Shown: positions 1 through 64,000 of the stretch, in pieces
Layout of the letters: each line of letters begins with the position of its first letter
How positions within the stretch are numbered: the stretch's first letter is position 1
NCBI GenBank assembly: GCA_041651115.1
Contig: JBAZJY010000001.1
Location: forward strand, 389,165 to 453,164
Direction: 5' to 3'
Origin: Candidatus Omnitrophota bacterium
GTDB lineage: Bacteria; Omnitrophota; Gorgyraeia; Gygaellales; Profunditerraquicolaceae
Length of the DNA stretch: 64,000 bases
Made by a program: the position numbers and the translations under genes
Notes under the pieces: model-generated
Told to the model about the DNA's origin: nothing
Databases searched by the model: none
What the model saw: the letters and a program-made list of their open reading frames with translations, nothing else

Positions 1-109
1 TATATCAACGGCGTCACCAGGCGTTATCTTGATGGCGTGGAGGCGTCCGGCCCTGAGCGTACGGACCTCTCCGCTTTATCGTTCATTTCTTTGGCAGGAT
101 GGTACTGAA

Positions 110-1174
110 ATGATCAATATTGATTTTTATATGAAGGTTGCCGAATTAAAAAGAGAATTGATGAAAGGCCGCGCCCTGGACAAAAAATATGTAGTTGATA
201 AATTCGAGCAATTCCGCAGCAAGGATCCGGTAATCTACAATATCGAAACAACTAATGTCTGTAATATGCGCTGCGTAATGTGCGCGCGCACCACCAAAAT
301 GACGCGTCAGATGAATACTCTTGATATGGATATATATAAGCGCGTCGTTGAACAGATAAAGCCGTTCCCGCAAGACCTGTGGGCGAAATGGAAAAAGTTT
401 GTCGTTGACTATTACGGTATCCGGCCTGACGAAATGGGAGAAAACCATTTTTTCCTTTATGTCATTGCCAAGTCGATCGTCATGCATGGCTTTGGAGAAC
501 CGTTGCTTGATCCCAAGATTGCCGAACGGATCAGGTTTTTAAGCGAAAAAAATATTCCTTCGTATTTTAGTTGCAATCCTGCGAACATCCATATTGATAA
601 AGTACTGGAGATCTTCGAAAGCGGTCTGGATTATTTTAAGCTGTCCATTGACAGCGTAGATGACGACCGGCAAAGGAAAGTCCGCGGGGACGCTTCCGGA
701 TTTACCGGGAATTATAAAAAGATTATCCGCTTATTGGATGAGAAAAAAGAGCATGGCTATAAAACTACGGTTGTCCTGACCATGCTTAACTTAAATATCG
801 GCAATGCCGCGGAAGAATTTGAAAAATTAAAAAAGTTATTTGAAGGCCGCCCGGTATACCTGTATTTTAAATGCCCTGACAATCAGTGGTACAGGGGGAC
901 AAAGCAGGCTACCAAGGCAATACACTGGTTGGAATTTTGCCAGGCCCCGTGGTCTACCTTATCGATACAGGCAAACGGCGATATCTCTGCCTGCGGCGCG
1001 GAAGATTATAACGGAGAATTGATCGTTGGTAATGCGCAGCATGAAACATTGGCCGATGCCTGGAATAGCGGAAAATTCCGGAAATTCCGCGAAGATCATT
1101 TTAATGTAAACAAAGAGATAAAATGCGCCGAAGAATGTGATATGAGACTGATCGGCGAACTGGTAAAGAATTAA
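110..1174 (+). CDS. radical SAM / SPASM-domain protein (paralog of 26745..27689)
   Basis: CxxxCxxC motif (NVCNMRCVMC) and a C-terminal Cys-rich SPASM-like region (C..C..C, CAEEC). The ORF-track start at 29 is TTG. The ATG at 110 gives an N-terminal length matching the paralog at 26745. Confidence 0.7.
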   Translation: MINIDFYMKVAELKRELMKGRALDKKYVVDKFEQFRSKDPVIYNIETTNVCNMRCVMCARTTKMTRQMNTLDMDIYKRVVEQIKPFPQDLWAKWKKFVVDYYGIRPDEMGENHFFLYVIAKSIVMHGFGEPLLDPKIAERIRFLSEKNIPSYFSCNPANIHIDKVLEIFESGLDYFKLSIDSVDDDRQRKVRGDASGFTGNYKKIIRLLDEKKEHGYKTTVVLTMLNLNIGNAAEEFEKLKKLFEGRPVYLYFKCPDNQWYRGTKQATKAIHWLEFCQAPWSTLSIQANGDISACGAEDYNGELIVGNAQHETLADAWNSGKFRKFREDHFNVNKEIKCAEECDMRLIGELVKN

Positions 1175-1186
1175 GAGGAATATGTA

Positions 1187-1990
1187 ATGCGGCCATTAAA
1201 CGAATTAAAAAATCTGCGCGGCAGGGTAGCGATCGTCACCGGCGGAACAGGCCATGCCGGCTCCGCGATCGCCGAGGCCCTGGCCGAATCCGGGGCTGCG
1301 GTGGTTATTATCGGAAGGGATAAGCTTAAATGCAGGTATAAGGCTGAAGATATTTCCCGCCGGTTTCATGTTGCGGCTTTGCCGCTGGCCATTGATCTTG
1401 AAGATGAATATAAAATCCGGCAAATCAATAAAAAAGTCCTACGGGAATTTGGCCGCGTTGATATCCTGGTTAACTGCGCTGCTATATTAACGGATAGCAG
1501 GACAAATAAATTATTCGCTCCGTTTGAAGCGCAGGACACTATATCGTGGAGAAAGGCAATAGAAGTAAATTTAACCGCAGCTTTTGTCTTAACGCAAGCC
1601 TGTAGGGAGGTGCTGGAGTTATCCGGTAAAGGATCAGTGATTAACATCAGCTCTATTTACGGGATTTCCGGACCGGATATGCGGCTGTATAAAGGCACGA
1701 AAATGGGGAATTCTGCTGCCTATGCCGCCAGTAAAGGCGGATTGGTTCAATTAACGCGCTGGCTAGCCACAGTCTTGGCTCCCAGAGTGCGCGTGAACGC
1801 AATTTCTTCCGGCGGCATATTCAGGAATCAGGATAAGCGGTTTATTGACCGTTATGTTGCGCGTACTCCTCTTAGGCGGATGGCATCAGAAGAAGACTTG
1901 AAAGGTGCGGCAATATACCTGGCAAGCGATCTTTCGGCGTATGTTACCGGCCATAATCTTATCGTAGATGGCGGTTGGACAGTATGGTAA
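1187..1990 (+). CDS. SDR family NAD(P)-dependent oxidoreductase
   Basis: TGGTGHAGSAIA Rossmann motif and the YAASK (YxxxK) catalytic motif, with SD-like gagga upstream. The C-terminal 40 aa are about 85% identical to the SDR at 9853. Confidence 0.8.
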   Translation: MRPLNELKNLRGRVAIVTGGTGHAGSAIAEALAESGAAVVIIGRDKLKCRYKAEDISRRFHVAALPLAIDLEDEYKIRQINKKVLREFGRVDILVNCAAILTDSRTNKLFAPFEAQDTISWRKAIEVNLTAAFVLTQACREVLELSGKGSVINISSIYGISGPDMRLYKGTKMGNSAAYAASKGGLVQLTRWLATVLAPRVRVNAISSGGIFRNQDKRFIDRYVARTPLRRMASEEDLKGAAIYLASDLSAYVTGHNLIVDGGWTVW

Positions 1991-3288
1991 ATAAAAGAAG
2001 GCTCTTGATTACTTTTGACCTGCGCAGGTTCGATGAAATTTTTCGGCCGCTGGTCCTGCAGCTTGCTCCTGAATTTAGGGTCAGTGTTTTGGCAATTGAC
2101 TGTTTTGCCCCTCCGGGAACAGATCGTACTCTTGCCCAGTGGCAGAAAGAAGGCTTGATAGAAAAATATACGGCTGTTCCTAATATTAGCTTTTATAACA
2201 GCTGCGCCCTAAAGATGCACCTGGCTATGCGGCGCATTGTCAGGCAGTTTAAGCCGCTCAATTTCGATCTTTGGGTAACTGTGGGTGAAACGGAAATAGT
2301 GGAAAGGTACATATCGGATTGTATTCTTCCGGACCGCTGCGTCAAGATCGTACTTTGGCCGTGTCTGACCAGGCTGTTGGAGAATAAAGAATTGGTGGAA
2401 AAAATGCTTTTTTCCTCCAATAGCATTAAACGCCGTAACGGTATGCCAGAAGGGTTGTTCAATAAGATACGGCAATCAGGAACCCCGGCAGAGCTCTTGC
2501 GCAAAATAACGGGTTTGTTGAAGCGCAAGTACATGTCGCTATTGAAAAAAATAAGCTTTTATTTTGACCGCTTTCTTGTCCCTTGGGTAATGGTCGGTAA
2601 AACTTTCGGATTTGGGCCGCATGACCGGCTTACCCAGCTTGGCTCCGGGCGCTCGGAGGTGATTATTTTTTGCGATGAAGTTGAGGCTGCGGCGCACAAG
2701 TTGCTTTTTAAGGCCCCGGATGTATATGCCGCTTATCATCCGACATACGGCAATTGCCGTTGTCAGGGCGATAAAAAGCATGCGAATACACTCCTGGTGC
2801 CGTTAAGTGTTTTTGTTGATTATAAGCGCATATCCGAAGAATACCTGTCTTTATTTCTGCGAGACCTGAAAACCGTGCTTTTAAATACAGGCACGGCCGC
2901 GGTGCATCTGCGCAGGCATCCGGATGACCGCGGTGCGTGGGTATATCAATTACGCGATTACCTTCTGCTTAATTCTGTCAATACGGAGATTGTGCCCTGC
3001 GACAAGCCGATCAGGGACGTTATGTGCGATTATAGGGGCATGGCTGGTTTTGCTTCCAATGCGTTGCGGGATGGCCGCGCAAGTTGCGATTATGCCTATA
3101 TCATCGGTTTTACCGCTGTTTCAAAGGGCCGCTATGCTGATCCGAAGTTTGTTTTCGGTAATTCGGAAGGCATAGGCTGGATAGAGGAAGACGGCTCGTA
3201 TAACCGTGAAATTTTCACAAAATACCGGCATGCGTTCCCGGAACGCAAAAAACCGATAGAGATTATATTAAGCAGGGCGAATAGTTGA
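1984..3288 (+). CDS. hypothetical protein, putative HP-motif GT-B transferase (TagF/CMP-sugar transferase-like)
   Basis: The ORF-track start at 1975 is TTG. The ATG at 1984 overlaps the upstream stop (tATGgTAA). The C-terminal half has RRHPDD followed by DVMCDYRGM, which resembles the HP and TDYSS motifs of TagF-type GT-B enzymes. This is a weak, motif-level call only. Confidence 0.3.
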   Translation: MVNKRRLLITFDLRRFDEIFRPLVLQLAPEFRVSVLAIDCFAPPGTDRTLAQWQKEGLIEKYTAVPNISFYNSCALKMHLAMRRIVRQFKPLNFDLWVTVGETEIVERYISDCILPDRCVKIVLWPCLTRLLENKELVEKMLFSSNSIKRRNGMPEGLFNKIRQSGTPAELLRKITGLLKRKYMSLLKKISFYFDRFLVPWVMVGKTFGFGPHDRLTQLGSGRSEVIIFCDEVEAAAHKLLFKAPDVYAAYHPTYGNCRCQGDKKHANTLLVPLSVFVDYKRISEEYLSLFLRDLKTVLLNTGTAAVHLRRHPDDRGAWVYQLRDYLLLNSVNTEIVPCDKPIRDVMCDYRGMAGFASNALRDGRASCDYAYIIGFTAVSKGRYADPKFVFGNSEGIGWIEEDGSYNREIFTKYRHAFPERKKPIEIILSRANS

Positions 3289-3292
3289 AAAT

Positions 3293-5128
3293 ATGCGCTT
3301 AAACAAAAAAATAAAATATTTCAAGTTTTTGCTGTCTCATTGGGGCCTGATACTGGGAATCCTGTTTTTAGGCATCCTGGTATCATTGATGGAAGGCCTG
3401 GGTATCGGGCTGCTGCTGCCTGTAATGGAAGGAGTTAAGGGGCTGGGTGATTTTCATGCACCGGTATTCTTTAATGCGCTAATCGGAATGTTTGCGAACC
3501 TATCGCTTGTGGTAAAAATCCAAATTGTTGCGCTATTGCTATTAGCTGTTACCGCGGCAAGGGAGACTTCGCTCTTTTTGAAGAATATTTACGTTGCGCG
3601 GCTGCAGGCAGTTATCAGCAGGCATTTTCAAATGGAATGCCTAAAGCAATTGCTCCGCTTGGATATGGGCTATATCAACAGTAGAAAAGCGGGAGACCTG
3701 CATGCAATAGTCTACTTTCATGCCTGGAATGTCAGTATGTCCATGGCCAGGGTCGGCGCGATCATCCACTTACCGTTTACGATCATTGTGCTGTTGATCG
3801 TGCTCTTTTCGCTTTCCTGGAAGATCGCCGGAGTCTCTGTTTTTCTTGCGGTCTTATTAGCGCTGGCCATACGGGTAATCCTAAAGAAGGCCGATAATGC
3901 CAGCAGGCGGTTAGGGGAAGCGATCAATGTAAGAAGCAGCGCGCTACTGGAGATTATTACCGGGATTAAGGTCATACATCTATTTAAGCGCGAAAATAGT
4001 TTTATCGATAAATTCAGCCGCGTAGTCGATGATTACAACGAAGTTACTTTTAACATTGCAAAAGTGACCGGTATGGTCAGTCCGTTCACGCAATTCCTGG
4101 GTGTCGGCATACTGGTGTTGATTATGGTCACGGCATTGTATTTGTTTCCTCAGGAAGGAAGCATACAGGTGCTTTTGATATTTATCATCACTTTTACCCG
4201 CTTGATAAATCCGGTCGTGGGGATAAATCAAGATAGAGTAAAATTTGCCGGAGACCTTCCGTATTACCGGGAAATATTCCGTTTCCTGGAAGAAAAGAAG
4301 CATATCTCAAGCGGTAAGGCCGTATTTACCGGGTTGAAGAATTCTATTGAAATGAAGGCGGTAGATTTTACCTATAGTTCCCGTCCGGACCGGATCCTCA
4401 ATGAAGTTTCGTTTGTAGTCAAGCGCGGTAGCAAGGTAGGCTTGGTCGGGCCATCCGGTGCAGGCAAATCCACGATTGCCGAGTTACTGCTCAGGTTCTA
4501 TGACCCGCAAAACGGCCTGATCATGGTTGACGGAGTAGATTTACGCGATTTAGACATAACCTCATGGCGCAAGCATATCGGCGTAGTTTCTCAGGACGTA
4601 TATCTTTTTAACGATACGGTGCGGTCCAATATCGCTTTTGCCAATCCTGAGGCAGGCGAGGAAGAAATCAGGGATGCGGCGATAAAAGCCCATGCCCACG
4701 CTTTTATCGCAGCCCTGCCAAGAGGTTATGATACGATTGTCGGTGACAGGGGCGTCCTTCTTTCCGGCGGCCAGAAACAACGTATTGCGATTGCGCGGGC
4801 GATCCTGGGCAATCCGGAAATCCTCGTGTTTGACGAAGCAACTTCCGCACTTGATACTGAATCGGAAAAAATTGTCCAGAAAGCGCTTAACGAGGTGAGC
4901 TGCGGCCGGACTGTCATCAGTATTGCCCACCGCATATCCACGATCTCTGACTCCGATAAGATTATTGTTATGGATGCCGGATACATCGCGGAAGAGGGAA
5001 CTCATCAGCAGCTTATTGGCCGCGGCGGATTATACAGCAAGCTTGTAAAGATGCAGGAATTAGAAGGCGAAGTGCAGGAGCAGGAAGCCGAACTAAAGGT
5101 CAGGGAAGGAATCAGGGAAATCCTATGA
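3293..5128 (+). CDS. ABC transporter, fused permease/ATPase (MsbA/PglK-type exporter)
   Basis: The N-terminal half has six predicted TM helices. Walker A is GPSGAGKST, the ABC signature is LSGGQKQR, and Walker B is ILVFDEATSALD. Confidence 0.85.
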   Translation: MRLNKKIKYFKFLLSHWGLILGILFLGILVSLMEGLGIGLLLPVMEGVKGLGDFHAPVFFNALIGMFANLSLVVKIQIVALLLLAVTAARETSLFLKNIYVARLQAVISRHFQMECLKQLLRLDMGYINSRKAGDLHAIVYFHAWNVSMSMARVGAIIHLPFTIIVLLIVLFSLSWKIAGVSVFLAVLLALAIRVILKKADNASRRLGEAINVRSSALLEIITGIKVIHLFKRENSFIDKFSRVVDDYNEVTFNIAKVTGMVSPFTQFLGVGILVLIMVTALYLFPQEGSIQVLLIFIITFTRLINPVVGINQDRVKFAGDLPYYREIFRFLEEKKHISSGKAVFTGLKNSIEMKAVDFTYSSRPDRILNEVSFVVKRGSKVGLVGPSGAGKSTIAELLLRFYDPQNGLIMVDGVDLRDLDITSWRKHIGVVSQDVYLFNDTVRSNIAFANPEAGEEEIRDAAIKAHAHAFIAALPRGYDTIVGDRGVLLSGGQKQRIAIARAILGNPEILVFDEATSALDTESEKIVQKALNEVSCGRTVISIAHRISTISDSDKIIVMDAGYIAEEGTHQQLIGRGGLYSKLVKMQELEGEVQEQEAELKVREGIREIL

Positions 5129-6186
5129 TCACTTTAATCGTACCGACGCTAAACCGCCCGGATTTTATCGCCAGAATACTTGATTATTACGAGAAAGTCG
5201 GCTATCGGCACAGTATCTTTATCGGCGATTCAAGCAGCGGGATCCATCTTGAGCGCAATAAAGATACCGTAGCTAAATCAAAAAATAAGGTCAAGGTCAC
5301 TTACCGGGAATATCCCAATACAAATCCTACGGCGTGTTTTAAAAGCCTGCTGGAATCGGTAGTCACGCCATACGCTGCCTTTTTGCCAGATGACGATTTT
5401 TTTATTCCTAACGGCCTGGAGAAATGCATTGAGTTTCTTGAGCATAATCCGGAATATGCCGGGGCGCACGGTATCGGGATCATATTGAACCTGGAATCGC
5501 CCGGCCCCTACGGCAAAGTGAAAAATGCCAGCGGATACCAACAAGCGGTTAGCCGGGAAAAAACAGCAGCCGAAAGGGTCCTGGCTTACTCCGGGAACCC
5601 CACCCTGCCGCTATTCTCCATTTATCGTACAGCGGTCTGGAAAAGGGCGTTCTGTAACGTTACTGCTTTGGCTGACCCGGCATTTACCGAGTTGCTTCCT
5701 AGTTACCTTGCAATCATTTCCGGAAAAATAGCCAGGTTAGATTGCCTCTATTCCGTAAGGCAATGCCATGACCGGCGCTATCTATTGCGCGATGTATACG
5801 ATTGGATTACGGGCCAGGAATGGTTTCCTTCTTACCAGGTTTTTTATCGCTGCGTGATAGAAGCGCTTATGGAAACAGACGGCATTAAAATAGAAGAGGC
5901 CCAAAAAATAGCCAAGCAGGCATTTTGGTCGTATTTAAGCAAAATCATCCCTTATAAATTTCATCATCAGTATATTGAAGACAAGAAGATAGGCCGCAAG
6001 ATCAAGGCTCTGGTGCAGGGTATTCCCGGAGGCCATAGTTGCTTATCGGTATTTAGAAAAATTAGGCCGGCTGCCGGCGGCAACCTTAGCCTTCCGGCGC
6101 TATTAAAAAAGTCATCGCCGCATCACCGTGATTTTATGCCGATTTATGACCTGATCACTGATCATGCCGGCAAAAACGCTGTTTAA
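5125..6186 (+). CDS. glycosyltransferase family 2-like protein
   Basis: The N-terminus LIVPTLNRPDFI is typical of GT2, a DDD motif follows, and the start overlaps the upstream stop as ATGA. Confidence 0.55.
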   Translation: MITLIVPTLNRPDFIARILDYYEKVGYRHSIFIGDSSSGIHLERNKDTVAKSKNKVKVTYREYPNTNPTACFKSLLESVVTPYAAFLPDDDFFIPNGLEKCIEFLEHNPEYAGAHGIGIILNLESPGPYGKVKNASGYQQAVSREKTAAERVLAYSGNPTLPLFSIYRTAVWKRAFCNVTALADPAFTELLPSYLAIISGKIARLDCLYSVRQCHDRRYLLRDVYDWITGQEWFPSYQVFYRCVIEALMETDGIKIEEAQKIAKQAFWSYLSKIIPYKFHHQYIEDKKIGRKIKALVQGIPGGHSCLSVFRKIRPAAGGNLSLPALLKKSSPHHRDFMPIYDLITDHAGKNAV

Positions 6187-6189
6187 AGT

Positions 6190-7185
6190 ATGGGAAAAAA
6201 TCTATTTTTAGTCGGATGCGGGCAATTGGGCAGCAGGCATTTGCAGGCAATTGCCACGCTACAGGGCGTTTCAGAAATAACCGTTATTGACCCGCGGCCC
6301 GCTGCTTTAGAGTTGGGCAGGCAGCGCCTGGGTGAAATTCCGGATATAAATAAAAGCATCAATTTCCGTTGGCTTACGGAAATGGAAAACAAGCCGGCTG
6401 AGGCAGACTTTTGTATCATTGCCACTCAAGCCAAGGGCCGTTCCCAGCTGGTCAGGGATATTCACAATAAACTGGGCTGCCGCAGGTTTTTGATAGAAAA
6501 AATCGTCACGCAGTCGGTTGCCGAATACGAAGGGCTGTTGGAATTTTGCCACAAACGCAGCCTCTCGGTATGGGTAAACTGCAAAACCCGTACATATCTG
6601 TTGCACCGTTATATTAAATCCCGTATGCCGGAAGCAGAGAGCCTGGTCTTTTCTGCTTCCGGAGGCAACTACGGCCTGGGCAATAACGGCGTGCATGCTG
6701 CGGATTTGTTTGTCTTTTACAGCGGCGCCGGGCATATAGAAAGCCGCGGTTCAAGGATTGACCAGATGCTGCATCCTTCAAAACGCGGTAATGATATCTT
6801 TGATTTAAGCGGGACGTTGCACGGCATCTCGGAAAATAACAGCGAATTCATCCTGAATTTCGCGCCATTTAACCAGAGCCCGGATACCATTACCATTTTG
6901 AGTAAAAATTGCCGGTTCCTGGTTGATCATTTTCAAAAGACGGCGCTGGAAAGCTATGCGGAAAACAACTGGCAATGGCAAAAGATCAATGATGCACATG
7001 TTATGGAGGATTGGGCAGTCAGCCATATGACAAAGGCCTTTGCCGGGGATATTATCAGCAGCGGCAATTGCCTGCTTCCTACGCTAAAGGACTGTTTTCC
7101 GGCACACCGGTTCATTCTTAATGAGCTGTTGCCGCATTTTAACCGTTTATTAGGCGTAAATAATGACTATTGTCCGGTTACTTAA
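6190..7185 (+). CDS. putative NAD(P)-binding oxidoreductase (divergent Gfo/Idh/MocA-like)
   Basis: N-terminal Rossmann motif VGCGQLGSRH and an IEKI motif that resembles the EKP motif of the family. It is the first of three tandem genes of this type. Confidence 0.4.
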   Translation: MGKNLFLVGCGQLGSRHLQAIATLQGVSEITVIDPRPAALELGRQRLGEIPDINKSINFRWLTEMENKPAEADFCIIATQAKGRSQLVRDIHNKLGCRRFLIEKIVTQSVAEYEGLLEFCHKRSLSVWVNCKTRTYLLHRYIKSRMPEAESLVFSASGGNYGLGNNGVHAADLFVFYSGAGHIESRGSRIDQMLHPSKRGNDIFDLSGTLHGISENNSEFILNFAPFNQSPDTITILSKNCRFLVDHFQKTALESYAENNWQWQKINDAHVMEDWAVSHMTKAFAGDIISSGNCLLPTLKDCFPAHRFILNELLPHFNRLLGVNNDYCPVT

Positions 7186-7197
7186 CAAAAGTAAGAT

Positions 7198-8151
7198 ATG
7201 GATAAAATAAAGGTAGGCTTGATCGGCGCCGGTAGTATTGCCAGGAAACACCTGGAGGTGATCCGGGATCTTGATTGTGTCGAGGCGGTCGGGATAACTT
7301 CCCGTACGATGGCAAAGGCAGAGCAGCTGGCAAACGATTTCGGGATCAGGTGTTGCGTTGATAGCGCGGACCGGCTTATCCATCAGGCCAAGCCGGATGC
7401 GCTGCTGGTTTTAGTCTCAGAGGACCAGACGTTTGCCGTAACCGCATCTTTGATTCCTTACGGATTGCCGCTGTTTATAGAGAAACCTGCGGGGTTAACT
7501 CCGCAGGAGAACCGTAGATTAGCAAGCTTGGCAAAAAAACGCTCTCTTAAGACCATGGTCGGTTTTAACCGGCGGTATTATTCCATATTCCGCAAAGGAA
7601 TGGAGATTATCCGCAAACATGGTCCGTTATTAGGGGTGGATATTGAAGGTCATGAGCGTATCTGGCGCATCCATGAAAGCACGAAGTTCTCCAAAGAAGT
7701 AATCGCGCATTGGATTTTTGCCAGCAGCACGCATACGATAGACCTCTTGAGATTTTTTGGGGGAGAGCCGAAAAAAATAAGCGCGATAGCGCATAGCTAC
7801 AAAGAACCCGGCGGTGATCAGCTTGCCGCGTTGCTGGAATTCGCTTCCGGTGCCATCGGACAATACCGCGCGTACTGGTATTCCCCGGGAGGATGGAAAG
7901 TGGTGTTGTATGGCGACGGCGCAACCGTAGAATTCAAGCCGCTGGAAAACGGGCAATGGACCGATAAAAACTTTAATACCCATGAGATCAAGCCGGATGA
8001 TATAGACCTTAAGTATAAACCGGGGTTTTTCAGGCAGATGGAGGCGTTTGCCAGGCTGGTGATGAACGGTAACCGCGATTGGCCGTTATTGGATCTCGCC
8101 GGTGCCTGTGAAACAATGCGCTTGGCAGAACGGATAAAGGGGAAACAATGA
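7198..8151 (+). CDS. Gfo/Idh/MocA family oxidoreductase
   Basis: The family N-terminal motif VGLIGAGSIARKH and the FIEKP motif are both present. Length is about 317 aa. Confidence 0.8.
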   Translation: MDKIKVGLIGAGSIARKHLEVIRDLDCVEAVGITSRTMAKAEQLANDFGIRCCVDSADRLIHQAKPDALLVLVSEDQTFAVTASLIPYGLPLFIEKPAGLTPQENRRLASLAKKRSLKTMVGFNRRYYSIFRKGMEIIRKHGPLLGVDIEGHERIWRIHESTKFSKEVIAHWIFASSTHTIDLLRFFGGEPKKISAIAHSYKEPGGDQLAALLEFASGAIGQYRAYWYSPGGWKVVLYGDGATVEFKPLENGQWTDKNFNTHEIKPDDIDLKYKPGFFRQMEAFARLVMNGNRDWPLLDLAGACETMRLAERIKGKQ

Positions 8152-9146
8152 AGGCATTGGTCGTCGGATTAGGCAGTATTGGGGAAAGGCATATCAGGAA
8201 TCTAAAACTGATAAGCCCAGGCATACGGATCGCTGTCTTACGGCAACATGCAAAAACAGCATGTGCCGGGCAGTTGCAGCCGTTGATCAACCGTGTTTTT
8301 TCAAAAACCAACGACGCGGCTGCCTGGAACCCGGATATTACCTTGATAACCAATCCGGCTTCTTTGCACGTCAGGACCGCTTTGATTTTTGCAAAAGCCG
8401 GCAGCCATATTCTTATCGAAAAACCTTTTGCTTCTTCCTTAAGGGGAATACCGGAATTGATGTGCGAATGCCGCAAAAAGAACCTTGTCTTGATGATCGG
8501 TTATTGCCTGAGGTTTTTTCGGCCGATACAAATTCTAAAACAGGCCGTGGACAACGGATGTATCGGGCGCCTGATATCCATACATGCCAGGGTCGGACAA
8601 TACCTTCCGGATTGGCGGCCGCAAAAAGATTTTCGCAGCGGCGTAAGCGCTCAAAGCGGGCTTGGCGGCGGAGCAGTATTGGAATTAAGCCATGAGCTGG
8701 ATTATCTTAACTGGATTGCCGGGGAAGCTAAAGAAGTGACGGCAAAAATCGGCAGGCTTGGGGATTGGGATATTGACGTAGAGGATATTGCCGAGGCCGT
8801 GATCATTTTTAAAAACCGGGCAATCGGCAGCGTGCACATGGATATGCTGGACCGGGCGGCCAATCGTTCCTGCCGCATAATTGGCACTAAAGGCACGCTT
8901 GTATGGGATATGGAACAGGGAAACTGCGTTCGCCTTTATTCGTCGAGGACAGGTGCGTGGAGAGAACTGTTTTCCGGCCGGCAACTAGAGCGTAATGATG
9001 TGTTTATAAAAGAATTGAAGCATTTTATAAGGTGCGCCAGGTACGGCAAAAAACCGTTAGTAGATCCTACGGCAGGTTTACGCGCGCTAAAATTAGCCCT
9101 TGCCGTAAAACGTTCTGCAAAAGAAGGAAGAAGCGTGAGGCTATGA
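8148..9146 (+). CDS. Gfo/Idh/MocA family oxidoreductase
   Basis: The motifs VVGLGSIGERH and LIEKPFA are present. The start overlaps the upstream gene as ATGA. Confidence 0.8.
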   Translation: MKALVVGLGSIGERHIRNLKLISPGIRIAVLRQHAKTACAGQLQPLINRVFSKTNDAAAWNPDITLITNPASLHVRTALIFAKAGSHILIEKPFASSLRGIPELMCECRKKNLVLMIGYCLRFFRPIQILKQAVDNGCIGRLISIHARVGQYLPDWRPQKDFRSGVSAQSGLGGGAVLELSHELDYLNWIAGEAKEVTAKIGRLGDWDIDVEDIAEAVIIFKNRAIGSVHMDMLDRAANRSCRIIGTKGTLVWDMEQGNCVRLYSSRTGAWRELFSGRQLERNDVFIKELKHFIRCARYGKKPLVDPTAGLRALKLALAVKRSAKEGRSVRL

Positions 9147-9856
9147 AAAAACCGTTTATACTCGGCACAATTTTTGCGCGTGGCGGCTCCAAGGGCATAC
9201 CCGGGAAAAACTTAAAGCCGTTAGCCGGAAAGCCGCTTATTGCTTATGCAATAGAAGCCGGCCTTGGCATACCCTTGATTGACCGGCTGATTGTTTCCAC
9301 CGATGATGACAAGATAGCCGAGGTTAGCCGCCAATATGGGGCAGAAGTGCCGTTTATGCGGCCTGCTGAGCTGGCAGCAGATAATTCCCCGGAATTACTT
9401 TCCTGGAAGCACGCGCTTACCACTATGAAAAAAGATTTTGCATGCCGGGCGGATATCTTAGTCTCTCTTCCTGCCACGTCACCTTTGCGTTCCCGGGAGG
9501 ATATTATGCGTTGTATCAAGCTATTACTTGACAGCAAAGCGGATATCGTGGTTACCGTAAAGGAAGCCGAACGCAATCCATATTTTAATATGCTCACCAT
9601 GGATAAAGACAGCAATGCCCGGGTAGTTATTGCCGGAAAAAAGAAGATCGCTTGTCGCCAGGAGGCGCCGGTTGTGTATGATATGACCACGGTTGCCTAC
9701 GCAGCCCGCGTTCCCTATATACTTTCTGCTGCTTCAATAATGGAGGGCAGGGTAAAAGCGGTGGTAGTGCCCCGCGAAAGGGCGCTGGATATCGATACTT
9801 TGTTTGACTTTGAGCTTGCCGAATTCCTGGCAAGTAGAAAAAAGGAGAGGTCTTGA
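9143..9856 (+). CDS. neuA: acylneuraminate (nonulosonic acid) cytidylyltransferase, NeuA/LegF-like
   Basis: The GTIFARGGSKGIPGKN motif is diagnostic of the CMP-NeuAc synthetase family. The ORF-track start at 9032 is an upstream extension. The ATG at 9143 overlaps the upstream stop as ATGA. Confidence 0.8.
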   Translation: MKKPFILGTIFARGGSKGIPGKNLKPLAGKPLIAYAIEAGLGIPLIDRLIVSTDDDKIAEVSRQYGAEVPFMRPAELAADNSPELLSWKHALTTMKKDFACRADILVSLPATSPLRSREDIMRCIKLLLDSKADIVVTVKEAERNPYFNMLTMDKDSNARVVIAGKKKIACRQEAPVVYDMTTVAYAARVPYILSAASIMEGRVKAVVVPRERALDIDTLFDFELAEFLASRKKERS

Positions 9857-10656
9857 GGTCCATAAAAGAGTTAATGGATTTAAAAAACCGCGTTGCGCTA
9901 GTTACCGGCAGCGGCGGCCATATCGGATTTGCTATTGCGCAGGCTTTTGCGGAGGCAGGGGCAGATATCGTGCTCTTGGATATCGATAAGAAATCTTGTG
10001 CAGCCAATGCTAATCGGCTGGCACAAGATTACGGGGTAGATACTCTTTGCCTGAATATTGATCTTTCCAATGAAAAGAAGATACGCGCTATCCCTAAAAT
10101 AATCGCAGCTGAATTTCAGTATTTGCACATCCTGGTTAATTGCGCTGCGTTAGTCGGTACATCGAAACTTAAGGGATGGGCTGTGCCTTTTGAGCGGCAG
10201 AGTGTTGCTACCTGGAGAAAGGCGTTGGAAATAAACCTGACTTCAGTATTCGCATTATCGCAGGCTTGCAGTAAATTACTGGCTGTTTCCGGGCATGGGG
10301 CGATAATCAATATAAGCTCAATAGCCGGTATAACCGCTCCGGATATGAGGTTGTATGAAGGTACCGGATTGGGCAACCCCGCGGCATACTCCGTAAGCAA
10401 GGCCGGGATCATCCAATTGAGCCGCTGGCTGGCAACAACATTGGCACCTGATATTCGGGTAAATGCCATTTCGCCGGGCGGTGTTTTTCGTGGGCACAAG
10501 GAACCGTTCCTGTCGCGCTATATACAACGTACCCCTCTAAGGCGTATGGCTTCGGAAGAAGATTTAAAAGGCGCAGCCCTGTATTTAGCAAGCGACCTTT
10601 CTGGCTATGTAACCGGCCATAACCTAGTGGTAGACGGCGGTTGGAGCGTATGGTGA
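9853..10656 (+). CDS. SDR family oxidoreductase (paralog of 1187..1990)
   Basis: TGSGGHIGFAIA and YSVSK motifs. A TTG start at 9853 (TTGA overlap) gives an N-terminus collinear with the paralog: MRSIKELMDLKNRVALVTG against MRPLNELKNLRGRVAIVTG. Confidence 0.75.
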   Translation: MRSIKELMDLKNRVALVTGSGGHIGFAIAQAFAEAGADIVLLDIDKKSCAANANRLAQDYGVDTLCLNIDLSNEKKIRAIPKIIAAEFQYLHILVNCAALVGTSKLKGWAVPFERQSVATWRKALEINLTSVFALSQACSKLLAVSGHGAIINISSIAGITAPDMRLYEGTGLGNPAAYSVSKAGIIQLSRWLATTLAPDIRVNAISPGGVFRGHKEPFLSRYIQRTPLRRMASEEDLKGAALYLASDLSGYVTGHNLVVDGGWSVW

Positions 10657-11321
10657 AAAATATACGGATCGTATTATTTACTAAGCCGGACAAACCCACA
10701 GTTAAAGAAGCAATCGCATACTTAAGAAATAATTTTTCGGATCTTAGCGTTTATGCCGGCAACCGCGGCGATCCGTTTCCCAAAAAAGCACTTAAAGGCG
10801 ACCAGGAAATTCTGGTTTCCTATATTTCGCCATGGATCATCCCGGAAAATATCTTACGCCGGACTAAATTATGGAATATAAATTTTCACCCGGGACCGCC
10901 CGGGTATCCGGGGATCGGATGTTTTAATTTCGCCATCTATAACGGCGAAAAAACATACGGTGCGACTGCCCATATCATGGAAAATAAGGTTGATACCGGA
11001 AAAATAATCGGCGTGAGACGGTTTCCGTTTTCTAAGGGCGATTCCGTATATGCCTTAAGCATAAAGACCTATGACCAGATGCTGGCGCTTTTCTACGAGG
11101 TCATGGATTTCATCCTGGCGCATAATGATCTTCCCCGGACCGGCGAAAAATGGAAACGCATTCCCTATACCCGCCGGCAGCTGAATGAGCTTTGCCGGAT
11201 CAATGCCGGCATGAAAAAGAACGAGATTGAAAAACGTATCCGCGCAACCGTTTATCCCGGCATGCCCGGGGCATATATCGAGATTCACGGGCAGAAGTTT
11301 ACCTATACGGAAAACGAATAG
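10650..11321 (+). CDS. formyltransferase-family protein (Fmt/ArnA N-domain-like)
   Basis: NINFHPGPPGYPG resembles the N(I/V)H(P/G)SLLPxxRG motif, and GATAHIMENKVDTGKII resembles G.T.H...E..D.G. The ORF-track start at 10641 is TTG. The ATG at 10650 overlaps the stop in the same tATGgTGA arrangement seen after the paralogous SDR at 1984. Confidence 0.55.
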   Translation: MVKNIRIVLFTKPDKPTVKEAIAYLRNNFSDLSVYAGNRGDPFPKKALKGDQEILVSYISPWIIPENILRRTKLWNINFHPGPPGYPGIGCFNFAIYNGEKTYGATAHIMENKVDTGKIIGVRRFPFSKGDSVYALSIKTYDQMLALFYEVMDFILAHNDLPRTGEKWKRIPYTRRQLNELCRINAGMKKNEIEKRIRATVYPGMPGAYIEIHGQKFTYTENE

Positions 11322-11324
11322 ACA

Positions 11325-12335
11325 ATGAAAAGCTATCGTACCTTTATAATTGCCGAAGCAGGCGTTAATCATAATGGCAGCATTAGGATGGCAAAGAAAA
11401 TGATTGATGTGGCGGCAGCAGCCGGGGTTGATGCAGTGAAATTTCAGACTTTTCAGGCCGCACTGCTGGCAAGTAAATTCGCCCCTAAGGCAGAGTACCA
11501 GTTAAAAACCACGCAGCAGAACGAATCTCAGTTCCAAATGCTTAAAAAATTGGAATTAAGTGCGGGTGCCCATAAAGAATTGATCGCGCATTGCAAGAAA
11601 TCCGGCGTCATATTTCTTTCTACGCCATTTGATCTGGAGAGCATAGATTTACTTAATTCATTAGGCTTGATGATACTGAAAATCCCATCGGGAGAGATAA
11701 TCAATCTGCCGTATCTAAGAAAAATCGGAAGCCTGAAGAAAAAAATTATATTATCAACGGGCATGGCGGATTTATTCGAAGTAAAAAGGGCTTTGAGTAT
11801 CCTTATGCAAAGCGGCACCCCGAAGCAACAGATTACGGTTTTACATTGCCATACTGATTACCCCACTGCCTATAAAGACGTCAATTTGCTGGCTATGCTT
11901 TCCATAAAAAACAGATTTAAGATCAATATAGGTTATTCCGATCATACCCCGGGCATCGAAATAGCCATTGCTGCGGTCGCCTTGGGAGCGAAGGTAATAG
12001 AAAAGCATTTTACCCTTGACCGGACAATGAACGGCCCGGATCACAGAGCTTCCCTGGAACCTGATGAGCTGGCCGCCATGGTTGCGGCAATACGGAATTT
12101 GGAAAAGGCAATGGGTAACGGGATCAAGCGGCCTACGGCTTCCGAGATAAAGAATAAAACAGTAGCGCGTAAGAGCTTGATTGCGGCAAGATATATACAA
12201 AAAGGGGAGAAATTTACCGTGGGTAACCTGACTGTAAAACGCCCGGGCTTTGGCATAAGCCCAATGGACTGGGACCGCGTCCTTGGCAAAACCGCAAAAA
12301 AAGATTTTATGGCAGATGAATTGATTGCGCTATGA
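11325..12335 (+). CDS. neuB: N-acylneuraminate/legionaminate synthase family (NeuB/LegI-like)
   Basis: FIIAEAGVNHNGS and VKFQTF motifs at the N-terminus, plus a C-terminal SAF domain (VKRPGFGISP). Confidence 0.85.
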   Translation: MKSYRTFIIAEAGVNHNGSIRMAKKMIDVAAAAGVDAVKFQTFQAALLASKFAPKAEYQLKTTQQNESQFQMLKKLELSAGAHKELIAHCKKSGVIFLSTPFDLESIDLLNSLGLMILKIPSGEIINLPYLRKIGSLKKKIILSTGMADLFEVKRALSILMQSGTPKQQITVLHCHTDYPTAYKDVNLLAMLSIKNRFKINIGYSDHTPGIEIAIAAVALGAKVIEKHFTLDRTMNGPDHRASLEPDELAAMVAAIRNLEKAMGNGIKRPTASEIKNKTVARKSLIAARYIQKGEKFTVGNLTVKRPGFGISPMDWDRVLGKTAKKDFMADELIAL

Positions 12336-13489
12336 AAAGAAAAATCTGCGTCATTACCGGGTCACGGGCAGAATACGGGCTATTAAAACCCCTGCTCGAT
12401 GAAATCAAGCGCGATTCAAACATAGAACTACAAATCGTAGCTACGGGCATGCATTTGTCCGCAGAATTCGGGTTAACGTATAGAGAGATAAAAACTGATG
12501 GGTTTATAATTGATAAAAAAGTCAATATTCATTTAAACTCCGATACTCCTTTAGGTATTTCCAGGTCAATGGGGGCGGCGCTTGCGGGATTCGCCCGCGT
12601 TTTTACTCAACTGAAACCCGACTTGGCCGTAGTGCTCGGGGATAGATTTGAAATATTCAGCGCGGTTTCCGCGGCTTGCGTCAACCGGATACCGGTTGCC
12701 CATATCCACGGAGGAGAGATTACTAAGGGCGCGTTCGATAACGCCTTTCGCCATGCGATAACCAAAATGAGCCAGCTCCATTTTGTGGCGTTGGATGAAT
12801 ATCGCCGGAGGGTGATCCAGCTGGGAGAATGCCCGGATACTGTTTTTAATGTCGGGGCGCTTGGGCTGGACAATATCAAAAATTTAAAATTACTTACGAA
12901 GCAGAGATTGGAAGAAGATCTCGATTTTCGTTTCAATATCCGTAATCTGTTGGTTACTTTTCACCCGGTTACCCTGGAAAATAATACTGCGCAGCGGCAG
13001 ATGCGCAATCTTTTAGCTGCCCTGGATGGGCTGCGGGATACGAATATGATTTTCACTAAAACGAATGCCGATACTGACGGCAGGATAATCAACAGATTAA
13101 TTGAACGGTATGCGGCGCGCAATCCGCGCAAGGCCGCCGTATTTACTTCTCTTGGCCGGCTTAAATATCTGTCGGCCATGCAGTTTATTGATGCGGTAGT
13201 CGGTAATTCTTCCAGTGGGATAATCGAGGCGCCGAGCCTCAAGGTCGGAACAATAAATATCGGCGACCGCCAAAGCGGAAGGGTAAAGGCAAAAAGCATC
13301 ATTGACTGCCCGCCGTCAAAAAAAGGCATTGAAGGGGCGATAAAAAAGCTTTATTCTAAAGGCTTCATAAAAAGCTTGAAAGACGTGCACAATCCATATG
13401 GTGACGGAAATGCGGCAAAACGGATTAAGCGCATCATTGCAAACCATAGCTTAAAAGATATCCTAAAGAAGGATTTTTACGACATATGA
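12332..13489 (+). CDS. neuC: UDP/GDP-N-acetylhexosamine 2-epimerase (hydrolysing), NeuC/LegG-like
   Basis: The ICVITGSRAEYGLLKPL N-terminus and a HIHGGE motif are characteristic of hydrolysing 2-epimerases. The start overlaps the upstream gene as ATGA. Confidence 0.85.
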   Translation: MKRKICVITGSRAEYGLLKPLLDEIKRDSNIELQIVATGMHLSAEFGLTYREIKTDGFIIDKKVNIHLNSDTPLGISRSMGAALAGFARVFTQLKPDLAVVLGDRFEIFSAVSAACVNRIPVAHIHGGEITKGAFDNAFRHAITKMSQLHFVALDEYRRRVIQLGECPDTVFNVGALGLDNIKNLKLLTKQRLEEDLDFRFNIRNLLVTFHPVTLENNTAQRQMRNLLAALDGLRDTNMIFTKTNADTDGRIINRLIERYAARNPRKAAVFTSLGRLKYLSAMQFIDAVVGNSSSGIIEAPSLKVGTINIGDRQSGRVKAKSIIDCPPSKKGIEGAIKKLYSKGFIKSLKDVHNPYGDGNAAKRIKRIIANHSLKDILKKDFYDI

Positions 13490-14385
13490 TCAGGATTATC
13501 CCGAAGCTGGAAATTAAAGGCCCTAATTTAGTAAAAGGCATCCATCTGGAAGGGCTAAGAGTAGTGGGCAATCCGCGGGATTACGCTGCCAGTTATTATC
13601 TGGACGGGGCAGATGAGCTTTTGTATATTGACGTGGTTGCCAGCTTATACGGCAGAAACAACCTGCTTGACATCATCAGCGAGACCGCAAAGAATATCTT
13701 TATTCCCCTTACGGTTGGCGGAGGAATAAGGTCGATTAACGATATAAATAATATTTTGCGTGCCGGCGCAGATAAAGTCGCGATAAATACTGCGGCAATC
13801 AATAGACCGGATCTGATTAAAGAAGCAGCCAATAGGTTCGGTTCTCAATGCGTAGTTATTTCGATTGAGGCAAAGCGAAGAGAAGGCGGCGGATATGAGG
13901 CATATACGGATAATGGGCGGGAAAGAACCGGGGTTGATGTTTTTGATTGGGCTAAAAAAGCCGTAGACCTGGGGGCAGGCGAGATATTGGTCACGTCCAT
14001 CGACAGGGAAGGAACAGGTAAAGGTATGGATGTTGATTTAATTTCCAAAATATCAGAATCCGTGCCTGTGCCGGTGATAGCCTGTGGGGGCGCAGGCTCC
14101 AAAGAGCATTTTCTTGAAGCAATCAATAAAGGCAAGGCTGACGCGGTTTGTGCTGCATCCGTCTTCCATTATCATCAGCTGTATTCTAAGGATATGGATG
14201 TCGAGTGTAAAAAAGAAGGTAATATAGAATTCCTGAGCAGGGATCAACGGGTCAGGAAGTTTTTGCCCAGCACGATCCAGCCTATGGATATACGGGAGCT
14301 AAAATCATTCTTAACAGAAGAAGGGGTATGCTGCCGGGTTCTTTTTAAGCAGAAGCAAGAAAGTGAAGTTAAGCATGACGCCTAA
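13486..14385 (+). CDS. hisF: imidazole glycerol phosphate synthase cyclase subunit HisF-like (WbuZ-type, glycan-associated)
   Basis: HisF (beta/alpha)8 motifs are present (IPLTVGGGIRS, VIACGGAGS). The protein is 299 aa with a C-terminal extension and sits with a HisH-like gene and a PP-loop amidotransferase. Confidence 0.8.
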   Translation: MIRIIPKLEIKGPNLVKGIHLEGLRVVGNPRDYAASYYLDGADELLYIDVVASLYGRNNLLDIISETAKNIFIPLTVGGGIRSINDINNILRAGADKVAINTAAINRPDLIKEAANRFGSQCVVISIEAKRREGGGYEAYTDNGRERTGVDVFDWAKKAVDLGAGEILVTSIDREGTGKGMDVDLISKISESVPVPVIACGGAGSKEHFLEAINKGKADAVCAASVFHYHQLYSKDMDVECKKEGNIEFLSRDQRVRKFLPSTIQPMDIRELKSFLTEEGVCCRVLFKQKQESEVKHDA

Positions 14386-15046
14386 GCAGAAGGTTACAGT
14401 AGCGGTAGTCGATTACGGGCTGGGCAATCTTTTTAGCATAGAACGCGCCTTGAAGCATATTGGAGCAGATTGCCTGATTACCGATAATAAGGATGCCATA
14501 ATTAATTGTGAACGCGTAATACTTCCAGGCGTAGGGGCTTTTGCCGATGCCATGAAAGGGCTTGAGGCTAAAGGCTTGATCGGCGCTTTAAACAAAATTG
14601 CCGAGAAAAAGGTGCCGCTTTTAGGCATTTGCCTGGGGATGCAGCTGATGATGACTGAAAGTGAAGAATTCGGCAGGCATAACGGATTAGGTTTAGTCTG
14701 CGGCAAAGTAGTGCGTTTGCAGGAAACGCCATCTTTAGAAGCAAGGACGAAGGTTCCTCATATCGGATGGAATACCATAAACGGCAGCGATGGTTCCCGG
14801 TGGGAGAAGACGATGTTAGAGGGTTTAGAAAACGGCGAGTTTATGTATTTCGTGCATTCATATGCAGTAATGCCCGATGAATATTCATGCGTGCTGGCCA
14901 CTACCACATATGGCAAAGATAAGTTTTGTTCCGTAATGGCAACCGGCAGTATCATGGGTTGCCAGTTCCATCCCGAGAAAAGCGCAGAAGCGGGTTTGGG
15001 CATATTGCGTAAATTTGTATTTAATAATTTTGATGGATACGCGTAA
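14375..15046 (+). CDS. hisH: glutamine amidotransferase HisH-like (WbuY-type)
   Basis: Class I glutaminase motifs are present (PGVGAF, GICLGMQLM, and the catalytic HPEKS). The ORF-track start at 14363 is GTG. The ATG at 14375 overlaps the hisF-like stop. Confidence 0.8.
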   Translation: MTPKQKVTVAVVDYGLGNLFSIERALKHIGADCLITDNKDAIINCERVILPGVGAFADAMKGLEAKGLIGALNKIAEKKVPLLGICLGMQLMMTESEEFGRHNGLGLVCGKVVRLQETPSLEARTKVPHIGWNTINGSDGSRWEKTMLEGLENGEFMYFVHSYAVMPDEYSCVLATTTYGKDKFCSVMATGSIMGCQFHPEKSAEAGLGILRKFVFNNFDGYA

Positions 15047-15062
15047 GGAGGTAAAGATCGGC

Positions 15063-16304
15063 ATGCCGAATAATAATCTACAGCCAAGATTTGGCCTTCC
15101 CCAGGAAGTAAAATTCTGTAAAAAATGCGTTATCTCTAATCAGCGCCCCTCATCTACGAATGAATACTTCCATACCAGGTCAACCAGGCACGATACGATA
15201 AAATTTGATTCCGAGGGGGTCTGCTATGCATGCAGGGTATGTGAAGCAAAGGATAAACAAATAGACTGGAAAGACAGGGAAAATCAGCTGAAGGAACTAT
15301 TAGCCCGCTATAGGAGTAAAGACGGCTCCTACGATGTCTTAGTGCCGGGTAGCGGAGGAAAAGACAGCACTTTTCAGGCCCATGTATTGAAATATAAGTA
15401 TGGGATGCATCCGCTTACGGTTACCTGGTCTCCGCATATCTATACGGATATAGGCTGGAAGAATTTTCAGAAGTGGATTTATCAGGGAGGGTTTGATAAC
15501 TATCTATTCACCCCTAATCCTAAAATACACAGATTATTGACGCGCTTGGCATTCGAGAATCTCCTGCATCCATTTCAGCCTTTTATTCTTGGGCAGAAGA
15601 CCTTTGCCCCAAAAATGGCGGCTAAATTCGGGCTCAAATTAATAATGTACGGCGAGATGCCCGGTGAATACGGGGCAGATGTACCTATTACGGAAGCTAA
15701 ATTTCGTACTACGGGATCTCCCAAAGAAGGTTTTTCTACCGACTATAAAGCTGGGAAAAATATAAAAGAATTATATCTCGGAGGATTACCCATAAATGAG
15801 ATAATGGATAAATATAAAGTCTCTTTTGGCGATCTGGATCCATATTTCCCTCTTGACCAGAATATCATAAAAGAAAACAATATCGAGTTTCATTATTTGG
15901 GCTATTATCTAAAATGGACGCCGCAGGAATGTTATTACTATTCCGTAGAGAATACCGGTTTTGAAGCGAATACCGAACGCACCGAAGGCACTTATTCAAA
16001 ATATAACAGCCTTGACGACCGCATAGACGGGTATTTTTATTACACCACCTTTATTAAGTTCGGCTTGGGCCGGGCAACCTACGACGCAGCGCAAGAGATA
16101 AGGAACCATCACCTTACCCGTGAAGACGGGGTTGCCCTGGTAAAGAGGTTTGACGGAGAATTCCCTAAAAAATACTTTAAGGAAGTGTTGGAATATATGG
16201 ATCTCACCGAAAAGCGCTTTTGGGAGATTATTGACGAGTTCAGATCACCGCATCTATGGGAAAAAACCGGCGGGGAATGGAAACTGAAACATAAGGTGTC
16301 ATAA
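15063..16304 (+). CDS. N-acetyl sugar amidotransferase (PP-loop ATP pyrophosphatase, WbuX/WbpG-like)
   Basis: An SGGKDS PP-loop sits in VLVPGSGGKDSTFQA, and there is an N-terminal zinc-ribbon-like KFCKKCV. A strong SD (taAGGAGGtaaagatcggcATG) precedes position 15063. The ORF-track start at 15015 is an in-gene extension. Confidence 0.75.
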   Translation: MPNNNLQPRFGLPQEVKFCKKCVISNQRPSSTNEYFHTRSTRHDTIKFDSEGVCYACRVCEAKDKQIDWKDRENQLKELLARYRSKDGSYDVLVPGSGGKDSTFQAHVLKYKYGMHPLTVTWSPHIYTDIGWKNFQKWIYQGGFDNYLFTPNPKIHRLLTRLAFENLLHPFQPFILGQKTFAPKMAAKFGLKLIMYGEMPGEYGADVPITEAKFRTTGSPKEGFSTDYKAGKNIKELYLGGLPINEIMDKYKVSFGDLDPYFPLDQNIIKENNIEFHYLGYYLKWTPQECYYYSVENTGFEANTERTEGTYSKYNSLDDRIDGYFYYTTFIKFGLGRATYDAAQEIRNHHLTREDGVALVKRFDGEFPKKYFKEVLEYMDLTEKRFWEIIDEFRSPHLWEKTGGEWKLKHKVS

Positions 16305-17372
16305 ATGAAAGAAATACGCAAAATTTTTGTTAACGATACCAATAATATCGAAGAAACCATACTGGCAATACAGCGGGGAGGTGTAGGCATTGCCCTTGTG
16401 GTAGATGAGCAGGAGCGCCTTTTGGGGACTGTTACTGACGGCGATATCCGCCGGGCAATCCTCAATAAAATACCCTTAAGTAATCCTATTGCCACGTTGT
16501 TCAGCTATCGTTCTGCAAAATATCCGCAGCCCGTGACAGCGCCATATGGTATCGCAGCTGAAGCGCTTCTTGCGCTTATGCAAAAAAAAGAGCTGCGGCA
16601 AATCCCGCTGCTTGATAAAAACGGAAGAATAGTGGAATTGGCTTTATTATCCGAATTAATAGACGGGGATTTCCATTTTCCTCTTACCGCGGTAGTTATG
16701 GCCGGCGGCAAAGGAAAACGCCTTTATCCCCTTACCAAAGACATGCCCAAGCCAATGTTGCCGTTAACCGAGCGTCCTTTAATTGAACGGACGATCGAGC
16801 AATTTCGTAAAATAGGGATTAGGCAAGTTCATATAGCCACCCACTATAAATCCGAAGTGATTACCGAGCATTTTGGCAATGGCGATGACTTCGGGGTAAA
16901 AATTAATTATATCAATGAAGAGGAGCCATTGGGTACGGCAGGGGCCCTGGGGCTCATGGATACTCCCGATAAACTCACTTTAATTGTAAATGGCGATATT
17001 TTGACCCAGCTTGATTTCCTGTCGATGTTTGATTTTCACCGCGACCATAAAGCCGTAATGACTGTAGGGGTGCGGAAATGTGAATTTGAAATTCCCTACG
17101 GCGTAATAGACACAAACGATATACTGGTTAAGGAAATTACGGAAAAGCCGGTTAAGACATTTATTGTGAACGCCGGCATTTATCTGGTCGAGCCCGGCGC
17201 TTACCGCTATATTCCAAAAGGCCGCCATTTTGATATGACGGACCTGATCAGCACTTTAATAAAGGCCAAGCATAAGGTAATCTGTTTTCCGATTCAGGAA
17301 TATTGGATGGATATCGGGCAGCCTGTCCACTACCAACAAGTGAGGGATGACGCAAAAAATGGAAAAATTTAA
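16305..17372 (+). CDS. CBS-domain pair + sugar-1-phosphate nucleotidyltransferase (PtmE-like GlcNAc-1-P NTase)
   Basis: The N-terminus holds a CBS pair (GIALVVDEQERLLGTVTDGDIRRA). It is followed by an NTP_transferase core (AVVMAGGKGKRLYPLTKDMPKPMLPL). Confidence 0.75.
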   Translation: MKEIRKIFVNDTNNIEETILAIQRGGVGIALVVDEQERLLGTVTDGDIRRAILNKIPLSNPIATLFSYRSAKYPQPVTAPYGIAAEALLALMQKKELRQIPLLDKNGRIVELALLSELIDGDFHFPLTAVVMAGGKGKRLYPLTKDMPKPMLPLTERPLIERTIEQFRKIGIRQVHIATHYKSEVITEHFGNGDDFGVKINYINEEEPLGTAGALGLMDTPDKLTLIVNGDILTQLDFLSMFDFHRDHKAVMTVGVRKCEFEIPYGVIDTNDILVKEITEKPVKTFIVNAGIYLVEPGAYRYIPKGRHFDMTDLISTLIKAKHKVICFPIQEYWMDIGQPVHYQQVRDDAKNGKI

Positions 17373-18360
17373 CTGGGCAAATAAAAAAGTTTTGGTCACG
17401 GGCGCCGGAGGTTTTATCGGAAGCCATTTATGCGAGCAATTGAGCCGGATGGGGGCAAATGTACGGGCAATGGTACATTATAACGCGTTGGGAAGATGGG
17501 GATGGCTGGATTACGCCGATACACGCGGCAAGTTGGATATTTTTCCCGGAGACATAACCGACCGGGACAGCGTATCTGAGGCAGTGAACGACCGGAGCAT
17601 TATATTCCATCTGGCGGCATTGATCAGCATACCTTATTCGTATGCCGCGCCTGAATCATATGTGCAGACGAATATCCTTGGGACGTTAAATCTTTTAGAA
17701 GCCGCGAAAGAAGCAAGAATCCGGCGTTTTATTCACACTTCTACCAGCGAGGCGTATGGAACAGCGCAGTATACGCCAATTGACGAAAACCACCCTTTGC
17801 GGGGGCAGTCGCCTTATGCTGCCAGTAAGATCGGTGCTGACAAGATCGCGGAAAGTTTTTATTGTTCGTTTGGCCTGCCGGTAGTGGTTGTGCGGCCGTT
17901 TAATACCTTCGGCCCGCGCCAATCGGCGCGCGCAATTGTCCCTGCCATAATAACTCAGGCTTTAAGCCGGAAAACAATAAAGCTGGGTGCCACATACCCA
18001 GTGCGCGACCTGAATTTCGTTAAGGATACGGTTTTGGGTATGATCGCGGCTGCTGAGTCGCCGGATAGCGCGTTAGGAGAAGTGTTTAATATCGGATCAG
18101 GCAGAGAGATCAGTATCCTTGAATTAGCTAATCTGATCATAAGGATGACCGGTAAAAAAGTGCGCATCAAAAGCATTTCGGAGCGGTTTCGGCCGAAAAA
18201 CAGCGAGGTAGAACGGTTACTGGCCGATACCGCGAAGGCGGCCAAGATACTTAACTGGCGGCCAAGATATACATTGGAGAGAGGGCTGGAAGAAACTGTT
18301 GCTTGGTTTAAACGGCCGGGAAACTTGGAATTATATAAAAGCGACCGTTATATAGTCTAA
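17347..18360 (+). CDS. NAD-dependent epimerase/dehydratase (nucleotide-sugar 4,6-dehydratase-like)
   Basis: VLVTGAGGFIGSHL Rossmann motif and YAASKIGADK (YxxxK) in an extended SDR of about 337 aa. An alternative ATG lies at 17359. Confidence 0.7.
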   Translation: MTQKMEKFNWANKKVLVTGAGGFIGSHLCEQLSRMGANVRAMVHYNALGRWGWLDYADTRGKLDIFPGDITDRDSVSEAVNDRSIIFHLAALISIPYSYAAPESYVQTNILGTLNLLEAAKEARIRRFIHTSTSEAYGTAQYTPIDENHPLRGQSPYAASKIGADKIAESFYCSFGLPVVVVRPFNTFGPRQSARAIVPAIITQALSRKTIKLGATYPVRDLNFVKDTVLGMIAAAESPDSALGEVFNIGSGREISILELANLIIRMTGKKVRIKSISERFRPKNSEVERLLADTAKAAKILNWRPRYTLERGLEETVAWFKRPGNLELYKSDRYIV

Positions 18361-18364
18361 AAAT

Positions 18365-19537
18365 ATGAAACCTGAACAATACTCGATCCCGCTTAGCGTC
18401 CCGGAAATTAAGGGGAATGAAATGCGCTATATAAAAAAATGTCTTGATACTAACTGGGTATCTTCAGCCGGGCGTTATGTCGATAGTTTTGAAAACAAGA
18501 TGCTAGGTTATATTGGAAGAAAATATGCGATCGCCTGCGTTAACGGGACAGCGGCTTTGCATATAGCGCTGCTGGCAGCCGGGATTAAGCCCGATGAGGA
18601 AGCGATTGTTCCCGCGTTGACTTTCGTAGCTACGGCAAATGTCTTGCGTTATGCCAATGCCTGGCCGGTTTTTATCGATGTCGAGCCGGATACCTGGCAA
18701 ATTGATGCGCAGAGGATCGCGGATTTTTTAAATAAAGAATGTGTTTGGAAAAATGGCCGTTTGATCAACCGCAATACCAGGCGGGCCATAAAAGCCATCA
18801 TGCCGGTCCACTTACTGGGGCATCCGGCAGATATGGGCCCCATTATGCGCCTTGCGCATAAGTTCGGCCTCCTGGTTATTGCTGATGCCGCACAAGGGTT
18901 GGGGGCGCTTTATAAAGGCCGTCATGCTGCCGGGTTTGGCGATATTGCCTGCCTGAGCTTCAACGGCAATAAAATAATTACTACCGGCGGAGGCGGGATG
19001 TTGCTTACCGATAGGCCGGAGTGGGCCAAGAGAGCGCGGTATCTCATTACTCAGGCGAGAGACGATTCTTCGGAATTTATCCATAACGAAGTCGGCTATA
19101 ATTATCGCTTGACCAATATCCAAGCGGCAATGGGTATTGCCCAAATGGAAAATATCGGTAAGCATATCACCAGAAAAAGATCTATTGCCCGGCATTATCA
19201 GGCCGGGCTTAAAGACATTCCCGGTATCCGCCTGCCGGTTGAATCCGTTTATGCCCGGTCGATCTTTTGGCTATATACGATCCGGATAAATAAGGTTAAA
19301 ACAGGGATCGGCAGCAGAGAACTGTTGCGTAAACTAAATGCCGGGGGTATTCAGGCCCGTCCTCTCTGGCATCCATTACATTCTTTGCGCCCATTTAAAA
19401 GATCTTATGCGTACCGGATAAAGGTAGCAAATGAATTATACCGCGATTGTTTAAGCCTGCCGTCTTCCGTGGGGCTGGCGCAAAGCGACCAGGATAAGGT
19501 TATTAACGTTATACGCGAATCAACCATAAAAAAATAA
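18365..19537 (+). CDS. DegT/DnrJ/EryC1/StrS family PLP-dependent aminotransferase
   Basis: The PLP-lysine motif is intact (CLSFNGNKIITTGGGGML). Length is about 390 aa. Confidence 0.85.
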   Translation: MKPEQYSIPLSVPEIKGNEMRYIKKCLDTNWVSSAGRYVDSFENKMLGYIGRKYAIACVNGTAALHIALLAAGIKPDEEAIVPALTFVATANVLRYANAWPVFIDVEPDTWQIDAQRIADFLNKECVWKNGRLINRNTRRAIKAIMPVHLLGHPADMGPIMRLAHKFGLLVIADAAQGLGALYKGRHAAGFGDIACLSFNGNKIITTGGGGMLLTDRPEWAKRARYLITQARDDSSEFIHNEVGYNYRLTNIQAAMGIAQMENIGKHITRKRSIARHYQAGLKDIPGIRLPVESVYARSIFWLYTIRINKVKTGIGSRELLRKLNAGGIQARPLWHPLHSLRPFKRSYAYRIKVANELYRDCLSLPSSVGLAQSDQDKVINVIRESTIKK

Positions 19538-20589
19538 TGCACTCAAACGATTGCCCAATATTCCGCCCTCAGCAGTTAGTTGAAAAAATAGTTATTGTCG
19601 ATGGGCAGCCTGGTTGCGGAAAAACAATGCTTTCCCCGATCGTCGCCGCCATGGAACGCGTTGAGCTTTTGACCTTTGCCTACGAGATTGAAGAAGTTTG
19701 CTCTCTGCGTTACCTAAAAAGGCTCGAGGATGATGTAGCAACAGCATTGATCAGATACTTCGCGGATTTAAAACTTTATAACATATCAATGTCCAGAGAA
19801 ACTAATTTCCGCTGCAGCGACGTTTCCAGCGTATTCCGCGACGCAAGGCCGTTGCGTTATCTTAAACGGTTATTCCAGAAAGGCGACATTGCCATACCGG
19901 AACAAATAAAACGCGAGAGGCCGATCCTGCATTTGGCTACACATGACCTTTTGCGCAGGTCAGAACCTGTCTTTTCTGCCTTTGGGAACAAGCTTGTGTT
20001 TATCGAGGTGGTCCGTCATCCGCTGTATATGCTTAAACAGGAAGAAATCAATGTGGGAATGGTCTTAGACCCGCGGCATTTCGAGGTTTATTACAAGCAT
20101 AAAAATAACTATTTTCCGTATTTTATTTTAGGATGGGAAGACTTATATCTTAAGGCCAACAGCATCGAAAGGGCTATTTATATGATTGAACACCTGACAA
20201 AACGCACCAATGCGTTCAAGGAGTCTTTTGACAATAACGCTATACGAGCGCAGGTGATCACCGTACCTTTTGAACGTTTTGTCATTAATCCCTGGTCGTA
20301 TATGGAGCAGATAGAAAGTACGCTGGAGACAAAGATAACTGCGATTACCCGCAAGATGATGAAAAAACAACGTGTCCCGCGCAGGATGTATGCCGAAGGG
20401 GTTGGATTAAAGATCTACAAGCGCTGTGGGTGGGAGCCGCCGAAACGCGGATCGGATGAAAATAAGGAATTTGCTTTACGCCGGGCATTTGCTAAGGAAC
20501 GCGGCGCGTCGCAGGAAGCCATGGATATTCTAGACAGGCTCAGCGCCGATTACGAGATCAAATACCTCGACGGTAAAAAGACATACTAG
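19537..20589 (+). CDS. hypothetical P-loop protein (putative kinase or sulfotransferase-like)
   Basis: A Walker-A-like VIVDGQPGCGKTMLS motif is present. No other motif was recognised. The stop/start is TAATG. Confidence 0.35.
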   Translation: MHSNDCPIFRPQQLVEKIVIVDGQPGCGKTMLSPIVAAMERVELLTFAYEIEEVCSLRYLKRLEDDVATALIRYFADLKLYNISMSRETNFRCSDVSSVFRDARPLRYLKRLFQKGDIAIPEQIKRERPILHLATHDLLRRSEPVFSAFGNKLVFIEVVRHPLYMLKQEEINVGMVLDPRHFEVYYKHKNNYFPYFILGWEDLYLKANSIERAIYMIEHLTKRTNAFKESFDNNAIRAQVITVPFERFVINPWSYMEQIESTLETKITAITRKMMKKQRVPRRMYAEGVGLKIYKRCGWEPPKRGSDENKEFALRRAFAKERGASQEAMDILDRLSADYEIKYLDGKKTY

Positions 20590-20603
20590 TAAGGAGGCTG
20601 GTG

Positions 20604-21266
20604 ATGAAAACAGTGGCTTTGGTTCCCGCAAAACTCAAGAGTGACCGGGTCCCCTTCAAAAATATAAAAAAGCTGGGCGGCATACCCCTGGTTAACTATA
20701 CTATGCGCACCTTAAATAAGGTAAGCAACGTTGACGAGATCGTGATCTTTGCCTCAGAGCCGTCGATTTGCGACCATATACAGCGCGGTTTAAAATATAG
20801 TTTTTTACAGCGCCCCAACAGCCTGGATACGCAGGAAACAAGTATCCAGGATATTATCGGGGAGTTTTTGAAAAAGAGTGATGCCGATATGGTTGTTTTA
20901 TACCACATCACATCGCCCTTTCTGAAGGCCGAGACCGTGTCGGAATGCGTCCAAAAAGTCGTTTCGGGAGGATACGATTCCGCCTTTACCGCGTACGAAA
21001 TAAAGAAATTCTGCTGGTTTCGCGGTAAGCCGTTAAATTATTCTTTTGACGCCCCGACTCCGCGCACTCAAGACATAGATTCAGTCATAGTCGAACAAGC
21101 AAGCCTGTACGTATTCAAAAGGGAGGTCTTTGAGAAAACCGGACAAAGGATATCCGCTAACCCGTACATTAAATATATCGACCATTTTGAAGGGCATGAT
21201 ATCGATACGCCTGAAGATTTCCGCGTCGCGGAATTAATCGTCAATACCGGCCTTTTTACTTTCTAA
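20604..21266 (+). CDS. CTP_transf_3 family cytidylyltransferase (KdsB/NeuA/PseF-like)
   Basis: VALVPAKLKSDRVPFKNIKKLGGIPL resembles the VALIPAR.xS.RLPgK motif of the family. A strong SD (taAGGAGGctggtgATG) precedes it. The ORF-track start at 20601 is GTG. Confidence 0.7.
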   Translation: MKTVALVPAKLKSDRVPFKNIKKLGGIPLVNYTMRTLNKVSNVDEIVIFASEPSICDHIQRGLKYSFLQRPNSLDTQETSIQDIIGEFLKKSDADMVVLYHITSPFLKAETVSECVQKVVSGGYDSAFTAYEIKKFCWFRGKPLNYSFDAPTPRTQDIDSVIVEQASLYVFKREVFEKTGQRISANPYIKYIDHFEGHDIDTPEDFRVAELIVNTGLFTF

Positions 21267-21275
21267 GGATCGCTG

Positions 21276-22415
21276 ATGAAACAAGAACCCTTTTTAAAAA
21301 GATACCCCGTGCATTTGGATAACCACGCGTATGATATTATTGTCGGCAAAAATTTCCTTTTTGATAATATGCGTGCGATTCTGGAAGAAAAGATAAAAAA
21401 TAAAAATATATTTGTGGTTTTTGATGCGGTTTTCAGCAACAAAGTCTACGACCGGCTTATAAACCCTCTTTCAGAATCCGGCTACCGTATCTACGCGTAC
21501 CCTATGGTTTCCGGCAAGCAGAATAAAACGATCAGCGAGGCGATAAAGATATATGAGCTCCTTGAGCTGAATGAGCTTTCCCGCGATTCGACATTGATCG
21601 CTTTAGGAGGAGGGGTTGTCGGCGACCTGGCAGGCTTTGTCGCCAGCACGTATCTGCGCGGGATTAATCTCATCCACATACCGACAACGCTTACCGCAAT
21701 GATCGACAGCAGTATCGGCGGCAAGGTCGCGATAAATTTCCGCAAGACAATCAATGCCATCGGTAATTATTACCATCCGGTCATGAATGTCATTGATTTA
21801 GAGTTTACCGAGTCATTGCCTCAGCGCGACTTTAAGGCAGGGCTGTCGGAGATCATAAAATGCGCGGTCATTTCCGATAGAGAGTTATTTGAATACCTTG
21901 CCGCTAACAGCACAAAAATACTGGCCCGCGATGAAGAGGCGCTGTTGCGCATCATGATCCGCGCGATGGAAATAAAATTAGACCATGTTCGCGGAGATGT
22001 CAGAGAAAGCGGCAAAAGGCTGAAGTTGAATCTCGGCCATACCATCGGCCATGCGATTGAAGTTTCTACCGACGTCCTGGAGGAATTATACCGGCATGGC
22101 GAGGGCGTAGCGCTCGGGATGATCGGCGCGGCATTTTTGGCAAATGAATATTTCCGGAAAAACGGGGAAGTTTTAAAATTACACGAAGATATTTTATCGC
22201 GCTATGGGCTTCCGTTAAGGGTGGAGGCGGCAAAGGCCGGTTTCAACCGGAAAAATTTGATTGAAGAATGCATGGCGAATATTTATAGAGATAAAAAGAA
22301 GGCGAACGGCGAGCTGCGGTTTATTTTCCCGAGGGAGATCGGGCATTGCGAAATATGCCATGGCATCGAAGACGACCTGATAAAGCAGGCATTTAATTAC
22401 CTTATACAGGAGTGA
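21276..22415 (+). CDS. 3-dehydroquinate synthase family protein (DHQS / sugar-phosphate cyclase-like)
   Basis: [46 protein letters not shown] is almost collinear with E. coli AroB ([46 protein letters not shown]). The metal-binding [12 protein letters not shown] matches LNLGHTFGHAIE, and the C-terminal [16 protein letters not shown] matches LRDKKVLAGEMRLILP. Confidence 0.75.
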   Translation: [379 protein letters not shown]

Positions 22416-22417
22416 AA

Positions 22418-23179
22418 ATGGCTAAAAAATATCTGCTGAAAAACAAAGTTTGCATCGTTACGGGGGCCGGAAAAGGGATCGGAAGAGAAATAAGCAGGCT
22501 TTTTTATGAAGAAGGGGCGAGCCTGGCGCTGATTACCCGGAATCAGCAGGATTTAAAAGCACTTAATGACGAATTAGGCTTTGACGATAAACGCACGCTC
22601 CTTTATGGCGGTGACGTATCCGATCCGGCGACGGTTAAGCGATTTATCGCGAAAGCTATAAAGAAATTCGGAAAGATCGACGTCCTTGTCAATAATGCCG
22701 GTATGCGTTTCCGTAAGCCTTTTCTTGCGATTACCAGCAGGGAATGGGATAAGGTAATCGTTAATAACCTTAAAAGCGTTTACCTTCTATCGCAGGAAGC
22801 CGGCCGGAACATGGTTTTAAATAAAAACGGCAAAATTATAAACATCAGTTCAATCATAGGAACCCTTGGTTTGCCGGAATTATCCGTATACGGAGCTTCA
22901 AAGGGCGGAGTAATCGCTTTTACAAAGTGCCTGGCATTGGAATGGGCAAAATATAATATCAACGTGAATGCTGTTGCCCCGGGATTTTGTGAGACTTCAT
23001 ACGCAGAGAACTTTAAGAAAAGAAAAGAATTATACAGATTTACCCTTGAAAGAACACCCCAGGGGAAGTGGGGCACGCCGTTAGATATTGCAAACGCATG
23101 CCTTTTCCTATCAACTGAAGCTTCACGTTATATCACAGGAGAAATATTAAATGTCGATGGCGGCTGGAGTGCGTGGTAA
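22418..23179 (+). CDS. SDR family oxidoreductase (FabG-like)
   Basis: CIVTGAGKGIGREI and YGASKGG motifs, with an SD aggag 7 nt upstream of the ATG at 22418. The ORF-track start at 22412 is GTG. Confidence 0.8.
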   Translation: MAKKYLLKNKVCIVTGAGKGIGREISRLFYEEGASLALITRNQQDLKALNDELGFDDKRTLLYGGDVSDPATVKRFIAKAIKKFGKIDVLVNNAGMRFRKPFLAITSREWDKVIVNNLKSVYLLSQEAGRNMVLNKNGKIINISSIIGTLGLPELSVYGASKGGVIAFTKCLALEWAKYNINVNAVAPGFCETSYAENFKKRKELYRFTLERTPQGKWGTPLDIANACLFLSTEASRYITGEILNVDGGWSAW

Positions 23180-24671
23180 GCGGGACCTTAAGATACTGTT
23201 CATTTACCCAAATTTAATGCTGCAGACAACTTTTCCTTTGTCTATTGCGATCTTCTCCGCAATTTTAAAACAACGCGGTTTCCATACCGATATCTTTGAC
23301 ACGACTTTTTACCGGACCGAAGAGGTATCCTCAGATGAAAGCCGGGTGGAAAATCTTCAGATTGCCAAGTTTAACCTCGATGATGAATTTAAAAAACTAA
23401 AAAGCAAAGATGACCTGTTACGTGACCTTGAATCTAAGATCAGGGAATACCGTCCCGGGCTCATTGCTTTTTCGGTGCTCGAAGACCTTTGGCCGCTGAC
23501 GCTGGAGCTATTGAGCGTCACCGGTAAATTCAATATCCCTACGGTTGCCGGAGGGATTTTCCCTACTTTTGCGCCGGAAAAAGTAATCGCCGCCAAGGGG
23601 ATTGATATGGTCTGCGTGGGCGAAGGGGAAGAGCCGATCCTGGAGCTTTGCGATCAGATCGATAACGGCTCAGATTATACGCGTATACCTAACCTCTGGG
23701 TTAAAAAAGGCGGCGAAATCCATAAAAATCCTCTTCGCCGGCTCAGGGACCTGAACCTCAACCCTCCGCCGGACTTTTCTCTTTTTGACGAACGGCGGTT
23801 TTATAAACCGATGAAGGGGCGGCTTTACCGGATGGGCCTGGTAGAGACTAACCGTGGCTGCCCCTTTACCTGCGCATTTTGCAATTCCTACGCGCAGTCG
23901 CGGATCTATCAGGAGGAAAGAGGCGAAAGGTATTTTCGTAGCCGCGACATCGGGGTAATCCATGATGAAATAAAACTTTTAATTGATCGCCATAAAGTAG
24001 AATTCATTTATTTTCCTGCCGAGGTTTTCCTGTTCATGAATAAAGAATATATGCGGGAATTCGTAGAGATGTATAAAAAATTCCGCCTACCCTTCTTTTG
24101 CCAGAACAGGGCAGAGGTGATCAACGAAGAAACTGCCCGGCTGCTGGAAGAAATGAACTGCCATGGCTGCGCCATCGGCATTGAACATGGCAACGAAGAA
24201 TTCCGGTATAAAATGCTTAATAGGAAAGTTTCCAATGACACGTATCTGAAGGCGATCAAATGCCTGGAAAAAACAAAGGTCAAGGTTTCCGTAAATAATA
24301 TCGTGGGTTTCCCGGACGAAACGCGCGAACTCGTATTTGATACGATAAACCTGAACAGGAATTTTACCGCCTATCAGATCAATGCTTATTACTATACGCC
24401 ATACCACGGGACAGGGCTGCGGGAATATTGCGTTACCAAGGGGTATATTGCCAAAGACGCGCAGACCACCTATGTTACCAAAGATACGACCTTGAGCATG
24501 CCGGGCCTTTCGCCCAGCGCAATCAGGGGGTTAGTGCGTACTTTTACCCTCTATGCGAGATTGCCGAAAGAGCGTTACCCGGAAATCGCCGTAGCCGAAC
24601 GTTTCGATGAAGAAGGAAATAGAAAATTCAAGGAACTTCAGCTTGAATATTGGAACAGGTATTTAAAATAA
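23151..24671 (+). CDS. B12-binding domain radical SAM protein
   Basis: An N-terminal cobalamin-binding-like domain (ILFIYPNLM...) is followed by a radical SAM CxxxCxxC (NRGCPFTCAFC). The start is uncertain between ATG 23151, ATG 23157 and GTG 23169. Confidence 0.8.
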   Translation: MSMAAGVRGKRDLKILFIYPNLMLQTTFPLSIAIFSAILKQRGFHTDIFDTTFYRTEEVSSDESRVENLQIAKFNLDDEFKKLKSKDDLLRDLESKIREYRPGLIAFSVLEDLWPLTLELLSVTGKFNIPTVAGGIFPTFAPEKVIAAKGIDMVCVGEGEEPILELCDQIDNGSDYTRIPNLWVKKGGEIHKNPLRRLRDLNLNPPPDFSLFDERRFYKPMKGRLYRMGLVETNRGCPFTCAFCNSYAQSRIYQEERGERYFRSRDIGVIHDEIKLLIDRHKVEFIYFPAEVFLFMNKEYMREFVEMYKKFRLPFFCQNRAEVINEETARLLEEMNCHGCAIGIEHGNEEFRYKMLNRKVSNDTYLKAIKCLEKTKVKVSVNNIVGFPDETRELVFDTINLNRNFTAYQINAYYYTPYHGTGLREYCVTKGYIAKDAQTTYVTKDTTLSMPGLSPSAIRGLVRTFTLYARLPKERYPEIAVAERFDEEGNRKFKELQLEYWNRYLK

Positions 24672-24672
24672 G

Positions 24673-26748
24673 ATGACCCGGATATATTTTATCGAATACC
24701 TCACGCTGGGGAAATGGCTGTTTTATGTCCTTCCCGCGCTGGTCCGCGGCAAACTGCTTAGAAAAATAACGGCCGGGAAGGTTTATTTTATTGATGCTTC
24801 TGGCCCGGGAAAGTTTATCAGCCGCCTGGCGGGCGGTTTTTTATATCGCAGTATGGAAAGGCTTGATTTCAATCTTTTTGACATTAAGGACGATACGGGC
24901 CTGCTCGTATACCTGCGCATTGCTTATTTTGATGCCGCCCGCCTGCAAAAAAATATATTCCAGCGGCCAATTTTTAATATGTTCCGTCCTTTAAAAACCC
25001 GGCTGCCCACCTATCTTAGCAGACAAATCGTATTTAGCGGGCTTCATGCAGATACGCTCGTACGTGCCCAATTCTTAGTGCAGTTAACTGCCTGGAAAAT
25101 AAAAAGTGAAACTACGCGCAACTCTCAACCATCGCCAGTACTATTTTTAAACAATCGTATATGGCAGGATGAAATAATCGAGTGCGGAAAGGAACACGGC
25201 GTTGAAATTTTATTCACCGGGCCGGGCAAATTCAACTTTCGGGATTTCTTCAAGCGTATCGGAGGCACAAAGGCAAAATTATTACAAAGCTTATATTATT
25301 TTATCAAGCGCCGTGGGCCCATAGCGCTCTGCCGGCAATTCGCGAACAGAAAAAAGATAGGGAATAACGCTGATCCTGTGCCAAAAATCGCAGTAGAATT
25401 ATTGAGTTACCTTAACCTTGACCGGCCGGAACTTTATTCCGATGTCTTTTTTTGGCAGCAATCAAAGCTACGGGGAGAAGACATAACGATTATCTATAAT
25501 AACAGGCGGGTCCCGCTGAAAAGGTACGCTTGGGATGAGATTAAGAAATTTAAGATGTCCGCAATCGCCATGAATCCCTATTCTACGCACGTGGCTGAAA
25601 TGCCGGTTTTTTATCATTTGCCAGGTATAAAAGACCGCAGGAAACCCGATCGTCATGTATTGCCGATATGCCGCAGGCAGGAAAAAAGATGGTTGAAATC
25701 TCAACTCGCGCATTATTATTCTCTTTGCGCCTATTGGCACGATCTTTTTCGGCAAACTGATGCTAAAGTATTCATTAGCTGGTTTAAATACAGCGCAGAT
25801 CATTGCGCGATCGCAGATGCCATGGAAAGGGCGGGAGGCGTTACGGCAATCTACCAGCGTGCTTATGAAGAATTCCCTTCGCCGGAAACAACGATTGCCA
25901 GCGATATCGTCTTTGGTTTTTCCGGAAAGAACGCTGAAATCGAACGCCTTTCAGGATCAAAAATACCTTATTTTGTCGTTACCGGTTATTTTCGCGACCA
26001 TTCCTTTGATTTGTTGAAGAATGAATCATTGCGGATACGGGATAAGATAAAACGCTGCGGCGCAGAAAAAATCATTGCGTATTTTGATGAGAATTCTGAC
26101 AGCGATCAGCGCTGGCATTCTTCACATGCGGATGTACAAAAAAATTATGCGTTTTTACTTGAGAAAGTTATCAGAAACCCAAAAATCGGGCTGGTTATCA
26201 AGCCAAAGGTACCGGCAACATTAAGAAAACGGTTAGGCCCGGTAGCAGATACCTTGAAAGAGGCTGAAAACACCGGCAGGTGTTTTATTTTTGAGGAAGG
26301 GATCCCGCACGGTTCTTATCCGCCGGCAGCGGCTGCTTTAGCCTCGGATGTAGCGATCCACGGCTACCTTTATGCCGCAACCGCAGCAATGGAATCTGCG
26401 CTGGCCGGTATACCGACCATACTCCTGGACCAGGAAGGCTGGCATGTGAGCCGGCTTTATGCATTAGGCACCGGCAAGGTGGTATTTGTTACCTGGGAGC
26501 ACTTGTGGGATACCTTGACGAGGTATTTAAAGGATCCCGGCAGTATCCCGGGCTTCGGGGATTGGTCGCCTGTTCTTAATGATATAGACCCCTATCAGGA
26601 CGGAAAAGCCGCAGAAAGAATAGGAGGATACCTGCAGTGCCTTCTGGATGGATTTAAAGCGGAATTATCGCGAGAAAAAGTCCTCGCTGATGCGGCTGAA
26701 AAGTATCGCTCGGCATGGGGCAAAGATAAGGTCATTTCAATCTTATGA
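24673..26748 (+). CDS. hypothetical protein, putative GT-B fold transferase
   Basis: The C-terminal IPHGSYP ... ASDVAIHGYLYAATAAMESALAGIPTILLD resembles the GT-B donor-domain motif (hhS..E..G..hEAhA.G.P). This is motif-level only. Confidence 0.3.
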   Translation: MTRIYFIEYLTLGKWLFYVLPALVRGKLLRKITAGKVYFIDASGPGKFISRLAGGFLYRSMERLDFNLFDIKDDTGLLVYLRIAYFDAARLQKNIFQRPIFNMFRPLKTRLPTYLSRQIVFSGLHADTLVRAQFLVQLTAWKIKSETTRNSQPSPVLFLNNRIWQDEIIECGKEHGVEILFTGPGKFNFRDFFKRIGGTKAKLLQSLYYFIKRRGPIALCRQFANRKKIGNNADPVPKIAVELLSYLNLDRPELYSDVFFWQQSKLRGEDITIIYNNRRVPLKRYAWDEIKKFKMSAIAMNPYSTHVAEMPVFYHLPGIKDRRKPDRHVLPICRRQEKRWLKSQLAHYYSLCAYWHDLFRQTDAKVFISWFKYSADHCAIADAMERAGGVTAIYQRAYEEFPSPETTIASDIVFGFSGKNAEIERLSGSKIPYFVVTGYFRDHSFDLLKNESLRIRDKIKRCGAEKIIAYFDENSDSDQRWHSSHADVQKNYAFLLEKVIRNPKIGLVIKPKVPATLRKRLGPVADTLKEAENTGRCFIFEEGIPHGSYPPAAAALASDVAIHGYLYAATAAMESALAGIPTILLDQEGWHVSRLYALGTGKVVFVTWEHLWDTLTRYLKDPGSIPGFGDWSPVLNDIDPYQDGKAAERIGGYLQCLLDGFKAELSREKVLADAAEKYRSAWGKDKVISIL

Positions 26749-27689
26749 TGGTTACCGCGACCGCCGTAAATGAGTTTATTGCACGCCGGAAAAGAAGCGT
26801 TTCAAATATATGCTTCCGGACTTTTGCCAAAATCCGCCGGCTTCCTTCGGAAGTCTGGATAGAGAATACGAATATCTGCAACGCAAGTTGCGTAATGTGC
26901 CCGCGCGAAAAACTCACCCGTAAAACCGGTTTTATGACACTTTCCCTTTACGAAAAGATCATAAAAGAGATATCGCGGTTCCCGAATGAGGTGCAACGGG
27001 TGCACCTGCATAATTATGGCGAGCCGCTGCTTGATAATATGCTGGTAGAGCGGATTAGGATCGCAAAAGAGAGCGGCATAAAACAGTTATATTTTGTGAC
27101 GAACGCTTCAGCATTGGTTCCGGAACTTTCAGAAAAAATAATCCGCTCCGGCCTTGACGAATTTAAGGTCAGCTTTTACGGGACTGATAAAGCCACGTAT
27201 GAAAATACCATGCGCGGGCTTGATTTTGATAAGACTATCCGTAACATCCGGGAATTTTTCCGGATCCGGAAAATGCTTAATGCGGACAAGCCAAGGGTGA
27301 TCATACAGTATGTTCCGCAAGAATCCAATGGGGCGCAAGTATCCGAGTTTACGAATATCTTTCAGCCGCTCATTGACCATTCCCTGGGAGACCGCCTTTC
27401 GGTATTTTCCCTGCATGACTTCGGCGGCGGCAGGGATTATTGCGATGCGCGTTTAAAACGGATATCCCGGATCTGCCGGTATCCGTGGCGGACTATGGTC
27501 ATTCTCCATGAAGGCACCGTAGCATTATGTTGTTTTGATTTTGACGGAAAGCAAACAACAGGGAATATGCAGGAATCCACTATTGAAGAAATCTGGAATA
27601 ACAAAAGGTATAGGCAGACACGGGAGGATTTTAAGAAACTTAATTACAGGGATTACCCGGTTTGCCTAAAATGCAATTATATCCGTTAA
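26745..27689 (+). CDS. radical SAM / SPASM-like protein (paralog of 110..1174)
   Basis: NICNASCVMC is a CxxxCxxC motif, the C-terminal region is Cys-rich (CCFDFDG...CLKCNY), and the protein is collinear with the first CDS. The start overlaps the upstream gene as ATGA. Confidence 0.7.
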   Translation: MMVTATAVNEFIARRKRSVSNICFRTFAKIRRLPSEVWIENTNICNASCVMCPREKLTRKTGFMTLSLYEKIIKEISRFPNEVQRVHLHNYGEPLLDNMLVERIRIAKESGIKQLYFVTNASALVPELSEKIIRSGLDEFKVSFYGTDKATYENTMRGLDFDKTIRNIREFFRIRKMLNADKPRVIIQYVPQESNGAQVSEFTNIFQPLIDHSLGDRLSVFSLHDFGGGRDYCDARLKRISRICRYPWRTMVILHEGTVALCCFDFDGKQTTGNMQESTIEEIWNNKRYRQTREDFKKLNYRDYPVCLKCNYIR

Positions 27690-27691
27690 AA

Positions 27692-28426
27692 ATGCTTACG
27701 AAGGCACTTACCAGGCTGCGCCGCCTAACGATTGATTGTTCGCGGCTATTGCTTTTTTGGAAGCCGGATTTCCTCTGGCTGTATAAGAACCGTTATCTCC
27801 GGATGGATGCTAATGTGGCAACGAATGATAAAAAGCGCAGGTTGTTTCATAAAGACCGGTATTTATTTGCCCGTGACTATTTGAAAAACTCCGGCAGAGA
27901 CGGCATCCGGATATTAGATGCTGCCTGCGGCACCGGATATGGATCAGACATCCTAAAGCAAGCCGGGGCACAGATCGTCGGCATAGATATTTGCCCGAAA
28001 ACTATCGAGTTCGCGGGGAAAAAATATGGCAGCGAAAAATGCAGGTTTATGGTTTCGGACGTATTGACGATGGGCCGGCTCGCGGATTTTTCGTTTGATG
28101 CGGCCGTATCGTTTGAAACTATTGAACACATTGATAATCCCCTGGCGTTTTTAAGTAATCTTTACCGGGTTTTAAAAAAAGATGGGGTGTTAATCATATC
28201 GACCCCCAATGACTGGGGAGAAACAATTTATCATAAGTTCAATTATAACTATCAATTATTCCGGCAGCACCTGGAAAAATTCTTCGCTATTGAAGAGATC
28301 TATACCCAAAACAGCGGAAGCATGGACCTTTGGGTAAACCGTTCCGCGCCCAGAAGAATAATAAAAACCTCTGAAGAAAATAAAAGCCAGGCGGAATGCT
28401 TTATTGCGGTATGCCGGAAGGCCTAA
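27692..28426 (+). CDS. class I SAM-dependent methyltransferase
   Basis: Motif I (ILDAACGTGYGS) and post-I/II motifs (VLIISTPN). The ORF-track start at 27662 is TTG inside the upstream gene. The ATG at 27692 lies 2 nt after the upstream stop. Confidence 0.65.
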   Translation: MLTKALTRLRRLTIDCSRLLLFWKPDFLWLYKNRYLRMDANVATNDKKRRLFHKDRYLFARDYLKNSGRDGIRILDAACGTGYGSDILKQAGAQIVGIDICPKTIEFAGKKYGSEKCRFMVSDVLTMGRLADFSFDAAVSFETIEHIDNPLAFLSNLYRVLKKDGVLIISTPNDWGETIYHKFNYNYQLFRQHLEKFFAIEEIYTQNSGSMDLWVNRSAPRRIIKTSEENKSQAECFIAVCRKA

Positions 28427-28439
28427 CTTATCTATTAAA

Positions 28440-30281
28440 ATGACCCGCGTTATTTACTCACAAGACAGCGAAGCGATCGTCAAATATTGCGTAAGCCGCC
28501 CTGCCGATAAGCCGCGCTTATTTTTACGCCATAATTTTTCTGCGCGGGAACTTGATCTTTTGCAAGGCGCCGGGGGCAACGAGCTAAAAACCAGAGAATT
28601 GTCGGAAGAAGAGGTATTGCGATGCGAAAAAGAATACGTGGAAGGAGTAGGCCGGCTAAGCCGGGAATTGAATTCACCCGAATGGTGGGCTAACCCTATC
28701 TCTGAAAAAAATGAACACCTGGATACCGTATACCGAAGGCTCTGTTTTTTATATGCCGCGGAAATATCAATAAACGATTGCCGGGAAGGCGATAAAGAGC
28801 TATTGATCTGCGGGAAAGGCATATCGTTTGCGGTCATAAAACCGCTTATTGAGGGCAAAGGAATGAAATCTCTCTGCGTTGGGCAAACCGCGCAGTTCTT
28901 CATTGGCCGCCAGCGTGAAAAACTGATAGATTTTATAAGGCTCGCCCGCTTGCTCATGGTAATGCTTAAACGGAAAATCACGCTTTTATTTACGTTAAGA
29001 TCAGAAATAAAAAAATATCTTGCCGCGAACAAAGATCTTTATGTTATAAGGACCTGGTTGGACAGGCGATTTTTATCCGCGGAGAACTATCGAAACGATG
29101 CCTATTTTGGCTCCCTGCCATATTCTGCAATAGAACGCGGCAGAAAAGTAGTCATTCTAGGGGGAATAATCAATAGTTTCGGCGAAATAATAAAGAAATT
29201 AAAAACGGAAAGGCTCTTGTTTTTTGTCATCCCGGAAGAATTTTTCCTCGGCATAAAGGAGGTTTTTTGCCTGCCGGTAAAATACCTGCTCTATTCAGGA
29301 AACGTTAAACTAAACGGAAAAATATTTTTCATGGGATTGGATGTTACGGAATTTTACCGCAGCGAAATTAAAAGGCTTAGCCGCAGCAGCGAATTCATAA
29401 AAAACATTTTTTATTATCACCTTTCAAAGCGGCTTGCGCAAAGTATGCGTCTCGATACGTATGTCCATACCTTTGAAAATTACGCCTGGGAGAAACTGGC
29501 TATCCTCGGTATCCGCGAAGGCCGGCCGGGGGTAAAAATTATCGGATTCCAGCATGCGTTTATTTCCCGTAATTCTTTTAAATATTTTCCCGGCGGCCCG
29601 GAAAAAGGCATTATGCCTTTACCCGATAAAATAGTCAGCCTTGGTAAGCGGACTTTTGAAATATTAAAAAAATACGGTAATTTTGATCATGAAATCATGG
29701 AAATCGGCTGCGCCCTTAGACAGGAATACTTAAACAATTTGCCGCTAAAGCCGCGCCGCCGTTCCGGCAAGATACTGGTGCCGCTTTCTATGGCAAAGGA
29801 TGAATCCGCGCGTATTTTACGATTTATTACCGGGTCAGGGCTCTCCCAAACCGGCCTTCGGGTCATTATCAGGTGCCATCCTGCCCGGCCTTTTAGCGCA
29901 TTCCGGAAATTGATCGATTTTTCCTTACCGGGGAATTTCCTGATCGAAAACACAAAGAATATTAAAGATGAATTGATCGATACGGATATCCTGCTGTATA
30001 CATGGTCAACCATCGCAGCAGAATCATTAGCGGCAGGCGTACCCGCGGTCTATATGGACATACTCAGGCCGATGAGCGTCGACCCGCTTTTTGAATGTGG
30101 CGTATTTAAACGGACAGTCAGTAAAAGCAACGAACTAGTGCCGGTTATAAACGGATTCTATACCATGGCGGATGCGGATTTTGAAAAAGAGAGGCGGTTG
30201 GCGCGGGAATATATAAAGGAATATTTTTATCCGGTTGTCGAAAATAATCTTAATCCATTTTTCCCGGATGTGCTAAAATAG
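28440..30281 (+). CDS. hypothetical protein, putative HP-motif GT-B transferase (TagF/CMP-sugar transferase-like)
   Basis: VIIRCHPARP (HP motif) is followed by DTDILLYTWSTIAAESLAAGVPAVYMD, which resembles the TagF ITDYSS...P donor-domain motif. The ATG at 28440 lies after the upstream stop. 28404 is an in-gene extension. Confidence 0.35.
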   Translation: MTRVIYSQDSEAIVKYCVSRPADKPRLFLRHNFSARELDLLQGAGGNELKTRELSEEEVLRCEKEYVEGVGRLSRELNSPEWWANPISEKNEHLDTVYRRLCFLYAAEISINDCREGDKELLICGKGISFAVIKPLIEGKGMKSLCVGQTAQFFIGRQREKLIDFIRLARLLMVMLKRKITLLFTLRSEIKKYLAANKDLYVIRTWLDRRFLSAENYRNDAYFGSLPYSAIERGRKVVILGGIINSFGEIIKKLKTERLLFFVIPEEFFLGIKEVFCLPVKYLLYSGNVKLNGKIFFMGLDVTEFYRSEIKRLSRSSEFIKNIFYYHLSKRLAQSMRLDTYVHTFENYAWEKLAILGIREGRPGVKIIGFQHAFISRNSFKYFPGGPEKGIMPLPDKIVSLGKRTFEILKKYGNFDHEIMEIGCALRQEYLNNLPLKPRRRSGKILVPLSMAKDESARILRFITGSGLSQTGLRVIIRCHPARPFSAFRKLIDFSLPGNFLIENTKNIKDELIDTDILLYTWSTIAAESLAAGVPAVYMDILRPMSVDPLFECGVFKRTVSKSNELVPVINGFYTMADADFEKERRLAREYIKEYFYPVVENNLNPFFPDVLK

Positions 30282-30321
30282 GAACGAAAACCATTACCAG
30301 GGCATTTAACCATTTTTAAAA

Positions 30322-31209
30322 ATGAAGATATTAGTTACCGGAGCCGCGGGCATGCTCGCCGCCGAGGTCATCCCAAGCTTGATCCATAGCGGCCATGCGG
30401 TATTTTCGACCGACATCAACCAGAGGCTGCCGGAAATTAAACGATTGGATATAACCCAAAAAGAGGATATCTTTGGGGCAATCGGAGCGCTGCTTCCGGA
30501 TTACGTATTTCATCTTGCCGCAGAAACCAACGTTGACCTATGCGAAGAAAAGCCGCTTCACGCCTTCCGGGTTAACGCCCAAGGCACAGAAAATATCGCT
30601 TTGGCCTGCGATAAATTTGATGTTCCCATGCTTTATATCAGCACAAGCAGCGTATTCAGCGGAGATAAAAAGACTCCCTACCGCGAAACCGATAAGACCG
30701 GGCCGGTAAATGCTTACGGAAAAAGTAAGCTGGAAGGAGAAAAGATTGTCCGCAGCATCCTCAAGAAATATTTTATAATTCGCGCCGGCTGGATGGTCGG
30801 AGGATGGGAGATCGATAAAAAATTTGTTTTTAAGATCGCGCAGCAGCTTAAGCAGGGAAAAAACGAGCTAACGGTTGTTGCGGATAAATCCGGGAGCCCT
30901 ACCTTTACGAAAGACTTTGCCGCCAATCTCTTAAATGTGATTAATACAGAAAAATACGGGCTTTATCATATGGCAAACAGGGGTACGTGTTCGCGTTATG
31001 ATATGGCTTTAAAAATCGTTGATTTCTCCGGGCTAACGGGTAAGGTCAAGGTCAGGCCAATCGGCTCGGATAAGTTTCCTTTGCCGGCTCCGCGCCCGGA
31101 TTCCGAAATGCTGGAGAATTTTAATTTGGAAAAAATGCATATCAACAATATGCCTTCTTGGGAAGATTCCCTAAGAATTTATATCGCGGAAAATCTGCAT
31201 AAAAATTAA
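30322..31209 (+). CDS. RmlD-like NAD(P)H-dependent 4-ketoreductase (dTDP-4-dehydrorhamnose reductase family)
   Basis: MKILVTGAAGMLA, STSSVFSG and YGKSKLEGEK are collinear with the RmlD motifs STDYVF and YGKTKLAGE. Length is about 295 aa. Confidence 0.65.
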   Translation: MKILVTGAAGMLAAEVIPSLIHSGHAVFSTDINQRLPEIKRLDITQKEDIFGAIGALLPDYVFHLAAETNVDLCEEKPLHAFRVNAQGTENIALACDKFDVPMLYISTSSVFSGDKKTPYRETDKTGPVNAYGKSKLEGEKIVRSILKKYFIIRAGWMVGGWEIDKKFVFKIAQQLKQGKNELTVVADKSGSPTFTKDFAANLLNVINTEKYGLYHMANRGTCSRYDMALKIVDFSGLTGKVKVRPIGSDKFPLPAPRPDSEMLENFNLEKMHINNMPSWEDSLRIYIAENLHKN

Positions 31210-31213
31210 ACCT

Positions 31214-32149
31214 ATGAAGAAAGTAAGCGTCATCATCCCGGCATATAATAAGGCGGCGTATACCCTGTCTACCGTGCAGAGTGTTATCGCGCAAACTTAT
31301 AAGGATATCGAAATCATCGTCGTAGATGATGGATCAACCGATAAAACACCGGAAATACTTAGGCCTTTCAGAGATTCAATCAAGTATATCTACAAGAAAA
31401 ACGCCGGGGCCTCCAGCGCGCGGAACCTGGGCATCCGGCTTGCCAGCGGCCAGTTTATCGCTTTCCTTGATTGCGACGACCTGTACCTGCCCGATAAATT
31501 ATCCGTGAGCATAGACTATCTTATTCAAAACCCCCAGGCTGGATTTGTCCATACCGCCGCGTATTTTGTTGATGAAAACGACAAGGTCTTGAGGGTTTTT
31601 TCTCACCCTAACAGTAAAAAGACCGGCTGGATATCCGAATCTCTTATACTAAGGAATTTTATTTGTAATTCTACCGTCGTGGCAAGGCGCACCTGCATTG
31701 CGAAGGCCGGCTTATTTAACGAATCTATTTTTACCCCTGCCGACTGGGATATGTGGCTGAGGTTTTCCGAATATTGCCAGGCAGGCTACATCGATCAGCC
31801 CCTTACCAAATACAGGATAATCGGCAGTTATATCCTTAATAACATCGAAAGAGCAAAGAATGAAGAGCTTACAGTACTGCGGGAGGCCTTTAAAAGAAAG
31901 CCTGCCTTAAGCCCGTTTTTTAAAAAACGGGCGCTTTCCAATGTTTTTCGCCGGACTGCCGTAAGCTATCTCTTAAAGGAAAATTTTAAAAATTGCAGGG
32001 ACGAATTAATTTCTTCAATAGGTACGAATATGCTGAATCTCCCCTCAATCGCGCTCTTGCTGGGGCTGATTTTAAAAAAAGATATTTTACTGAAGCTGGT
32101 AAACAGCAAGGTGTATAATGATTTCAAACGCCATACGGCCAAAATTTGA
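31214..32149 (+). CDS. glycosyltransferase family 2
   Basis: VSVIIPAYNKAAYTLSTVQSVIAQTYKDIEIIVVDDGSTD is the canonical GT2 N-terminal region, and a DCDD (DxD) motif follows. Confidence 0.8.
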   Translation: MKKVSVIIPAYNKAAYTLSTVQSVIAQTYKDIEIIVVDDGSTDKTPEILRPFRDSIKYIYKKNAGASSARNLGIRLASGQFIAFLDCDDLYLPDKLSVSIDYLIQNPQAGFVHTAAYFVDENDKVLRVFSHPNSKKTGWISESLILRNFICNSTVVARRTCIAKAGLFNESIFTPADWDMWLRFSEYCQAGYIDQPLTKYRIIGSYILNNIERAKNEELTVLREAFKRKPALSPFFKKRALSNVFRRTAVSYLLKENFKNCRDELISSIGTNMLNLPSIALLLGLILKKDILLKLVNSKVYNDFKRHTAKI

Positions 32150-33656
32150 ATTTTTCCTGGATCTTATCGGATTTTATGCGATAGGATTTTTTGCTCTACT
32201 GTATATACTGTTTACCAGGAACTTCGCAGAGATCAAGTACGATGCTCATTTCTTTGGTTTCCCGATCTTTATCGGCGAATTCCTGCTATTTTTTTGCCTG
32301 GGCCTGCTGGCGGTAAAATGGGCGGCCTATGGTTTCAAATATAGCCGGATCAGCTACCTGTTTTTACCGTATTTTATATTTGTGCTGGTAAAGGTTGTGA
32401 TGGGGTATGGCAAGTGGGGGCCGTTGACTTTACGGGATTCCGCGATGTTTTATTACCCGGTTTTTGCCGTATTTACCTATGTATTTTACCGAAATAGCTT
32501 AATGAGTATTCCGGCGCTTGTATTATCCGCGGTTGCCTTGATATTTCTTCACTTTTTTAACGCGAGCTATGTTTTTTCTGATTTTATCTTTTTCCTCCTG
32601 GCCACGGTAGTTATCTTTAAGATACCTCAAAGAGCAATCCTCAAGGCAGTATTGGCCGCTGCGCTTTTTCTTTTTTCGCCGTACAAACTTTTTTTTGCGG
32701 CATCGCGGACCATGCTCGTAGGAAACCTGGCCGCAATAATTTTTCTCGTTATCGCATTTTTTTGTTGCCTGAACGTTAAGCTAAGGCTGAAGATCGCCTT
32801 TCTCATTCCATTTTTTTTATGTTTAGTCAGCCTGCTAATCATTTTTTCTCCCCGCAACGAATTGAAGTCATTGGTCAGCTTCCGTGATCTTAAAGATAAC
32901 TATGATGAGACGATTAAATTGATCAACGATATGGAGCCGGGTTTTAAGGCGGAGGAAATCCCTCCCCGATTATATAATCCGGAAAATAATAAGAGGATCG
33001 ATACCTTAAGGCATACTGAAATGGCGGCCAATGACATTAACCCGCCGTTAGTTTATATGCCGCAGCAATCCCTACTAAAGATGCCCCGCGCCGTAACCAG
33101 GGCGCAAGGAACAATAAATGGCGCGCCGATGGTTTTGACGCCTACGGGTTCGGCGCCTGCAGTCTTGGCGCCGGTGCCCTGGAACAATCCTTCTTTTCTC
33201 TCCGACAGCAAGCAGCGGAGCCTTGAAAGCGCAATAAACACCACGCTTTTTAGGGTTTTCATCTGGAAAGATATGCTTTCAGAGATTTATCGTGAAAAAA
33301 AATACTGGTTTGGTTTTAATTTTGGCAAGCCTTTGCGCAGTAAAAGCATTGAAATACTGCAATGGGCGGTCAAGGATTGGCGGCATGACGGCTGGATAAC
33401 CCCGCATAATTCATATTTGAGCCTCATATACCGGTCGGGGGCCGTAGGTTTGCTTTATATAATCGCCCTAATGATTACTTTGGCGATAATGATAAAGAGA
33501 TCGATCAGGTCGAGGTCTTTTGCCGGAATATTGGCCTGCGCGATATTAATAGACTTGCTGGTCACGGCTAACTTTACGCTGATGCTTGAATTACCGTATA
33601 ACGCCATACCTTTCTGGGCGTTATTCGGTACAACGTTGGCATATATTCGAAAATGA
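32118..33656 (+). CDS. O-antigen ligase family (Wzy_C domain) polytopic membrane protein
   Basis: About ten hydrophobic segments. The large C-terminal loop carries WITPHNSYLSLIYRSGAVGLL, which matches the H-N-x-Y-L...G..G signature of the WaaL/PglL/Wzy_C family. Confidence 0.6.
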   Translation: MISNAIRPKFEFFLDLIGFYAIGFFALLYILFTRNFAEIKYDAHFFGFPIFIGEFLLFFCLGLLAVKWAAYGFKYSRISYLFLPYFIFVLVKVVMGYGKWGPLTLRDSAMFYYPVFAVFTYVFYRNSLMSIPALVLSAVALIFLHFFNASYVFSDFIFFLLATVVIFKIPQRAILKAVLAAALFLFSPYKLFFAASRTMLVGNLAAIIFLVIAFFCCLNVKLRLKIAFLIPFFLCLVSLLIIFSPRNELKSLVSFRDLKDNYDETIKLINDMEPGFKAEEIPPRLYNPENNKRIDTLRHTEMAANDINPPLVYMPQQSLLKMPRAVTRAQGTINGAPMVLTPTGSAPAVLAPVPWNNPSFLSDSKQRSLESAINTTLFRVFIWKDMLSEIYREKKYWFGFNFGKPLRSKSIEILQWAVKDWRHDGWITPHNSYLSLIYRSGAVGLLYIIALMITLAIMIKRSIRSRSFAGILACAILIDLLVTANFTLMLELPYNAIPFWALFGTTLAYIRK

Positions 33657-34405
33657 GCAAAAAAACAAATTTACAAAATAAGGAAGCCGCGTTTGAAAAT
33701 AACTACTTTGAGGCTTTTTTCCAAAGGATCCCTTTTGCGCGTTTGGACAGGCTGCTTAAGGATAGCCGGATAAGTCTGACAGATAAAACCGTGCTTGTTT
33801 GCGGCTGCGGGCAGGGGAGGGATGTCTATTATTTGGAAAAATTCTACCGGCCGAAAAAAATATATATGTCAGACATAAAACCCTCTTGCCTGGTTCAGGC
33901 TTCGGCATTATTTCCTTATGCTAAAGCGATAGCATCCGACAATCAGGCGCTTGCCCTGAAGGACAACTCGATCGATTACGTAGTAATCGGTACTTCGTTG
34001 CATCATTTACCGGAGCCGCTCAAAGGTATTTATGAGTTATTGCGCGTGGCAAAACACGCCCTGATCGTAAATGAGCCTAATGACACCTGGCTTACAAGAT
34101 TATTTGAAGGATTTGGGCTTGCGCGCGAATACGAGGTTGAACACAATAACTACGTATATCGTTTCAGAAAACGGGAAGTGGAAAAAATCAGCAAGGCGAT
34201 GTTTTACCGGCACGCGACAAGTTGCTTCTTCGCAACGCATCGTATCGCCAAATCACGGCTAGAGTTCATCTTTTTGTGTTTCCTGAATAGAATCGCCAAT
34301 TTGGTTTATCCGTCATTAGGCAATTATATCCTTTTCGTGATCATTAAAGAAAAAGTTATGCCGAAATGTTTTAGGAAAAAAAATGAAGTTACTGCTGCTG
34401 CATAA
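33653..34405 (+). CDS. class I SAM-dependent methyltransferase
   Basis: Motif I VLVCGCGQGRDVYYL and an acidic post-I motif. The start overlaps the upstream gene as ATGA. Confidence 0.65.
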   Translation: MSKKTNLQNKEAAFENNYFEAFFQRIPFARLDRLLKDSRISLTDKTVLVCGCGQGRDVYYLEKFYRPKKIYMSDIKPSCLVQASALFPYAKAIASDNQALALKDNSIDYVVIGTSLHHLPEPLKGIYELLRVAKHALIVNEPNDTWLTRLFEGFGLAREYEVEHNNYVYRFRKREVEKISKAMFYRHATSCFFATHRIAKSRLEFIFLCFLNRIANLVYPSLGNYILFVIIKEKVMPKCFRKKNEVTAAA

Positions 34406-35570
34406 CTATTACAAGAACCCCGGGGGAGAAGACAGCGTTTTTGCGGCTGAATTCCAGCTCCTGCTGGAAAAAGGGCATAAAGTCATCACGTATACCGATA
34501 ATAACTCCCGCCTCTATAAGATCGGCAGTTTTCATGCCGCCCGGCAGACATTATGGGCAAGCGATTCATACCGCAAGATAAGCCAAATTATACAAAAAGA
34601 AAAACCCGATATCGCGCATTTCCATAATACCTTTCCGTTGATTTCGCCGGCAGCTTATTATGCCTGCAAGAAAGCAGGGGTAGCGGTTATCCAGACTCTG
34701 CATAATTACCGTTTAGCCTGCCCTGCGGCGATCGCCTTACGCAGCGGAAAAACCTGCCAGGACTGCTTTAATAAATTTTTTCCCTGGCCGGCGGTATGGC
34801 ATCGTTGTTATCACGGTTCGTTTTCGCAAACATTTGCAGTGTCGGCGATGCTGGCTTTTCACCGCCTCCTGGAAACCTGGCAGAAACAAGTTGATGCGTA
34901 TATCGCGCTCACCGAATTTGCAAAATGTAAACTCGCCAGCGGGGGGCTGCCGAATGAGAAAATTTTCGTGAAACCAAATTTCGTTTCTGATCCCGGCGGA
35001 ATAATCGAAAAAGGCAGGACTTACGCTGTGTTTGCCGGCCGGCTATCTCCGGAGAAGGGGATAATGACGCTGCTTGACGCGTGGCGGATAATGAATAACG
35101 GTATCGGGCTTAAGATTGCCGGGGCAGGGCCTCTGGAAGCCGAAATTAAACAATTTATTAAAACCCACCGCTTGAAGCATGTTGAATTATTAGGGCATTG
35201 CGGGCATAACCGGACGATTGACTTGATCAAGCGGGCAAATTTTCTAATCTTTCCATCGGTATGGTTTGAGGCTTTCCCGGTATCCCTGGTAGAGGCATTT
35301 GCCTGCGGTACGCCGGTTATCGCGGCAAGCATCGGCGTCATGCCGGAATTAATCAGGGATGGAAAGACCGGCCTGTTATTCAATCCTGCGGACCCCTCCG
35401 GCCTGGCAGAGAAGATAAAATGGCTTTGGAAAAATCCCGGGAAACAACAAGAATTAGGAAATGCCGCGCGTCAGGAATACACGGATAAATATACGCCGGA
35501 AAAAAACTTCGGGATCCTAATGTCGATATACGATTCAGCTCTAAAGAACAATGCCGATGCCGCTAAATAA
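34383..35570 (+). CDS. glycosyltransferase family 4 (GT-B, retaining)
   Basis: The EX7E motif is present (EAFPVSLVEAFACGTPVIAASIGVMPELI). Length is about 395 aa. Confidence 0.8.
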   Translation: MKLLLLHNYYKNPGGEDSVFAAEFQLLLEKGHKVITYTDNNSRLYKIGSFHAARQTLWASDSYRKISQIIQKEKPDIAHFHNTFPLISPAAYYACKKAGVAVIQTLHNYRLACPAAIALRSGKTCQDCFNKFFPWPAVWHRCYHGSFSQTFAVSAMLAFHRLLETWQKQVDAYIALTEFAKCKLASGGLPNEKIFVKPNFVSDPGGIIEKGRTYAVFAGRLSPEKGIMTLLDAWRIMNNGIGLKIAGAGPLEAEIKQFIKTHRLKHVELLGHCGHNRTIDLIKRANFLIFPSVWFEAFPVSLVEAFACGTPVIAASIGVMPELIRDGKTGLLFNPADPSGLAEKIKWLWKNPGKQQELGNAARQEYTDKYTPEKNFGILMSIYDSALKNNADAAK

Positions 35571-37164
35571 AAGGTTTTTCCGTATTTTTATCCTTTTGAC
35601 GCTTATCTATCTTGCCTTCCAAATGAAGCCATGGGCCAGCGTGGTCGGCAATATTTATAACGGCGACGACAATAGCTATTACGCTTACGTTAGCTCTATT
35701 GTGAACGACTTTGACCTTGATTTTTCAAATAATGAGACTAAGGAAATGTGGGGCGTATCTGCCAAAACAGGGAGGATTATTTCCGGCCACCCAATGGGGA
35801 CTTCGGTATTATTGATGCCTTTCTACCTGGCAGCTAAGCCGTTTGTTCTGCTCTTTGACCGGTTAACCGGCTCGCCTTTTAACCAGCGCCACCCGATATT
35901 TTTTATGTTCATGTGCGCCGGCATACTGGCGTATGCCTATTGGGGGGCATGTTTATTATTAAGGGGCCTGTTGCTGCTCAGAATAAAAGAGGACTTATCC
36001 GTAATTGCCGTTATCCTTACGGTCTGGGCAACAATACTCCCGGCATACATCTTCAAGCGCCCGATTTTTACTCCCGTGCCGCAATTTTTCCTGATCTCTG
36101 CGCTTCTTTACCTGACGATCAAGTGGAGAGACCAGGCGCAGCTAAGCCTAAAGCAGACCATGGCCATCTCGCTTGTTGCCGCGTTAATATTCCTGGTGCG
36201 TTGGAACGATATCCATATACTCGCGTTCATATTCCTCTATTTGGTTCTTTCTCCGCGCAGGGATCAGGCAAGAAGACGCATAATAAAAACAGTTATTTTT
36301 TTGATCACCGTAGCGGTAATTTTTACCTTAACGCAAGGGCTGGCCTGGAGGTCTTTCCTTGGAGAAGGTTATCTTAAGTTTATTCTTGACCGTGTCAACG
36401 AACACGGCTCGCCTAAGGTTTTAGTGTCCATGCAGACATTTAAAAATCTCCTGCATATTTTCTTTGCGATAGACTGGGGTTTATTATATACCATGCTTCC
36501 CTTTGCTTTAGGGCTGGTATGTTTCATTTGGCTGAATCCCCTCCTCATCGTTAAATCAAGAAACTTAAACCGGATTATCTATTTGCTGCTTTTTTCATTG
36601 CCGTTCATGGTTGTGATTAAATGGCAGCTGCAAGGATGCTATTACGGCTACCGCCACCTATTATCGCTACTGCCGTTTACGTGCGTAGGGATGGCGGTTT
36701 TTTTCGAAAAGATAACCGGTATATTCCCGCGGTCAAAAAAAATAATTTGGGTTTTTTCCTTAGTACTACTGGCCTTTAATTTTCTATTAATCCTGCCGTT
36801 CGAGTATACCCCGTCCACTACCCTGGAATTAGGGACAAGTCGCCTGGGCCAAAGCGGATGGGTGAATAACGAATACGCCATAAATGCCATTAAGATTTAT
36901 TTTATTTCATCTCCGGCTGTGCTCGCCGGAATGTTTTTAAGGGGATTTTTTGGCGGCTATATCTTTTCCGGGTTATACCTGCTATTCCCGCAGCTATTTT
37001 TAAAATTTGCAAATTCCAAAGTAATGGACTATTATATCCTGGATAAACCGGACGAATATTGCGTATTATTTTACCCGCTGCTCGCAGTCCTGTTTCTAAT
37101 ACTAACAAACCTTTTCGTAAATAAGCCTGCAACAATAATAAAAGATGGCAGAGATACCCGCTAA
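35551..37164 (+). CDS. polytopic membrane protein, putative GT-C-type glycosyltransferase
   Basis: At least eleven predicted TM helices. The first extracytoplasmic loop has an acidic GDDNSYYAY motif reminiscent of the PMT/ArnT DE/DD motifs. Confidence 0.35.
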   Translation: MPMPLNKRFFRIFILLTLIYLAFQMKPWASVVGNIYNGDDNSYYAYVSSIVNDFDLDFSNNETKEMWGVSAKTGRIISGHPMGTSVLLMPFYLAAKPFVLLFDRLTGSPFNQRHPIFFMFMCAGILAYAYWGACLLLRGLLLLRIKEDLSVIAVILTVWATILPAYIFKRPIFTPVPQFFLISALLYLTIKWRDQAQLSLKQTMAISLVAALIFLVRWNDIHILAFIFLYLVLSPRRDQARRRIIKTVIFLITVAVIFTLTQGLAWRSFLGEGYLKFILDRVNEHGSPKVLVSMQTFKNLLHIFFAIDWGLLYTMLPFALGLVCFIWLNPLLIVKSRNLNRIIYLLLFSLPFMVVIKWQLQGCYYGYRHLLSLLPFTCVGMAVFFEKITGIFPRSKKIIWVFSLVLLAFNFLLILPFEYTPSTTLELGTSRLGQSGWVNNEYAINAIKIYFISSPAVLAGMFLRGFFGGYIFSGLYLLFPQLFLKFANSKVMDYYILDKPDEYCVLFYPLLAVLFLILTNLFVNKPATIIKDGRDTR

Positions 37165-37930
37165 TTTTAAAGTATTAGGCACGCGCATTGACGCGGTTCA
37201 GATCCCCGATGTCATTACGGCAGTAGAGGGATGGATCAATGCCGGGAGCCGGGGAAATTATATTGTAATATCTAATGCCAATGACGTCATGACCGGAAAA
37301 ACGGATGACCTGGCCAGGAAAGCGGCAAATGCCAGCAACTTATCTGTCCCAGACGGTATATCGCTGGTATTGCTCGGCCGTTTATATGGCCATCGATTAA
37401 AAAAACGGGTCTATGGGCCTGACCTTATGCTTGAGTTTTTGGAGTTATCCGTAAAACGGGGGTATACCAATTTCTTTTATGGCGCAACGGATAGTATCCT
37501 GGAGAAGCTCAAGGATAATTTAGCGCATCGGTTTCCCGGCATAAAGGTCGCGGGTTCATACGCGCCGCCATTTAAAGAATTGACTCCTGAGGAAGAAGCT
37601 GCGATAATTAAACTGATAAACAGTGCGGCGCCGGATGTCTTATGGGTCGGATTAGGTTGCCCTAAGCAGCAATTATGGATGTATAAACATAAATCTAACC
37701 TGAAGGTCCCGGCAATGATAGGTGTCGGGGCTGCGTTTGATTTCATTTCAGGCAATAAACCTCAAGCTCCCGTCTGGATAAGAAATAACGGTTTTGAGTG
37801 GCTTTTCCGCCTGGCTACCGAGCCAAAAAGGCTGTGGAAACGCTATCTTGGCGGCGGAAGCCAATTTATCTATTACGCCGGAAAAGAATTTTTTTCTTGC
37901 CGCGTATTGACGCGTAAAAAACATGTTTAA
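37145..37930 (+). CDS. WecB/TagA/CpsF family glycosyltransferase (GT26)
   Basis: GTRIDAVQIPDVITAVEGWI...YIVISNANDVM and the overall 261 aa architecture match the family. Confidence 0.8.
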   Translation: MAEIPANFKVLGTRIDAVQIPDVITAVEGWINAGSRGNYIVISNANDVMTGKTDDLARKAANASNLSVPDGISLVLLGRLYGHRLKKRVYGPDLMLEFLELSVKRGYTNFFYGATDSILEKLKDNLAHRFPGIKVAGSYAPPFKELTPEEEAAIIKLINSAAPDVLWVGLGCPKQQLWMYKHKSNLKVPAMIGVGAAFDFISGNKPQAPVWIRNNGFEWLFRLATEPKRLWKRYLGGGSQFIYYAGKEFFSCRVLTRKKHV

Positions 37931-39344
37931 ACCGACGAATAAAATCCATTTTTTTTATTTCTGCGTTGACCTTTTTCTTATCGCTTCGTCTTTTATCACC
38001 CCGTACCTGCTGAGGTTTAATTCTCCCGCGATCTTCAGCGCCGACTTCAACGCCATGATCTTTCCAAACCTTCGGGAGTATCTCCTGATCTTTGCGCTCT
38101 GGGGAGTCCTCACAATAACTTCGCTGCAAAAAAAAGGGCTCTATTCAACCGACAGGTCGATAAGTATCCCCAAAGAAGCGTTCCTGGTCATTACCACGAT
38201 TATCACGACATCGATAATTGTGGGAACCGTGATCTTCTTTGCGAAATTTATTTTCTTTTCCCGTAAAATCTTTGCTTTTAATTTTATCTTATTGATCGTC
38301 CAACTGTCGTTGTGGCGGATAGTAAAAAGGCTGATACTGCGATATTTAATAAAAAAAGGATTCCATAATTATAACGTGCTGATCGTGGGGACAAACGGGT
38401 TATCGCGGATAATTGCCGACGAAATCCGCCAGCGCCCGTTCCTGGGGTTGAAGATCATCGGCACGATAGGCATACCCAAAGAAAAAGAGATGATTGACCT
38501 GCCGGTTTTAGGCGGTTTGAGCGAATTTGAAAAAATATGCAAGAAATATTTTATCGAAGAAGTGGTCGTCGCTACGGACTTCCGGGAGAAGATTATCGGT
38601 GAGATCGGCGGAATCGCCGGAAGGCTGAATCTGGGCCTGCGGATCCTGCCGCCTGATTTTGAAGAAGCCCAATCCCACCTTGATATAAGCTACCTCGGTT
38701 TTATCCCGTTGTTAACCTATAAAGAACGGGCGATTTATCCGTCAGAATTGACGTTAAAGCGGGTATTTGATTTTTCTGTGGCTCTTATATTGCTTGCCAT
38801 ATTCTCTCCGGTATTTATTATCATTGCCGCCCTGGTAAAGCTTGACGGCCCCGGGCCTGTATTCTATGTGCAAAAACGGATAGGCAGGAAGGGGAGGGCT
38901 TTTGATTTTTATAAATTCCGCTCGATGGTCAGGAATGCCGACAGCTTAAAAAGCAAATTGATAGAGAAAAACGAAGTAAAGGACGGCGTGATATTCAAGA
39001 TCCGCCGGGACCCCAGAATCACGCGCGTGGGAAAAATGTTGAGGAGATACAGCCTCGATGAATTGCCGCAGCTGATCAATGTATTAAAAGGCGATATGAG
39101 CCTCGTAGGGCCGCGGCCGTTCCCCGTCGATGAAAGCAAGAACCTTAAATATGAACAATATTCAAGGCTGAATATCAAGCCGGGGATCACCGGGCTCGCA
39201 CAAATTAAGGGCCGTTCGGACCTGACATTTAATCGTTGGGTAAAATGGGATTTGTGGTATATTAATAACTGGTCTTTCGGATTAGATATAAACATCCTCC
39301 TTTGGACAATTCCTTGCGTCTTAAAAGGCAGAGGGGCTTACTAA
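37923..39344 (+). CDS. undecaprenyl-phosphate hexose-1-phosphate transferase (initiating polyprenyl glycosylphosphotransferase, WbaP/PssY-like)
   Basis: Four or five N-terminal TM helices. The C-terminal Bac_transf domain carries KFRSM and DELPQLINVLKGDMSLVGPRP. Confidence 0.85.
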   Translation: MFKPTNKIHFFYFCVDLFLIASSFITPYLLRFNSPAIFSADFNAMIFPNLREYLLIFALWGVLTITSLQKKGLYSTDRSISIPKEAFLVITTIITTSIIVGTVIFFAKFIFFSRKIFAFNFILLIVQLSLWRIVKRLILRYLIKKGFHNYNVLIVGTNGLSRIIADEIRQRPFLGLKIIGTIGIPKEKEMIDLPVLGGLSEFEKICKKYFIEEVVVATDFREKIIGEIGGIAGRLNLGLRILPPDFEEAQSHLDISYLGFIPLLTYKERAIYPSELTLKRVFDFSVALILLAIFSPVFIIIAALVKLDGPGPVFYVQKRIGRKGRAFDFYKFRSMVRNADSLKSKLIEKNEVKDGVIFKIRRDPRITRVGKMLRRYSLDELPQLINVLKGDMSLVGPRPFPVDESKNLKYEQYSRLNIKPGITGLAQIKGRSDLTFNRWVKWDLWYINNWSFGLDINILLWTIPCVLKGRGAY

Positions 39345-39359
39345 ACGAGGCACGCAGCT

Positions 39360-40565
39360 ATGTTTAAAATTCCTAACCGCCTTGAAGCGATCAGCGATAG
39401 AGTAGCGGAATACAGCTTATATATTATGGTCTTTTTTATCCCGATCTCTATTGCGGCGCTGGAATCTTTTTTTGGCCTCGCCCTCGTCAGCTTCGCGTTC
39501 AAAAAAGCCATCCGCCCGGACTTTTCGTTCCTTAAATCACGGACGCATCTTTTTCTCTTATTATTTTTCCTATTTAATGCTGTTTCAGCCCTGTTAAGCG
39601 GGCCATTTTTTGCCAAAAGCCTCGAGGCTCTTATTTTTAAATGGACGGAATATATACTTATCTTCCTAATCGCAGAAGATACGTTATGCAACAGACAAAG
39701 GATCAGAAACTTTGCGGTCATTTTTTTATTCAGCGCGTTCCTTATCGGTATCGACGGCATATTCCAGCGGTTCTCCGGAATGGATTTTTTAAGGCACCGG
39801 GTCCTTTTCGTTATTGAAGGAAAATTACCCAGTATCAGCGCTTCGTTCAGCCATTATAACAGCCTGGGCGCTTATTTGACAGTTGCCCTGCCTCTTGCCG
39901 TAAGCCTGATGTTCTATTCCGGATTAAAACGCATATTTAAATCCGGGTTAATCATCGAAACCGCCCTTTTAGGCACATGCCTTTTAATGACATCTTCGCG
40001 CGGCAGTTGGCTGGGGTTTACTTCGGCGCTGTTCTTTATGCTGTTTCTGCGCTCTAACGGCAGGCGATTATTGGTATTATTTGCTATTTTCGTAGCGGCA
40101 ATCACGCTCATCCAGGGATTACGGGAAAGGGCAATCCTGACCTTTCAGCCCAGAGGCGATGCGGACCGGTTGATCATGTGGGAAACCGCCCTCAGGATCA
40201 TAAAAGGCACCCCGTTCTTCGGTAAAGGCGTGGGCACCTTTATGGACTATTTCCATAAATATACCCCGGAATTATACGTACAGTATGCCCATAATTGCTT
40301 TCTCCAGCTCTGGGCGGAAACCGGTATTTTTGGACTATTAAGCTTTCTTCTTTTTATCGGGAGCATTTTGACAAAAAGCGCAAAGCTTGCTATGCGCACT
40401 GGCGATGCGCTTCTACTCGGCGTTGCCGGCGGCATCTTTGGTTTTCTCGCGCATAGTTTTTTTGATACCAACCTTTACGGAGTTCAATTGTCAGTGCTTT
40501 TTTGGATGACCGCAGGCATTGCAATGTCTATCGTCAATTTGCATCAAAAGCCTCCCGCCAGATAA
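39360..40565 (+). CDS. O-antigen ligase family (Wzy_C domain) membrane protein
   Basis: Polytopic, with the periplasmic-loop motif YAHNCFLQLWAETGIFGLL (H-N-x-x-L...E.G..G). Confidence 0.6.
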   Translation: MFKIPNRLEAISDRVAEYSLYIMVFFIPISIAALESFFGLALVSFAFKKAIRPDFSFLKSRTHLFLLLFFLFNAVSALLSGPFFAKSLEALIFKWTEYILIFLIAEDTLCNRQRIRNFAVIFLFSAFLIGIDGIFQRFSGMDFLRHRVLFVIEGKLPSISASFSHYNSLGAYLTVALPLAVSLMFYSGLKRIFKSGLIIETALLGTCLLMTSSRGSWLGFTSALFFMLFLRSNGRRLLVLFAIFVAAITLIQGLRERAILTFQPRGDADRLIMWETALRIIKGTPFFGKGVGTFMDYFHKYTPELYVQYAHNCFLQLWAETGIFGLLSFLLFIGSILTKSAKLAMRTGDALLLGVAGGIFGFLAHSFFDTNLYGVQLSVLFWMTAGIAMSIVNLHQKPPAR

Positions 40566-40595
40566 CCCCGATAGGAATGTTACGGTAATAAATTA

Positions 40596-40653
40596 TTGAG
40601 CTTAATACTCCTTGATGGTATAATTGAGCCTAATATTTAGGTAAACATATAAT
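40596..40653 (+). promoter_or_regulatory. candidate tandem sigma70-type promoters in the only ~90 nt intergenic gap
   Basis: TTGAGC (40596-40601), a 17 nt spacer and TATAAT (40619-40624). Immediately after comes a second copy: TTGAGC (40624-40629), an 18 nt spacer and TATAAT (40648-40653). These are duplicated ~28 nt modules. Confidence 0.3.
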
Positions 40654-40658
40654 CTAAA

Positions 40659-41636
40659 ATGTCATTTTGGCAAAATAAAAAAGTCCTGGTGACCGGCGGA
40701 GCCGGCTTTATCGGTTCCTGCGTGGTGGAGATACTCCTAAAGCAGGGGGCGGTAGTTACCGTTGCCGGCAATGAAGATCTACGCCTGGCAACCAATTTAC
40801 GCGGCGTAATAGACGATATTAAATACCTTAAAACAGACCTGAGGCAGCTCATAGATTGTAAAAATGCCTGTGAAGGAAACAGCGTAGTGCTTAATCTGGC
40901 TGCGATAGTAGGAGGGATAAATTTCAATAAACAGCATCCCGGAAGCATATTCCGCGACAATATTTTGATCAGCACGAATACGCTGGAAGCTGCCAGGATT
41001 TGTAACGTCGAGCGGTTCCTTGTTACCAGTAGCGCCTGCATATATCCGCACACATGTAAAATACCGACGCCGGAAAGTGAGGGGTTCGTAGATACCCCCG
41101 AGCCGACAAACGACGGATACGGTTGGGCAAAGCGCATGGCAGAATTCCAGGCAGACGCCTATCACAGGGAATTCGGCATTAATATTGCCATAGTCCGGCC
41201 GTATAACGCATACGGGCCGCGGGACTGCTTTGACCCCGAACGCGCGCATGTAATACCTTCCCTGATTCGCAGGATATTCGCGAACGAGAACCCTCTAATT
41301 GTCTGGGGTGACGGCCAGCAAAGCAGATCATTCTTATATGTTACTGATCTTGCCAGAGGGATTTTAGAGGTAGCGGAAAAATATGCGGTTTGCGATCCGC
41401 TTAACTTAGGCAGTGAAGAAGAAATAAAGATCTCTGACCTCGTTGATCTGATCGTTAAGCTTTCCGGTAAGCAGACCAAGGTCGTATTTGATACAACAAA
41501 GCCCTGCGGCCAGATACGCAGAAAATGCGACGTTACTAAGGCAAGAGAAAAAATCGGCTTTGAAGCAAGGGTGAGCCTGGAAAACGGCATAACCAAAACC
41601 ATTGAATGGTATTTAAAGCAAAATAAACCTGCCTGA
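40659..41636 (+). CDS. fcl: GDP-L-fucose synthase family (GDP-4-keto-6-deoxymannose 3,5-epimerase/4-reductase; Fcl/ColC-like)
   Basis: Collinear with E. coli Fcl: AAIVGGINFNKQHPGSIFRDN against AAKVGGIVANNTYPADFIYQN, SSACIYPHTCKIPTPESE...EPTNDGYGWAK against SSCIYPKLAKQPMAESE...EPTNEPYAIAK, and YGPRDCFDPERAHVIPSLIRRIF against [22 protein letters not shown]. Confidence 0.75.
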   Translation: MSFWQNKKVLVTGGAGFIGSCVVEILLKQGAVVTVAGNEDLRLATNLRGVIDDIKYLKTDLRQLIDCKNACEGNSVVLNLAAIVGGINFNKQHPGSIFRDNILISTNTLEAARICNVERFLVTSSACIYPHTCKIPTPESEGFVDTPEPTNDGYGWAKRMAEFQADAYHREFGINIAIVRPYNAYGPRDCFDPERAHVIPSLIRRIFANENPLIVWGDGQQSRSFLYVTDLARGILEVAEKYAVCDPLNLGSEEEIKISDLVDLIVKLSGKQTKVVFDTTKPCGQIRRKCDVTKAREKIGFEARVSLENGITKTIEWYLKQNKPA

Positions 41637-41638
41637 AT

Positions 41639-42319
41639 ATGACAATGAAGAATTCACTGATTATCCTCACGCTTAATGAAATAGAAGGGGTTCGGGCGGT
41701 ATTCGACAAGATCCCGCTTGCCGGGATTGATGAACTACTTGTAGTGGACGGTGGCTCAACCGACGGGACAATTGATTTTTTTAAAAACAGGGATATCAAA
41801 GTGCTTATCCAGGAGAAAAAAGGCAGGGCAGAGGCATTTCGGATCGGGGCGCAGGCGGCACAGGGGGAGAACCTTTTGTTTTTCAGCCCCGACGGAAACG
41901 AAAACCCGGGCGATATCGTAAAACTATTCGACCTGCTGAATAGCTCTGATATGGCGATCGCTTCACGCTTCTTGCGCGACGCTCATAATGAAGAAGACGG
42001 CAAACTGCTGCCTTTACGCGCATGGGCAAATAAGGCTTTTTCGCTTATGGCAAATATTGCCTGGAATAGGAAGGTTTATATAACCGATACGATCAACGGC
42101 TTCCGGGCGATAAAGAAAGCTGCCTTTGAAAAACTCAATATAGACGCTACGGGATTTGTCATTGAATACCAAATGTCCATACGGGCAATGAAATCCGGGT
42201 TAGAAGTCCGGGAAATCCCCACATATGAAGGCGACCGCATCGGCGGAAGCAGTAAGGCTAAATCCCTGCCTACGGGCTGGCTATTTTTAAAATTCTTTAT
42301 GAGAGAACTTTTTATATGA
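41639..42319 (+). CDS. GT2 polyprenyl-phosphate glycosyltransferase (DPM1/GtrB/ArnC-like)
   Basis: LIILTLNEIEGV...LLVVDGGSTDGT and the short length (226 aa) are typical of lipid-phosphate sugar synthases. Confidence 0.7.
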   Translation: MTMKNSLIILTLNEIEGVRAVFDKIPLAGIDELLVVDGGSTDGTIDFFKNRDIKVLIQEKKGRAEAFRIGAQAAQGENLLFFSPDGNENPGDIVKLFDLLNSSDMAIASRFLRDAHNEEDGKLLPLRAWANKAFSLMANIAWNRKVYITDTINGFRAIKKAAFEKLNIDATGFVIEYQMSIRAMKSGLEVREIPTYEGDRIGGSSKAKSLPTGWLFLKFFMRELFI

Positions 42320-43770
42320 AAAAGCAGGCCTTTTTATTGGCTATCTGCGCTATCTTAGGCATTATTTTCGTCTTCCTGCTCCTGTCTGATTATAATGCTA
42401 ACTGGATGCATCCGGAAGTCACGGCATTCCATATTCCTTATTCACTGGAAAATGGCTGCGTCCTGAGCTTAAAGGACTTACTAAAAAGCTTTGATAGCTG
42501 GGAATTTGACTTTCAGAATTCACGGCCAAGGTTTTTTTCATATTTTTTCCAGATTATTAATCTAAAATTCCGGATATGGCTTTTTGCCTTTATCCCGCCT
42601 CATCCAAGTCTTTCCCTGACCTGGATCTTTACGTTACTGCTTTCACCGTTCTTTCTTTTCCGGCTGGTAAGGAATCTCTCCCTGAACCGGGTTACTGCCT
42701 GGATTGCCGTAATCCTTTATTTTCTCAGCCCGGGGTTCCTTTCGCACCTGACGCTTTTGTTCCATCCCGGAAAGCCCCTGGCAAGCTTTTTTACGATCCT
42801 CTGCCTTTATCTGTCTTCCGAAATATGGCTAGGCATAAAAGTGGCCCGCACCTTCAATAAAAAAGGGTATGCGTTATTCGCCCTGCTGCTGGCAATAATC
42901 TTCCTGGCCTTTATTACCGACGAGGTAAGTTTTTTCATATTTTTTGCCGTGCCTTTGTTATTCCCTGAGATCTTCACGCTGCCACCGGACAAAATCAGGA
43001 TATCCCGGTATTACCGGTTTACCTTTATAGCTTTTCTGCTATTTTTGACTTTTGTTGTTCCGTGGATAACCCGGCACCTCGGATTCGGTGATTTCAATTT
43101 CTGGGATTACATAAAAAGAGGAGGCACAGGAGAACGGTATTACCTTTGGAAAAATATGGATATCGCCAATCTTTTCTTAAACGGGCACTATCTGCTTTCC
43201 AGCCATATCGTCCCTTTCCGGAAGCCCGATCTGGGCCGTTTCTTTAAACTGGATATTTACGCATATGCCGCATTTATTTTTTACTGCTCTTACGCGTACC
43301 GCCGGCTTTCCCCGGCGGCCAAAGATATTTTTAAACGCCTCGGCCTGACGCTGCTCGCCTTTATATTTTTTCATTTCCTGATTTCCAGCCGGCACCTAAA
43401 ACTTACCACAGACTGCTATTATTACGGGGCTGTATTTTCCATATTATTTGCCATTCTATTGGCGATCCTGCTTACAGCAAATACCGGCGCATTAAAAATA
43501 ATAAACGGCATTTTACTGGCTGTTTTCCTGGTCATCTTTGCTTCTAATTTTTATGCAATGAATAAGAGATGGATCAGCTCGCATAATATATGGTACAAGC
43601 ATTTCTTTCCCGAAGCGGCCAGGATCATGCCGGAGGAAAAAAGACTGGATCGCAATATGGTCCTGACGGCCTGGCAGCACAGAAAAGACAAGACATATCT
43701 CCAGGGGGTACAAAAGCAATTTCCCCTTAGGGCCGACTGGTTATTTGTGGAGCTGGATTATATAAAATGA
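42316..43770 (+). CDS. polytopic membrane protein (putative GT-C partner of the GtrB-like GT2)
   Basis: About twelve hydrophobic segments. It is ATGA-coupled to the upstream DPM1-like GT2. No catalytic motif was assigned. Confidence 0.4.
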   Translation: MKKQAFLLAICAILGIIFVFLLLSDYNANWMHPEVTAFHIPYSLENGCVLSLKDLLKSFDSWEFDFQNSRPRFFSYFFQIINLKFRIWLFAFIPPHPSLSLTWIFTLLLSPFFLFRLVRNLSLNRVTAWIAVILYFLSPGFLSHLTLLFHPGKPLASFFTILCLYLSSEIWLGIKVARTFNKKGYALFALLLAIIFLAFITDEVSFFIFFAVPLLFPEIFTLPPDKIRISRYYRFTFIAFLLFLTFVVPWITRHLGFGDFNFWDYIKRGGTGERYYLWKNMDIANLFLNGHYLLSSHIVPFRKPDLGRFFKLDIYAYAAFIFYCSYAYRRLSPAAKDIFKRLGLTLLAFIFFHFLISSRHLKLTTDCYYYGAVFSILFAILLAILLTANTGALKIINGILLAVFLVIFASNFYAMNKRWISSHNIWYKHFFPEAARIMPEEKRLDRNMVLTAWQHRKDKTYLQGVQKQFPLRADWLFVELDYIK

Positions 43771-43925
43771 GCTTTTTCGCGGGGTTCATAATAAATATTG
43801 CGGCCTGGTTCTTTATCTTTTATTATATTGGAGTCCGCCGCAGCTTATGGCCGGCGGTACTCGCCGTGTTTATCTTAGCCGAGGGCCTTTCGCGCATGCT
43901 AAGAAAACGGAGCTTTTGGTTTTAA
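43767..43925 (+). CDS. unannotated small membrane protein (52 aa, two predicted TM helices)
   Basis: The ATG at 43767 overlaps the upstream stop as ATGA. Translation is MSFFAGFIINIAAWFFIFYYIGVRRSLWPAVLAVFILAEGLSRMLRKRSFWF*. It ends 15 nt before gmd, whose SD is aaggagag. It is below the length cutoff of the ORF track. Confidence 0.35.
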   Translation: MSFFAGFIINIAAWFFIFYYIGVRRSLWPAVLAVFILAEGLSRMLRKRSFWF

Positions 43926-43940
43926 CCACAAGGAGAGAAC

Positions 43941-44927
43941 ATGAAAAAGGCTTTAATTACGGGCATAACCGGCCAGGATGGTTCATATCTTGCCGAACTT
44001 CTTTTAGAAAAAGGTTACGAGGTGCACGGGATTGTCAGGCGCGTGGCCTTTGAAGATCCCGAACACCGGCTGTGGCGGGTGCGGCATATTGCCGATAAGA
44101 TATTCCTGCATTCAGCTTCGCTGGAGAGCTATGCCAGCATATTTAATGTTGTGGAAGAGGTCAAACCTGATGAATGTTATCACCTGGCAGCGCAAAGTTT
44201 CGTAAGTTATTCATTTGAAGATGAATTCTCAACGATCAATACCAATATCAACGGTACCAGCCACATACTATCGGCAATAAAACAAAAGGCCCCGGTTTGT
44301 AAATTCTATTTTGCCGGGACAAGCGAGATGTTCGGGCTGACTAAACACTCGCCGCAAAATGAAGAAACGCCTTTTCATCCGCGCTCGCCATACGGAATAT
44401 CAAAAGTTGCTGGTTTTCATTTGGTCCAGAATTACCGGGAATCCTACGGGTTGTTTGCTTCCAATGGCATACTCTTTAACCACGAATCTCCGCGCCGCGG
44501 ACTTGAATTCGTAACGCGCAAGATCACTCACGGGGTTGCCAAAATAAAATTAGGCATTGAAAAAGAGCTGCGCCTCGGTAACCTTGAGGCAAAGCGCGAC
44601 TGGGGATTTGCCGGCGATTATGTAAAAGCGATGTGGCTGATGCTGCAGCAAAACGAGCCTGATGACTTTGTCATTGCTACAGGCGAAACGCACCCGGTGC
44701 AGGAATTTGTCGAACTGGCATTTAACGCTGTCGGCCTTGATTGGAAAAAACATGTGGCCATTGATAACAAACTTTACCGCCCGGCAGAAGTATTCGAGCT
44801 TAAGGGCGACTATAGCAAAGCAAAGAAAAAGCTTGGCTGGGAACCCGATACCAAATTCAAGGATTTGATAAAAATGATGGTGGATGCGGACCTGAAATTG
44901 CTCCAGAACAAACCCGGCATATGTTAA
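43941..44927 (+). CDS. gmd: GDP-mannose 4,6-dehydratase
   Basis: ALITGITGQDGSYLAELLLEKGYEVHGIVRR is the canonical Gmd N-terminus. It is preceded by an aaggagag SD. Confidence 0.9.
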   Translation: MKKALITGITGQDGSYLAELLLEKGYEVHGIVRRVAFEDPEHRLWRVRHIADKIFLHSASLESYASIFNVVEEVKPDECYHLAAQSFVSYSFEDEFSTINTNINGTSHILSAIKQKAPVCKFYFAGTSEMFGLTKHSPQNEETPFHPRSPYGISKVAGFHLVQNYRESYGLFASNGILFNHESPRRGLEFVTRKITHGVAKIKLGIEKELRLGNLEAKRDWGFAGDYVKAMWLMLQQNEPDDFVIATGETHPVQEFVELAFNAVGLDWKKHVAIDNKLYRPAEVFELKGDYSKAKKKLGWEPDTKFKDLIKMMVDADLKLLQNKPGIC

Positions 44928-46138
44928 GAATCAGAGTAGGCGATTTTAAACTTGGGCCACGGGAAAAAAGGATCATCAATGAAGTCGTTGATTCCGGGCA
45001 CCTTTCCGAAGGCGCAAAAGTAAAAGAATTTGAAAAAAAATGGGCTGATTTTATCGGCACCCGGCATTGCGTCCTTGTGAATTCCGGGACATCTGCCCTG
45101 ATCGCCGGCTTGTATGCGCTAAAATACCTCTTTAAACTGAAAGACCGCGCTAAAGTTATAACTTCGCCGCTGACGTTCATCGCTACCGTGAATGCGATCA
45201 CTGCGGCCGGGCTTGAACCGCTGTTTGTTGATATTGACAGGGATACTTACGTCATAACTCCTGAAAACATCGAAAAAGCAATAAGAAAAAATAAAGGCGT
45301 ATCAATACTCCTGCCGGTCCATTTGATGGGCTATCCCGCAAGAATGACGGAAATAAACAGGATTGCCCGTAAGCATAATTTACTCGTAATGGAAGATGCC
45401 GCGCAGGCGCACGGCACTGTTTATAAAAACAAGAAGCTTGGTTCTCTTTCTAAAGCCGGATGTTTTTCGTTCTACATTGCCCACAATGTGCAGGCAGGGG
45501 AGATGGGTGCAGTAGTGACGGATGACCAACGGATCGCGCGGCTGGTGAAAAAGATCAAGGCGCATGGCCGGATGTGCGACTGCCCGGTTTGCCTGCGTCC
45601 GCAAAATAAATGCCCGCGTTTAAATTTTCATAAGGGCGCGGACGACTTTGACCCCCGGTTTTACCACGATATGTTCGGTTTTAATTTTAAAACCATGGAA
45701 TTCCAGGCAGCCCTGGGTCTGGCGCAGCTGGAAAAGATAAAAGAGATCCTAAGGGTAAGGAAGCATAATGTTGAATATCTGAATAACGGGCTGTCCCGGC
45801 TCCAGGGTATCCTGCAGCTGCCGGTATATTCCGACAAGGTCAGCTATCTGGCGTATCCATTGGTGATAAAAGACCCGGCGAGCGTATCGCGCAAAATATT
45901 ACGGCAAAAGCTGGAGGCAGCGGGCATTGAGACGCGCCCGCTTTTTGGTTGCATACCAACGCAGCAGCCGGCGTATGCCTACCTGAAAAATAAATATACG
46001 GGGAAATTGCCAAACGCCGAATACGTGGGGGCAAATGGATTCTACATCGGATGCCACCAATACCTCAAAAAAACCGACCTTGATTATGTGATTACCGCGT
46101 TTAACAACATCCTGAAAGGGCAAATATGGAGCCGTTAG
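44921..46138 (+). CDS. DegT-family PMP-dependent GDP-4-keto-6-deoxymannose 3-dehydratase-like (ColD/E1-type, His replaces PLP-Lys)
   Basis: FSFYIAHNVQAGEMG has His where aminotransferases carry the Schiff-base Lys (compare FNGNK in the CDS at 18365). A downstream Cys cluster CDCPVCLRPQNKC is present. The gene is adjacent to gmd. Confidence 0.65.
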   Translation: MLRIRVGDFKLGPREKRIINEVVDSGHLSEGAKVKEFEKKWADFIGTRHCVLVNSGTSALIAGLYALKYLFKLKDRAKVITSPLTFIATVNAITAAGLEPLFVDIDRDTYVITPENIEKAIRKNKGVSILLPVHLMGYPARMTEINRIARKHNLLVMEDAAQAHGTVYKNKKLGSLSKAGCFSFYIAHNVQAGEMGAVVTDDQRIARLVKKIKAHGRMCDCPVCLRPQNKCPRLNFHKGADDFDPRFYHDMFGFNFKTMEFQAALGLAQLEKIKEILRVRKHNVEYLNNGLSRLQGILQLPVYSDKVSYLAYPLVIKDPASVSRKILRQKLEAAGIETRPLFGCIPTQQPAYAYLKNKYTGKLPNAEYVGANGFYIGCHQYLKKTDLDYVITAFNNILKGQIWSR

Positions 46139-46953
46139 TCAGCGTAATCGTTCCGACTTATAATTCCGCAAAGACGCTGGAAGAATGCCTTAGCGCCTTA
46201 GCCGGGCAGAATTACAAAAATATCGAGGTCATCATCACGGATTCATTCAGCAAAGACAGAACAAAAGATATCGCCCGGCGTTTTACCGACAAGATCATTG
46301 ATGCTGAATCGCTGGCCCTGGCAAGAAAAATGGGGGTGGACCTGGCAAAAGGCAAGTATATCCTTTTTCTTGATTCCGACCAGATCATCAACCCCGATAC
46401 TATCGAGCTTAGTGTTAAAACCTGCGAAGAAGGCGGCTATGACGGGGTAACGCATTTTGAACGCTCTAAGATCCACCGCAACACATTCGTAGAGAGGGTG
46501 ATAAATTACGACAAGTGGATATTTCACTCGCATGAAGACGATGATCCGATCTGTGGTACTGCCGAGCCGCGTTTTTTCAAATCGGAATTTGTCAAAAAGA
46601 TAGATTTTCTCGACAACCCGCCGATAACCTTTGAATTGGCGATCATTAACCTGAAAATGGTGCAGATGGGCGCAAAGATCAAGTTCATCAACGCTTATAT
46701 CTATCATTATGAAACCGCGACCTTTTCACATGTTGCCAGAAAGTTCTTTCGCTACGGCTTTTATTATATCCCCGCATTAAAGCGTTACCCCAACCTCGTA
46801 ATACACCACAGTGCCCCACGCAGGACATATTTCAGCCGCCGCGCCCTGAGAAAACCGCTGTTATTTATCGGGCTGTTCGCGCTTTACGGCGTCAAGGCAG
46901 TTTCTGCATTTTGCGGGGTTGCTTATTGCCTGGTTAAACCTAAATCCAAATGA
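46126..46953 (+). CDS. glycosyltransferase family 2
   Basis: VSVIVPTYNSAKTLEECLSALAGQNYKNIEVIITDSFSKD and a DSD motif. Confidence 0.75.
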   Translation: MEPLVSVIVPTYNSAKTLEECLSALAGQNYKNIEVIITDSFSKDRTKDIARRFTDKIIDAESLALARKMGVDLAKGKYILFLDSDQIINPDTIELSVKTCEEGGYDGVTHFERSKIHRNTFVERVINYDKWIFHSHEDDDPICGTAEPRFFKSEFVKKIDFLDNPPITFELAIINLKMVQMGAKIKFINAYIYHYETATFSHVARKFFRYGFYYIPALKRYPNLVIHHSAPRRTYFSRRALRKPLLFIGLFALYGVKAVSAFCGVAYCLVKPKSK

Positions 46954-47942
46954 CCGGCACGCTAACGTTGTCAGTTGGAATTTCTACTTATAACCGCAAC
47001 GAAGACCTCACTCGGTGCCTGGAATCGCTGGCTAAACAAACCTATCCTGATTTCGACATTATTATTGCCAACGGCGGCGACTATGATGGCGTAAAACGGG
47101 TTACGGATAACTTTAAAAACCTGCGCATTAAGATATTTACTCAGGAACGCAAAGGCATTGTTGAAGCCAGAAATATGTGCTGGAGAGAATCTGATGCGGA
47201 TATCGCCTGCCTCATTGACGATGACTTAGTTGTTTCTCCGGGATGGATAGAGGCCATCCGGGAAACTTTTCTTTCCGACGAAAAGATCGGAGGGGTTTCC
47301 GGCCCGACCATTATACCCGAAGAAAGAATGAAAAATCGCGACCTTTCCTTATTCCTCGGTCAATTCCGGTCCTCCCGTAACATTTTCCTGAAAATAGCCG
47401 GAAAAATGTATTTAAACATTATTTTGGAAAATAAGGTCAACGAAGTAGGAAAAATATTGGACAGCGGGACATTTACCCCCGGATCGAATTTTCCCGACTG
47501 CCTCAAACTGCCTGCGCCGGTAGAGGTAGATTACCTGGAAGCATGCCATATGTGCTTTCGCAGGCTGCTGTTTGAGAAGATCAACGGCTTTGATTATTCC
47601 TATACCGGCACAGGCGAATGGAACGAACCGGATTTCGCTTTTAAGGTCAGAGGCCTGGGATATAAGCTCATCTTCAACCCTAAAGCAGTAACCCGGCATT
47701 ATATCAGCCAGGGAGGCGTATTTAAGGCGCGCACCTATGCCTATGAGCGCAGCAGGAATTTCATTTATTTTTATTTAAAGAACGTAAAGGTAAACAGCCT
47801 GAATAAATTTTTCCGTTTTGGCACCAATCTTCTCTTCATCAACCTGTATTGGCTCTATAAATTCCTTCAATCAAAAAATACCGATTGGCTATGCGGCATT
47901 TGGGGTACCGTGAAAGGGCTGCTCTCAGGAACGAAAATCTAA
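46950..47942 (+). CDS. glycosyltransferase family 2
   Basis: LSVGISTYNRNEDLTRCLESLAKQTYPDFDIIIANGG and a DDD motif. The start overlaps the upstream gene as ATGA. Confidence 0.75.
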   Translation: MTGTLTLSVGISTYNRNEDLTRCLESLAKQTYPDFDIIIANGGDYDGVKRVTDNFKNLRIKIFTQERKGIVEARNMCWRESDADIACLIDDDLVVSPGWIEAIRETFLSDEKIGGVSGPTIIPEERMKNRDLSLFLGQFRSSRNIFLKIAGKMYLNIILENKVNEVGKILDSGTFTPGSNFPDCLKLPAPVEVDYLEACHMCFRRLLFEKINGFDYSYTGTGEWNEPDFAFKVRGLGYKLIFNPKAVTRHYISQGGVFKARTYAYERSRNFIYFYLKNVKVNSLNKFFRFGTNLLFINLYWLYKFLQSKNTDWLCGIWGTVKGLLSGTKI

Positions 47943-47980
47943 TTGTTTCAATCGGTTATTTATAATATAATACTATAATT

Positions 47981-48973
47981 ATGGCGTTAAAAAACGTTTT
48001 AGTTACCGGTGGAGCGGGTTTCATCGGCAGCCATCTTGTGGACAAACTATTAAGCAAGGGTTGCCAGGTGACGGTTATTGATAATTTTTCCACCGGCAGG
48101 CCGGAAAACCTCTCGCATCAAAAAAATAACAGTAATTTGAAGGTAATCCGCCAGGATATATGCGAATTTAACAATGTAGCGGCTTATTTTAAGAATTGTG
48201 ATACGGTATTTCACCTTGCCGCGCTGGCGGATATCGTACCCTCGATTGTCAACCCTGTCGGTTATTACAATTCAAATGTCACCGGAACAATGCACGTTGT
48301 TGAAGCTAGCCGGCTTGCCGGGGTAAAAAAGCTCGTCTATGCCGCATCTTCTTCATGTTACGGCATACCGGATATTTTTCCTACCCCGGAAACCGCGAAA
48401 ATTCAGCCCCAATATCCGTACGCGCTGACAAAATATCTTGCCGAAGAGATCGTCTTTCACTGGGGCAAGGTATATAAACTACCGGTTGTTTCGCTTAGGC
48501 TGTTTAATGTCTACGGCCCGCGTTCACGCACATCCGGAACCTATGGGGCGGTTTTTGGGGTATTCCTGGCCCAAAAACTTAAAAACAAGCCTTTTACTGT
48601 CGTTGGCGACGGAAAACAGACCCGGGATTTTGTATACGTATCTGATGTGGCCGATGCTTTTATTGCGGCCGCAGAATCCGAATGTCAACAGGAAGCAATG
48701 AATGTCGGCTCCGGAGGCAGCTACAGTATTAACCGGCTGACAGAGCTTTTAAAAGGAGAGGTCGTATATATTCAGAAAAGGCCGGGCGAACCAGACTCCA
48801 CCTGGGCAGACATTGTAAAAATAAGGCAAAATACCGGCTGGCAACCGAAAATAAGCTTTGATCAGGGAGTGCAAAAGGTCCTTGATCATATTGACTACTG
48901 GCAGGATGCCCCGCTATGGACCCCGGAGAACATAAAAAGCGCCACCAAGGAATGGTTTCAATATCTCTCTTAA
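47981..48973 (+). CDS. NAD-dependent nucleotide-sugar epimerase/dehydratase (extended SDR; UXS/GalE-like)
   Basis: VLVTGGAGFIGSHLVDKLL Rossmann motif and YPYALTKYLAEE (YxxxK). It follows a 38 nt AT-rich gap that contains two TATAAT hexamers. Confidence 0.75.
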   Translation: MALKNVLVTGGAGFIGSHLVDKLLSKGCQVTVIDNFSTGRPENLSHQKNNSNLKVIRQDICEFNNVAAYFKNCDTVFHLAALADIVPSIVNPVGYYNSNVTGTMHVVEASRLAGVKKLVYAASSSCYGIPDIFPTPETAKIQPQYPYALTKYLAEEIVFHWGKVYKLPVVSLRLFNVYGPRSRTSGTYGAVFGVFLAQKLKNKPFTVVGDGKQTRDFVYVSDVADAFIAAAESECQQEAMNVGSGGSYSINRLTELLKGEVVYIQKRPGEPDSTWADIVKIRQNTGWQPKISFDQGVQKVLDHIDYWQDAPLWTPENIKSATKEWFQYLS

Positions 48974-48976
48974 AAT

Positions 48977-50512
48977 ATGGGACGCAATATTCAAAGTAAG
49001 ATAAAATCAATCAACGAGCTCGCAAAAACGCTCAGCGCCTTGAAATTAAAAGGCAAATGCGTAGTGCATTGCCATGGAGTTTTCGATCTACTGCATCCTG
49101 GGCACATAAAACATTTTGATGCCGCAAAGAAGAAGGGCGATATCCTCGTTGTCACCGTTACCAAGGATGAATATGTAAATAAAGGGCCAGGCAGGCCAGT
49201 ATTTAATCAGCACCTCCGCGCCGAGAGCATTGCGGCGATTGAATGCGTGGATTTTGTGGCAATCAATGATTGGCCCACGGCAGTAGAGACGATCAAACGG
49301 CTAAAGCCGGATTTTTATGTAAAGGGCAGCGACTACGCCAAAAAAGACGATGACCTGACCGGTAAAATAACCGAAGAGGAAGAGGCAATTAACCTGATCG
49401 GGGGCGCGCTTCACTTTACCGATGAAATATCCTTCAGTTCTTCTTCGCTTATCAATACTTTTCTTGCGCCGTATCCTGAAGACGCCAAAGAGTTTTTTCA
49501 AGCATTTAAAAGCCGGCATAAAGCAAAAGACATAATCCACAAGATCAAGGCCGCGGGAAACACCAAGGTACTGGTAATCGGTGACATAATCATTGACGAG
49601 TACCATTACTGCGCAGGCATGGGTAAATCCCAAAAAGACAACATCATTGCCACGCGATTCTTAAAAGAAGAAGCCTTTGCCGGAGGGGTACTTGCCGCTG
49701 CTAATCATGCCGCAGGGTTTTGTAAAAATGTCACCCTTTTAAGCTGCATCGGCACAGGAAATGAATACGAAGCCTTTATTAACCGGCATCTAAGGCCGAA
49801 TATCCAAACTAAATTCTTTTATCGCAAGGATGCCCCGACTGTCGTTAAGCGCCGCTTTGTTGATCCCGCGTTTTTAAATAAGCTCTTTGAGATATGCTAC
49901 CTTGAAGACGCAAACTATATGCCGGATATCCTGGAAAGCCAGATATACAACTATCTTGATGCAAACCTGAAAAAGTTCGACCTGGTGATCGTCACTGATT
50001 TCGGCCACGGCCTGATCACGCCTAAGATCGTAGGCATCCTTTCTAAAAAAGCCAAATTCCTTGCCGTGAATGTCCAGACAAACAGCGCAAATATCGGCTT
50101 TAACCTGATCACGAAATTCAAACACGCCGATTATATCTGCATCGATGAACCTGAGATCAGGCTGGCCTGCCATGATAAATTCTCTAATCTAAAAGAGCTG
50201 ATCCTGAAGATAAATAAGGCTTGCGCATGCGATAAGATAATCATCACGCGCGGGCACCGCGGGTCATTGGCCTATTCAAAAAAAAGCGGTTTTGTGGAGA
50301 TCCCGGTTTTCTCCAAAGAGGTAGTTGACAGGATCGGGGCAGGAGACGCGTTCTTTTCAGTTACCGCGCCCTGCGCCTTTAAAGATGTCCCGATGAATAT
50401 CGTCGGTTTCATCGGTAACGCAGCCGGCGCGATAAAAGTCCTGATCGTCGGAAACAGGTCGCCGGTAGACCCGACATCCCTATATAAATACATCACAACC
50501 CTGCTTAAATAA
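48977..50512 (+). CDS. bifunctional cytidylyltransferase-fold nucleotidyltransferase / PfkB-family sugar kinase (HldE-like, domain order inverted)
   Basis: The N-terminal VVHCHGVFDLLHPGHIKHF is the HxGH motif of the RfaE domain II / TagD fold. The C-terminal ~350 aa is ribokinase-like with DRIGAGDAF (the GAGD motif). Confidence 0.7.
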   Translation: MGRNIQSKIKSINELAKTLSALKLKGKCVVHCHGVFDLLHPGHIKHFDAAKKKGDILVVTVTKDEYVNKGPGRPVFNQHLRAESIAAIECVDFVAINDWPTAVETIKRLKPDFYVKGSDYAKKDDDLTGKITEEEEAINLIGGALHFTDEISFSSSSLINTFLAPYPEDAKEFFQAFKSRHKAKDIIHKIKAAGNTKVLVIGDIIIDEYHYCAGMGKSQKDNIIATRFLKEEAFAGGVLAAANHAAGFCKNVTLLSCIGTGNEYEAFINRHLRPNIQTKFFYRKDAPTVVKRRFVDPAFLNKLFEICYLEDANYMPDILESQIYNYLDANLKKFDLVIVTDFGHGLITPKIVGILSKKAKFLAVNVQTNSANIGFNLITKFKHADYICIDEPEIRLACHDKFSNLKELILKINKACACDKIIITRGHRGSLAYSKKSGFVEIPVFSKEVVDRIGAGDAFFSVTAPCAFKDVPMNIVGFIGNAAGAIKVLIVGNRSPVDPTSLYKYITTLLK

Positions 50513-50513
50513 T

Positions 50514-51077
50514 ATGGACTATTTTAAAGATCTCTCAGCGATGTTTTTAAAGATTGAGGCCACAGACGAAAGATCAAAAATACTGCCTTTTGGCTCAGCG
50601 ATCCAAAAAGTCATTGACTTGGTAACTTCCCGCGCTAAAACAGGAGGCAAGGTTATTTTTATCGGTAATGGCGGCAGCGCTTCGATTTCCAGCCACATGG
50701 CAACCGATTTTTTAAAAAACGGCAATATCCCCGCGTTAACTTTTAATGATCCCGCTTTCCTTACCTGTATCAGCAACGACCTTGGTTATGACCAGGTTTT
50801 CCGAAAACCTATAGAAGTGCTTGCCAAAAAAAGTGATATTCTGTTTTCCATCAGCAGTTCCGGGAAGTCAAAAAATATCACTGACGCAACCGAAGAAGCA
50901 AAAAATAAAGGCTGCCTAGTCATCACCCTTACCGGCTTTCATAAGGATAACCCCCTGCGGAAAATGGGAGATATAAATTTTTATGTTCCTTCCGGTTCCT
51001 ACGGTTACGTAGAAATCGCCCACCTTGCCGTATGCCACTTCATTATCGATGAAATAATCGCGAATAAAAATGGATAA
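50514..51077 (+). CDS. gmhA: SIS-domain phosphoheptose isomerase (GmhA-like)
   Basis: GKVIFIGNGGSASISSHMATDF matches the GmhA GNGGSAADAQH motif region. Length is 187 aa. Confidence 0.8.
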   Translation: MDYFKDLSAMFLKIEATDERSKILPFGSAIQKVIDLVTSRAKTGGKVIFIGNGGSASISSHMATDFLKNGNIPALTFNDPAFLTCISNDLGYDQVFRKPIEVLAKKSDILFSISSSGKSKNITDATEEAKNKGCLVITLTGFHKDNPLRKMGDINFYVPSGSYGYVEIAHLAVCHFIIDEIIANKNG

Positions 51078-52137
51078 ATTCAAGATCGACAGCCATAAGC
51101 TTATCTATCATACAGAGAGGGTCAATGACTGGCTAAGCGGGCGGAAGATTTATCCCGTATATATCGAAGTCTCTCCCAGCGGCTCATGCAATCATCGCTG
51201 CCTTTATTGCGCCCTGGATTTTATGGAATACCAACCGCGTTTTCTTGATAAAACTATATTTGAAAAAAGATTGTCGGAAATGGGCAGACTTGGGGTAAAA
51301 AGCATTATGTACGCGGGTGAGGGAGAGCCGTTCCTGCATAAGCATATTGCCGGAATAATCCGGCATACGAAAAATTCAGGTATCGATGCCGCAGTCACTA
51401 CAAACGGTGTCTTATTAAAAAGAGGCTTGGCTGAAGACATACTCCCCAGCCTCACCTGGGTCAAAGTAAGTATAAATGCCGGTACAAAAAAGACATATTC
51501 GCTTATCCACCGGACAATCCCGGATGATTTTAATACAGTAATGCGTAATATGGCTGATGCGGCAAAATTGAGGAAGAATAAGAAATACGCCTGCACTCTG
51601 GGGATGCAGATAGTCCTTTTGCCGGAAAATTACCGCGAAGTTGGCCTGCTGGCAAAAAAGGCCCGGGATATCGGAATGGATTATCTGGTCGTAAAACCGT
51701 ATTCCCAGCATCCGCTCAGCAATACGACAAGGTATAAAGATATCAAATATAGCCTGTATCTGGCGCTTGCGGAAAAATTACAGCGGCTTAACCGGGATAA
51801 TTTTAGCTTGATCTTCCGGCTGAACACGATGAAAAAATGGGATGCTGCAAAGCGCACGTACAAACATTGCCTGGCATTGCCGTTTTGGGCCTATATTGAC
51901 GCAGGGGGGGATGTCTGGGGATGCAGTATTTATTTAACAAAAGATAAGTTTTGCCTCGGGAATATCTACAAAAGCGATTTTAAGAAAATCTGGGGTTCCC
52001 TAAAAGCCAAACAGCTATGGAAATGGGCCGCAAATAAGCTCGATACCGGTAAATGCCGGGTAAATTGCCGTATGGATGAAATAAACAATTATCTCTGGGA
52101 GATAAAAAATCCCTCCGAACACGTAAACTTTATTTAA
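51070..52137 (+). CDS. radical SAM protein (SPASM/twitch-like C-terminus)
   Basis: SPSGSCNHRCLYCA is a CxxxCxxC motif. A C-terminal Cys cluster follows (WGCSIY...FCLGN...GKCRVNC). Confidence 0.7.
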   Translation: MDKFKIDSHKLIYHTERVNDWLSGRKIYPVYIEVSPSGSCNHRCLYCALDFMEYQPRFLDKTIFEKRLSEMGRLGVKSIMYAGEGEPFLHKHIAGIIRHTKNSGIDAAVTTNGVLLKRGLAEDILPSLTWVKVSINAGTKKTYSLIHRTIPDDFNTVMRNMADAAKLRKNKKYACTLGMQIVLLPENYREVGLLAKKARDIGMDYLVVKPYSQHPLSNTTRYKDIKYSLYLALAEKLQRLNRDNFSLIFRLNTMKKWDAAKRTYKHCLALPFWAYIDAGGDVWGCSIYLTKDKFCLGNIYKSDFKKIWGSLKAKQLWKWAANKLDTGKCRVNCRMDEINNYLWEIKNPSEHVNFI

Positions 52138-52138
52138 G

Positions 52139-52972
52139 ATGCCGCCCCTTACAGGTATCACATTGAAAAAGAAGGCAGACGAGATCCGCCACAAAGTCAT
52201 AGAAGTGGCGATCAGAAATAAAGCCGGCCACATTGCTCCGTCGTTATCCGGCGTCGATATCCTCGTCGCTCTCTACTATAACGCGATGCAATATAAGCCT
52301 GCCGACCCTCATTGGGAGGCAAGAGACCGGATTATTTTTTCTAAGGCCCACGGCTGCTACGCGCTTTATGCGATCCTTGCCGATAAGGGCGTCCTACCGA
52401 AAAAAGAATGGGATGATTTTTATACCCCAAAAAGCACGCTTTTAGGCTGCATGGAATACCGGCCGGAATACGGGCTTGAGGCAGGGTGCGGCTCCCTGGG
52501 GCACGGCCTGCCTATTGCTGTCGGACTTGCTTTCGGCGCAAAATTGCAAAAGAAGAAATTCCATACTTATTGCATAATGGGCGATGGCGAAACGCAGGAA
52601 GGAACAACCTGGGAAGCGGTCCAGTTTGCCGTAAAGCATAAAATAAATAATCTTACCATCATCATAGATGATAACCGCCTCCAGGCAATGGATTTTATCA
52701 CTAAAATTCTCGATAGAGAAACTAAGGACAAGGTCAAAAGATTAAAGGGATTCGGGCTTTCGCCGATTATTTATAACGGTCACGATGTCATCGGGCTTAG
52801 CCGCCTACTCAAACCCGCGAAAAGGGCCGGCTCAGATGTCCCGCGGCTGATCATCGCCGAAACGATAAAAGGATATGGCCTCAAGTGTATGGAAAATGTC
52901 GCTAAATTCCATTTCCGCATACCTACGCCCGCAGAGCTCAAAAAGGGAAAGACATATGCCTGCAACCTGTAA
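52139..52972 (+). CDS. transketolase, N-terminal (ThDP-binding) subunit
   Basis: The ThDP-binding motifs GHIAPSLSGVDILVALYY, GSLGHGLPIAVGLA and the GDGETQEG motif are present. Length is 277 aa, as for split transketolases. Confidence 0.8.
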   Translation: MPPLTGITLKKKADEIRHKVIEVAIRNKAGHIAPSLSGVDILVALYYNAMQYKPADPHWEARDRIIFSKAHGCYALYAILADKGVLPKKEWDDFYTPKSTLLGCMEYRPEYGLEAGCGSLGHGLPIAVGLAFGAKLQKKKFHTYCIMGDGETQEGTTWEAVQFAVKHKINNLTIIIDDNRLQAMDFITKILDRETKDKVKRLKGFGLSPIIYNGHDVIGLSRLLKPAKRAGSDVPRLIIAETIKGYGLKCMENVAKFHFRIPTPAELKKGKTYACNL

Positions 52973-53450
52973 CTACAGAAAAGAGGTCGTCAACGCCATT
53001 CTGCCGTATTTCCGTCAAGATAAACGCTATTACCTGCTTGTCTGCGACATGGGTTTTGGCGTAATTGACCAGGTAAAAAAAGAGTTCCCGCGCCGCGTGA
53101 TTAACTGCGGCATCATGGAACAGGGTACAGTCGGGATCGCTGCAGGCATGAGCATGTCCGGGCTGATACCGGTGGTATATTCAATAGTAAATTTCCTTGT
53201 TTACCGTTCGCTGGAACAAATACGCAATGACGTTGTCCTGCAGGGCCTGAACGTTAAATTCATCTCTACCGGAGTAAACGATTACTTTAAATTCCTCGGG
53301 CCGTCGCATTGCTGCTGCCGTGACGATATCGCGCTGATGAAGTTGATACGAATGAAAGTCTATGACCCGTATGCCCGGCCCAAAACAAACCTCCATAAAA
53401 TGGCCGCGGAGTGGATAACGGATAAAAAAGCGGGTTACCTAAGGGTTTAA
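52956..53450 (+). CDS. transketolase C-terminal-subunit homolog, truncated (pyrimidine-binding domain only)
   Basis: MPATCNYRKEVVNAILPY...VCDMGFG...INCGIMEQGTVGIAAGMSMSG is collinear with the Transket_pyr domain. The protein ends after about 164 aa, so the ~110 aa Transketolase_C domain is absent. The ORF-track start at 52875 is an in-gene extension. Confidence 0.55.
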   Translation: MPATCNYRKEVVNAILPYFRQDKRYYLLVCDMGFGVIDQVKKEFPRRVINCGIMEQGTVGIAAGMSMSGLIPVVYSIVNFLVYRSLEQIRNDVVLQGLNVKFISTGVNDYFKFLGPSHCCCRDDIALMKLIRMKVYDPYARPKTNLHKMAAEWITDKKAGYLRV

Positions 53451-53457
53451 TCATAAA

Positions 53458-54243
53458 ATGACAGTCAAAAGCGGTAGTAATTTCGATATTTCTGTGATCA
53501 TGCCTTCGCTAAACGAAGAAAAGAATATCGCTGCCGCGCTTGAAAATACCCTGGCGGCGTTAGAAAAATTCAAGATCCGGGGGGAAGTAATCGCGATTGA
53601 TGACGGCTCAAGCGATCGAACCGCAGACCTGGTCAAGGCAGCCGCAAAAGATAATCCCGCGATCAGCCTGCTGAGCCACAGCCGGCCCCAAGGCATCGGA
53701 GCGTCGTTCTGGGACGGGGTAGCCAATGCTCGAGGCAATGCCATTGTCTTGATCCCGGGAGATAACGAATGCATACCGGAAGAAATCTTCCGATATTACG
53801 GTTTGCTCAAAGATGTTGACATGATCATACCTTTTGTATTAAACAAAGAAGTCCGCCCGCCTTTACGGTTATTACTTTCCTTTATCTATAAGCTGATCAT
53901 CAATTTTACTTTTTTTGTCAACTTTAATTATACCAACGGCACGATCATTTACAGAAAATCCGTCCTGGAGGATGCCGGCTCAAGAAATATGGGTTTTTTC
54001 TTCCAAACCGATATCCTTATCCGGGCGGTGAAGAAGGGCTATCTTTTTGCCGAAGTTCCTTATAGGCTGGGCAAAAGAAAAGCAGGGGACTCAAAGGCAT
54101 TTTCGCTGCGCTCCCTGCTTAATGTAATCAAAGGATATCTGCGCCTTACATTCGATTATTATTTCAAAAAACACCTGCACGATAAAAAGGGTTTTGCCCC
54201 GGATTCGGCGACCGCTATAAGGCGGTCGGCAAACAACCATTAA
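53458..54243 (+). CDS. GT2 polyprenyl-phosphate glycosyltransferase (DPM1/GtrB-like)
   Basis: ISVIMPSLNEEKNI...VIAIDDGSSDRT and the length (261 aa, with a C-terminal amphipathic region) fit the family. Confidence 0.7.
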   Translation: MTVKSGSNFDISVIMPSLNEEKNIAAALENTLAALEKFKIRGEVIAIDDGSSDRTADLVKAAAKDNPAISLLSHSRPQGIGASFWDGVANARGNAIVLIPGDNECIPEEIFRYYGLLKDVDMIIPFVLNKEVRPPLRLLLSFIYKLIINFTFFVNFNYTNGTIIYRKSVLEDAGSRNMGFFFQTDILIRAVKKGYLFAEVPYRLGKRKAGDSKAFSLRSLLNVIKGYLRLTFDYYFKKHLHDKKGFAPDSATAIRRSANNH

Positions 54244-54246
54244 TTT

Positions 54247-54906
54247 ATGATCATCGCAGCTAAGTGCGCTCCGGAAAAAAGATACCTTTCCGCGATAAGA
54301 AAAGCAGGCATACGGGCGGTAGAGTTATACCTGCCGGAAAAGGCCTTGAATAATCCGGATAAAATCATACGCATATGTAAAGGCTATGCCTTCCGCTATG
54401 CGGTTCATTCTCCGCGTAATGGGCTGAATATTTTCCGGCTGTCCTATCTATGCGAGGCAATAAACGCCGAAATCGCGGTATTCCATAATAATTACTGGGA
54501 AGATGAATGGCAGGAGATCGCCTCAGGGCTTAAAAATATAAAGGTATGTATAGAGAATATTGCCAGCGCAGATGAGCCGGTAAAATTTATGCGCAGATTC
54601 GGAATGGGCATGTGCCTTGACCTGGAGCACCTGCAGATGCAATGCGGAGGTGTATATGAAGAAGAGTTCATCCGTATCGCAAAACAGGCTTCCCATGTCC
54701 ACCTGACCGGTTATAGCCACGGCTCCAGCAACTGGCATACCCACATACACCATGATCCGCAGCATGGGGCATTTATGCTAAAAATGCTAAAAAAGGCCGG
54801 ATATACGGGGCTGGTAGTTTCAGAAGCTGAAGCGAGATATCAAACATATAACGATTTTTTAAAGTTGAATAAATTTTTTAAGGACGCAAACAATGAAAAT
54901 AAATAA
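54247..54906 (+). CDS. putative sugar-phosphate isomerase/epimerase (xylose-isomerase-like TIM barrel)
   Basis: VCIEN and CLDLEH resemble the conserved E and LDxxH metal-site motifs of the AP-endonuclease-2/xylose-isomerase-like fold. This is motif-level only. Confidence 0.4.
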   Translation: MIIAAKCAPEKRYLSAIRKAGIRAVELYLPEKALNNPDKIIRICKGYAFRYAVHSPRNGLNIFRLSYLCEAINAEIAVFHNNYWEDEWQEIASGLKNIKVCIENIASADEPVKFMRRFGMGMCLDLEHLQMQCGGVYEEEFIRIAKQASHVHLTGYSHGSSNWHTHIHHDPQHGAFMLKMLKKAGYTGLVVSEAEARYQTYNDFLKLNKFFKDANNENK

Positions 54907-56533
54907 GTTGGATCTGTATGCCCCGGCGCTGATTACGCTTTATTTGCTTTTCCAGCCGTATTTCCTTCATGGAATAATCGATTTCTGGGAAACCGGTATT
55001 TACCTGCCGTTTATCAACGAAGTACTTCATGGAAAGGTCGCATTTAAGGACCTGATGCTGCATCGCGGGCCTTTTGAGGTATATGCACCCGCGCTCTTGA
55101 TGCAGATCTTTGGAAAGCACTTAAGCGTGCTTACGATTTTCTTTTACCTCGGCAATATTGCGGCGATAATTGCCGCGGTCTATATCGGCCGTGAAGTTAT
55201 CTCCAGCCGCATTTTTGCTTATTTATTGATACCGGTTCTGGCAGCAAAGACGTTCCCGCTTACTTTTTACCAGAACTGGGGCGGGTTCAGATTTGCCTGC
55301 GGATTAATCGCGGTCTTATGCGCGATCAGGTTTTTTAAAGAAAAGGGTGCGCTTTGGCTCTTCGCTGCCGCATTATTTTCTGCTTGCGGGTTTTTCTTTA
55401 GCGCAGAAATAGGGGTCTTTTCCGGCGCCGCAATAATTGCCGCCATATTCTCTTTAAAAACGCCTATGCAGAAAAAGTTACGCTGGATCATGTTTTATTC
55501 AGCCGGCTTTATGTTAATTTTTCTTCCCGTTATCGCGTATCTATGGATTAACGCAGGCCTTGCCGCTTATGCTGAATGTATGTTTAAAGCCCCGCCGGGC
55601 GCCTGGAATCTTTATCATCTAAAGCTGATTTACCCGGATTATCCCAATAATATCGTTGCTGCTTTTGCCTGTATCTTTAAGCCGTTTACCCCGCAATTTA
55701 TCTATTCCTTGCCGATCGTGCTCTATGCGATTACAGCGGTTTATCTATTCAGGCGGCATACGGCAAAAACCGAAAATGCGAAGGCCCCCGCTCTAATCTG
55801 CCTGGTTATTTACGCCGCCTTGATGTATTACGGTTCGCTGCGCCAAAGCAACGGCCCGCAATTCCAGATGGCCATGCAGCCGACATTAGTGCTGTTTTTT
55901 TTCTTTTTGGAACGGTATTATTTTTTTTACAGGCGCGGCCAGACTGCCATAAGAAATCCAGCCCTTACGCGGGTTAACGCGGCGATCATATTTATTACCA
56001 TGTTTTTTTTATTGTTTTCCTCCGCCTTTACCTTAAAATTCCTGCGCGACTACGGCAATGATCAAAAGCGCTTTGTTTTACATTTAATAAACCGCGGGTG
56101 TTTTGCCGAAGGCGATTCGATCCGGCCGCTGACAATTGCCCGGGGCAGGGGAATACTGACCAGCAGCCTCCAGGCTGATGAGATCAATTCCGTAGTTGCG
56201 TACATACAGGCAAAGACTTCTCCATTAGAACCCGTATTTACATTCCCCAACATGGGAACTTTTAATTTTCTCTTTGACCGGCCGTGCTTTGATAAATTTT
56301 GCTTTTCCGATATGGCATTCTATTATCCGGAATGGCGGAACGGATTTTTTGCGCGCTTAAACAGGGACAGACCGCGTTACATCGTAGTCAAAGATGAGCC
56401 GGATTGGCTGGAGGCGGCGCTGGCCGAATACCCCCTGGGAAAATACAGGCGACAGGTAAGAGATTTTATCGAAACGAACTATCAGCGCGACGCTGTATTC
56501 GGCCGCATCAGCGTCTATTCCTTAAACAAATGA
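54893..56533 (+). CDS. polytopic membrane protein (putative GT-C partner of the upstream DPM1-like GT2)
   Basis: At least twelve hydrophobic segments and no soluble-domain motif were recognised. The gene order mirrors 41639/42316. Confidence 0.4.
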   Translation: MKINKLDLYAPALITLYLLFQPYFLHGIIDFWETGIYLPFINEVLHGKVAFKDLMLHRGPFEVYAPALLMQIFGKHLSVLTIFFYLGNIAAIIAAVYIGREVISSRIFAYLLIPVLAAKTFPLTFYQNWGGFRFACGLIAVLCAIRFFKEKGALWLFAAALFSACGFFFSAEIGVFSGAAIIAAIFSLKTPMQKKLRWIMFYSAGFMLIFLPVIAYLWINAGLAAYAECMFKAPPGAWNLYHLKLIYPDYPNNIVAAFACIFKPFTPQFIYSLPIVLYAITAVYLFRRHTAKTENAKAPALICLVIYAALMYYGSLRQSNGPQFQMAMQPTLVLFFFFLERYYFFYRRGQTAIRNPALTRVNAAIIFITMFFLLFSSAFTLKFLRDYGNDQKRFVLHLINRGCFAEGDSIRPLTIARGRGILTSSLQADEINSVVAYIQAKTSPLEPVFTFPNMGTFNFLFDRPCFDKFCFSDMAFYYPEWRNGFFARLNRDRPRYIVVKDEPDWLEAALAEYPLGKYRRQVRDFIETNYQRDAVFGRISVYSLNK

Positions 56534-57279
56534 AAAATAAACTTTTTACTATCGTTATTCTAAGCGCCCTGATGTCATCGCTATACGCCTTGACCGTGCG
56601 TATTATCCCGGCAGGGCACCTCATGGAATTTAAAAAAATGATTTCCCTTACCAGCCCTGATGCTGCCCTGGAGTTAAACCTGCGGCATAGCCGCTACTTG
56701 CTGAAGATCAAGCACCAGAGTAAACCCGGCTTGACCAAAAAAGTTTTTATAAATGGGGCCGATATTGTTCCGTTCCGCGTACGCGAGAAAGAAATAGAAA
56801 CCGCGTGGTTTTATATTGCGCCCCCGCAAATAACAGGAACGGATAAATTAAGCATAAAATTCAAGGGAGGCTTTCCTCCTGATATTGATGTCCGGATGAA
56901 TAATTTTATTGCCTTGCCCCGGGACGAACTCAGCAACGACATATTTATACTATTTAAGTCTCCGGCTGCGCTGCCGCAATTTAATCTACCGAGGTGGACA
57001 AGGGCCTTTTGCCTGTTTTTTGCTTTTTATTACGCGTGCTTATTATTTTTACGGCGCAGGAATGGCAGCGCCGTTTTTTATATCGCCTTAAGCTCTACGC
57101 TCTTTGCCGGCTTTGCAATTACCGTGAGCGCCGCGAACCTGCTGCCCTTTAATCCCTATTGCCTTTATTTTAGCCCGTTCTTTTTTTGCCTGGTATTCCT
57201 GCTGTCTTACGGCTTAATATTGATTTTGTCATATCCGTTAAAAAAGGGTATAATAGACAACACAACCAAGGATGACTGA
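56530..57279 (+). CDS. hypothetical membrane-anchored protein
   Basis: An ATGA-coupled ATG at 56530 starts MKNKLFTIVILSALM (a signal/anchor). A ~150 aa hydrophilic domain is followed by three C-terminal TM helices. The ORF-track start at 56404 is an in-gene extension. Confidence 0.35.
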   Translation: MKNKLFTIVILSALMSSLYALTVRIIPAGHLMEFKKMISLTSPDAALELNLRHSRYLLKIKHQSKPGLTKKVFINGADIVPFRVREKEIETAWFYIAPPQITGTDKLSIKFKGGFPPDIDVRMNNFIALPRDELSNDIFILFKSPAALPQFNLPRWTRAFCLFFAFYYACLLFLRRRNGSAVFYIALSSTLFAGFAITVSAANLLPFNPYCLYFSPFFFCLVFLLSYGLILILSYPLKKGIIDNTTKDD

Positions 57280-57282
57280 GAT

Positions 57283-58008
57283 ATGGAGCGCGGTAAAATA
57301 CAGACAGTGATCCTTTGCGGCGGCAAAGGGACAAGGATGGGCAGCGGCGAAATGCCGAAAGCCATGTTCACGATCGGCGGCAGGCCCCTGTTATGGCACA
57401 TAATGAGGATCTATTCTCATTATGGCTTTAACGAATTCATACTTTGCCTGGGCTACAAAGGAAATAAGATCAGGGACTATTTCTCAAGGATAAAAGAGTG
57501 GAAGATTAAATTCGCGGAAACCGGGCTGGATACCAATACCGGGGGTAGAATAAAAAAAGTCAAAAGCCTTGTCAGGGGAGAGGTGTTTTTTGCCACTTAC
57601 GGAGACGGACTTTCCAGTATAAACATAAACCAGCTGCTTAAATTCCACAAGGCTCACACGAGGACGGCAACCTTAACCGCGGTCCGGCCGTTTTCGCCTT
57701 TCGGCATTGTCGGCATAGACGCGCATTCCAATGCCGTAACACATTTTGAAGAAAAACCCATCCTTGACCATTGGATCAACGGAGGATTCTTTGTCTTTAA
57801 CCAGAAGATTTTTGATTATTTAAAAGAGGGCGATATACTGGAAAAAGATACTTTTCGCCGGGTGCTAAAGAATAACGGCCTGGCAGCATACAAGCACTAC
57901 GGTTTCTGGGAATGCATGGACACATATAAGGATAATCTAAGATTAAACCAACTCTGGGATAGCCAAAAGGCGCCTTGGGCGGCATGGAAAGGAAAGCTAA
58001 ATGAATAA
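57283..58008 (+). CDS. rfbF: glucose-1-phosphate cytidylyltransferase
   Basis: Collinear with Salmonella RfbF: [12 protein letters not shown]...[33 protein letters not shown], then [15 protein letters not shown]...[31 protein letters not shown]. Confidence 0.85.
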
Positions 58009-58987
58009 TTTCTGGAAAGACAGGCACGTCTTTATTACCGGCGCATCCGGCCTTTTGGGGGCCTGGCTGACAAAAGAACTTGTCGATAGGCGGGCGCGCG
58101 TGGTCAGCCTTATCCGGGATGACGTCCCAAATTCAAACCTTATCCACTTCGGGTTAATGGACAAAATCACCGTGGTAAGAGGGAATATCGAAGATTATCC
58201 GCTGATCAGCCGCGTCATCAATGAGTACGAAACCCAGACCGTGTTTCACCTTGCCGCGCAGACTATCGTTACGGTGGCAAACCACAGCCCGCTGTCTACG
58301 TTCGAGGCAAACATAAAGGGGACATGGAATATCCTGGAGGCCTGCCGCAACGGAAAATTCATAAAAGAGGTTATCGTATCCTCAAGCGATAAAGCGTATG
58401 GCGAGAAAGAAAAGCTGCCTTACTGCGAAGACGACCCGCTGATCGGCCGGCACCCTTATGACGTTTCCAAAAGTTGCGCGGATTTGATCTGTCAATCATA
58501 TTTTAAAACCTATAATCTTCCCGTATGCGTTACCCGCTGCGCGAACCTCTACGGCGGCGGAGACCTGAATTTCAGCCGCATCATACCGGGGACGATCCGC
58601 TCTGCAATGAACAACGAACCGCCAATCATCAGGAGCGACGGAAAATATATCCGGGATTATTTTTATGTAAAAGACGCTGTCGCGGCAATGCTGGCGCTTG
58701 CGGAAAAAATACAGGCAAAAAAACTACAGGGAGAAGCCTTTAATTTTTCCAGCGGCATACACGTCAATGTCCTGTCGCTGGTAAACCTGATCTTGAAAAT
58801 AATGGGCAAAAAAATAAAGCCGCGCGTGCTTAATAAAACAAAACACGAGATCAGGGACCAATACCTTTCCATCGATAAAGCAAAAAGGATGCTTGGCTGG
58901 AAGCCCGCATACAGCTTGGAAGACGGCCTGCGCGAAACAATCGAGTGGTACAAAAAATACCTAAAAATCCCCGGGAGGCATTTATGA
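58001..58987 (+). CDS. rfbG: CDP-glucose 4,6-dehydratase
   Basis: [25 protein letters not shown] matches the RfbG N-terminus NFWQGKRVFVTGHTGFKGSWLSLWL. An extended-SDR YxxxK (YDVSKSC) is present. Confidence 0.8.
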
Positions 58988-59433
58988 TTAATGATGTAGT
59001 AATTAAAGAACTTACCCAGATCCCCGACGAACGCGGCAAGATCATGCATATGCTGCGTAAAGACGACGATATTTTTGAAGAATTCGGCGAGATCTATTTT
59101 TCAATCGTCTATCCGGGGGCGATAAAAGGCTGGCACCTGCATAAAAAAATGACCTTGAATTACGCGGTAGTAAACGGAATGATCAAGCTTGTATTATATG
59201 ACGGCAGAAAAGGCTCCCCCACGTTTAACGAAGTCCAGGAAATCTTCATGGGGGACGAGAACTATGTCCTGGTTAAAATACCCGCGGGTATCACTAACGG
59301 TTTTAAAGGCATCGGCACAAAACCGGCGATCGTAGCCAATTGCGCTACCCTGGCGCACGATCCTCAAGAGATTATACGGATCGACCCGCTAAAGAACGAT
59401 ATCCCCTATGATTGGGAGCTGAAACATCGATGA
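58984..59433 (+). CDS. cupin-fold nucleotide-sugar 3,5-epimerase or 3,4-ketoisomerase (RmlC/FdtA-like)
   Basis: [13 protein letters not shown] matches the F.DeRG motif of dTDP/CDP-4-keto-6-deoxyhexose epimerases. Length is 149 aa. The ATG at 58984 overlaps the rfbG stop as ATGA. Confidence 0.6.
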
Positions 59434-60314
59434 ACCAGGCGCTTATTATCGGGGCATCCGGCCTGGTAGGAAATTACCTTCATAAATTGGCGCCTGCCGA
59501 TTATAGGGTTTCCGGGACATTCCGTAACTTTCCTTTGCCCGGGCTGCTTAAACTCGAGATCACCGATAAGAACGAAGTCAAAAGTTTAATCCTTGGCCTT
59601 AAGCCGCAAACCGTATTTTTGCCGGCAGCTTTTACGAATGTAGATATCTGTGAGGACGATCCGGGGTTATGCCATAAAGTCAACGTGGAAAGCATCCGCA
59701 ATATCGCGGATATTTTATCGGTTACAGGCGCAATGCCGGTTTATTTCTCTACGGACTATATCTTTGACGGCAGCAGCGGGCCTTACAGCGAAGTTGCTTC
59801 TCCGTGCCCGTTAGGCACTTACGGTAGATCAAAACTAGAAGCAGAAGAGGCCATAAAAAGAAATTTAAAAAACTACCTGATTATCAGGACTACCTGCGTA
59901 TATGGATGGGAGCATCAGGAAAAAAATTTTGTCGTCAACCTGATCAAAAAGGCAAAATCCGGGAAAATCATTGAAGTTCCGTCAGACCAGATCACTACGC
60001 CGACTTATGCGGGCCATTTGGCTTGCCTGACATGGGGACTGGTATCGGGAGGCGCCCAAGGGACATATAATGTCGCCGGCGCAACCTTGATGAGCCGTTT
60101 TGATTTTGCGCTTCTGGCTGCGGAAGTATTCGGATTGGATAAAAACCTTATAAAGCCGATTACAACTCAAGAGATGTCACGAAAGGCAAGGCGGCCGCTG
60201 AATGCCGGATTAAAAATAACCAAGATAAGCGAGGAATTAAAACGGGGGATCCCCGGTGCGGAAGAAGGGCTTAAGGAAATGAAAAAGGAAATGGGAAATG
60301 GCCGAACATTATAA
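59430..60314 (+). CDS. RmlD-like nucleotide-sugar 4-ketoreductase
   Basis: ALIIGASGLVGNYL, FSTDYIFDG and YGRSKLEAEE are collinear with RmlD. The ATGA-coupled ATG is at 59430. Confidence 0.65.
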   Translation: MNQALIIGASGLVGNYLHKLAPADYRVSGTFRNFPLPGLLKLEITDKNEVKSLILGLKPQTVFLPAAFTNVDICEDDPGLCHKVNVESIRNIADILSVTGAMPVYFSTDYIFDGSSGPYSEVASPCPLGTYGRSKLEAEEAIKRNLKNYLIIRTTCVYGWEHQEKNFVVNLIKKAKSGKIIEVPSDQITTPTYAGHLACLTWGLVSGGAQGTYNVAGATLMSRFDFALLAAEVFGLDKNLIKPITTQEMSRKARRPLNAGLKITKISEELKRGIPGAEEGLKEMKKEMGNGRTL

Positions 60315-61608
60315 ACAGGCAAGGATCAGAAAAAAGATATTCAAGCTGGTAAAAGATTTCTATCTCGCCGGAAAAAGCGCTGCGGATAACGGCAGGATAA
60401 ACTGCTCCGGCCGCGTGTATGACGAAAAAGAAATGATCTCCCTTGTTGACTCGGCACTGGAATTCTGGCTGACCAGCGGCAGGTTTACCAGGGAATTTGA
60501 AGCGGCATTTTCCAGTTTTCTCGGAATAAAACACAGTCTGCTTGTCAATTCCGGTTCATCCGCCAACTTATTGGCAATAGCTGCCCTGACTTCTCCTGAA
60601 CTAGGCAGAAAAAAGCTCTCGCCCGGAGATGAAGTTATCACTACGGCGGCTGCCTTCCCGACAACCGTTAACCCAATAGTGCAGAATCAACTGGTCCCTG
60701 TCTTTGTGGACGTAGAGCTGCCGACATACAATGTTGACGCCGGGGCATTAAAAAAAGCTATCTGCAGAAAAACAAAGGCAATTTTTATCGCCCATACCCT
60801 GGGCAACCCATTTAACATTAGAGAGGTCTCAAGGCTTGCCAAAAAACACGGGCTATTCCTGATTGAAGACGCCTGCGATGCGCTGGGATCAAAATACCAC
60901 AATAGGCTTACCGGCACATTCGGAGACATAAATACTTTCAGCTTTTATCCTGCCCATCATATAACTATGGGCGAAGGCGGGGCGGTAGTTACCGACAATA
61001 AAAAGCTAAAGATCATCCTGCAGTCGTTCCGGGATTGGGGAAGGGCATGCTGGTGCGAAACCGGGTTTGATAACTGCTGCGGCAAGAGATTCAAATGGCA
61101 GTTAGGAAAACTCCCCTATGGCTACGACCATAAATACACATACTCGCACTTAGGTTATAACCTTAAGGCAACGGATATGCAGGCGGCCATCGGCGTTGAA
61201 CAGCTAAAAAAACTTCCATATTTCATATCTAAACGGCAGCGCAATTTTGATTTACTCTACAAAGGCCTGAAGCAGTATTCCCGTTATTTAATCTTACCCG
61301 AGGCAACACCCGGCTCAACTCCCAGTTGGTTCGGCTTCCTGATTTCGGTGGCTAAAAACGCCGGATTTACCAAAAATGACCTCGTGGAATACCTGGAAAG
61401 AAACAAGATCGCCACGCGCATGCTTTTTGCCGGGAATATCACAAAACAGCCGGCGTATAAAAATGTCAGGTTCCGCGTATCCGGAACGCTCAGGGACACG
61501 GATTTTATCATGCAAAACGCATTCTGGATCGGGGTCTATCCGGCACTCGGAGACAATCAAATAAACTACGTCCTGGAAACCTTCAAGAGATTCTTTAAAA
61601 CCCGATAA
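60298..61608 (+). CDS. CDP-4-keto-6-deoxyglucose 3-dehydrase-like (DdhC/E1-type PMP enzyme with Fe-S motif)
   Basis: DegT fold with FSFYPAHHITMGEGG, where His-His replaces the PLP-Lys. About 32 aa downstream lies CWCETGFDNCC, which is C-x1-C-x7-C as reported for the E1 [2Fe-2S] site. Length is 436 aa. Confidence 0.7.
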   Translation: MAEHYKQARIRKKIFKLVKDFYLAGKSAADNGRINCSGRVYDEKEMISLVDSALEFWLTSGRFTREFEAAFSSFLGIKHSLLVNSGSSANLLAIAALTSPELGRKKLSPGDEVITTAAAFPTTVNPIVQNQLVPVFVDVELPTYNVDAGALKKAICRKTKAIFIAHTLGNPFNIREVSRLAKKHGLFLIEDACDALGSKYHNRLTGTFGDINTFSFYPAHHITMGEGGAVVTDNKKLKIILQSFRDWGRACWCETGFDNCCGKRFKWQLGKLPYGYDHKYTYSHLGYNLKATDMQAAIGVEQLKKLPYFISKRQRNFDLLYKGLKQYSRYLILPEATPGSTPSWFGFLISVAKNAGFTKNDLVEYLERNKIATRMLFAGNITKQPAYKNVRFRVSGTLRDTDFIMQNAFWIGVYPALGDNQINYVLETFKRFFKTR

Positions 61609-62645
61609 TGGCGCCATTAGTTTCAGTAATCATCGTAAACCATAACGGTATTGTTTTTGTTGATGGCTGCCTGAAATCAGTATTCGCCGGTAATTATCCC
61701 GCTTTAGAAGTGATTTTTGTCGACAACGGCTCAACTGACTCAAGCCTTGAATTCGTAAAAAATAATTTCGCATCAGATAGCCGATTAAAGATCGTAGAAA
61801 ACAAGGCGAGCCTGGGCCCTGCCGTCGGCAGGAACAGGGGGGCTGCGGTTGCCGCCGGTAAATATTTATTTTTTCTTGATAACGACACTAAAATAGATAA
61901 AAATTGCGTCGGCGAATTGGTAGATGCCCTGGAAAACAATATTTCAATCGGCGCCGCGCAAGCAAAATTACTAAAAATGGATTCGGGCGGCCTTTATGAC
62001 TGCGCAGGAGATTATTTGGGCCCGTTAGGTTTTTTGATCGAGCGCGCGCAGGGCGCAAAAGATAATGGCCAGTTTGATTTTATTTCCGATATTTTAAGCG
62101 CCAAATCCGCCGCAAGTATAATAAGAAAAGGGCTGTTTGACCAGATCGGCGGGTTTGACGAGAGTTATTACATGTATCTTGAAGAAACCGACCTTAGCTG
62201 GAGGGTATGGCTTGCCGGCTACCGCGTAGTATTTATTCCCGGGGCAGTCGTACAACATGCCTTCAATACCCCGAAAAAAGAATTTAAACGCTATTACACT
62301 AAATACATTGTCCGGTATTTTGGCTGCCGGAATTATATCACAACCCTGATAAAGAACCTCCAGCCGGGGAATCTCCTGAAAATCCTGCCGCTGCATGTTG
62401 CCTGTTGGCTGGCTTTAGCCTTATTGTTTATCATCAAGTTATCCCCTATGGACAGCCTGTATATTTTAAAAGGCATCGGCTGGAATATCCTGCATATAGG
62501 GTCCATTTTAAATAAGAAAGCGCGGATCAGCCGGGATATCCGTAAAAAAACCGATTCCCAGATCCTGCCAAAGATAATGGACAAAAGAAAGATTAATTAT
62601 TATTTCGGGAAGGGATTTGCCTATCTTACGGGCAGAAGCTATTAA
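61608..62645 (+). CDS. glycosyltransferase family 2 (with C-terminal membrane segment)
   Basis: VSVIIVNHNG...VIFVDNGSTDSS and a DND motif. The stop/start is TAATG. Confidence 0.75.
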   Translation: MAPLVSVIIVNHNGIVFVDGCLKSVFAGNYPALEVIFVDNGSTDSSLEFVKNNFASDSRLKIVENKASLGPAVGRNRGAAVAAGKYLFFLDNDTKIDKNCVGELVDALENNISIGAAQAKLLKMDSGGLYDCAGDYLGPLGFLIERAQGAKDNGQFDFISDILSAKSAASIIRKGLFDQIGGFDESYYMYLEETDLSWRVWLAGYRVVFIPGAVVQHAFNTPKKEFKRYYTKYIVRYFGCRNYITTLIKNLQPGNLLKILPLHVACWLALALLFIIKLSPMDSLYILKGIGWNILHIGSILNKKARISRDIRKKTDSQILPKIMDKRKINYYFGKGFAYLTGRSY

Positions 62646-62656
62646 ATACCTGCAAA

Positions 62657-64000
62657 ATGAAAATACTTTTCATTGTACCAAAAAATAAATCACTTTTTGG
62701 CGATAAAGGCAAGACCGTGCATCCGCATATCGGCATCGCCTACCTGTGCGCCTTCCTGAAAAACAACGGCATAGAAACGGCGGTATTCGATGACGGTGTT
62801 GAAAAAAGCTCAAGTGACGTGTTTAAAGCCATTAAAGAAATAGAACCGGATATCATCGGCGTCACGATTTTCAGTTATTGCTATGGATACGCGTATGAGC
62901 TGATAAAATTGATCAAGCAGCGCTCTAACCTGCCTATGGTCCTCGGAGGGCCGCATATCAGCACGGTAAAAGGAAAAATACTGGATGATACGTCCGTAGA
63001 ATTTGCCGTAAAGCATGAGGGTGAATTTACCCTGTTGGAACTTCTCCGCGAGTTGGATAAAAAAAATCCCGATTTTAGCAGTGTCGCCGGACTGATCTGG
63101 CGCGGAAAAGAAGGCAGGATAACGGAAAACATTGACCGGCCGCTGATCGAGGACTTAGACAGCCTGCCGATACCAGACTATGATATCTTCGGCATAGAGC
63201 GTTACGCCTGCTACCAGCAAAAAGCACTGCCGATCATCACTTCCCGCGGCTGTCCGTTTGGCTGCAATTACTGTTCAGTCAGACTGTCCATGGGCCAAAA
63301 GTTCCGGCCGCGCAGCGCGGAAAATGTCTTCACGGAAATAGAATATTTTTATCGCCGGGGCTGGCGGAGCTTTGACTTTAATGACGATTGTTTCACTTTA
63401 AGACAAGACCGCGCAGAGAGAATATGCGACATGATCATTGATAATAAACTGGACATTCGCTTCCAGCTCTATAATGGGATAAGGGTGGACACCGTGACCC
63501 CGGAACTTCTAAAAAAAATGAAGAAAGCAGGGTGCTATTTTATTTCCTTCGGCTGCGAAGCGGGGAATGATAAAGTATTAAAAGCGATAAAAAAGGGAAT
63601 AACCATTGAGCAGGTAAAAAATGCCGTAAACTGGGCGAATGCCGCGAAGATCAATAATTCCGTGAATTTTATCATCGGCCATAAAGAAGAAACCTATGCC
63701 GATGCCATGGATACGATAAATTTTGCCAGGCGCCTGCCGACAAATTTCGTCAACTTCTACAACCTTTTGCCGTATCCCGGCACCGAGTCGTTTGAATGGG
63801 CAAAACAGCACGCCAGTTTTCTGATCCCGCCGGATTCGATCCTGGAAAATATTTCTTACCGCGATAACAAACCGATATTTGAAACCAAGGAATTCACCAA
63901 AGAACAAAGGGAGAAAATCATCTCTCTGGGCTTTAAATTATACCGGAAAAAGATCCTCACCTTTAGGCTGGGAAAAGTGCTGGGAGGGCTGGTATACCTG
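62657..64000 (+). CDS. B12-binding domain radical SAM protein (3' end outside the window)
   Basis: The ATG at 62657 starts MKILFIVPKN. A B12-binding-like N-terminal domain is followed by a TSRGCPFGCNYC radical-SAM motif. The reading frame stays open to the window edge. Confidence 0.8.
   Translation, partial: MKILFIVPKNKSLFGDKGKTVHPHIGIAYLCAFLKNNGIETAVFDDGVEKSSSDVFKAIKEIEPDIIGVTIFSYCYGYAYELIKLIKQRSNLPMVLGGPHISTVKGKILDDTSVEFAVKHEGEFTLLELLRELDKKNPDFSSVAGLIWRGKEGRITENIDRPLIEDLDSLPIPDYDIFGIERYACYQQKALPIITSRGCPFGCNYCSVRLSMGQKFRPRSAENVFTEIEYFYRRGWRSFDFNDDCFTLRQDRAERICDMIIDNKLDIRFQLYNGIRVDTVTPELLKKMKKAGCYFISFGCEAGNDKVLKAIKKGITIEQVKNAVNWANAAKINNSVNFIIGHKEETYADAMDTINFARRLPTNFVNFYNLLPYPGTESFEWAKQHASFLIPPDSILENISYRDNKPIFETKEFTKEQREKIISLGFKLYRKKILTFRLGKVLGGLVYL

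What the first reader, a model, noticed from the sequence alone, without database searches (positions are those of the whole stretch)
1..64000. A more than 64 kb co-directional, translationally coupled super-operon combining five nucleotide-sugar pathways
Every credible gene is on the + strand. About half of the junctions are 1-26 nt overlaps (ATGA, TTGA or TAATG), and the largest gap is 93 nt. The locus runs off both ends of the window. One transcription unit would therefore specify an exceptionally elaborate glycan: an amidino/formyl nonulosonic acid, a GDP-dideoxyhexose, a CDP-dideoxyhexose, a heptose, methyl groups and radical-SAM modifications. Such complexity is more typical of glycans that decorate surface proteins or S-layers of uncultivated lineages than of ordinary O-antigens.
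Basis: partly seen in the sequence, partly recalled or inferred. Interest (0 to 1): 0.6.

Follow-up and report, generated by a model that had tools for sequence, protein, structure and literature searches.

The report
Giant one-strand surface-glycan gene island
The window is the middle of a gene island of more than 100 kb in an uncultivated Omnitrophota bacterium, in which about 97 tightly packed genes on one DNA strand, nearly all of them for building and exporting elaborate cell-surface sugars; it is an unusually large example of a known kind of locus and probably not a single operon.

Summary
62 + strand ORFs tile the window and 32-37 of 61 junctions overlap. I found no credible - strand gene, tRNA, Rfam hit or GC break. 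One correction: the 93-nt "largest gap" depends on a 52-aa ORF (43767-43925) that NCBI does not annotate; without it the largest gap is 170 nt.

The source is a Candidatus Omnitrophota MAG (647-kb contig). Two other assemblies match at 100% identity. Walking outward, the same-strand run spans at least 100.2 kb and about 97 genes (window -36105 to +64102). It includes rpsA and tyrS; tyrS stops 3 nt before wzx. Two - strand genes then follow.

The pathway reading is largely supported: a legionaminic-type nonulosonic acid with amidino and formyl tailoring, GDP- and CDP-linked 3-deoxygenation, heptose, and five radical-SAM genes. Assembly genes are also present (phosphoglycosyl transferase, WecG, Wzy_C, ABC exporter).

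"One transcription unit" is not supported. The best promoter-like sites sit at cassette boundaries (40596-40653, 57226-57254). Related loci, including three other named Omnitrophota genomes, are equally one-stranded over 20 kb. Leptospira rfb loci also exceed 100 kb.

Verdict: a new, very large member of a known kind, with some uncharacterised enzymes inside.

The parts
1..108 (+). 3' end of an upstream AsnB-like (Asn_synthase) gene that starts at window -1811
161..1174 (+). radical SAM/SPASM enzyme (W01)
   Evidence: Pfam Radical_SAM + SPASM; start from the Logan gene call
1187..6186 (+). SDR (W02), 434-aa protein of unknown family (W03), fused TMD-NBD ABC exporter (W04; HepA/MsbA/PglK-like) and GT2 (W05). 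This block is conserved next to the NeuB-fusion cassette in relatives.
6190..10656 (+). three GFO/IDH/MocA-type oxidoreductases (W06-W08), a CMP-sugar-type cytidylyltransferase (W09) and an SDR (W10). The set resembles PtmF/PtmB/PtmA (resemblance from my own knowledge).
   Evidence: syntenic in L095 at 47-66% identity
10650..13489 (+). formyltransferase (W11), nonulosonic acid synthase NeuB/LegI-type (W12) and hydrolysing UDP/GDP-GlcNAc 2-epimerase NeuC/LegG-type (W13)
   Evidence: NCBIfam NeuB_NnaB 505 vs cut-off 399.65 and NeuC 487.8 vs 235.9; formyltransferase motifs NFHPG...H...D
13486..16304 (+). WbuZ/HisF-like, HisH and WbuX N-acetyl-sugar amidotransferase trio (acetamidino formation)
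   Evidence: WbuX 363 vs cut-off 203; HisH 212 vs 105; WbuZ 287.6 vs 299.7
16305..19537 (+). CBS + nucleotidyltransferase (PtmE-like), LegB-type 4,6-dehydratase and LegC aminotransferase
   Evidence: LegC 452.7 vs cut-off 420; LegB 438.4 vs 475
19537..23179 (+). P-loop protein of unknown family (W20), second CTP_transf_3 cytidylyltransferase (W21), AroB-type 3-dehydroquinate-synthase homologue (W22) and SDR (W23). These genes are part of a conserved legionaminic-plus cassette.
   Evidence: syntenic in L097 at 63-75% identity
23151..24671 (+). B12-binding radical SAM enzyme (W24), absent from the syntenic cassette in L097
24673..26748 (+). 691-aa GT-B-fold transferase of a large uncharacterised family (W25)
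   Evidence: no Pfam, NCBIfam or PDB-sequence hit; 1602 family representatives; AF2 pLDDT 92.3; Foldseek hits to TagF, a capsule polymerase and 2-epimerases
26745..30281 (+). radical SAM/SPASM (W26), methyltransferase (W27) and a 613-aa protein (W28) weakly similar to the TIGR04326 surface-carbohydrate family
   Evidence: a W28 homologue follows the W25 homologue in L097
30322..40565 (+). assembly block: RmlD (W29), GT2 (W30), polytopic membrane protein with a weak Wzy_C match (W31), methyltransferase (W32), GT1/GT4 (W33), 11-TM protein of unknown family (W34), WecG/TagA transferase (W35), polyprenyl glycosylphosphotransferase (W36) and Wzy_C ligase/polymerase-family protein (W37)
   Evidence: EPS_sugtrans 394.6 vs cut-off 295.55; Wzy_C 69.9 vs 31.7
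40566..40658 (+). 93-nt intergenic gap with two tandem promoter-like sites (TTGAGC-N17/18-TATAAT); the first has a TGn extended -10
   Evidence: no significant RNA structure
40659..47942 (+). GDP-sugar block: Fcl/ColC-like reductase (W38), GT2 (W39), 484-aa polytopic membrane protein (W40), 52-aa membrane ORF (W41), Gmd (W42), E1/ColD-type PMP dehydratase (W43) and two GT2 (W44, W45)
   Evidence: Gmd 419.8 vs cut-off 415; Lys-to-His substitution and Cys-rich insert in W43
43767..43925 (+). 52-aa hydrophobic ORF, ATGA-coupled to W40 and not annotated by NCBI. If it is not real, 43771-43940 is a 170-nt gap holding a weak terminator-like hairpin at 43852-43866.
47981..51077 (+). heptose block: epimerase (W46), HldE-like bifunctional enzyme with swapped domain order (W47) and GmhA-like isomerase (W48). 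It is preceded by an AT-rich 38-nt gap (47943-47980) with three TATAAT boxes.
51070..57279 (+). radical SAM/SPASM (W49), split transketolase (W50, W51), GT2 (W52), xylose-isomerase-like TIM barrel (W53), and 546-aa and 249-aa membrane proteins of unknown family (W54, W55)
57226..57254 (+). best sigma-70-like match in the window (TTGTCA-N17-TATAAT, 11 of 12), 29 nt upstream of the first gene of the CDP-sugar cassette
57283..61608 (+). CDP-3,6-dideoxyhexose block: RfbF-like (W56), RfbG-like (W57), cupin epimerase (W58), RmlD-like reductase (W59) and RfbH/E1 dehydrase (W60)
   Evidence: RfbH 689.8 vs cut-off 423; SFYPAHH motif and Cys-rich insert
61608..64000 (+). GT2 (W61) and a B12-binding radical SAM enzyme (W62, 62657 to 64102, running 102 nt past the window end)

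Best explanation
The window is the central 64 kb of a chromosomal island of at least 103 kb for cell-envelope glycan biosynthesis in a Candidatus Omnitrophota bacterium.

The island is a mosaic of conserved cassettes. Each cassette makes one activated sugar:
- a CMP-legionaminic-type nonulosonic acid with amidino and formyl tailoring
- a GDP-6-deoxy or 3,6-dideoxy-hexose
- a CDP-3,6-dideoxyhexose
- a nucleotide-heptose
- upstream of the window, GDP-mannose, dTDP-rhamnose and a second ulosonic acid made by NeuB fusion proteins

Radical-SAM, cobalamin and methyl tailoring enzymes are interleaved with these cassettes.

Inferred mechanism (not shown): the sugars are assembled on a polyprenyl-phosphate carrier, starting with the phosphoglycosyl transferase at 37923-39344. 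About a dozen GT-A and GT-B transferases extend the chain. It is flipped by the ABC exporter (3293-5128) and/or the upstream Wzx. It is then polymerised or ligated by Wzy_C-type and other polytopic membrane proteins. Probably more than one glycan or assembly route is encoded.

Shown: gene content, gene order, strand, junctions, the source organism, and conservation of the cassettes.

Inferred: the co-orientation and 0-4-nt junctions reflect the compact, strand-biased architecture of these genomes. Transcription is from several promoters, at least at cassette boundaries, rather than as one 64-100 kb mRNA.
For: Source and integrity:
- Proteins are identical to NCBI MAG 'Candidatus Omnitrophota bacterium' entries on a 647,104-bp contig.
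- Logan and ENA assemblies are 100% identical to the window and to each other.
- GC is 0.42-0.51 for nearly all genes, including rpsA and tyrS; only the small HTH_24 gene falls outside, at 0.37.

Pathway assignments rest on curated cut-offs and on active-site motifs.

Assembly machinery: PGT, WecG, Wzy_C, ABC exporter, seven GT2 and one GT1; Wzx upstream; W25 is a GT-B fold.

Cassette conservation:
- L095 keeps the block from U03 (the FAD-oxidoreductase/NeuB fusion upstream of the window) through W10, and a NeuB gene begins at its end.
- L097 keeps W14-W23, W25 and W28 but lacks W24, W26 and W27.

Packing is not operon-specific:
- The tyrS-to-wzx gap is 3 nt, and rpsA and tyrS lie in the same run.
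- Relatives are one-stranded over 16-22 kb.

Internal promoter candidates:
- There are two promoter-like matches of 10/12 or better in the 93-nt gap. From the ten such + strand matches in the whole window, about 0.015 would be expected there.
- The window's best match (11/12) lies 29 nt before the CDP cassette.

Precedent: Leptospira rfb loci exceed 100 kb (PMC13111663). Overlapping ORFs are typical of O-antigen and S-layer glycan clusters (PMC2943079).
Against: - No transcript data are available, so multi-promoter transcription is an inference from consensus matches in an organism whose promoter consensus is unknown.
- Terminator-like sites are at chance level and the gaps show no structure. 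That is also what a single long operon would look like.
- No Wzz, Wza/Wzc, Lpt or oligosaccharyltransferase gene was recognised in the 107 kb, so the final acceptor (lipid A-core, protein or free polymer) is unknown.
- Seven window proteins have no family assignment.
- Several pathway enzymes score below the curated cut-offs: RfbF, RfbG, GmhA, HldE, Fcl and the CMP-transferases.
- Expected partners are missing from the window: E3/RfbI, GmhB and a LegH-type acetyltransferase.
Confidence: 0.8

Rival explanations
1. One reading: the whole co-directional block is one transcription unit, a translationally coupled super-operon of 64 kb to more than 100 kb. It would be read through by a processive antitermination mechanism and would specify a single very elaborate glycan.
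For: - No strand switch across about 97 genes.
- More than half of the junctions overlap, including 13 ATGA overlaps in the window.
- Terminator-like sites are at chance level (25/24.2, 26/26.0 and 30/26.1 found vs expected) and none lies in the accepted gaps.
Against: - The run includes rpsA and tyrS, with 134-161-nt gaps around them, and an HTH regulator gene.
- Near-consensus promoter-like sites lie at two cassette boundaries.
- The ops-like motif GGCGGTAG is over-represented (5 found vs 1.3 expected). But all copies lie inside coding sequence, the four + strand copies share one codon phase (Ala-Val), and none occurs in the 43 kb of flanks.
- Two candidate flippases and several Wzy-like proteins argue for more than one product.
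- Cassettes occur separately and in other orders in relatives.
Confidence: 0.07
2. Assembly artefact: a chimeric contig that strings together sugar cassettes from different population members or organisms.
For: - Polysaccharide islands are hypervariable in strain swarms, including Omnitrophota (bioRxiv 10.64898/2026.05.20.726742).
- The Logan assembly breaks at window ~51204-51232.
Against: - Three assemblies (NCBI 647 kb, ENA 188 kb, Logan 81 + 19.6 kb) are 100% identical where they overlap.
- The Logan break lies inside an intact radical-SAM/SPASM ORF and carries no repeated 15-mer.
- GC and GC3 are uniform and equal to those of the housekeeping genes.
- Paralogues are at most 58% identical, so there are no repeats that could mis-join.
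- Every junction keeps ORFs intact.
Confidence: 0.03
3. Part of the block, especially 19537-30281 and 47981-57279, is a specialised-metabolite pathway rather than surface-glycan biosynthesis. The product would be an aminocyclitol, C7-cyclitol or aminoglycoside-like glycoside. The idea rests on the AroB-type cyclase, aminotransferases, B12 and SPASM radical-SAM enzymes and split transketolases, all of which also typify such clusters (this comparison is from my own knowledge).
For: - W22 is a DHQ-synthase-family enzyme (aroB 310.9 vs cut-off 305).
- W24 and W62 have weak similarity to AprD4- and PhpK-type radical-SAM enzymes.
- Split transketolases and GmhA/SIS genes supply C7 sugar phosphates.
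Against: - W22 is much closer to genuine DHQ synthases (200 bits) than to 2-deoxy-scyllo-inosose synthase (106) or a further cyclase-type relative, 4p53 (100).
- W20-W23, W25 and W28 are strictly syntenic with the legionaminic genes in L097.
- W25 has a polymerase-like GT-B fold.
- The block is embedded among PGT, Wzy, Wzx, ABC and glycosyltransferase genes.
- No resistance, regulator or exporter set typical of antibiotic clusters was seen.
Confidence: 0.1

Closest known systems
Leptospira rfb (LPS O-antigen) locus
   Same: - A very large LPS/O-antigen locus on one strand of a diderm bacterium, exceeding 100 kb in some strains (PMC13111663).
- It runs as a unit in one sense (PMC9736851).
- ORFs are tightly packed and overlapping (PMC2943079).
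- It contains dTDP-rhamnose genes, a WcaJ-type PGT, Wzx, and a Wzy long annotated as an 11-TM protein of unknown function (PMC13111663).
- W28 weakly matches the Leptospira-derived TIGR04326 family.
   Different: - Different phylum (PVC-group Omnitrophota).
- No GC dip relative to the flanking housekeeping genes, whereas Leptospira rfb shows low-GC horizontal-transfer signatures (PMC9736851).
- No MarR/SdcS-type boundary genes.
- Eight radical-SAM genes, and NeuB fusion proteins.
- The acceptor of the glycan is unknown.
Campylobacter jejuni legionaminic acid pathway and flagellin glycosylation island (PtmA-H, LegB/C/G/H/I/F)
   Same: The GDP-GlcNAc-route enzyme set is present:
- a CBS-nucleotidyltransferase (PtmE-like)
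- LegB, LegC, NeuC/LegG and NeuB/LegI
- a CMP-transferase, and GFO-type and SDR oxidoreductases (PtmF/PtmA-like)
- a WbuX-type amidotransferase for acetamidino groups
(the pathway itself is from my own knowledge.)
   Different: - No Maf/MAF_flag10 flagellin transferase was found.
- There is no hexapeptide LegH acetyltransferase in the window; a formyltransferase is present instead.
- Extra conserved genes (P-loop protein, AroB-type enzyme, SDR, two GT-B-like proteins) follow LegC.
- The set is embedded in a polyprenol-linked assembly locus.
Salmonella/Yersinia rfb 3,6-dideoxyhexose pathway (RfbF, RfbG, RfbH/E1, RfbI/E3; ascarylose AscA-F) and the E. coli/Yersinia GDP-colitose pathway (ManC, Gmd, ColD, ColC)
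   Same: - RfbH is well above its cut-off and carries the His-for-Lys active site and a Cys-rich insert.
- RfbF-like and RfbG-like genes, a cupin epimerase and an RmlD-like reductase sit in one cassette.
- Gmd lies next to a second His-type dehydratase, with an Fcl-like reductase nearby.

   Different: - No E3/RfbI reductase is present in the window.
- The GDP-side dehydratase has an E1-like Cys-rich insert, whereas ColD has no Fe-S cluster (from my own knowledge).
- RfbF, RfbG and Fcl score below the curated cut-offs.
Hypervariable surface-polysaccharide islands of streamlined or small-genome environmental bacteria (SAR11 hypervariable region; Omnitrophota polysaccharide cassette)
   Same: One large surface-polysaccharide locus per genome in small environmental bacteria. 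Variable polysaccharide cassettes have been reported in Omnitrophota (bioRxiv 10.64898/2026.05.20.726742).
   Different: The three assemblies examined here (at least one of them, Logan, from run SRR8542065) give one identical sequence. Size and content (at least 103 kb, nonulosonic acids, radical-SAM tailoring) were not described in the papers I could search.
Tannerella forsythia general protein O-glycosylation cluster and S-layer glycan (slg) clusters
   Same: A nonulosonic acid (Pse or Leg, with amidino modifications) tops a complex glycan. The genes are closely packed, overlapping and co-oriented, and a Wzy_C-family protein could act as an O-oligosaccharyltransferase (PMC5378307, PMC6120980, PMC2943079).
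   Different: Those clusters are far smaller than this island (slg clusters roughly 16-27 kb, from my own knowledge). No S-layer gene or recognisable O-OTase was identified here, so protein glycosylation remains untested.

Membership tests
Polyprenol-linked surface polysaccharide (O-antigen/capsule/EPS) gene cluster | Initiating polyprenyl-phosphate glycosylphosphotransferase | tested here: met
   W36 (37923-39344): Bac_transf 230 bits; TIGR03025 EPS_sugtrans 394.6 vs cut-off 295.55
Polyprenol-linked surface polysaccharide (O-antigen/capsule/EPS) gene cluster | Flippase or exporter (Wzx or ABC) | tested here: met
   ABC TMD-NBD exporter at 3293-5128 (HepA/MsbA/PglK-like, below equivalog cut-offs). 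Wzx (Polysacc_synt) at window -32212..-30968.
Polyprenol-linked surface polysaccharide (O-antigen/capsule/EPS) gene cluster | Polymerase or ligase of the Wzy/WaaL type | tested here: met
   W37 (39360-40565): Wzy_C 69.9 vs cut-off 31.7. W31 has a weak Wzy_C match (E = 0.001). Ligase, polymerase and O-OTase roles cannot be told apart.
Polyprenol-linked surface polysaccharide (O-antigen/capsule/EPS) gene cluster | Chain-length regulator or outer-membrane export genes (Wzz, Wza/Wzc, KpsD/E) | tested here: not met
   No such Pfam family appears among the hits for the 107 kb examined
Polyprenol-linked surface polysaccharide (O-antigen/capsule/EPS) gene cluster | Product is a cell-surface glycan attached to lipid A-core, lipid or protein | not testable with these tools
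   Needs glycomics of the organism or heterologous expression
Legionaminic acid pathway (GDP-GlcNAc route) | LegC aminotransferase, NeuC/LegG 2-epimerase and NeuB/LegI synthase | tested here: met
   LegC 452.7 vs cut-off 420; NeuC 487.8 vs 235.9; NeuB_NnaB 505 vs 399.65. The NeuB model does not separate Neu from Leg synthases.
Legionaminic acid pathway (GDP-GlcNAc route) | LegB 4,6-dehydratase and a CMP-Leg synthetase | tested here: inconclusive
   LegB 438.4 vs cut-off 475. W09 and W21 match CTP_transf_3, but against PseF they score only 147 and 76 vs cut-off 205.7.
Legionaminic acid pathway (GDP-GlcNAc route) | LegH-type hexapeptide N-acetyltransferase | tested here: not met
   No Hexapep/PglD family hit in the window. 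A formyltransferase (10650-11321) is present instead. The L097 relative has a PglD_N/Hexapep gene.
CDP-3,6-dideoxyhexose pathway | E1 (RfbH) PMP-dependent 3-dehydrase with His replacing the catalytic Lys | tested here: met
   W60: RfbH 689.8 vs cut-off 423. The SFYPAHH motif aligns with the Lys of LegC, and a Cys-rich insert is present.
CDP-3,6-dideoxyhexose pathway | RfbF cytidylyltransferase and RfbG 4,6-dehydratase | tested here: inconclusive
   241.8 vs cut-off 300.25 and 210.2 vs 278.45
CDP-3,6-dideoxyhexose pathway | E3 (RfbI) flavin/[2Fe-2S] reductase | tested here: not met
   No ferredoxin-reductase-type domain among the window proteins
GDP-colitose-type pathway | Gmd plus a ColD-type 3-dehydratase plus a ColC/Fcl-type reductase | tested here: inconclusive
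   Gmd is met (419.8 vs cut-off 415). W43 is RfbH-family (259 vs 423) with the Lys-to-His substitution, but carries an E1-like Cys-rich insert. W38 is Fcl-like (208 vs 500).
Nucleotide-heptose pathway (GmhA, HldE/HddA+HddC, GmhB, HldD) | Isomerase, kinase, nucleotidyltransferase and phosphatase | tested here: inconclusive
   - GmhA-like: 108 vs cut-off 209.
- HldE-like: both domains are present but in reversed order and below cut-offs.
- No GmhB/HAD phosphatase in the window.
- HddA/HddC-like pair upstream: 145 vs 600 and 131 vs 300.

Single operon (one transcription unit) | Uninterrupted co-orientation without intrinsic terminators | tested here: met
   No strand switch. Terminator-like sites are at chance level and none lies in the accepted intergenic gaps; one weak site (43852-43866) falls in the 170-nt gap that exists if the 52-aa ORF is rejected. 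This is a consensus scan only.
Single operon (one transcription unit) | No internal promoters; one continuous transcript | tested here: inconclusive
   Promoter-like sites lie at 40596-40653 and 57226-57254, which argues against a single unit. The organism's promoter consensus is unknown and no RNA data are available.

The most novel reading that the evidence does not exclude
The island encodes sugar chemistry that has not been described. Candidates:
(i) Five radical-SAM enzymes in the window (eight in the whole run), three of them cobalamin-dependent, tailoring nucleotide sugars or the growing glycan.
(ii) A genuine DHQ-synthase-type enzyme (W22) that, with a P-loop protein, a cytidylyltransferase and an SDR, forms a conserved extension of the legionaminic acid cassette. 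It may make a new CMP-activated ulosonic or carbocyclic sugar.
(iii) W25, the founder of a large unannotated GT-B family (about 1,600 clusters at 50% identity), as the matching transferase or polymerase.
(iv) Just upstream of the window, a UGM/PPO-like flavoenzyme fused to NeuB, making a second unknown ulosonic acid.
Probability: 0.35. Interest if true: 0.65.

Novelty: new member of a known kind. Interest (0 to 1): 0.4.

Why it matters
Omnitrophota are uncultivated bacteria, widespread and described as ultra-small (my own knowledge), whose cell surface is essentially unknown. This genome keeps more than 100 kb of contiguous genes for one or a few surface glycans, on a 647-kb contig. That implies the glycan coat is central to the organism's biology, for example in attachment, phage evasion or interaction with hosts or prey. 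The searchable literature holds no report of nonulosonic acids in this phylum.

Practically, the locus offers a compact, syntenic set of uncharacterised enzymes that could be expressed and tested:
- the W25 GT-B family
- the AroB-type enzyme in the legionaminic cassette
- the NeuB fusion proteins
- the B12 radical-SAM enzymes

It also gives a cautionary example. In compact, strand-biased genomes, overlapping same-strand genes do not by themselves define an operon.

Tried and rejected
- **ops/JUMPstart-like antitermination signal.** GGCGGTAG occurs 5 times against 1.3 expected. All copies are inside coding sequence and the four + strand copies share one codon phase (Ala-Val). Two of them lie in a shared 16-mer encoding GGAVVT. 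None occurs in the 43 kb of flanks. Rejected as a codon effect.
- **Over-represented or strand-asymmetric 8-mers.** Nothing stood out.
- **Rfam, tRNA and tmRNA.** None found.
- **RNA structure in the four largest gaps.** z-scores were -0.19 to 0.30.
- **Recent tandem duplication.** The best paralogue pair is 58% identical.
- **Codon-usage scoring of - strand ORFs.** It discriminated poorly. Rejection of the - strand ORFs rests on their full overlap with domain-supported + strand genes.
- **The two small - strand ORFs called upstream in the ENA assembly.** The + frame there encodes a GT2 (FLDDDAWP motif, C-terminal TM helices), so these calls are spurious.
- **Finding the source contig.** It is not in the GTDB representative genomes (best 70% identity) or the JGI metagenome contigs (best 73%). 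It was identified through exact-protein look-ups instead.
- **PDB sequence searches** of W03, W25, W28, W34, W40 and W54, plus a W25 profile: no hits.
- **Leptospira literature.** Searches for an explicit statement that all genes lie on one strand gave only indirect wording. The size precedent came from PMC13111663.
- **Genome-wide strand bias of this MAG.** It could not be measured, because only about 107 kb of the contig could be reached with the tools.

Full report
**1. Observation**

A mechanical ORF scan finds a continuous chain of + strand ORFs. With starts refined by upstream context there are 62 genes, including a 52-aa ORF, and 61 junctions. Of these junctions:
- 32 overlap (37 if the longest ORFs are used). 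13 are 4-nt ATGA overlaps and 2 are 1-nt overlaps.
- 24 are gaps of 0-15 nt.
- Only three gaps exceed 17 nt: 38, 40 and 93 nt.

Summed ORF lengths equal about 99.7% of the window. About 50 of the 62 products match Pfam or NCBIfam families. Every - strand ORF of 100 aa or more lies within one of these genes. There are no tRNA/tmRNA genes and no Rfam matches.

- The ORF at 43767-43925 (52 aa, hydrophobic, ATGA-coupled) is needed for "largest gap 93 nt". NCBI's consecutive protein accessions skip it: the PGT is MFA5156170 and Gmd is MFA5156175. In the public annotation the largest gap is therefore 170 nt (43771-43940).
- Bases 1-108 are the tail of an upstream AsnB-like gene, and the first complete gene starts at 161.
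- At the 3' end the last gene stops at 64102, and a convergent - strand gene ends at 64107.

**2. Source and integrity**

Exact-sequence look-ups place the window proteins in an NCBI MAG named Candidatus Omnitrophota bacterium (locus tags WC532_*), on a 647,104-bp contig. Omnitrophota is a phylum of the PVC group.

Two independent assemblies carry the same DNA at 100% identity:
- Logan SRR8542065, contigs of 81,467 and 19,611 bp
- ENA ERZ27247363, contig of 187,946 bp

The Logan contigs break at window ~51204-51232. That point lies inside an intact radical-SAM/SPASM ORF and carries no repeated 15-mer. GC is 0.42-0.51 for nearly every gene, the same as rpsA (0.48) and tyrS (0.47); only the small HTH_24 gene is lower, at 0.37. 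The closest paralogue pair is 58% identical.

**3. True extent**

I walked outward using exact-protein look-ups and built a 106,920-bp composite with zero mismatches between pieces.

Upstream of the window, every gene is on the + strand. In order they are:
- PGM/PMM, an acyltransferase, rpsA, tyrS, Wzx and two GT2
- a 492-aa radical-SAM enzyme and a PQ-loop protein
- ManC and a GDP-mannose-3,5-epimerase-like SDR
- a methyltransferase, RmlA-, RmlC- and RmlB-like genes, and an HTH_24 regulator
- further epimerases, a second split transketolase and a conserved 344-aa protein
- a B12 radical-SAM enzyme, a MiaB-like radical-SAM enzyme and more epimerases
- an HddA/HddC-like kinase and nucleotidyltransferase pair
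- a flavoenzyme-NeuB fusion (797 aa), an NAD-binding protein, a NeuB-cytidylyltransferase fusion (583 aa) and the AsnB-like gene

Two small - strand ORFs called in the ENA assembly are spurious. The + frame there encodes a GT2 with a DxD motif and C-terminal TM helices, as the Logan gene call has it.

The unbroken + run is therefore at least 100.2 kb and about 97 genes (window -36105 to +64102). Its start was not reached. After two - strand genes (a methyltransferase and a GT1), glycan genes resume on the + strand. The glycan-related stretch, from wzx onward, is at least 103 kb.

**4. What the genes are**

Assignments above curated NCBIfam cut-offs:

| Gene | Score vs cut-off |
|---|---|
| NeuB | 505 / 400 |
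| NeuC | 488 / 236 |
| HisH | 212 / 105 |
| WbuX | 363 / 203 |
| LegC | 453 / 420 |
| AroB | 311 / 305 |
| RmlD | 244 / 224 |
| Gmd | 420 / 415 |
| RfbH | 690 / 423 |
| EPS-type phosphoglycosyl transferase | 395 / 296 |

Just below cut-off: WbuZ/HisF (288/300) and LegB (438/475). Clearly below: RfbF, RfbG, a second RmlD-like gene, Fcl-like, GmhA-like and HldE-like.

Sequence motifs add support.
- In an alignment with LegC, both RfbH (SFYPAHH) and the Gmd-adjacent DegT protein (SFYIAHN) carry His where aminotransferases have the catalytic Lys. Both also have a Cys-rich insert. They are 3-dehydratases, not transaminases.
- The formyltransferase keeps the Asn/His/Asp motifs.

Some expected partners are missing from the window: E3/RfbI, GmhB and a LegH-type acetyltransferase.

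Assembly genes in the window:
- the PGT (W36), WecG/TagA, seven GT2 and one GT1
- a Wzy_C protein and an MsbA/HepA/PglK-like ABC exporter
- four further large polytopic membrane proteins with no confident family match (one has a weak Wzy_C match), plus a 249-aa four-helix membrane protein

**5. Unknown proteins**

Seven window proteins have no family match.

For W25 (691 aa) an exhaustive search found 1,602 family representatives (568 at E ≤ 1e-30). An AlphaFold model built on a 53-sequence alignment has pLDDT 92.3 and pTM 0.93. Its best structural matches are GT-B enzymes: a capsule-polymerase multienzyme, the teichoic-acid polymerase TagF, 2-epimerases and HepE. W25 is thus a GT-B transferase or polymerase of an unannotated family.

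In GCA_018826075.1 (L097) the genes W14-W23, W25 and W28 are strictly syntenic at 47-75% identity (W28 at 29%). W24, W26 and W27 are absent there. This defines a conserved "legionaminic-plus" cassette into which radical-SAM and methyl tailoring genes have been inserted in the present genome.

The AroB homologue in that cassette is closer to genuine DHQ synthases (200 bits) than to 2-deoxy-scyllo-inosose synthase (106) or a further cyclase-type relative, 4p53 (100). Its role is unexplained.

**6. Operon or architecture?**

Consensus scans give promoter-like and terminator-like counts equal to shuffled expectation. The gaps show no RNA structure. The distribution of the best promoter-like matches is informative, however.
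- Two tandem sites lie in the 93-nt gap before the GDP-sugar block. One is TTGAGC-N17-TATAAT with a TGn extension. From the window-wide density of + strand matches of 10/12 or better, about 0.015 would be expected there.
- The best match in the whole window (11/12) ends 29 nt before the first gene of the CDP-sugar cassette.
- The 38-nt gap before the heptose block holds three TATAAT boxes.

The same-strand run also contains rpsA and tyrS. tyrS stops 3 nt before wzx. Tight junctions thus join unrelated functions.

Related loci show the same architecture.
- Of 33 loci of 15 kb or more fetched through homologues, 21 have no strand switch. This used a crude ORF caller that overcalls switches.
- Four relatives with called genes have none over 21-22 kb, across about 80 junctions: three named Omnitrophota genomes (GCA_043800555.1, GCA_021735655.1, GCA_001805465.1) and GCA_018826075.1.

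Cassettes recur in different orders in relatives. I conclude that co-orientation and overlap are properties of these compact genomes and loci, and that several promoters are likely. No RNA data were available, so this remains inference. GC skew is positive along the whole window, consistent with leading-strand placement.

**7. Comparison with known systems**

The closest analogue is the Leptospira rfb locus.
- It exceeds 100 kb in some strains (PMC13111663).
- It behaves as a one-sense block (PMC9736851).
- It has tightly overlapping ORFs (PMC2943079).

The nonulosonic part resembles the Campylobacter legionaminic pathway. The deoxyhexose cassettes resemble the Salmonella/Yersinia rfb and colitose pathways. 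Variable polysaccharide cassettes have been reported in Omnitrophota (bioRxiv 10.64898/2026.05.20.726742).

I found no paper linking Omnitrophota with nonulosonic acids.

The acceptor of the glycan is not decidable. No Wzz, Wza, Lpt, Maf or recognisable oligosaccharyltransferase gene was seen.

**8. Verdict**

The finding is a real feature and it is larger than described. The sugar-pathway interpretation is largely right. The single-operon claim is unsupported.

It is a new and very large member of a known kind of locus, in an under-studied phylum. It contains a few enzyme families worth experimental follow-up.

Interest 0.4.

Noticed in passing
L001:1727-4120 (window -7087..-4694), outside the window: A 797-aa fusion of an FAD enzyme with a NeuB-type synthase. 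The N-terminal domain has a GxGxxG motif and its structural neighbours are protoporphyrinogen oxidase and UDP-galactopyranose mutase. The C-terminal domain matches PseI/NeuB (TM-score 0.86-0.90 relative to the target). The family is highly conserved (73% mean column identity), with more than 120 full-length members at 59-70% identity. Members are named from Omnitrophota, Margulisiibacteriota, Marinimicrobia, Magnetococcales, Thermodesulfobacteriota and a Nitrososphaerales archaeon. Function is unknown.
   Followed up: partly
L001:4117-6949 (window -4697..-1865): The fusion above is followed by a 352-aa NAD-binding protein and a 583-aa NeuB + CTP_transf_3 fusion (synthase and activating enzyme in one chain). 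The same trio is seen in an Omnitrophota locus (L095, 57-65% identity) and, as far as its contig reaches, in L004; weaker matches to the second and third genes follow it in L005 (Elusimicrobia).
   Followed up: partly
window 24673-26748: W25 belongs to a large family with no Pfam, NCBIfam or PDB-sequence match (1,602 representatives at 50% clustering). A confident AF2 model shows a GT-B fold with an extra N-terminal domain.
   Followed up: yes
window 21276-22415: A DHQ-synthase-family gene, at the aroB equivalog cut-off and closest to genuine DHQ synthases in the PDB. It sits between a CMP-type cytidylyltransferase and an SDR inside a conserved legionaminic acid cassette (63% identical and syntenic in L097). 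Its substrate is unexplained.
   Followed up: partly
window 48977-50512: The HldE-like bifunctional enzyme has its domains in reverse order relative to the HldE reference model: nucleotidyltransferase at residues 33-157, PfkB kinase at 196-496.
   Followed up: no
window 52139-53450 and window -18759..-17109: Two split transketolase pairs (N-terminal and pyrimidine-binding halves as separate, overlapping genes) lie in one glycan island; their N-terminal halves are 34% identical. A 57-61% identical pair occurs in another Omnitrophota genome (L094).
   Followed up: no
window 43767-43925: A 52-aa hydrophobic ORF, ATGA-coupled to the preceding membrane protein, is missing from the NCBI annotation. 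If it is not real, the 170-nt gap holds a weak terminator-like hairpin (43852-43866) and then a strong Shine-Dalgarno sequence (AAGGAGAG) before gmd.
   Followed up: partly
L002:12495-12500 (window 64102-64107): The co-directional run ends in a convergent gene pair whose stop codons are only 4 nt apart, leaving no room for an intergenic terminator.
   Followed up: no
L092:3890-3894 (window about -32216..-32212): tyrS (tyrosyl-tRNA synthetase) stops 3 nt before the wzx flippase gene, so a housekeeping gene is packed as tightly against the glycan island as the island's own genes are against each other.
   Followed up: yes
L092:5874-6818 (window -30232..-29288): Two assemblies of identical DNA have conflicting gene calls here. 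ENA calls two small - strand ORFs, and Logan calls a 314-aa + strand gene. The + frame encodes a GT2 with a DxD motif and C-terminal TM helices, so the - strand calls are spurious.
   Followed up: yes
window 40745-40760 and 60978-60993: An identical 16-mer, GGGGCGGTAGTTACCG (encoding GGAVVT), occurs in two unrelated genes and contains the E. coli ops core GGCGGTAG. About 0.5 such coincidences are expected in 64 kb, so I judged it chance.
   Followed up: yes
L091:5301-5651 (window -21786..-21436): A 116-aa HTH_24 regulator gene with the lowest GC in the region (0.37 vs about 0.46) sits inside the co-directional run, between the RmlB-like and epimerase genes.
   Followed up: no
whole 107-kb composite: Shine-Dalgarno-like motifs precede only 39 of 98 + strand genes (control 12.4 +/- 3.2). 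95 of the 98 starts used are ATG, and all 18 four-nt overlaps read ATGA.
   Followed up: partly

Follow-up and report, generated by a model that had tools for sequence, protein, structure and literature searches.

Textbook enterobacterial O-antigen and capsule loci rarely encode any radical-SAM (rSAM) enzyme. A sequence-only reading of the locus described here had extended this rarity to ordinary O-antigen and capsule loci in general, which is correct for the textbook loci but not for this class of locus in anaerobes. Loci of the same class carry 2–5 rSAM genes per ~20 kb and the high density recurs, with cultured precedents on plasmids of Brachyspira (pBHWA1, seven rSAM genes) and Solidesulfovibrio. 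Loci of one type found here (rSAM-D, below) have 0.85 extra rSAM genes per 10 kb, vs 0.09 for loci of the rSAM-C family, which are mostly non-glycan. The nearest solved relatives by sequence of the enzymes that we report (BtrN, BlsE, DesII, AprD4, and MoaA) act largely on sugars or nucleotides. AprD4 and ArsL carry a similar B12-binding-type domain yet bind no B12 (PMC12931638), so the Pfam match to this domain in two of our proteins (rSAM-B and rSAM-E) is no proof of cobalamin use. A literature search found no paper linking rSAM enzymes with NeuB or nonulosonic acids.

Results

The window, by which we mean the whole 64,000-nucleotide stretch of DNA that was analysed, is the core of a one-direction surface-glycan biosynthesis supercluster of >85 kb in an uncultured Omnitrophota MAG. 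It is filled by ~61 co-directional genes on the + strand (the strand of every feature given below), separated by at most 171 nt. The supercluster continues beyond the window on both sides and includes in total three NeuB homologs and four CMP-transferases. Pfam and NCBIfam scans confirmed the glycan setting, identifying a legionaminic-acid-type pathway, an RfbH-containing CDP-dideoxyhexose-like module, a GDP-mannose 4,6-dehydratase, and many glycosyltransferases. Also present, at 37923–40565, are a priming phosphoglycosyl transferase (Bac_transf, 230 bits) and a Wzy_C-family ligase/polymerase (70 bits); given this assembly machinery, the cassette products are surface glycans. The nonulosonic acid module (11325–20589) encodes NeuB, a hydrolysing 2-epimerase, a HisF/HisH/WbuX amidotransferase trio, PtmE-like and LegB-like proteins, LegC, and an unknown 350-aa protein. 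WbuX (363 bits, cutoff 203) and LegC (452.7, cutoff 420) pass their NCBIfam cutoffs, and the LegB-like protein scores below its own (438, cutoff 475). We conclude that the supercluster was assembled from several sugar-nucleotide cassettes, of which the five rSAM enzymes are integral members.

A regular-expression scan of all + strand ORFs of the window recovered the CxxxCxxC motif in just five proteins, all of which pass the Pfam Radical_SAM gathering score: rSAM-A (CNMRCVMC), rSAM-B (CPFTCAFC), rSAM-C (CNASCVMC), rSAM-D (CNHRCLYC), and rSAM-E (CPFGCNYC). The number and start positions (110, 23151, 26745, 51070, and 62657) agree with the sequence-only reading, as does the division into two structural classes: A, C, and D exceed the gathering score for SPASM (PF13186), and B and E that for B12-binding (PF02310). 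No sixth rSAM was found among the other window genes by Pfam scans (61608–62645 being covered by precomputed Pfam GT2 matches). The three-Cys SAM cluster is kept in all five proteins and, for A, C, and D, is invariant across 100–120 homologs. By their cysteine patterns, A, C, and D are twitch-type rather than true SPASM proteins, with the SAM cluster and one auxiliary [4Fe-4S] cluster on four cysteines (CX17C-X44-CX2C in C; CX17C-X43-CX3C in A and D). Every rSAM gene directly adjoins or overlaps a gene of a sugar pathway.

None of the five reaches any curated NCBIfam family cutoff, whether for a peptide maturase or a named sugar enzyme. Membership in the GenK/Fom3, BtrN, DesII, or AprD4 families, suggested earlier, was not established, as scores lie far under the cutoffs (DesII, 30 of 450 bits; AprD4, 60–74 of 500; also BlsE, 44 of 400). 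Foldseek placed DesII first for both D and A, and BlsE seventh for D and third for A. These searches are non-discriminating, with TM ~0.5 and a poor structure model for rSAM-D (pLDDT 61).

The gene for rSAM-A (110–1174; 354 aa; Radical_SAM 60 bits, SPASM 48.5 bits) belongs to the first cassette, and its start at 110 is backed by 20 homologs aligned at the N terminus. Cys51/55/58, Cys155, and Cys277/295/339/343 are conserved in 120 members of a family that yields 1414 matches at E ≤ 1e-10. Only 12 nt downstream lies a short-chain dehydrogenase, SDR1 (1187–1990; adh_short_C2). An SDR with 34% identity to SDR1 likewise adjoins the rSAM-A homolog in an Elusimicrobia (L169) and a Woesearchaeota (L170) locus. 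Further along the window, a CMP-ulosonate-type cytidylyltransferase (9032–9856; CTP_transf_3) is the best window match to the CMP-transferase-HAD fusions of rSAM-A cassettes elsewhere, with 29–41% identity to the cytidylyltransferases of these two loci. Cassette A, comprising rSAM-A, a NeuB-like synthase, a CMP-transferase, and an SDR, is conserved in Elusimicrobia and in this DPANN archaeon, and resembles a modified 2-ulosonic acid pathway.

Cassette C holds both rSAM-B and rSAM-C and is conserved across four loci that represent three phyla or metagenomes, its partner proteins being 40–80% identical. It opens with a second CMP-transferase (20601–21266; CTP_transf_3), followed by an AroB-type 3-dehydroquinate synthase homolog (21276–22415; NCBIfam aroB 310.9 bits, cutoff 305) and the reductase/dehydrogenase SDR3 (22412–23179; adh_short_C2, 220 bits). 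All three have counterparts in the loci L004, L007, and L171, at 62–80% identity in an equivalent position, 54–60%, and 64–69%, respectively. The AroB-type protein matches true DHQS in the PDB (3e-58) far better than DOI synthase (2e-29). Next comes rSAM-B (23151–24671; 506 aa), of class B architecture, with a B12-binding-like domain (44 bits) and a radical SAM domain (66 bits). Its best PDB match is AprD4 (3e-13) and its clade is large (1942 50%-identity clusters at E ≤ 1e-30); in L004 and L171 the slot is filled by a class B rSAM from another subclade. A 691-aa protein (24673–26748), with no match in Pfam, NCBIfam, or PDB, separates rSAM-B from rSAM-C and has a 33% identical homolog on the L171 contig.

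The second rSAM of this cassette, rSAM-C (26745–27689; 314 aa; Radical_SAM and SPASM), is BtrN-like: BtrN matches the family profile at 3.9e-24 over both domains, with the four auxiliary cysteines aligned and identically spaced. Cys45/49/52 and 244/262/307/310 are invariant in the family. Downstream are the class I SAM methyltransferase MT1 (27662–28426; Methyltransf_11; 54–62% identity in L004 and L171) and a 625-aa putative transferase (28404–30281). The latter has weak NCBIfam matches to the surface-carbohydrate families TIGR04326 and TIGR04396 and to the BFO_1060 glycosyltransferase family, and homologs (40–44% identity) lie directly downstream of rSAM-C in L004, L007, and L171.

Cassette D begins with an NAD-dependent epimerase/dehydratase (47981–48973; Pfam), which is syntenic at 66–71% identity in six other loci (L084, L085, L088, L106, L109, and L113). 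There follow an HldE-like bifunctional nucleotidyltransferase/PfkB kinase (48977–50512) with inverted domain order (CTP_transf_like, residues 33–157; PfkB, residues 196–496; rfaE domain scores under the NCBIfam cutoff) and a GmhA-like SIS sugar-phosphate isomerase (50514–51077; SIS_2; gmhA 108 bits, cutoff 209). The twitch enzyme rSAM-D (51070–52137; 355 aa; Radical_SAM and SPASM) comes next. Its family is very large (4714 matches at E ≤ 1e-10); the top 120 matches share 64–100% identity, and almost all have a length of precisely 355 aa. Cys40/44/47, Cys175, and Cys267/285/329/333 are conserved, and BlsE, DesII, and MoaA are its best matches by sequence in the PDB. The cassette continues with a split minimal ThDP enzyme (52139–53450), made up of a transketolase N-terminal (PP) subunit (Transketolase_N) and a short pyrimidine-binding subunit (Transket_pyr) without a C-terminal domain, and closes with a small GT2 glycosyltransferase (53458–54243; 261 aa; Glycos_transf_2). 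Among 83 rSAM-D loci, many on contigs too short to reveal neighbours, the partners recur as HldE-like (44), GmhA-like (43), TktN (38), TktC (32), GT2 (27, at a median identity of 54.5%), and epimerase (25). A cultured example is found on Solidesulfovibrio carbinolicus pDCAR1. Overall, cassette D resembles a pathway to a heptose-like or higher-carbon sugar.

Directly upstream of rSAM-E is a CDP-3,6-dideoxyhexose-like module with a GT2 (57283–62645; Pfam and NCBIfam), encoding RfbF-like, CDP-glucose 4,6-dehydratase-like, 3,5-epimerase-like, and RmlD-like proteins and RfbH. RfbH scores 689.8 bits (cutoff 423), and G1P_cyt_trans (241.8), CDP_4_6_dhtase (210), and rmlD (206.5) fall below their NCBIfam cutoffs. 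The class B enzyme rSAM-E (B12-binding 58 bits, radical SAM 92 bits) is cut by the window end (62657–64000); the entire gene, at 11050–12495 of an overlapping Logan contig (L167), encodes 481 aa. It is 25% identical to rSAM-B.

Discussion

The five rSAM enzymes probably tailor sugar intermediates of the surface glycan by radical chemistry, with A, C, and D the signature genes of conserved cassettes. Radical sugar tailoring, as the sequence-only reading had proposed it, is well supported by context (the conserved sugar-nucleotide cassettes of A, C, and D), but with none of the five at a curated cutoff the specific chemistries, both substrates and reaction types, are inferred. The three cassettes are each separate, conserved, and spread by horizontal transfer. 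They are common to many uncultured lineages and previously unstudied, which points to unfamiliar radical chemistry on surface sugars.

Each enzyme would reductively cleave SAM to yield a 5'-deoxyadenosyl radical, which would remove hydrogen at an unactivated C-H position of a nucleotide-linked intermediate, either a sugar or a sugar acid. The substrate radical might then be oxidised via the auxiliary cluster in a BtrN-type dehydrogenation, the most likely outcome for rSAM-C. Alternatively, a neighbouring leaving group could be lost (DesII/AprD4-type dehydration), with subsequent reduction by the adjacent SDR, or the radical could be re-quenched from the opposite face, resulting in epimerisation. 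A and D each retain one extra invariant cysteine, a possible hydrogen donor for the last of these reactions. The class B enzymes, B within cassette C and E adjoining the CDP-dideoxyhexose-like module, would most plausibly both add methyl groups to unactivated carbons.

It is rather improbable that the enzymes instead act on a non-sugar part of the glycoconjugate (the N-acyl groups of nonulosonic acids, a lipid anchor, or an alkyl chain) or on a separate lipid or polyketide. Most rSAM-C homologs at 48–51% (~49%) identity adjoin genes for a PKS (~1500 aa), a fatty-acyl-AMP ligase (FAAL), a PPTase, an AONS-like protein, and an ABC-2 exporter, and the second-best solved relative of the rSAM-C family profile is the lipid enzyme GDGT-MAS (5e-10); thus, the family is not intrinsically sugar-specific. 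Class B rSAMs also include hopanoid/lipid methylases, which are among the partial NCBIfam matches for B and E. However, Pfam scans detected no PKS, FAAL, or acyl-carrier genes in the window, and the closest rSAM-C homologs of known context (53–61% identity) all lie within the CMP-transferase/AroB-like/SDR cassette. A and D, moreover, are accompanied in different phyla by enzymes of sugar-phosphate metabolism and nucleotidyl transfer.

That the five are peptide or protein maturases, serving a RiPP, a glycosylated surface protein, or the cofactor of a neighbouring enzyme, is very unlikely. The best solved match of rSAM-E, MgmA (9ccb; 7e-19, ahead of AprD4 at 1e-15), does methylate a protein, and Foldseek lists two peptide maturases, SuiB and SkfB, close to DesII for rSAM-A. 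Partial NCBIfam similarities to the tungsten-cofactor maturase TIGR04317 (72–126 bits), ApyD (199 bits for E), PqqE, AlbA, and sactipeptide maturases are far below cutoffs (e.g., 380 for TIGR04317 and 750 for ApyD). Most peptide maturases typically have a seven-Cys SPASM domain, not the four-Cys twitch of A, C, and D. Because sugar genes border or overlap every rSAM gene, no gap beside any rSAM is large enough for a precursor-peptide ORF. Pfam scans of the window revealed neither a peptidase nor any gene of RRE type or for leader-peptide export, and likewise no tungsten enzyme or sulfatase; the conserved neighbours are sugar enzymes.

Incidental co-location, in which five of the many housekeeping rSAMs of such anaerobes lie by chance within one very long operon-like stretch, is the most far-fetched reading: the binomial P(≥5/61) is 4e-4, 7.5e-3, or 0.036 at an assumed genome-wide rSAM share of 1, 2, or 3% (thus rising to ~0.04 at ≥3%), but none of the five reaches the cutoff of a housekeeping family (MoaA, MiaB, HemN-type, or lipoyl synthase), and synteny already largely refutes it, the sugar genes beside A, C, and D being retained, for each of the three, across distant lineages.

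Five radical SAM genes in a surface-glycan locus

In a motif scan covering all + strand ORFs of the window, CxxxCxxC turned up in five proteins and no more, each of which also matches the Pfam Radical_SAM family (PF04055, gathering score 29.5 bits). This confirms the five radical SAM (rSAM) genes picked out by the sequence-only reading, here named rSAM-A to rSAM-E by position; Pfam scans of the remaining genes in the window returned no sixth. Three of them match the SPASM domain (PF13186): rSAM-A (110-1174, + strand; CNMRCVMC; Radical_SAM 60.1 bits), rSAM-C (26745-27689, + strand; CNASCVMC; 50.5 bits) and rSAM-D (51070-52137, + strand; CNHRCLYC; 60.2 bits). The other two, rSAM-B (23151-24671, + strand; CPFTCAFC; 65.9 bits) and rSAM-E (62657 to the window end, + strand; CPFGCNYC; 92.0 bits), carry an N-terminal B12-binding domain (PF02310; 44.1 and 58.4 bits against a gathering score of 32.1 bits) in addition to the radical SAM core, and are assigned to class B by this architecture. 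rSAM-E is clipped at the window end and is 481 aa long in an overlapping contig. The three-Cys SAM cluster on which the sequence-only reading depended is present in all five proteins, and the motif does not vary among 100-120 homologs of A, C and D and is conserved in the clade of B as well. Proteins 100% identical to rSAM-C and rSAM-D are encoded on a 647-kb contig of a Candidatus Omnitrophota MAG in NCBI.

We consider it likely that the five rSAMs modify intermediates of a surface glycan, namely sugars or sugar acids linked to nucleotides. Radical sugar tailoring was the proposal of the sequence-only reading, and the enzyme class, the cluster ligands and the conservation of the surrounding gene cassettes support it in part; the reaction types are proposals, and no curated cutoff for a sugar rSAM is reached. 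In the scheme that we infer, rSAM-C would catalyze a BtrN-type dehydrogenation, A and D would act either by dehydration followed by SDR reduction or by cysteine-mediated epimerisation, and B and E would be C-methylating enzymes.

The genes lie in a surface-glycan locus. Pfam and NCBIfam searches identified a legionaminic-acid-type pathway with NeuB (327.6 bits, Pfam), a hydrolysing 2-epimerase (Epimerase_2, 305 bits, Pfam), a WbuX/HisH/HisF amidotransferase trio and PtmE-like, LegB-like and LegC proteins. LegC scores above its NCBIfam cutoff (452.7 vs 420 bits) and LegB slightly below (438 vs 475 bits), and the set that defines the pathway (LegC, a NeuB-type synthase, the hydrolysing 2-epimerase and LegB) is complete. 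Also encoded in the window are two CMP-ulosonate-type cytidylyltransferases, a GDP-mannose 4,6-dehydratase accompanied by an aminotransferase, and a CDP-3,6-dideoxyhexose-like module whose RfbH clears its cutoff of 423 bits with a score of 690. Assembly genes include about ten glycosyltransferases, a Bac_transf priming transferase, a Wzy_C protein and an ABC exporter. Overlapping contigs extend the locus past both window edges, with two further NeuB homologs upstream, each fused to another domain, and additional glycosyltransferases, methyltransferases and one carbamoyltransferase downstream.

Several details of the locus deserve mention. In the CDP-dideoxyhexose-like module (57283-61608) RfbH, the E1 dehydrase, is clear, and no recognisable E3 reductase of the RfbI/AscD type was found within the window. 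The two unusual fusion proteins just upstream of the window combine a UDP-galactopyranose-mutase/amine-oxidase-like flavoprotein with NeuB (797 aa; L168:1727-4120) and NeuB with a CMP-transferase (583 aa; L168:5198-6949), bringing the region, window included, to three NeuB homologs and four CTP_transf_3 domains. Three genes for Gfo/Idh/MocA-family oxidoreductases of the ulosonic-acid module stand in a row (6190-9146) after a weak GT2-like gene and the ABC exporter (3293-5128). An ABC exporter next to an rSAM, as in the window, recurs in one rSAM-D locus (L085) and in two other Omnitrophota MAGs with rSAM-C homologs (L006 and L012); in the latter two, a CMP-transferase, a NeuB-like gene and the exporter, which is MsbA-like, accompany several class B rSAMs. 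The window has a positive GC skew for its first ~30 kb and one near zero from there on, a change that may mark a junction of blocks with different origin.

Auxiliary-cluster cysteines of rSAM-A, rSAM-C and rSAM-D

Although PF13186 is matched by A, C and D, the conserved C-terminal cysteines number four in each family: 277, 295, 339 and 343 in A (CX17C-X43-CX3C), 244, 262, 307 and 310 in C (CX17C-X44-CX2C), and 267, 285, 329 and 333 in D (CX17C-X43-CX3C). The seven-Cys SPASM motif, which accommodates two auxiliary [4Fe-4S] clusters, was absent from all three families. Their cysteine content identifies A, C and D as predicted twitch enzymes, with a truncated SPASM domain and one auxiliary cluster, not as two-cluster SPASM enzymes. 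The earlier label “SPASM/twitch-like” can accordingly be narrowed: the twitch half stands, on four cysteines and the alignment of C to BtrN, and the SPASM half does not. The pattern shared by A and D is kept in 99-100% of 120 homologs, the residue-level alignment to a solved twitch enzyme being for C alone. Extra invariant cysteines are found in the core of A (Cys155) and of D (Cys175).

The twitch radical SAM enzyme BtrN is the 2-deoxy-scyllo-inosamine dehydrogenase of butirosin biosynthesis, and its substrate is a carbocycle produced by a DHQS homolog. The rSAM-C family profile matches BtrN (PDB 4m7t) at E = 3.9e-24, in an alignment that spans the SAM core as well as the auxiliary domain and pairs each of the four auxiliary cysteines at the same spacing, and rSAM-C too is encoded a few genes away from a DHQS-family enzyme. 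However, the relation is distant, and with a whole-profile score of just 88.5 bits and a neighbouring cyclase of the AroB type instead of the DOI-synthase type, rSAM-C does not qualify as an ortholog of BtrN (DOIA dehydrogenase), for which a close sequence relationship and neighbouring genes for 2-deoxy-scyllo-inosose synthase and an aminotransferase would be expected. Unlike butirosin genes, its cassette includes a CMP-transferase and is placed in a surface-glycan locus rather than an aminoglycoside cluster, and many members of its family adjoin PKS genes.

Cassette C and the wider rSAM-C family

Among rSAM-C homologs whose context is known, the closest (53-61% identity) belong to a Deltaproteobacteria MAG, a Nitrospiraceae MAG and a metagenome contig. 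In each of them the genes run CMP-transferase, AroB-like, SDR, usually a class B rSAM, methyltransferase, rSAM-C and a ~600-aa protein, an order shared with the window that we call cassette C. Partner identities are 62-80% for the CMP-transferase, 54-60% for the AroB-like protein, 64-69% for the SDR, 54-62% for the methyltransferase (where matched) and 40-44% for the ~600-aa protein. The AroB-like protein (21276-22415) passes the aroB equivalog cutoff of TIGR01357 (310.9 vs 305 bits) and matches DHQS at 3e-58, compared with 1e-23 to 2e-29 for DOI synthase and sedoheptulose cyclases (DOIS 2e-29). Its blocks GGGVxGD, DSSxGGK, EIIK, R..LNLGHTxGHAIE, HGE and RDKK align with Vibrio cholerae DHQS, and these we take to be the DHQS active-site residues. 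The aroB-type gene, of a shikimate-pathway kind not expected in a surface-sugar cassette, sits between the CMP-ulosonate-type cytidylyltransferase and the SDR (SDR3, 22412-23179), and other phyla keep this trio as well, in three further loci.

The 691-aa protein encoded between rSAM-B and rSAM-C and the 625-aa protein of cassette C share no homology with each other, and neither has a sequence match in the PDB. The only true homolog of the 691-aa protein is in one of the cassette C loci outside the window (L171; 33% identical). An apparent recurrence of the rSAM-B and 691-aa pair in an rSAM-D locus (L084) was rejected, as the 692-aa protein there proved unrelated by BLAST.

The wider family gives a case for a different role, in which the rSAMs tailor lipid, polyketide or acyl parts. 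At ~49% identity, most rSAM-C homologs (mostly Desulfobacterota) adjoin genes for PKS, fatty-acyl-AMP ligase (FAAL), PPTase, AONS-like and ABC-2 proteins, and among solved proteins the lipid enzyme GDGT-MAS ranks second in similarity to the family; for both reasons, the rSAM-C family as a whole is not sugar-specific. We rejected cassette C as the general context of the family, since it appears in only 2-3 of 40 long genome loci, most of which show PKS, FAAL or ABC-2 genes. We regard a lipid, polyketide or acyl role as unlikely for the five enzymes of the window. The other neighbourhood (e.g., L028:2-4552, L036, L044 and ~40 more, from Desulfobacterota, Planctomycetota and NC10) comprises a ~1500-aa PKS, a fatty-acyl-AMP ligase and a PPTase, also with an AONS-like enzyme, an ABC-2 exporter and a ~355-aa protein. 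Its gene content suggests that a BtrN-like rSAM takes part here in a lipid or polyketide pathway not yet characterised.

A specific product can be imagined for cassette C, improbable as we hold it to be. Dehydroquinate bears a hydroxyl and a carboxylate on one ring carbon and so resembles a 3-deoxy-2-ulosonic acid with carbon in place of the ring oxygen. Rather than decorating an ordinary sugar, cassette C might build a quinate-like carbocyclic “carba-ulosonic acid” that is radically oxidised and methylated, CMP-activated and attached to the surface glycan; the methyltransferase would then be an O-methyltransferase. If true, the product would be a carbasugar in a bacterial surface polysaccharide, and the BtrN-like rSAM-C would resemble the BtrN of aminoglycoside biosynthesis in having as its substrate a cyclitol that a DHQS homolog produces.

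Cassettes A and D

The rSAM-A family (1414 matches at E<=1e-10; 51-63% identity) is hosted by Elusimicrobia, Chloroflexi, Planctomycetes, Parcubacteria, Woesearchaeota and Nanoarchaeota. On one Elusimicrobia and one Woesearchaeota contig, its homologs are accompanied by an SDR, a CMP-transferase-HAD phosphatase fusion, a short NeuB-like synthase and one or two class B rSAMs. In the source genome, the NeuB/CMP-transferase fusion and an AsnB-like gene are directly upstream of rSAM-A, and an SDR (SDR1) is directly downstream. A plasmid search found no rSAM-A homolog.

The rSAM-D family is larger (4714 matches at E<=1e-10), and its best 120 matches, at 64-100% identity, are with few exceptions of the same length, exactly 355 aa. 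The order epimerase, HldE-like, GmhA-like, rSAM-D, TktN, short TktC and 258-aa GT2 (cassette D) recurs in three long contigs and 80 metagenome loci, with partner identities of 55-75%. Across these 83 loci, many too short to show neighbours, we counted HldE-like in 44, GmhA-like in 43, TktN in 38, TktC in 32, GT2 in 27 and the epimerase in 25. A second, D-related rSAM and class B rSAMs are common neighbours, and the 23 rSAM-D loci of at least 15 kb contain at least two rSAM ORFs in 21 cases and at least three in 12.

The HldE-like protein (48977-50512) has its nucleotidyltransferase domain at the N-terminus and its PfkB kinase domain at the C-terminus, the opposite of the domain order in E. coli HldE. 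It scores well under heptose-specific cutoffs and may thus have a substrate other than heptose; cassette D showed no phosphatase of the GmhB type. TktC, the pyrimidine-binding subunit of the split transketolase-like enzyme (52139-53450), is only ~164-190 aa long, without the usual transketolase C-terminal domain, and many loci keep this short form alongside rSAM-D. Such an enzyme would fit a two-carbon transfer or branching step specific to the cassette better than the role of a housekeeping transketolase.

Class B enzymes rSAM-B and rSAM-E

The two class B enzymes are only 25% identical to each other, and the clade of rSAM-B is very large (1942 50%-identity clusters at E<=1e-30). Above the Pfam thresholds, both have the architecture of MgmA and of GenK, GenD1, Fom3 and MoeK5, the last four being class B (cobalamin-dependent) C-methyltransferases acting on sugars or antibiotics. 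In contrast to GenK/Fom3-type enzymes, B and E fall into large uncharacterised clades, and their substrates would be surface-glycan precursors rather than antibiotics.

AprD4 is a radical SAM diol dehydratase that is paired with the NADPH-dependent reductase AprD3 for C3' deoxygenation in apramycin biosynthesis. Its arrangement of an rSAM with a reductase is echoed by the rSAM-SDR neighbours A-SDR1 and SDR3-B, although the SDRs of the window are likened to AprD3 by position, not as homologs, and AprD4 works without cobalamin (PMC12931638). AprD4 and ArsL possess a B12-like Rossmann-like domain that does not bind cobalamin (PMC12931638), and a B12-type domain alone therefore does not establish cobalamin use by B and E. 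Carbohydrates are among the substrates of class B enzymes (reviewed in PMC12931638).

Subfamily models and nearest solved relatives

None of the five rSAMs reaches a curated NCBIfam cutoff among the models for sugar enzymes, class B methyltransferases, peptide maturases and cofactor enzymes. For sugar enzymes, rSAM-D scores 29.8 bits against DesII (TIGR04426, cutoff 450), rSAM-D and rSAM-C score 44.3 and 34 bits against BlsE (TIGR04466, cutoff 400), and rSAM-B and rSAM-E score 59.7 and 74.2 bits against the AprD4 diol dehydratase (NF033070, cutoff 500). The class B methyltransferase families (PhpK, HpnR, KedN5, TsrM-type and RiPP C-methyltransferases) have cutoffs of 281-700 bits, and the top scores were PhpK 122 (for E), rSAM_ocin_1 99, HpnR 90 and KedN5 80. 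The tungsten-cofactor maturase TIGR04317 was rejected (72-126 bits vs cutoff 380), as was MoaA or “GTP 3',8-cyclase”, the JGI label of some rSAM-D homologs (55-59 bits vs 231-325).

Assignment to known subfamilies, as the sequence-only reading had envisaged, missed every curated cutoff; the nearest solved relatives include BtrN, BlsE, DesII and AprD4. By enzyme, these relatives are BtrN (auxiliary domain only) and TYW1 for A; AprD4 (3e-13), TokK and TsrM for B; BtrN and BlsE for C; and BlsE (1.7e-9), DesII (2e-4), MoaA and viperin for D. For E, they are MgmA (PDB 9ccb; PMC11796369), AprD4 (second, 1e-15), CysS, TokK and OxsB. DesII, BlsE and viperin-type enzymes act on nucleotide-linked sugars or nucleotides, and the rSAM-D gene is flanked by those of enzymes making and using nucleotide-activated sugars; rSAM-D differs from DesII and BlsE in its four-Cys auxiliary domain. 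We know of no counterpart of its cassette (HldE-like, GmhA-like, split ThDP enzyme, GT2) in the desosamine or blasticidin pathways.

Peptide or protein maturation finds some resonance in structure: the good AlphaFold2 model of rSAM-A (pLDDT 81.6) gave Foldseek matches (TM ~0.5) in which DesII and BlsE are mixed with the peptide maturases SuiB and SkfB. The rSAM-D model is poor (pLDDT 61), and its top matches are DesII, BlsE and viperin. Such modelled folds are consistent with a twitch/SPASM fold and do not separate substrates. No peptide-maturase model reaches its cutoff in any of the five (ApyD 199 vs 750 bits; PqqE 27-33 vs 381; AlbA, sactipeptide and ranthipeptide models likewise), so the sugar-tailoring proposal withstands this challenge, and we consider a maturase role very improbable.

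Density of rSAM genes

The window holds ~61 ORFs, on the + strand without exception, at a GC content near 0.46 and with a largest intergenic gap of 171 nt (43770-43941). Every rSAM gene overlaps or adjoins a sugar gene. If rSAM genes are assumed to account for 1%, 2% or 3% of the gene total, shares not taken from the host genome, the probability of at least five among 61 is 4e-4, 7.5e-3 or 0.036. The synteny of the cassettes is a stronger argument against chance than this density, and an incidental co-location of the five, to which the 3% share lends most room, is hardly credible. The density had been called unusual; the five rSAMs are real, but their density is typical of a recurrent, uncharacterised class of anaerobe loci and not peculiar to the window (0.78 rSAMs per 10 kb vs 0.85 extra rSAMs per 10 kb in rSAM-D loci of at least 15 kb).

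Significance and cultured precedents

Radical SAM tailoring of sugars is known, and what would be new here is its placement in surface-glycan cassettes. To our knowledge, almost all radical SAM sugar chemistry comes from antibiotic pathways (butirosin, desosamine, apramycin, gentamicin). This locus ties the same enzyme classes to surface-glycan pathways for ulosonic acids, heptose-like sugars and dideoxyhexoses. Homologs of the three cassettes number in the thousands in uncultured bacteria and DPANN archaea, none of them characterised. The host organisms are thought to live by cell-cell attachment, and the cassette products would be new monosaccharides on cell surfaces. The cassettes are concrete, clonable targets, and cultured carriers of plasmids pDCAR1 and pBHWA1 make the question testable.

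Literature searches on radical SAM enzymes with nonulosonic acid, with NeuB and cytidylyltransferase, and with transketolase and heptose found nothing relevant. In a preprint on Omnitrophota, polysaccharide cassettes are presented as hypervariable regions, and no link between rSAMs and glycans is claimed.

Both plasmids come from anaerobes and, like the window, have rSAM-rich glycan loci; unlike it, they lack cassettes A and C. Plasmid pDCAR1 of Solidesulfovibrio carbinolicus DSM 3852 encodes an rSAM-D homolog (56% identical) near HldE-like, SIS and short NeuB-like genes, two cytidylyltransferases, a split transketolase and three class B rSAMs; the region (NZ_CP026539.1:67846-96907) has four rSAM genes. 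Plasmid pBHWA1 of Brachyspira hyodysenteriae (NC_012226.1) has seven rSAM/SPASM genes, five in a row, among rfbABCD, rfbF, epimerase and glycosyltransferase genes, although its enzymes are just 21-29% identical to A, C and D. Part of this rSAM block has been correlated with virulence, its function not being established (La et al., 2014; PMC4267127). Plasmids of Lawsonia intracellularis were also matched in the plasmid search.

Follow-up and report, generated by a model that had tools for sequence, protein, structure and literature searches.

The window analyzed here, a 64-kb stretch from a Candidatus Omnitrophota MAG, is a glycan locus in which all genes lie on the + strand. A first-pass annotation had singled out five tightly packed genes at 19537-24671, and the open reading frames match these coordinates exactly. 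Downstream, the module runs on to ~30281. The genes are:

19537-20589, + strand: sulfotransferase-fold protein, 350 aa (AF2 model, Foldseek)
20601-21266, + strand: CT2, a distinct and highly conserved NeuA-like type of CMP-transferase (CTP_transf_3, 65.6 bits)
21276-22415, + strand: DHQS (AroB-clade) paralog, the signature enzyme of the cassette (Pfam DHQ_synthase, 131.9 bits; DHQS_C, 113.7 bits)
22412-23179, + strand: classical SDR ketoreductase (adh_short_C2, 219.9 bits)
23151-24671, + strand: B12-binding radical-SAM enzyme, class B (B12-binding, 44 bits; Radical_SAM, 66 bits)
24673-26748, + strand: 691-aa GT-B-fold protein (AF2, Foldseek)
26745-27689, + strand: radical-SAM/SPASM enzyme (Radical_SAM, 50.5 bits; SPASM, 61 bits)
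27662-28426, + strand: SAM-dependent methyltransferase (Methyltransf_11, 81.5 bits)
28404-30281, + strand: 625-aa protein with an RCHP motif, remote kin of the GT-B C-terminal half

The focus genes are spaced by gaps of 11, 9 and 1 nt and by two overlaps, and the first base of the 19537 ORF is shared with the legC stop codon. The strong Shine-Dalgarno sequence ascribed to the cytidylyltransferase (CT) is present as AGGAGG, 6-9 nt upstream of its start, and the start of the DHQS paralog is preceded by AAGGA. As described earlier, the latter gene is packed between the CT, at a distance of 9 nt, and the SDR, with which it overlaps; the true start of the SDR is probably the ATG at 22418. Since promoter-like and terminator-like sites showed no excess over shuffled sequence, the focus genes were read as one operon.

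The DHQS paralog is, as first proposed, a true member of its family. A phmmer search of the PDB gave 201 bits for V. cholerae DHQS, compared with 106 for DOIS, 100 for EEVS and 87 for DDGS. When aligned to the V. cholerae enzyme, other solved DHQS and E. coli AroB, it is collinear over the NAD, metal and substrate sites, with all of the corresponding residues in place. All positions conserved at ≥90% among 72 housekeeping AroBs are likewise without variation across 34 members of the paralog family. R128, D144, K150, N160, E192, K195, K234, R248, N252, H255, H259, H274 and K340/341 are invariant (R120, D136, K142, N152, E184, K187, K226, R240, N244, H247, H251, H264 and K323/324 in E. coli AroB), and this set includes the residues that bind phosphate and those that bind carboxylate. 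In sequence the paralog groups with true DHQS, apart from the cyclitol synthases EEVS, DDGS and DOIS, so any carbocycle that it forms would be dehydroquinate-like (carboxylated) and not a C7-cyclitol. Of the carbocyclic (cyclitol-like) or otherwise rearranged keto-acid suggested at first, a carbocycle is retained as a candidate product.

In fold, length and all NAD, Zn, phosphate, carboxylate and catalytic residues, the paralog resembles AroB (TIGR01357; 3OKF, 6LK2, 1DQS). It differs in belonging to a separate, tight clade, monophyletic in 50/50 NJ bootstraps, whose members share 47%-90% identity across phyla but only 27%-40% with housekeeping AroB; the median identity among housekeeping AroBs is 43%. 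Only ~4 of 8,501 DHQS-like representatives (50%-identity representatives) exceed 330 bits. Two small insertions relative to AroB and the signature E81K, F165Y, Q167H and A249L mark the clade. E81K falls on the NAD-ribose glutamate, which possibly indicates use of NADP. Further clade-specific changes lie beside the active-site motifs (H155F, G158T, F165Y, Q167H, Y196C and A249L), and some distant members of the family carry Gln in place of His259.

The surroundings of the paralog also set it apart from AroB. A CTP_transf_3 CT and an SDR directly flank it in 13/13 homologous loci, which span at least 8 lineages including CPR (Omnitrophota, twice, Saganbacteria, Zambryskibacteria, Brocadiaceae, Deltaproteobacteria, Ignavibacteria, Margulisiibacteriota and others). 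All 13 are glycan loci, with Wzx, Wzy, ABC transporters, glycosyltransferases and Maf. No aroK was found within 8-10 kb on each side of the cassette in these loci (nine family sequences were searched directly and the remaining loci judged by Pfam listings), and the paralog is nowhere part of an aro context. Among 80 housekeeping aroB loci, aroK is nearby in 43 and CT2 in none. Adjacency of CT, DHQS paralog and SDR in all relatives and in none of the controls indicates that the arrangement is more than chance. That the paralog is simply the housekeeping aroB, caught in a glycan operon by accident, is therefore extremely improbable: it passes the TIGR01357 cutoff by 6 bits (310.9 against 305) with complete catalytic residues, but its constant neighbors and the tightness of its clade across phyla argue against this role.

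The conserved unit thus consists of CT, DHQS paralog and SDR, a horizontally mobile cassette that recurs in the surface-glycan clusters of many uncultivated bacterial phyla. Of the five-gene combination first described this core stands, whereas the gene at 19537 (homologs in 2/12 loci) and the B12 radical-SAM gene (6/12) are accessories; companion genes were counted over 12 loci and core adjacency over 13. Commonly found with the core are three related GT-B-like families of ~600-700 aa, SPASM and B12 radical-SAM enzymes and methyltransferases. The combination had not been recognized as a known nucleotide-sugar pathway, and the literature searched yielded no described pathway with a CT, a DHQS paralog and an SDR.

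CT2 is 61%-80% identical to its orthologs in other phyla. It scores below every KdsB, PseF and NeuA (NulO-CT) equivalog cutoff, with 76 bits for PseF (cutoff 205.7) and 44 bits for the best kdsB-type model (cutoff 193), and so is not KdsB. Among solved structures it is closest to mouse CMP-Neu5Ac synthetase (1QWJ, E 3e-14). The DID Mg site, the PRxQ Arg and the equivalent of Tyr179 are retained, the first two corresponding to the Mg site and carboxylate-binding Arg of CMP-sialate synthetases. In place of Gln104 of NmCNS stands His102, which does not vary among 14 CT2 sequences. The SDR, 57%-72% identical among the 13 loci, has FabG, glucose 1-dehydrogenase, gluconate 5-dehydrogenase and KduD as its nearest families, and falls among keto-sugar-acid reductases.

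The protein at 19537-20589 gave no sequence match in Pfam, NCBIfam or the PDB. The first-pass annotation called it a Walker-A/P-loop protein, a description that has to be replaced: in a Foldseek search of the PDB with its AF2 model (43-sequence alignment, pLDDT 92.5), the top 50 matches were all PAPS sulfotransferases, led by TPST2 (E 6e-7) and followed by Stf9, Stf1, SULTs and 3-OST. Its fold is that of a sulfotransferase, not of a kinase. Two stretches, the Walker-A-like GQPGCGKT and VVRHPLY, look by eye like the 5'-PSB and 3'-PB motifs. Among 12 loci its homologs occur only in the window and L003 (locus handles are ours), both Omnitrophota, and the protein is predicted to be a tailoring accessory outside the core. 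In the B12 radical-SAM enzyme, correctly recognized at the outset, a CxxxCxxC motif (CPFTCAFC) can be read; its best NCBIfam matches, BchE and the PhpK family, are all far below cutoff. Homologs in L007 and L091 are 59%-60% identical. This accessory is probably a C-methylase.

Further downstream, the 691-aa protein gave no match in Pfam, NCBIfam or PDB sequence searches. Its AF2 model (pLDDT 90.1) matches GT-B folds in Foldseek (UDP-GlcNAc 2-epimerases, polysialyltransferase 5WCN, TagF, Cps3 and SPY), which bears out the GT-B enzymes reported beside the module. Family members were found in 8/9 loci examined, and the protein may be the transferase that acts on the CMP-activated product. The 625-aa protein, with homologs in 8/12 loci, matched nothing in Pfam or the PDB. 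In hhalign its C-terminal ~130 residues align with a ~643-aa family that lies upstream of CT2 in other loci (probability 92.9%, E 3.6e-7) and with the 691-aa family (E 1.2e-4), and it is a candidate second transferase. The SPASM enzyme (homologs in 8/12 loci) has a readable CNASCVMC motif, and methyltransferases are present in nearly all related loci.

The product of the cassette is probably an acidic sugar or carba-sugar, CMP-activated and so far undescribed. The best explanation, put forward tentatively, is a DAHP-type carbocycle that is reduced and CMP-activated for a nonulosonic-acid-rich surface glycan. We infer its substrate, order of steps, product and transfer as follows. The DHQS paralog would catalyze the canonical DHQS reaction with DAHP, or with a very closely similar heptulosonate 7-phosphate, as substrate: transient NAD(P)+ oxidation at the Zn-bound carbinol, β-elimination of phosphate, re-reduction, ring-opening and aldol closure to a 3-dehydroquinate-type carbocycle. 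Reduction of the ketone in the ring by the SDR would yield a 1-hydroxy-1-carboxylate similar to quinate, which mimics the pyranose of a 3-deoxy-2-ulosonic acid in carbocyclic form, and the NeuA-like CT would then form a CMP ester on the tertiary C1-OH of this compound. The GT-B-like neighbors (691-aa and 625-aa families) may put the residue in place, and its tailoring may fall to the methyltransferases, to both radical-SAM enzymes (B12 and SPASM) and to the sulfotransferase.

Passing the aroB cutoff and scoring against solved DHQS about twice as high as against DOIS, EEVS or DDGS favor this carbocycle, as do the invariant DHQS residues, the constant adjacency of the three genes in glycan loci, the Mg site and carboxylate-binding Arg kept by the CT, and the kinship of the SDR. 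Two loci, L005 and L098, lack NeuB within 8-10 kb on either side, which suggests a precursor from primary metabolism. Against the carbocycle stand the loss of His259 in distant members and the changes flanking the active-site motifs, which could reflect a different substrate, as well as the lack of a DAHP synthase gene in the window and in every related locus. CMP-dehydroquinate would be prone to elimination to dehydroshikimate, and we know of no precedent for displacement of CMP from a tertiary carbon without a ring oxygen. NulOs bear highly diverse N-acyl and O-substituents, and with a seemingly fully canonical DHQS site the paralog and SDR might instead supply a non-sugar substituent, derived from quinate or shikimate, to a nonulosonic acid that the CT simply activates. 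This is very unlikely, as the trio is not conserved together with any CoA ligase, ATP-grasp enzyme or acyltransferase, and CT2 and the paralog are conserved highly enough to indicate one shared pathway.

Most loci hold NulO or Kdo genes, which fit a longer ulosonate substrate equally well. Rather unlikely, but to be weighed, is an action of the paralog on a longer 3-deoxy-2-ulosonate ω-phosphate (KDO8P or a nonulosonate 9-phosphate). Oxidation, β-elimination of phosphate and re-reduction would proceed as before, aldol closure would be impossible, and the enol would become an (ω-1)-ketone with a terminal methyl. Reduction by the SDR and activation by the CT would give a CMP-activated ω-deoxy ulosonic acid (e.g., 8-deoxy-Kdo-like), usable by ordinary GT-B sialyl- or Kdo-type transferases. 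The configuration of KDO8P at C5-C8 is that of DAHP at C4-C7. After the lyase, every step would follow the usual chemistry of a NeuA/KdsB-type CT and of glycosyl transfer, with a defined role left to the SDR. Kdo genes are present in L002 (KdsA, 320.7 bits, cutoff 314; KdsB, 246 bits, cutoff 193; an FSA-like aldolase fused to CBS) and L091 (KpsF, 292 bits, cutoff 203.7), the CT beside the paralog in Zambryskibacteria is KdsB-like, and NeuB-type synthases occur in 7/12 loci. In opposition, the invariance of all DAHP carboxylate and phosphate binders argues for an unchanged carboxylate-to-phosphate distance, pyranose KDO8P lacks a free OH where oxidation is required, the bacterial NeuB/PseI products in cassette loci are not phosphorylated, and the trio has no conserved phosphosugar synthase as a partner. 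Like the Kdo and sialic acid pathways (KdsA-KdsC-KdsB; NeuB-NeuA), the module would end in a CMP-activated donor resembling a 3-deoxy-2-ulosonic acid, made by a CTP_transf_3 enzyme; unlike them, it has no phosphatase and places a phosphate-eliminating DHQS-type enzyme and a ketoreductase before a CT that falls below their equivalog cutoffs. In Kdo8N tailoring by KdnB/KdnA, the DHQS-superfamily (Fe-ADH) enzyme KdnB is a precedent for modification of Kdo within this superfamily.

ElaABC, a proposed route to 8-epi-legionaminic acid (8-epi-Leg5,7Ac2), belongs to the ElaABC/PtmF-PtmB-PtmA type of cassette for C8 epimerization of CMP-legionaminic acid (PMC13656337). It too is a horizontally mobile unit of CTP_transf_3 CT, NAD(P) enzyme and SDR tied to the Leg pathway (PMC13656337). 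By analogy with ElaB/ElaA/ElaC, CT2 could make a CMP-nonulosonate (Leg/Pse type), the DHQS-fold paralog, in the place of the Gfo/Idh/MocA oxidoreductase ElaA, could serve solely as an NAD(P)+ dehydrogenase for one of its carbinols, and the SDR could reduce the ketone from the opposite face. The shared three-part layout (PMC13656337), Leg genes directly upstream in the window and L003, bona fide PseI in L008 and L090 with a close homolog in L095 (89% to L008 PseI), and tandem CT2 paralogs in L007, L091 and L096 are consistent with such a role. It is nonetheless unlikely. A mere dehydrogenase could do without some of the phosphate and carboxylate binders, yet all of them are invariant. The window already has an Ela-type set with its own CT at 8148-10656, which, unlike the focus module, fits the published layout. 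Within 8-10 kb of the cassette, L005 and L098 lack a NulO synthase, and CT2 is without the N-acetyl-pocket phenylalanines of CMP-sialate synthetase, in what is a weak alignment.

DOIS (BtrC, 2D2X), EEVS (ValA, 4P53) and DDGS (5TPR) are likewise DHQS-superfamily enzymes outside aromatic amino-acid synthesis. The lower scores of the paralog against them set it apart, and the carboxylate-binding Lys and Arg that it keeps point to a carboxylated ulosonate phosphate and not a neutral sugar phosphate. In butirosin synthesis BtrC is accompanied by BtrN, a SPASM/twitch-type radical-SAM enzyme, and the paralog has a companion of the same type.

The approximately 60 ORFs of the window form an unbroken array on the plus strand, with a flat composition of 43%–49% GC; promoter-like and terminator-like motifs in the window show no excess over shuffled sequence. 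Two of the encoded proteins match hypothetical proteins of a Candidatus Omnitrophota MAG (WC532_02025 and WC532_02050) at 100% identity. Almost every ORF was scanned against Pfam and NCBIfam, and the matches identify a surface-polysaccharide locus, with an ABC exporter, Wzy_C, Bac_transf, WecG and numerous GT2 and GT4 glycosyltransferases, together with dTDP-sugar, GDP-sugar and heptose genes. Five translationally packed genes at 19537–24671 were the focus of the analysis, and their coordinates and domains are those given in the first-pass annotation, as is the strong SD of the cytidylyltransferase (CT), an AGGAGG ahead of its start. A GDP-type legionaminic acid pathway lies immediately upstream. 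Functions were assigned throughout from sequence, fold and context.

Features of the module and its surroundings
8148–9146, plus strand: Gfo/Idh/MocA oxidoreductase, ElaA-type composition
9032–9856, plus strand: CTP_transf_3 protein, ElaB-type composition
9853–10656, plus strand: SDR, ElaC-type composition
11325, plus strand: NeuB, legionaminic acid pathway
12332, plus strand: Epimerase_2, legionaminic acid pathway
13486–16304, plus strand: HisF-like (His_biosynth) and HisH-like (GATase) proteins and a 429-aa ORF without a Pfam match
16305, plus strand: CBS-NTP_transferase, legionaminic acid pathway
17347, plus strand: LegB (TIGR04180, 438 bits, slightly below the cutoff of 475)
18365, plus strand: LegC (TIGR04181, 452.7 bits against a cutoff of 420)
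19537–20589, plus strand: 350-aa protein, annotated as a P-loop protein
20601, plus strand: CT
21276, plus strand: 3-dehydroquinate synthase (DHQS) paralogue
22412, plus strand: SDR
23151–24671, plus strand: B12 radical-SAM protein
24673–26748, plus strand: 691-aa protein
26745–27689, plus strand: SPASM radical-SAM protein
28404–30281, plus strand: 625-aa protein

The HisF- and HisH-like genes and the 429-aa ORF sit between the NeuB and epimerase genes and the guanylyltransferase, an arrangement that fits an acetamidino (Leg5Am-type) modification. An orthologue of the 429-aa protein, 50% identical, is found in L003, one of the loci (labeled L002–L099) that carry relatives of the DHQS paralogue. 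In a structural paper on A. baumannii KL49 (2026), ElaB is a CTP-transferase, ElaA a Gfo/Idh/MocA enzyme (NADP) and ElaC an SDR, and the three were proposed to form a mobile cassette converting CMP-Leg5,7Ac2 to its 8-epimer (PMC13656337). The genes at 8148–10656, which adjoin NeuB and Epimerase_2, have the same composition, and the legionaminic acid pathway thus already has a cytidylyltransferase of its own. Within this set the ORF at 9032 overlaps the preceding gene by 115 nt, so that its true start is probably further downstream; two more Gfo/Idh/MocA genes are located at 6190 and 7198. The trio of CT, DHQS paralogue and SDR resembles ElaABC in layout but has the DHQS paralogue where ElaABC has Gfo/Idh/MocA (PMC13656337). 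Identification of the focus module with ElaABC was therefore rejected, and the assignment was moved to 8148–10656.

The DHQS paralogue matches both DHQS Pfam domains and passes the equivalog cutoff of the aroB model TIGR01357 marginally (310.9 versus 305 bits). Among solved structures, it scores 200.9 bits to V. cholerae DHQS, as against 106.2 to DOIS, 99.7 to EEVS ValA and 87.1 to DDGS. On these scores, and with K234 and R248 kept, a place in the EEVS, DDGS or DOIS class was rejected; in neutral-sugar cyclases, the carboxylate-binding Lys and Arg are replaced. The active site was compared in an alignment of 34 family members, 72 housekeeping AroBs from metagenomes and E. coli AroB. All positions that are ≥90% conserved in housekeeping AroB are also conserved in the family, including the Zn ligands and the phosphate and carboxylate binders. 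The window copy is identical to E. coli AroB at R120, D136, K142, N152, E184, K187, K226, R240, N244, H247, H251, H264 and K323/324, positions that we equate with R130, D146, K152, N162, E194, K197, K250, R264, N268, H271, H275, H287 and K356 of the A. nidulans enzyme. Among the NAD, metal and substrate residues compared, the sole change is E73 (E. coli), in the NAD-ribose site, to Lys. The earlier view of the protein as a sugar-phosphate cyclase-family enzyme collinear with AroB across the NAD and metal sites is upheld.

The relatives nevertheless have a signature of their own, consisting of E81K, H155F, G158T, F165Y, Q167H, Y196C, A249L and two short insertions, which is mostly retained in remoter relatives of 39%–47% identity. 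At residue 81, 99% of the compared housekeeping AroBs have Glu, and 97% of the sequences in the glycan-associated clade have Lys. The equivalent Glu presumably binds the NAD ribose in DHQS structures, and its replacement would suggest a switch from NAD to NADP in the clade. The partner SDR carries an ITRN motif after β2, of a type typical of NADP(H) users.

When 5.8 billion proteins were searched, family members of ∼377 aa and 46%–64% identity came from Omnitrophota, Zambryskibacteria (CPR), Ignavibacteria, Brocadiaceae, Deltaproteobacteria, Saganbacteria, Margulisiibacteriota and Actinobacteria MAGs. The family is rare. In a library of 1.84 billion representatives, only ∼4 clusters at 50% identity score >330 bits among 8,501 DHQS-like representatives (E ≤1e-30), and the scores in this library show a gap. 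Identity is 47%–90% within the clade and 27%–40% to housekeeping AroB (73 sequences). The first-pass annotation had allowed that the cyclase might branch inside housekeeping AroB; it falls in a separate monophyletic clade in 50/50 neighbor-joining bootstraps of a tree without outgroup, a clade that may still be nested within AroB diversity. One DHQS-like representative of 37% identity, P0352, has lost carboxylate and phosphate binders (K234T, R248G, N252Q and D144H) and, judged by these residues, likely represents a different sugar-phosphate cyclase subfamily near the clade. Every source-given name for family members is "3-dehydroquinate synthase" or a variant. This naming and the passing of the aroB cutoff, by 6 bits for the window copy, may lead to the shikimate pathway being called too often in reduced genomes.

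Genomic context was examined in 13 independent loci with family members, 12 of which were scored in a matrix of companion genes. A scan of genome contigs with a single protein as query had yielded one locus only. Each of the 13 places the DHQS paralogue next to a classical SDR (57%–72% identical) and a CTP_transf_3 cytidylyltransferase. The latter is of a conserved NeuA-like type, CT2 (41%–80% identical, mostly 61%–80%), in 11 of the 12 scored loci, and a KdsB-like enzyme takes its place in the Zambryskibacteria locus. The order varies (CT-DHQS-SDR, DHQS-SDR-CT or SDR-DHQS-CT), which argues that the combination itself is under selection. All family loci are glycan clusters, and L097, which encodes a Maf protein, is an island for flagellin glycosylation. 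As a control, 80 housekeeping aroB loci were collected in a metagenome scan with generic DHQS motifs of the family alignment; aroK is nearby in 43 of these and CT2 in none. Conversely, aroK is absent from the nine family sequences searched for it (the window and eight loci), as are aro genes from the Pfam listings of the remaining family loci. DAHP synthase was not found in the family loci searched, and a single KdsA is present, in L002. A housekeeping AroB, as the TIGR01357 score and the retained Zn, phosphate and carboxylate residues might indicate even with the NAD-ribose E73 changed to Lys, would hardly be expected in a separate clade confined to glycan clusters and lacking aro context, and we consider this identity highly improbable.

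As a candidate nonulosonic acid cytidylyltransferase (PseF, NeuA or LegF), the CT itself scores 65.6 bits with Pfam CTP_transf_3 (cutoff 22.6) and 76.3 bits with the PseF model (cutoff 205.7). It had been asked whether this gene could be the kdsB of the organism; it stays below the KdsB model cutoffs (best NF003952, 44.1 versus 193 bits; TIGR00466, 22.7 versus 155.2 bits). It retains the DID (Mg-binding DxD), PRxQ and Tyr features and the carboxylate Arg. An invariant His stands in place of the sugar-binding Gln104, and the residues of the Phe192/193 pocket are not conserved.

CMP-activated ulosonic acids (Kdo and the sialic, legionaminic and pseudaminic acids) play a central part in host mimicry and in the surface chemistry of bacteria, and their known synthesis runs from a synthase through a phosphatase or hydrolase to a cytidylyltransferase. 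The present module is of this known kind, CMP-ulosonic acid biosynthesis or tailoring; the recruitment of a DHQS-type enzyme to it is new. In the full-text literature searched, no DHQS or sugar-phosphate cyclase is tied to cytidylyltransferases, to O-antigen clusters or to nonulosonic, legionaminic or pseudaminic acids; the first-pass annotation had not recognized the five-gene combination as a known nucleotide-sugar pathway, and the cassette has no match in that literature. A phosphate-eliminating, cyclizing enzyme and a ketoreductase ahead of a CT imply an undescribed residue, either a carbocyclic acid or an ulosonic acid deoxygenated at its terminus by a new route.

Retention of the full AroB substrate-binding set, including the carboxylate Lys and Arg, favors DAHP, or a heptulosonate 7-phosphate very close to it, as the substrate. 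The best explanation, which we hold tentatively, is that the DHQS paralogue would turn a DAHP-like substrate into a carbocycle of the dehydroquinate type; the SDR would reduce the ketone of this carbocycle, and the NeuA-like CT would form a CMP ester at the tertiary 1-OH, a hydroxyl sterically comparable to the anomeric one in Kdo or Neu5Ac. With its Mg site and carboxylate Arg kept, the CT could be capable of this esterification. The weak point is transfer, since a tertiary carbon that lacks a ring oxygen makes a poor glycosyl donor.

Two further readings survive. Phosphate elimination on KDO8P or a nonulosonic acid (NulO) 9-phosphate, giving an ω-deoxy keto acid for reduction by the SDR, would preserve normal CMP-ulosonate chemistry and would match the KdsB-like CT of the Zambryskibacteria locus as well as the Kdo genes found in L002 and L091. 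This reaction agrees less well with the unchanged active site and appears unlikely. Oxidation and reduction of a CMP-NulO in the manner of ElaABC, consistent as it is with the layout of the trio and the NulO context, would leave the invariant phosphate and carboxylate binders without explanation and is more improbable still. Extended to its full scope, the carbocyclic scheme would have many uncultivated phyla converting DAHP with the DHQS paralogue and SDR to a quinate-like "carba-ulosonic acid," which is activated with CMP by a sialic-acid-type synthetase and set into surface glycans by novel GT-B enzymes; in this form it is doubtful. If true, the product would be categorically new, the first carbasugar to be nucleotide-activated for the primary biosynthesis of surface glycans, and it would mimic Kdo or sialic acid while resisting hydrolysis. 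The cassette is spread over Omnitrophota, CPR, Margulisiibacteriota, Saganbacteria, anammox bacteria and others.

Several companions recur in the 12-locus matrix: the SPASM radical-SAM and 625-aa families (8/12 each), a ∼643-aa family directly 5′ of CT2 (7/12), a NeuB-type synthase (7/12) and the B12 radical-SAM protein (6/12). Bona fide PseI is present in L008 and L090, and L095 has a homologue 89% identical to that of L008. The 23151 protein is, as annotated, a class B (cobalamin) radical-SAM enzyme (PF02310, 44.1 bits; PF04055, 65.9 bits) with the CxxxCxxC motif CPFTCAFC; it reaches no NCBIfam equivalog cutoff. PDB sequence searches with the 350-, 691- and 625-aa proteins gave no useful match. 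The AlphaFold2 model of the 691-aa protein (pLDDT 90.1) has a two-Rossmann-domain GT-B fold, with Foldseek GT-B matches at E values of 1e-6 to 1e-4 and target-normalized TM-scores of ∼0.5–0.6, in keeping with the GT-B-type enzymes expected nearby. The C-terminal ∼130 residues of the 625- and 643-aa families are related (hhalign probability 92.9%), and both match the 691-aa family less well (54.6% and 29.8%).

A kinase reading of the 350-aa protein, annotated as a Walker-A protein, was not borne out. The protein belongs to a family of >880 uncharacterized proteins and has no match in Pfam, sulfotransferase models included, NCBIfam or PDB sequences. Its AlphaFold2 model (pLDDT 92.5, from a 43-sequence alignment) was compared with the PDB by Foldseek; the best 50 matches are all sulfotransferases (TM-scores 0.4–0.5), led by TPST2 (E 6e-7) and followed by mycobacterial Stf9, Stf1, SULTs and heparan 3-OST. 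A kinase was rejected on these matches, and the model points to a putative sulfotransferase, in which GQPGCGKT and RHPLY are candidate 5′-PSB and 3′-PB motifs picked out by eye. Homologues accompany the module in two Omnitrophota loci only.

Individual loci differ in their additional genes. In L096 (6383–9181), an HMGL-like protein of the pyruvate carboxyltransferase family (574 aa) and a PfkB kinase lie upstream of the DHQS paralogue with one CT2 paralogue on either side of them, an insertion that may hint at how the precursor is supplied in this lineage. In the Saganbacteria locus (L002, 14766–15788 and 18289–19865), the cassette contains a fructose-6-phosphate-aldolase/transaldolase-like domain fused to a KpsF-type CBS pair, and bona fide KdsB and KdsA are encoded 6–8 kb downstream of the trio. 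An NTP_transf_2/HepT toxin-antitoxin pair immediately follows the trio 3′ in the Ignavibacteria locus L091 (12092–14385), and after it the B12 radical-SAM protein is split into a B12-binding ORF of 97 aa and a Radical_SAM ORF of 353 aa. A relative of 42% identity (L099, 1–3285) has an SDR-DHQS-CT arrangement beside PEP-utilizer/PPDK_N, GATase and NTP_transf_3 genes; we take these neighbors to resemble the Campylobacter O-methyl-phosphoramidate set (Cj1418, Cj1417 and Cj1416). The locus also has a weak Glyphos_transf match and a 2OG-Fe(II) oxygenase.

Besides the B12 enzyme at 23151, the window encodes three radical-SAM/SPASM proteins (29–1174, 26745–27689 and 51070–52137). The last of these belongs to a heptose-type module (48977–53450) with an HldE-like PfkB and CTP_transf_like fusion, a GmhA-like SIS protein and a transketolase split into two halves (52139–52972 and 52875–53450), which are unusual within a glycan operon.
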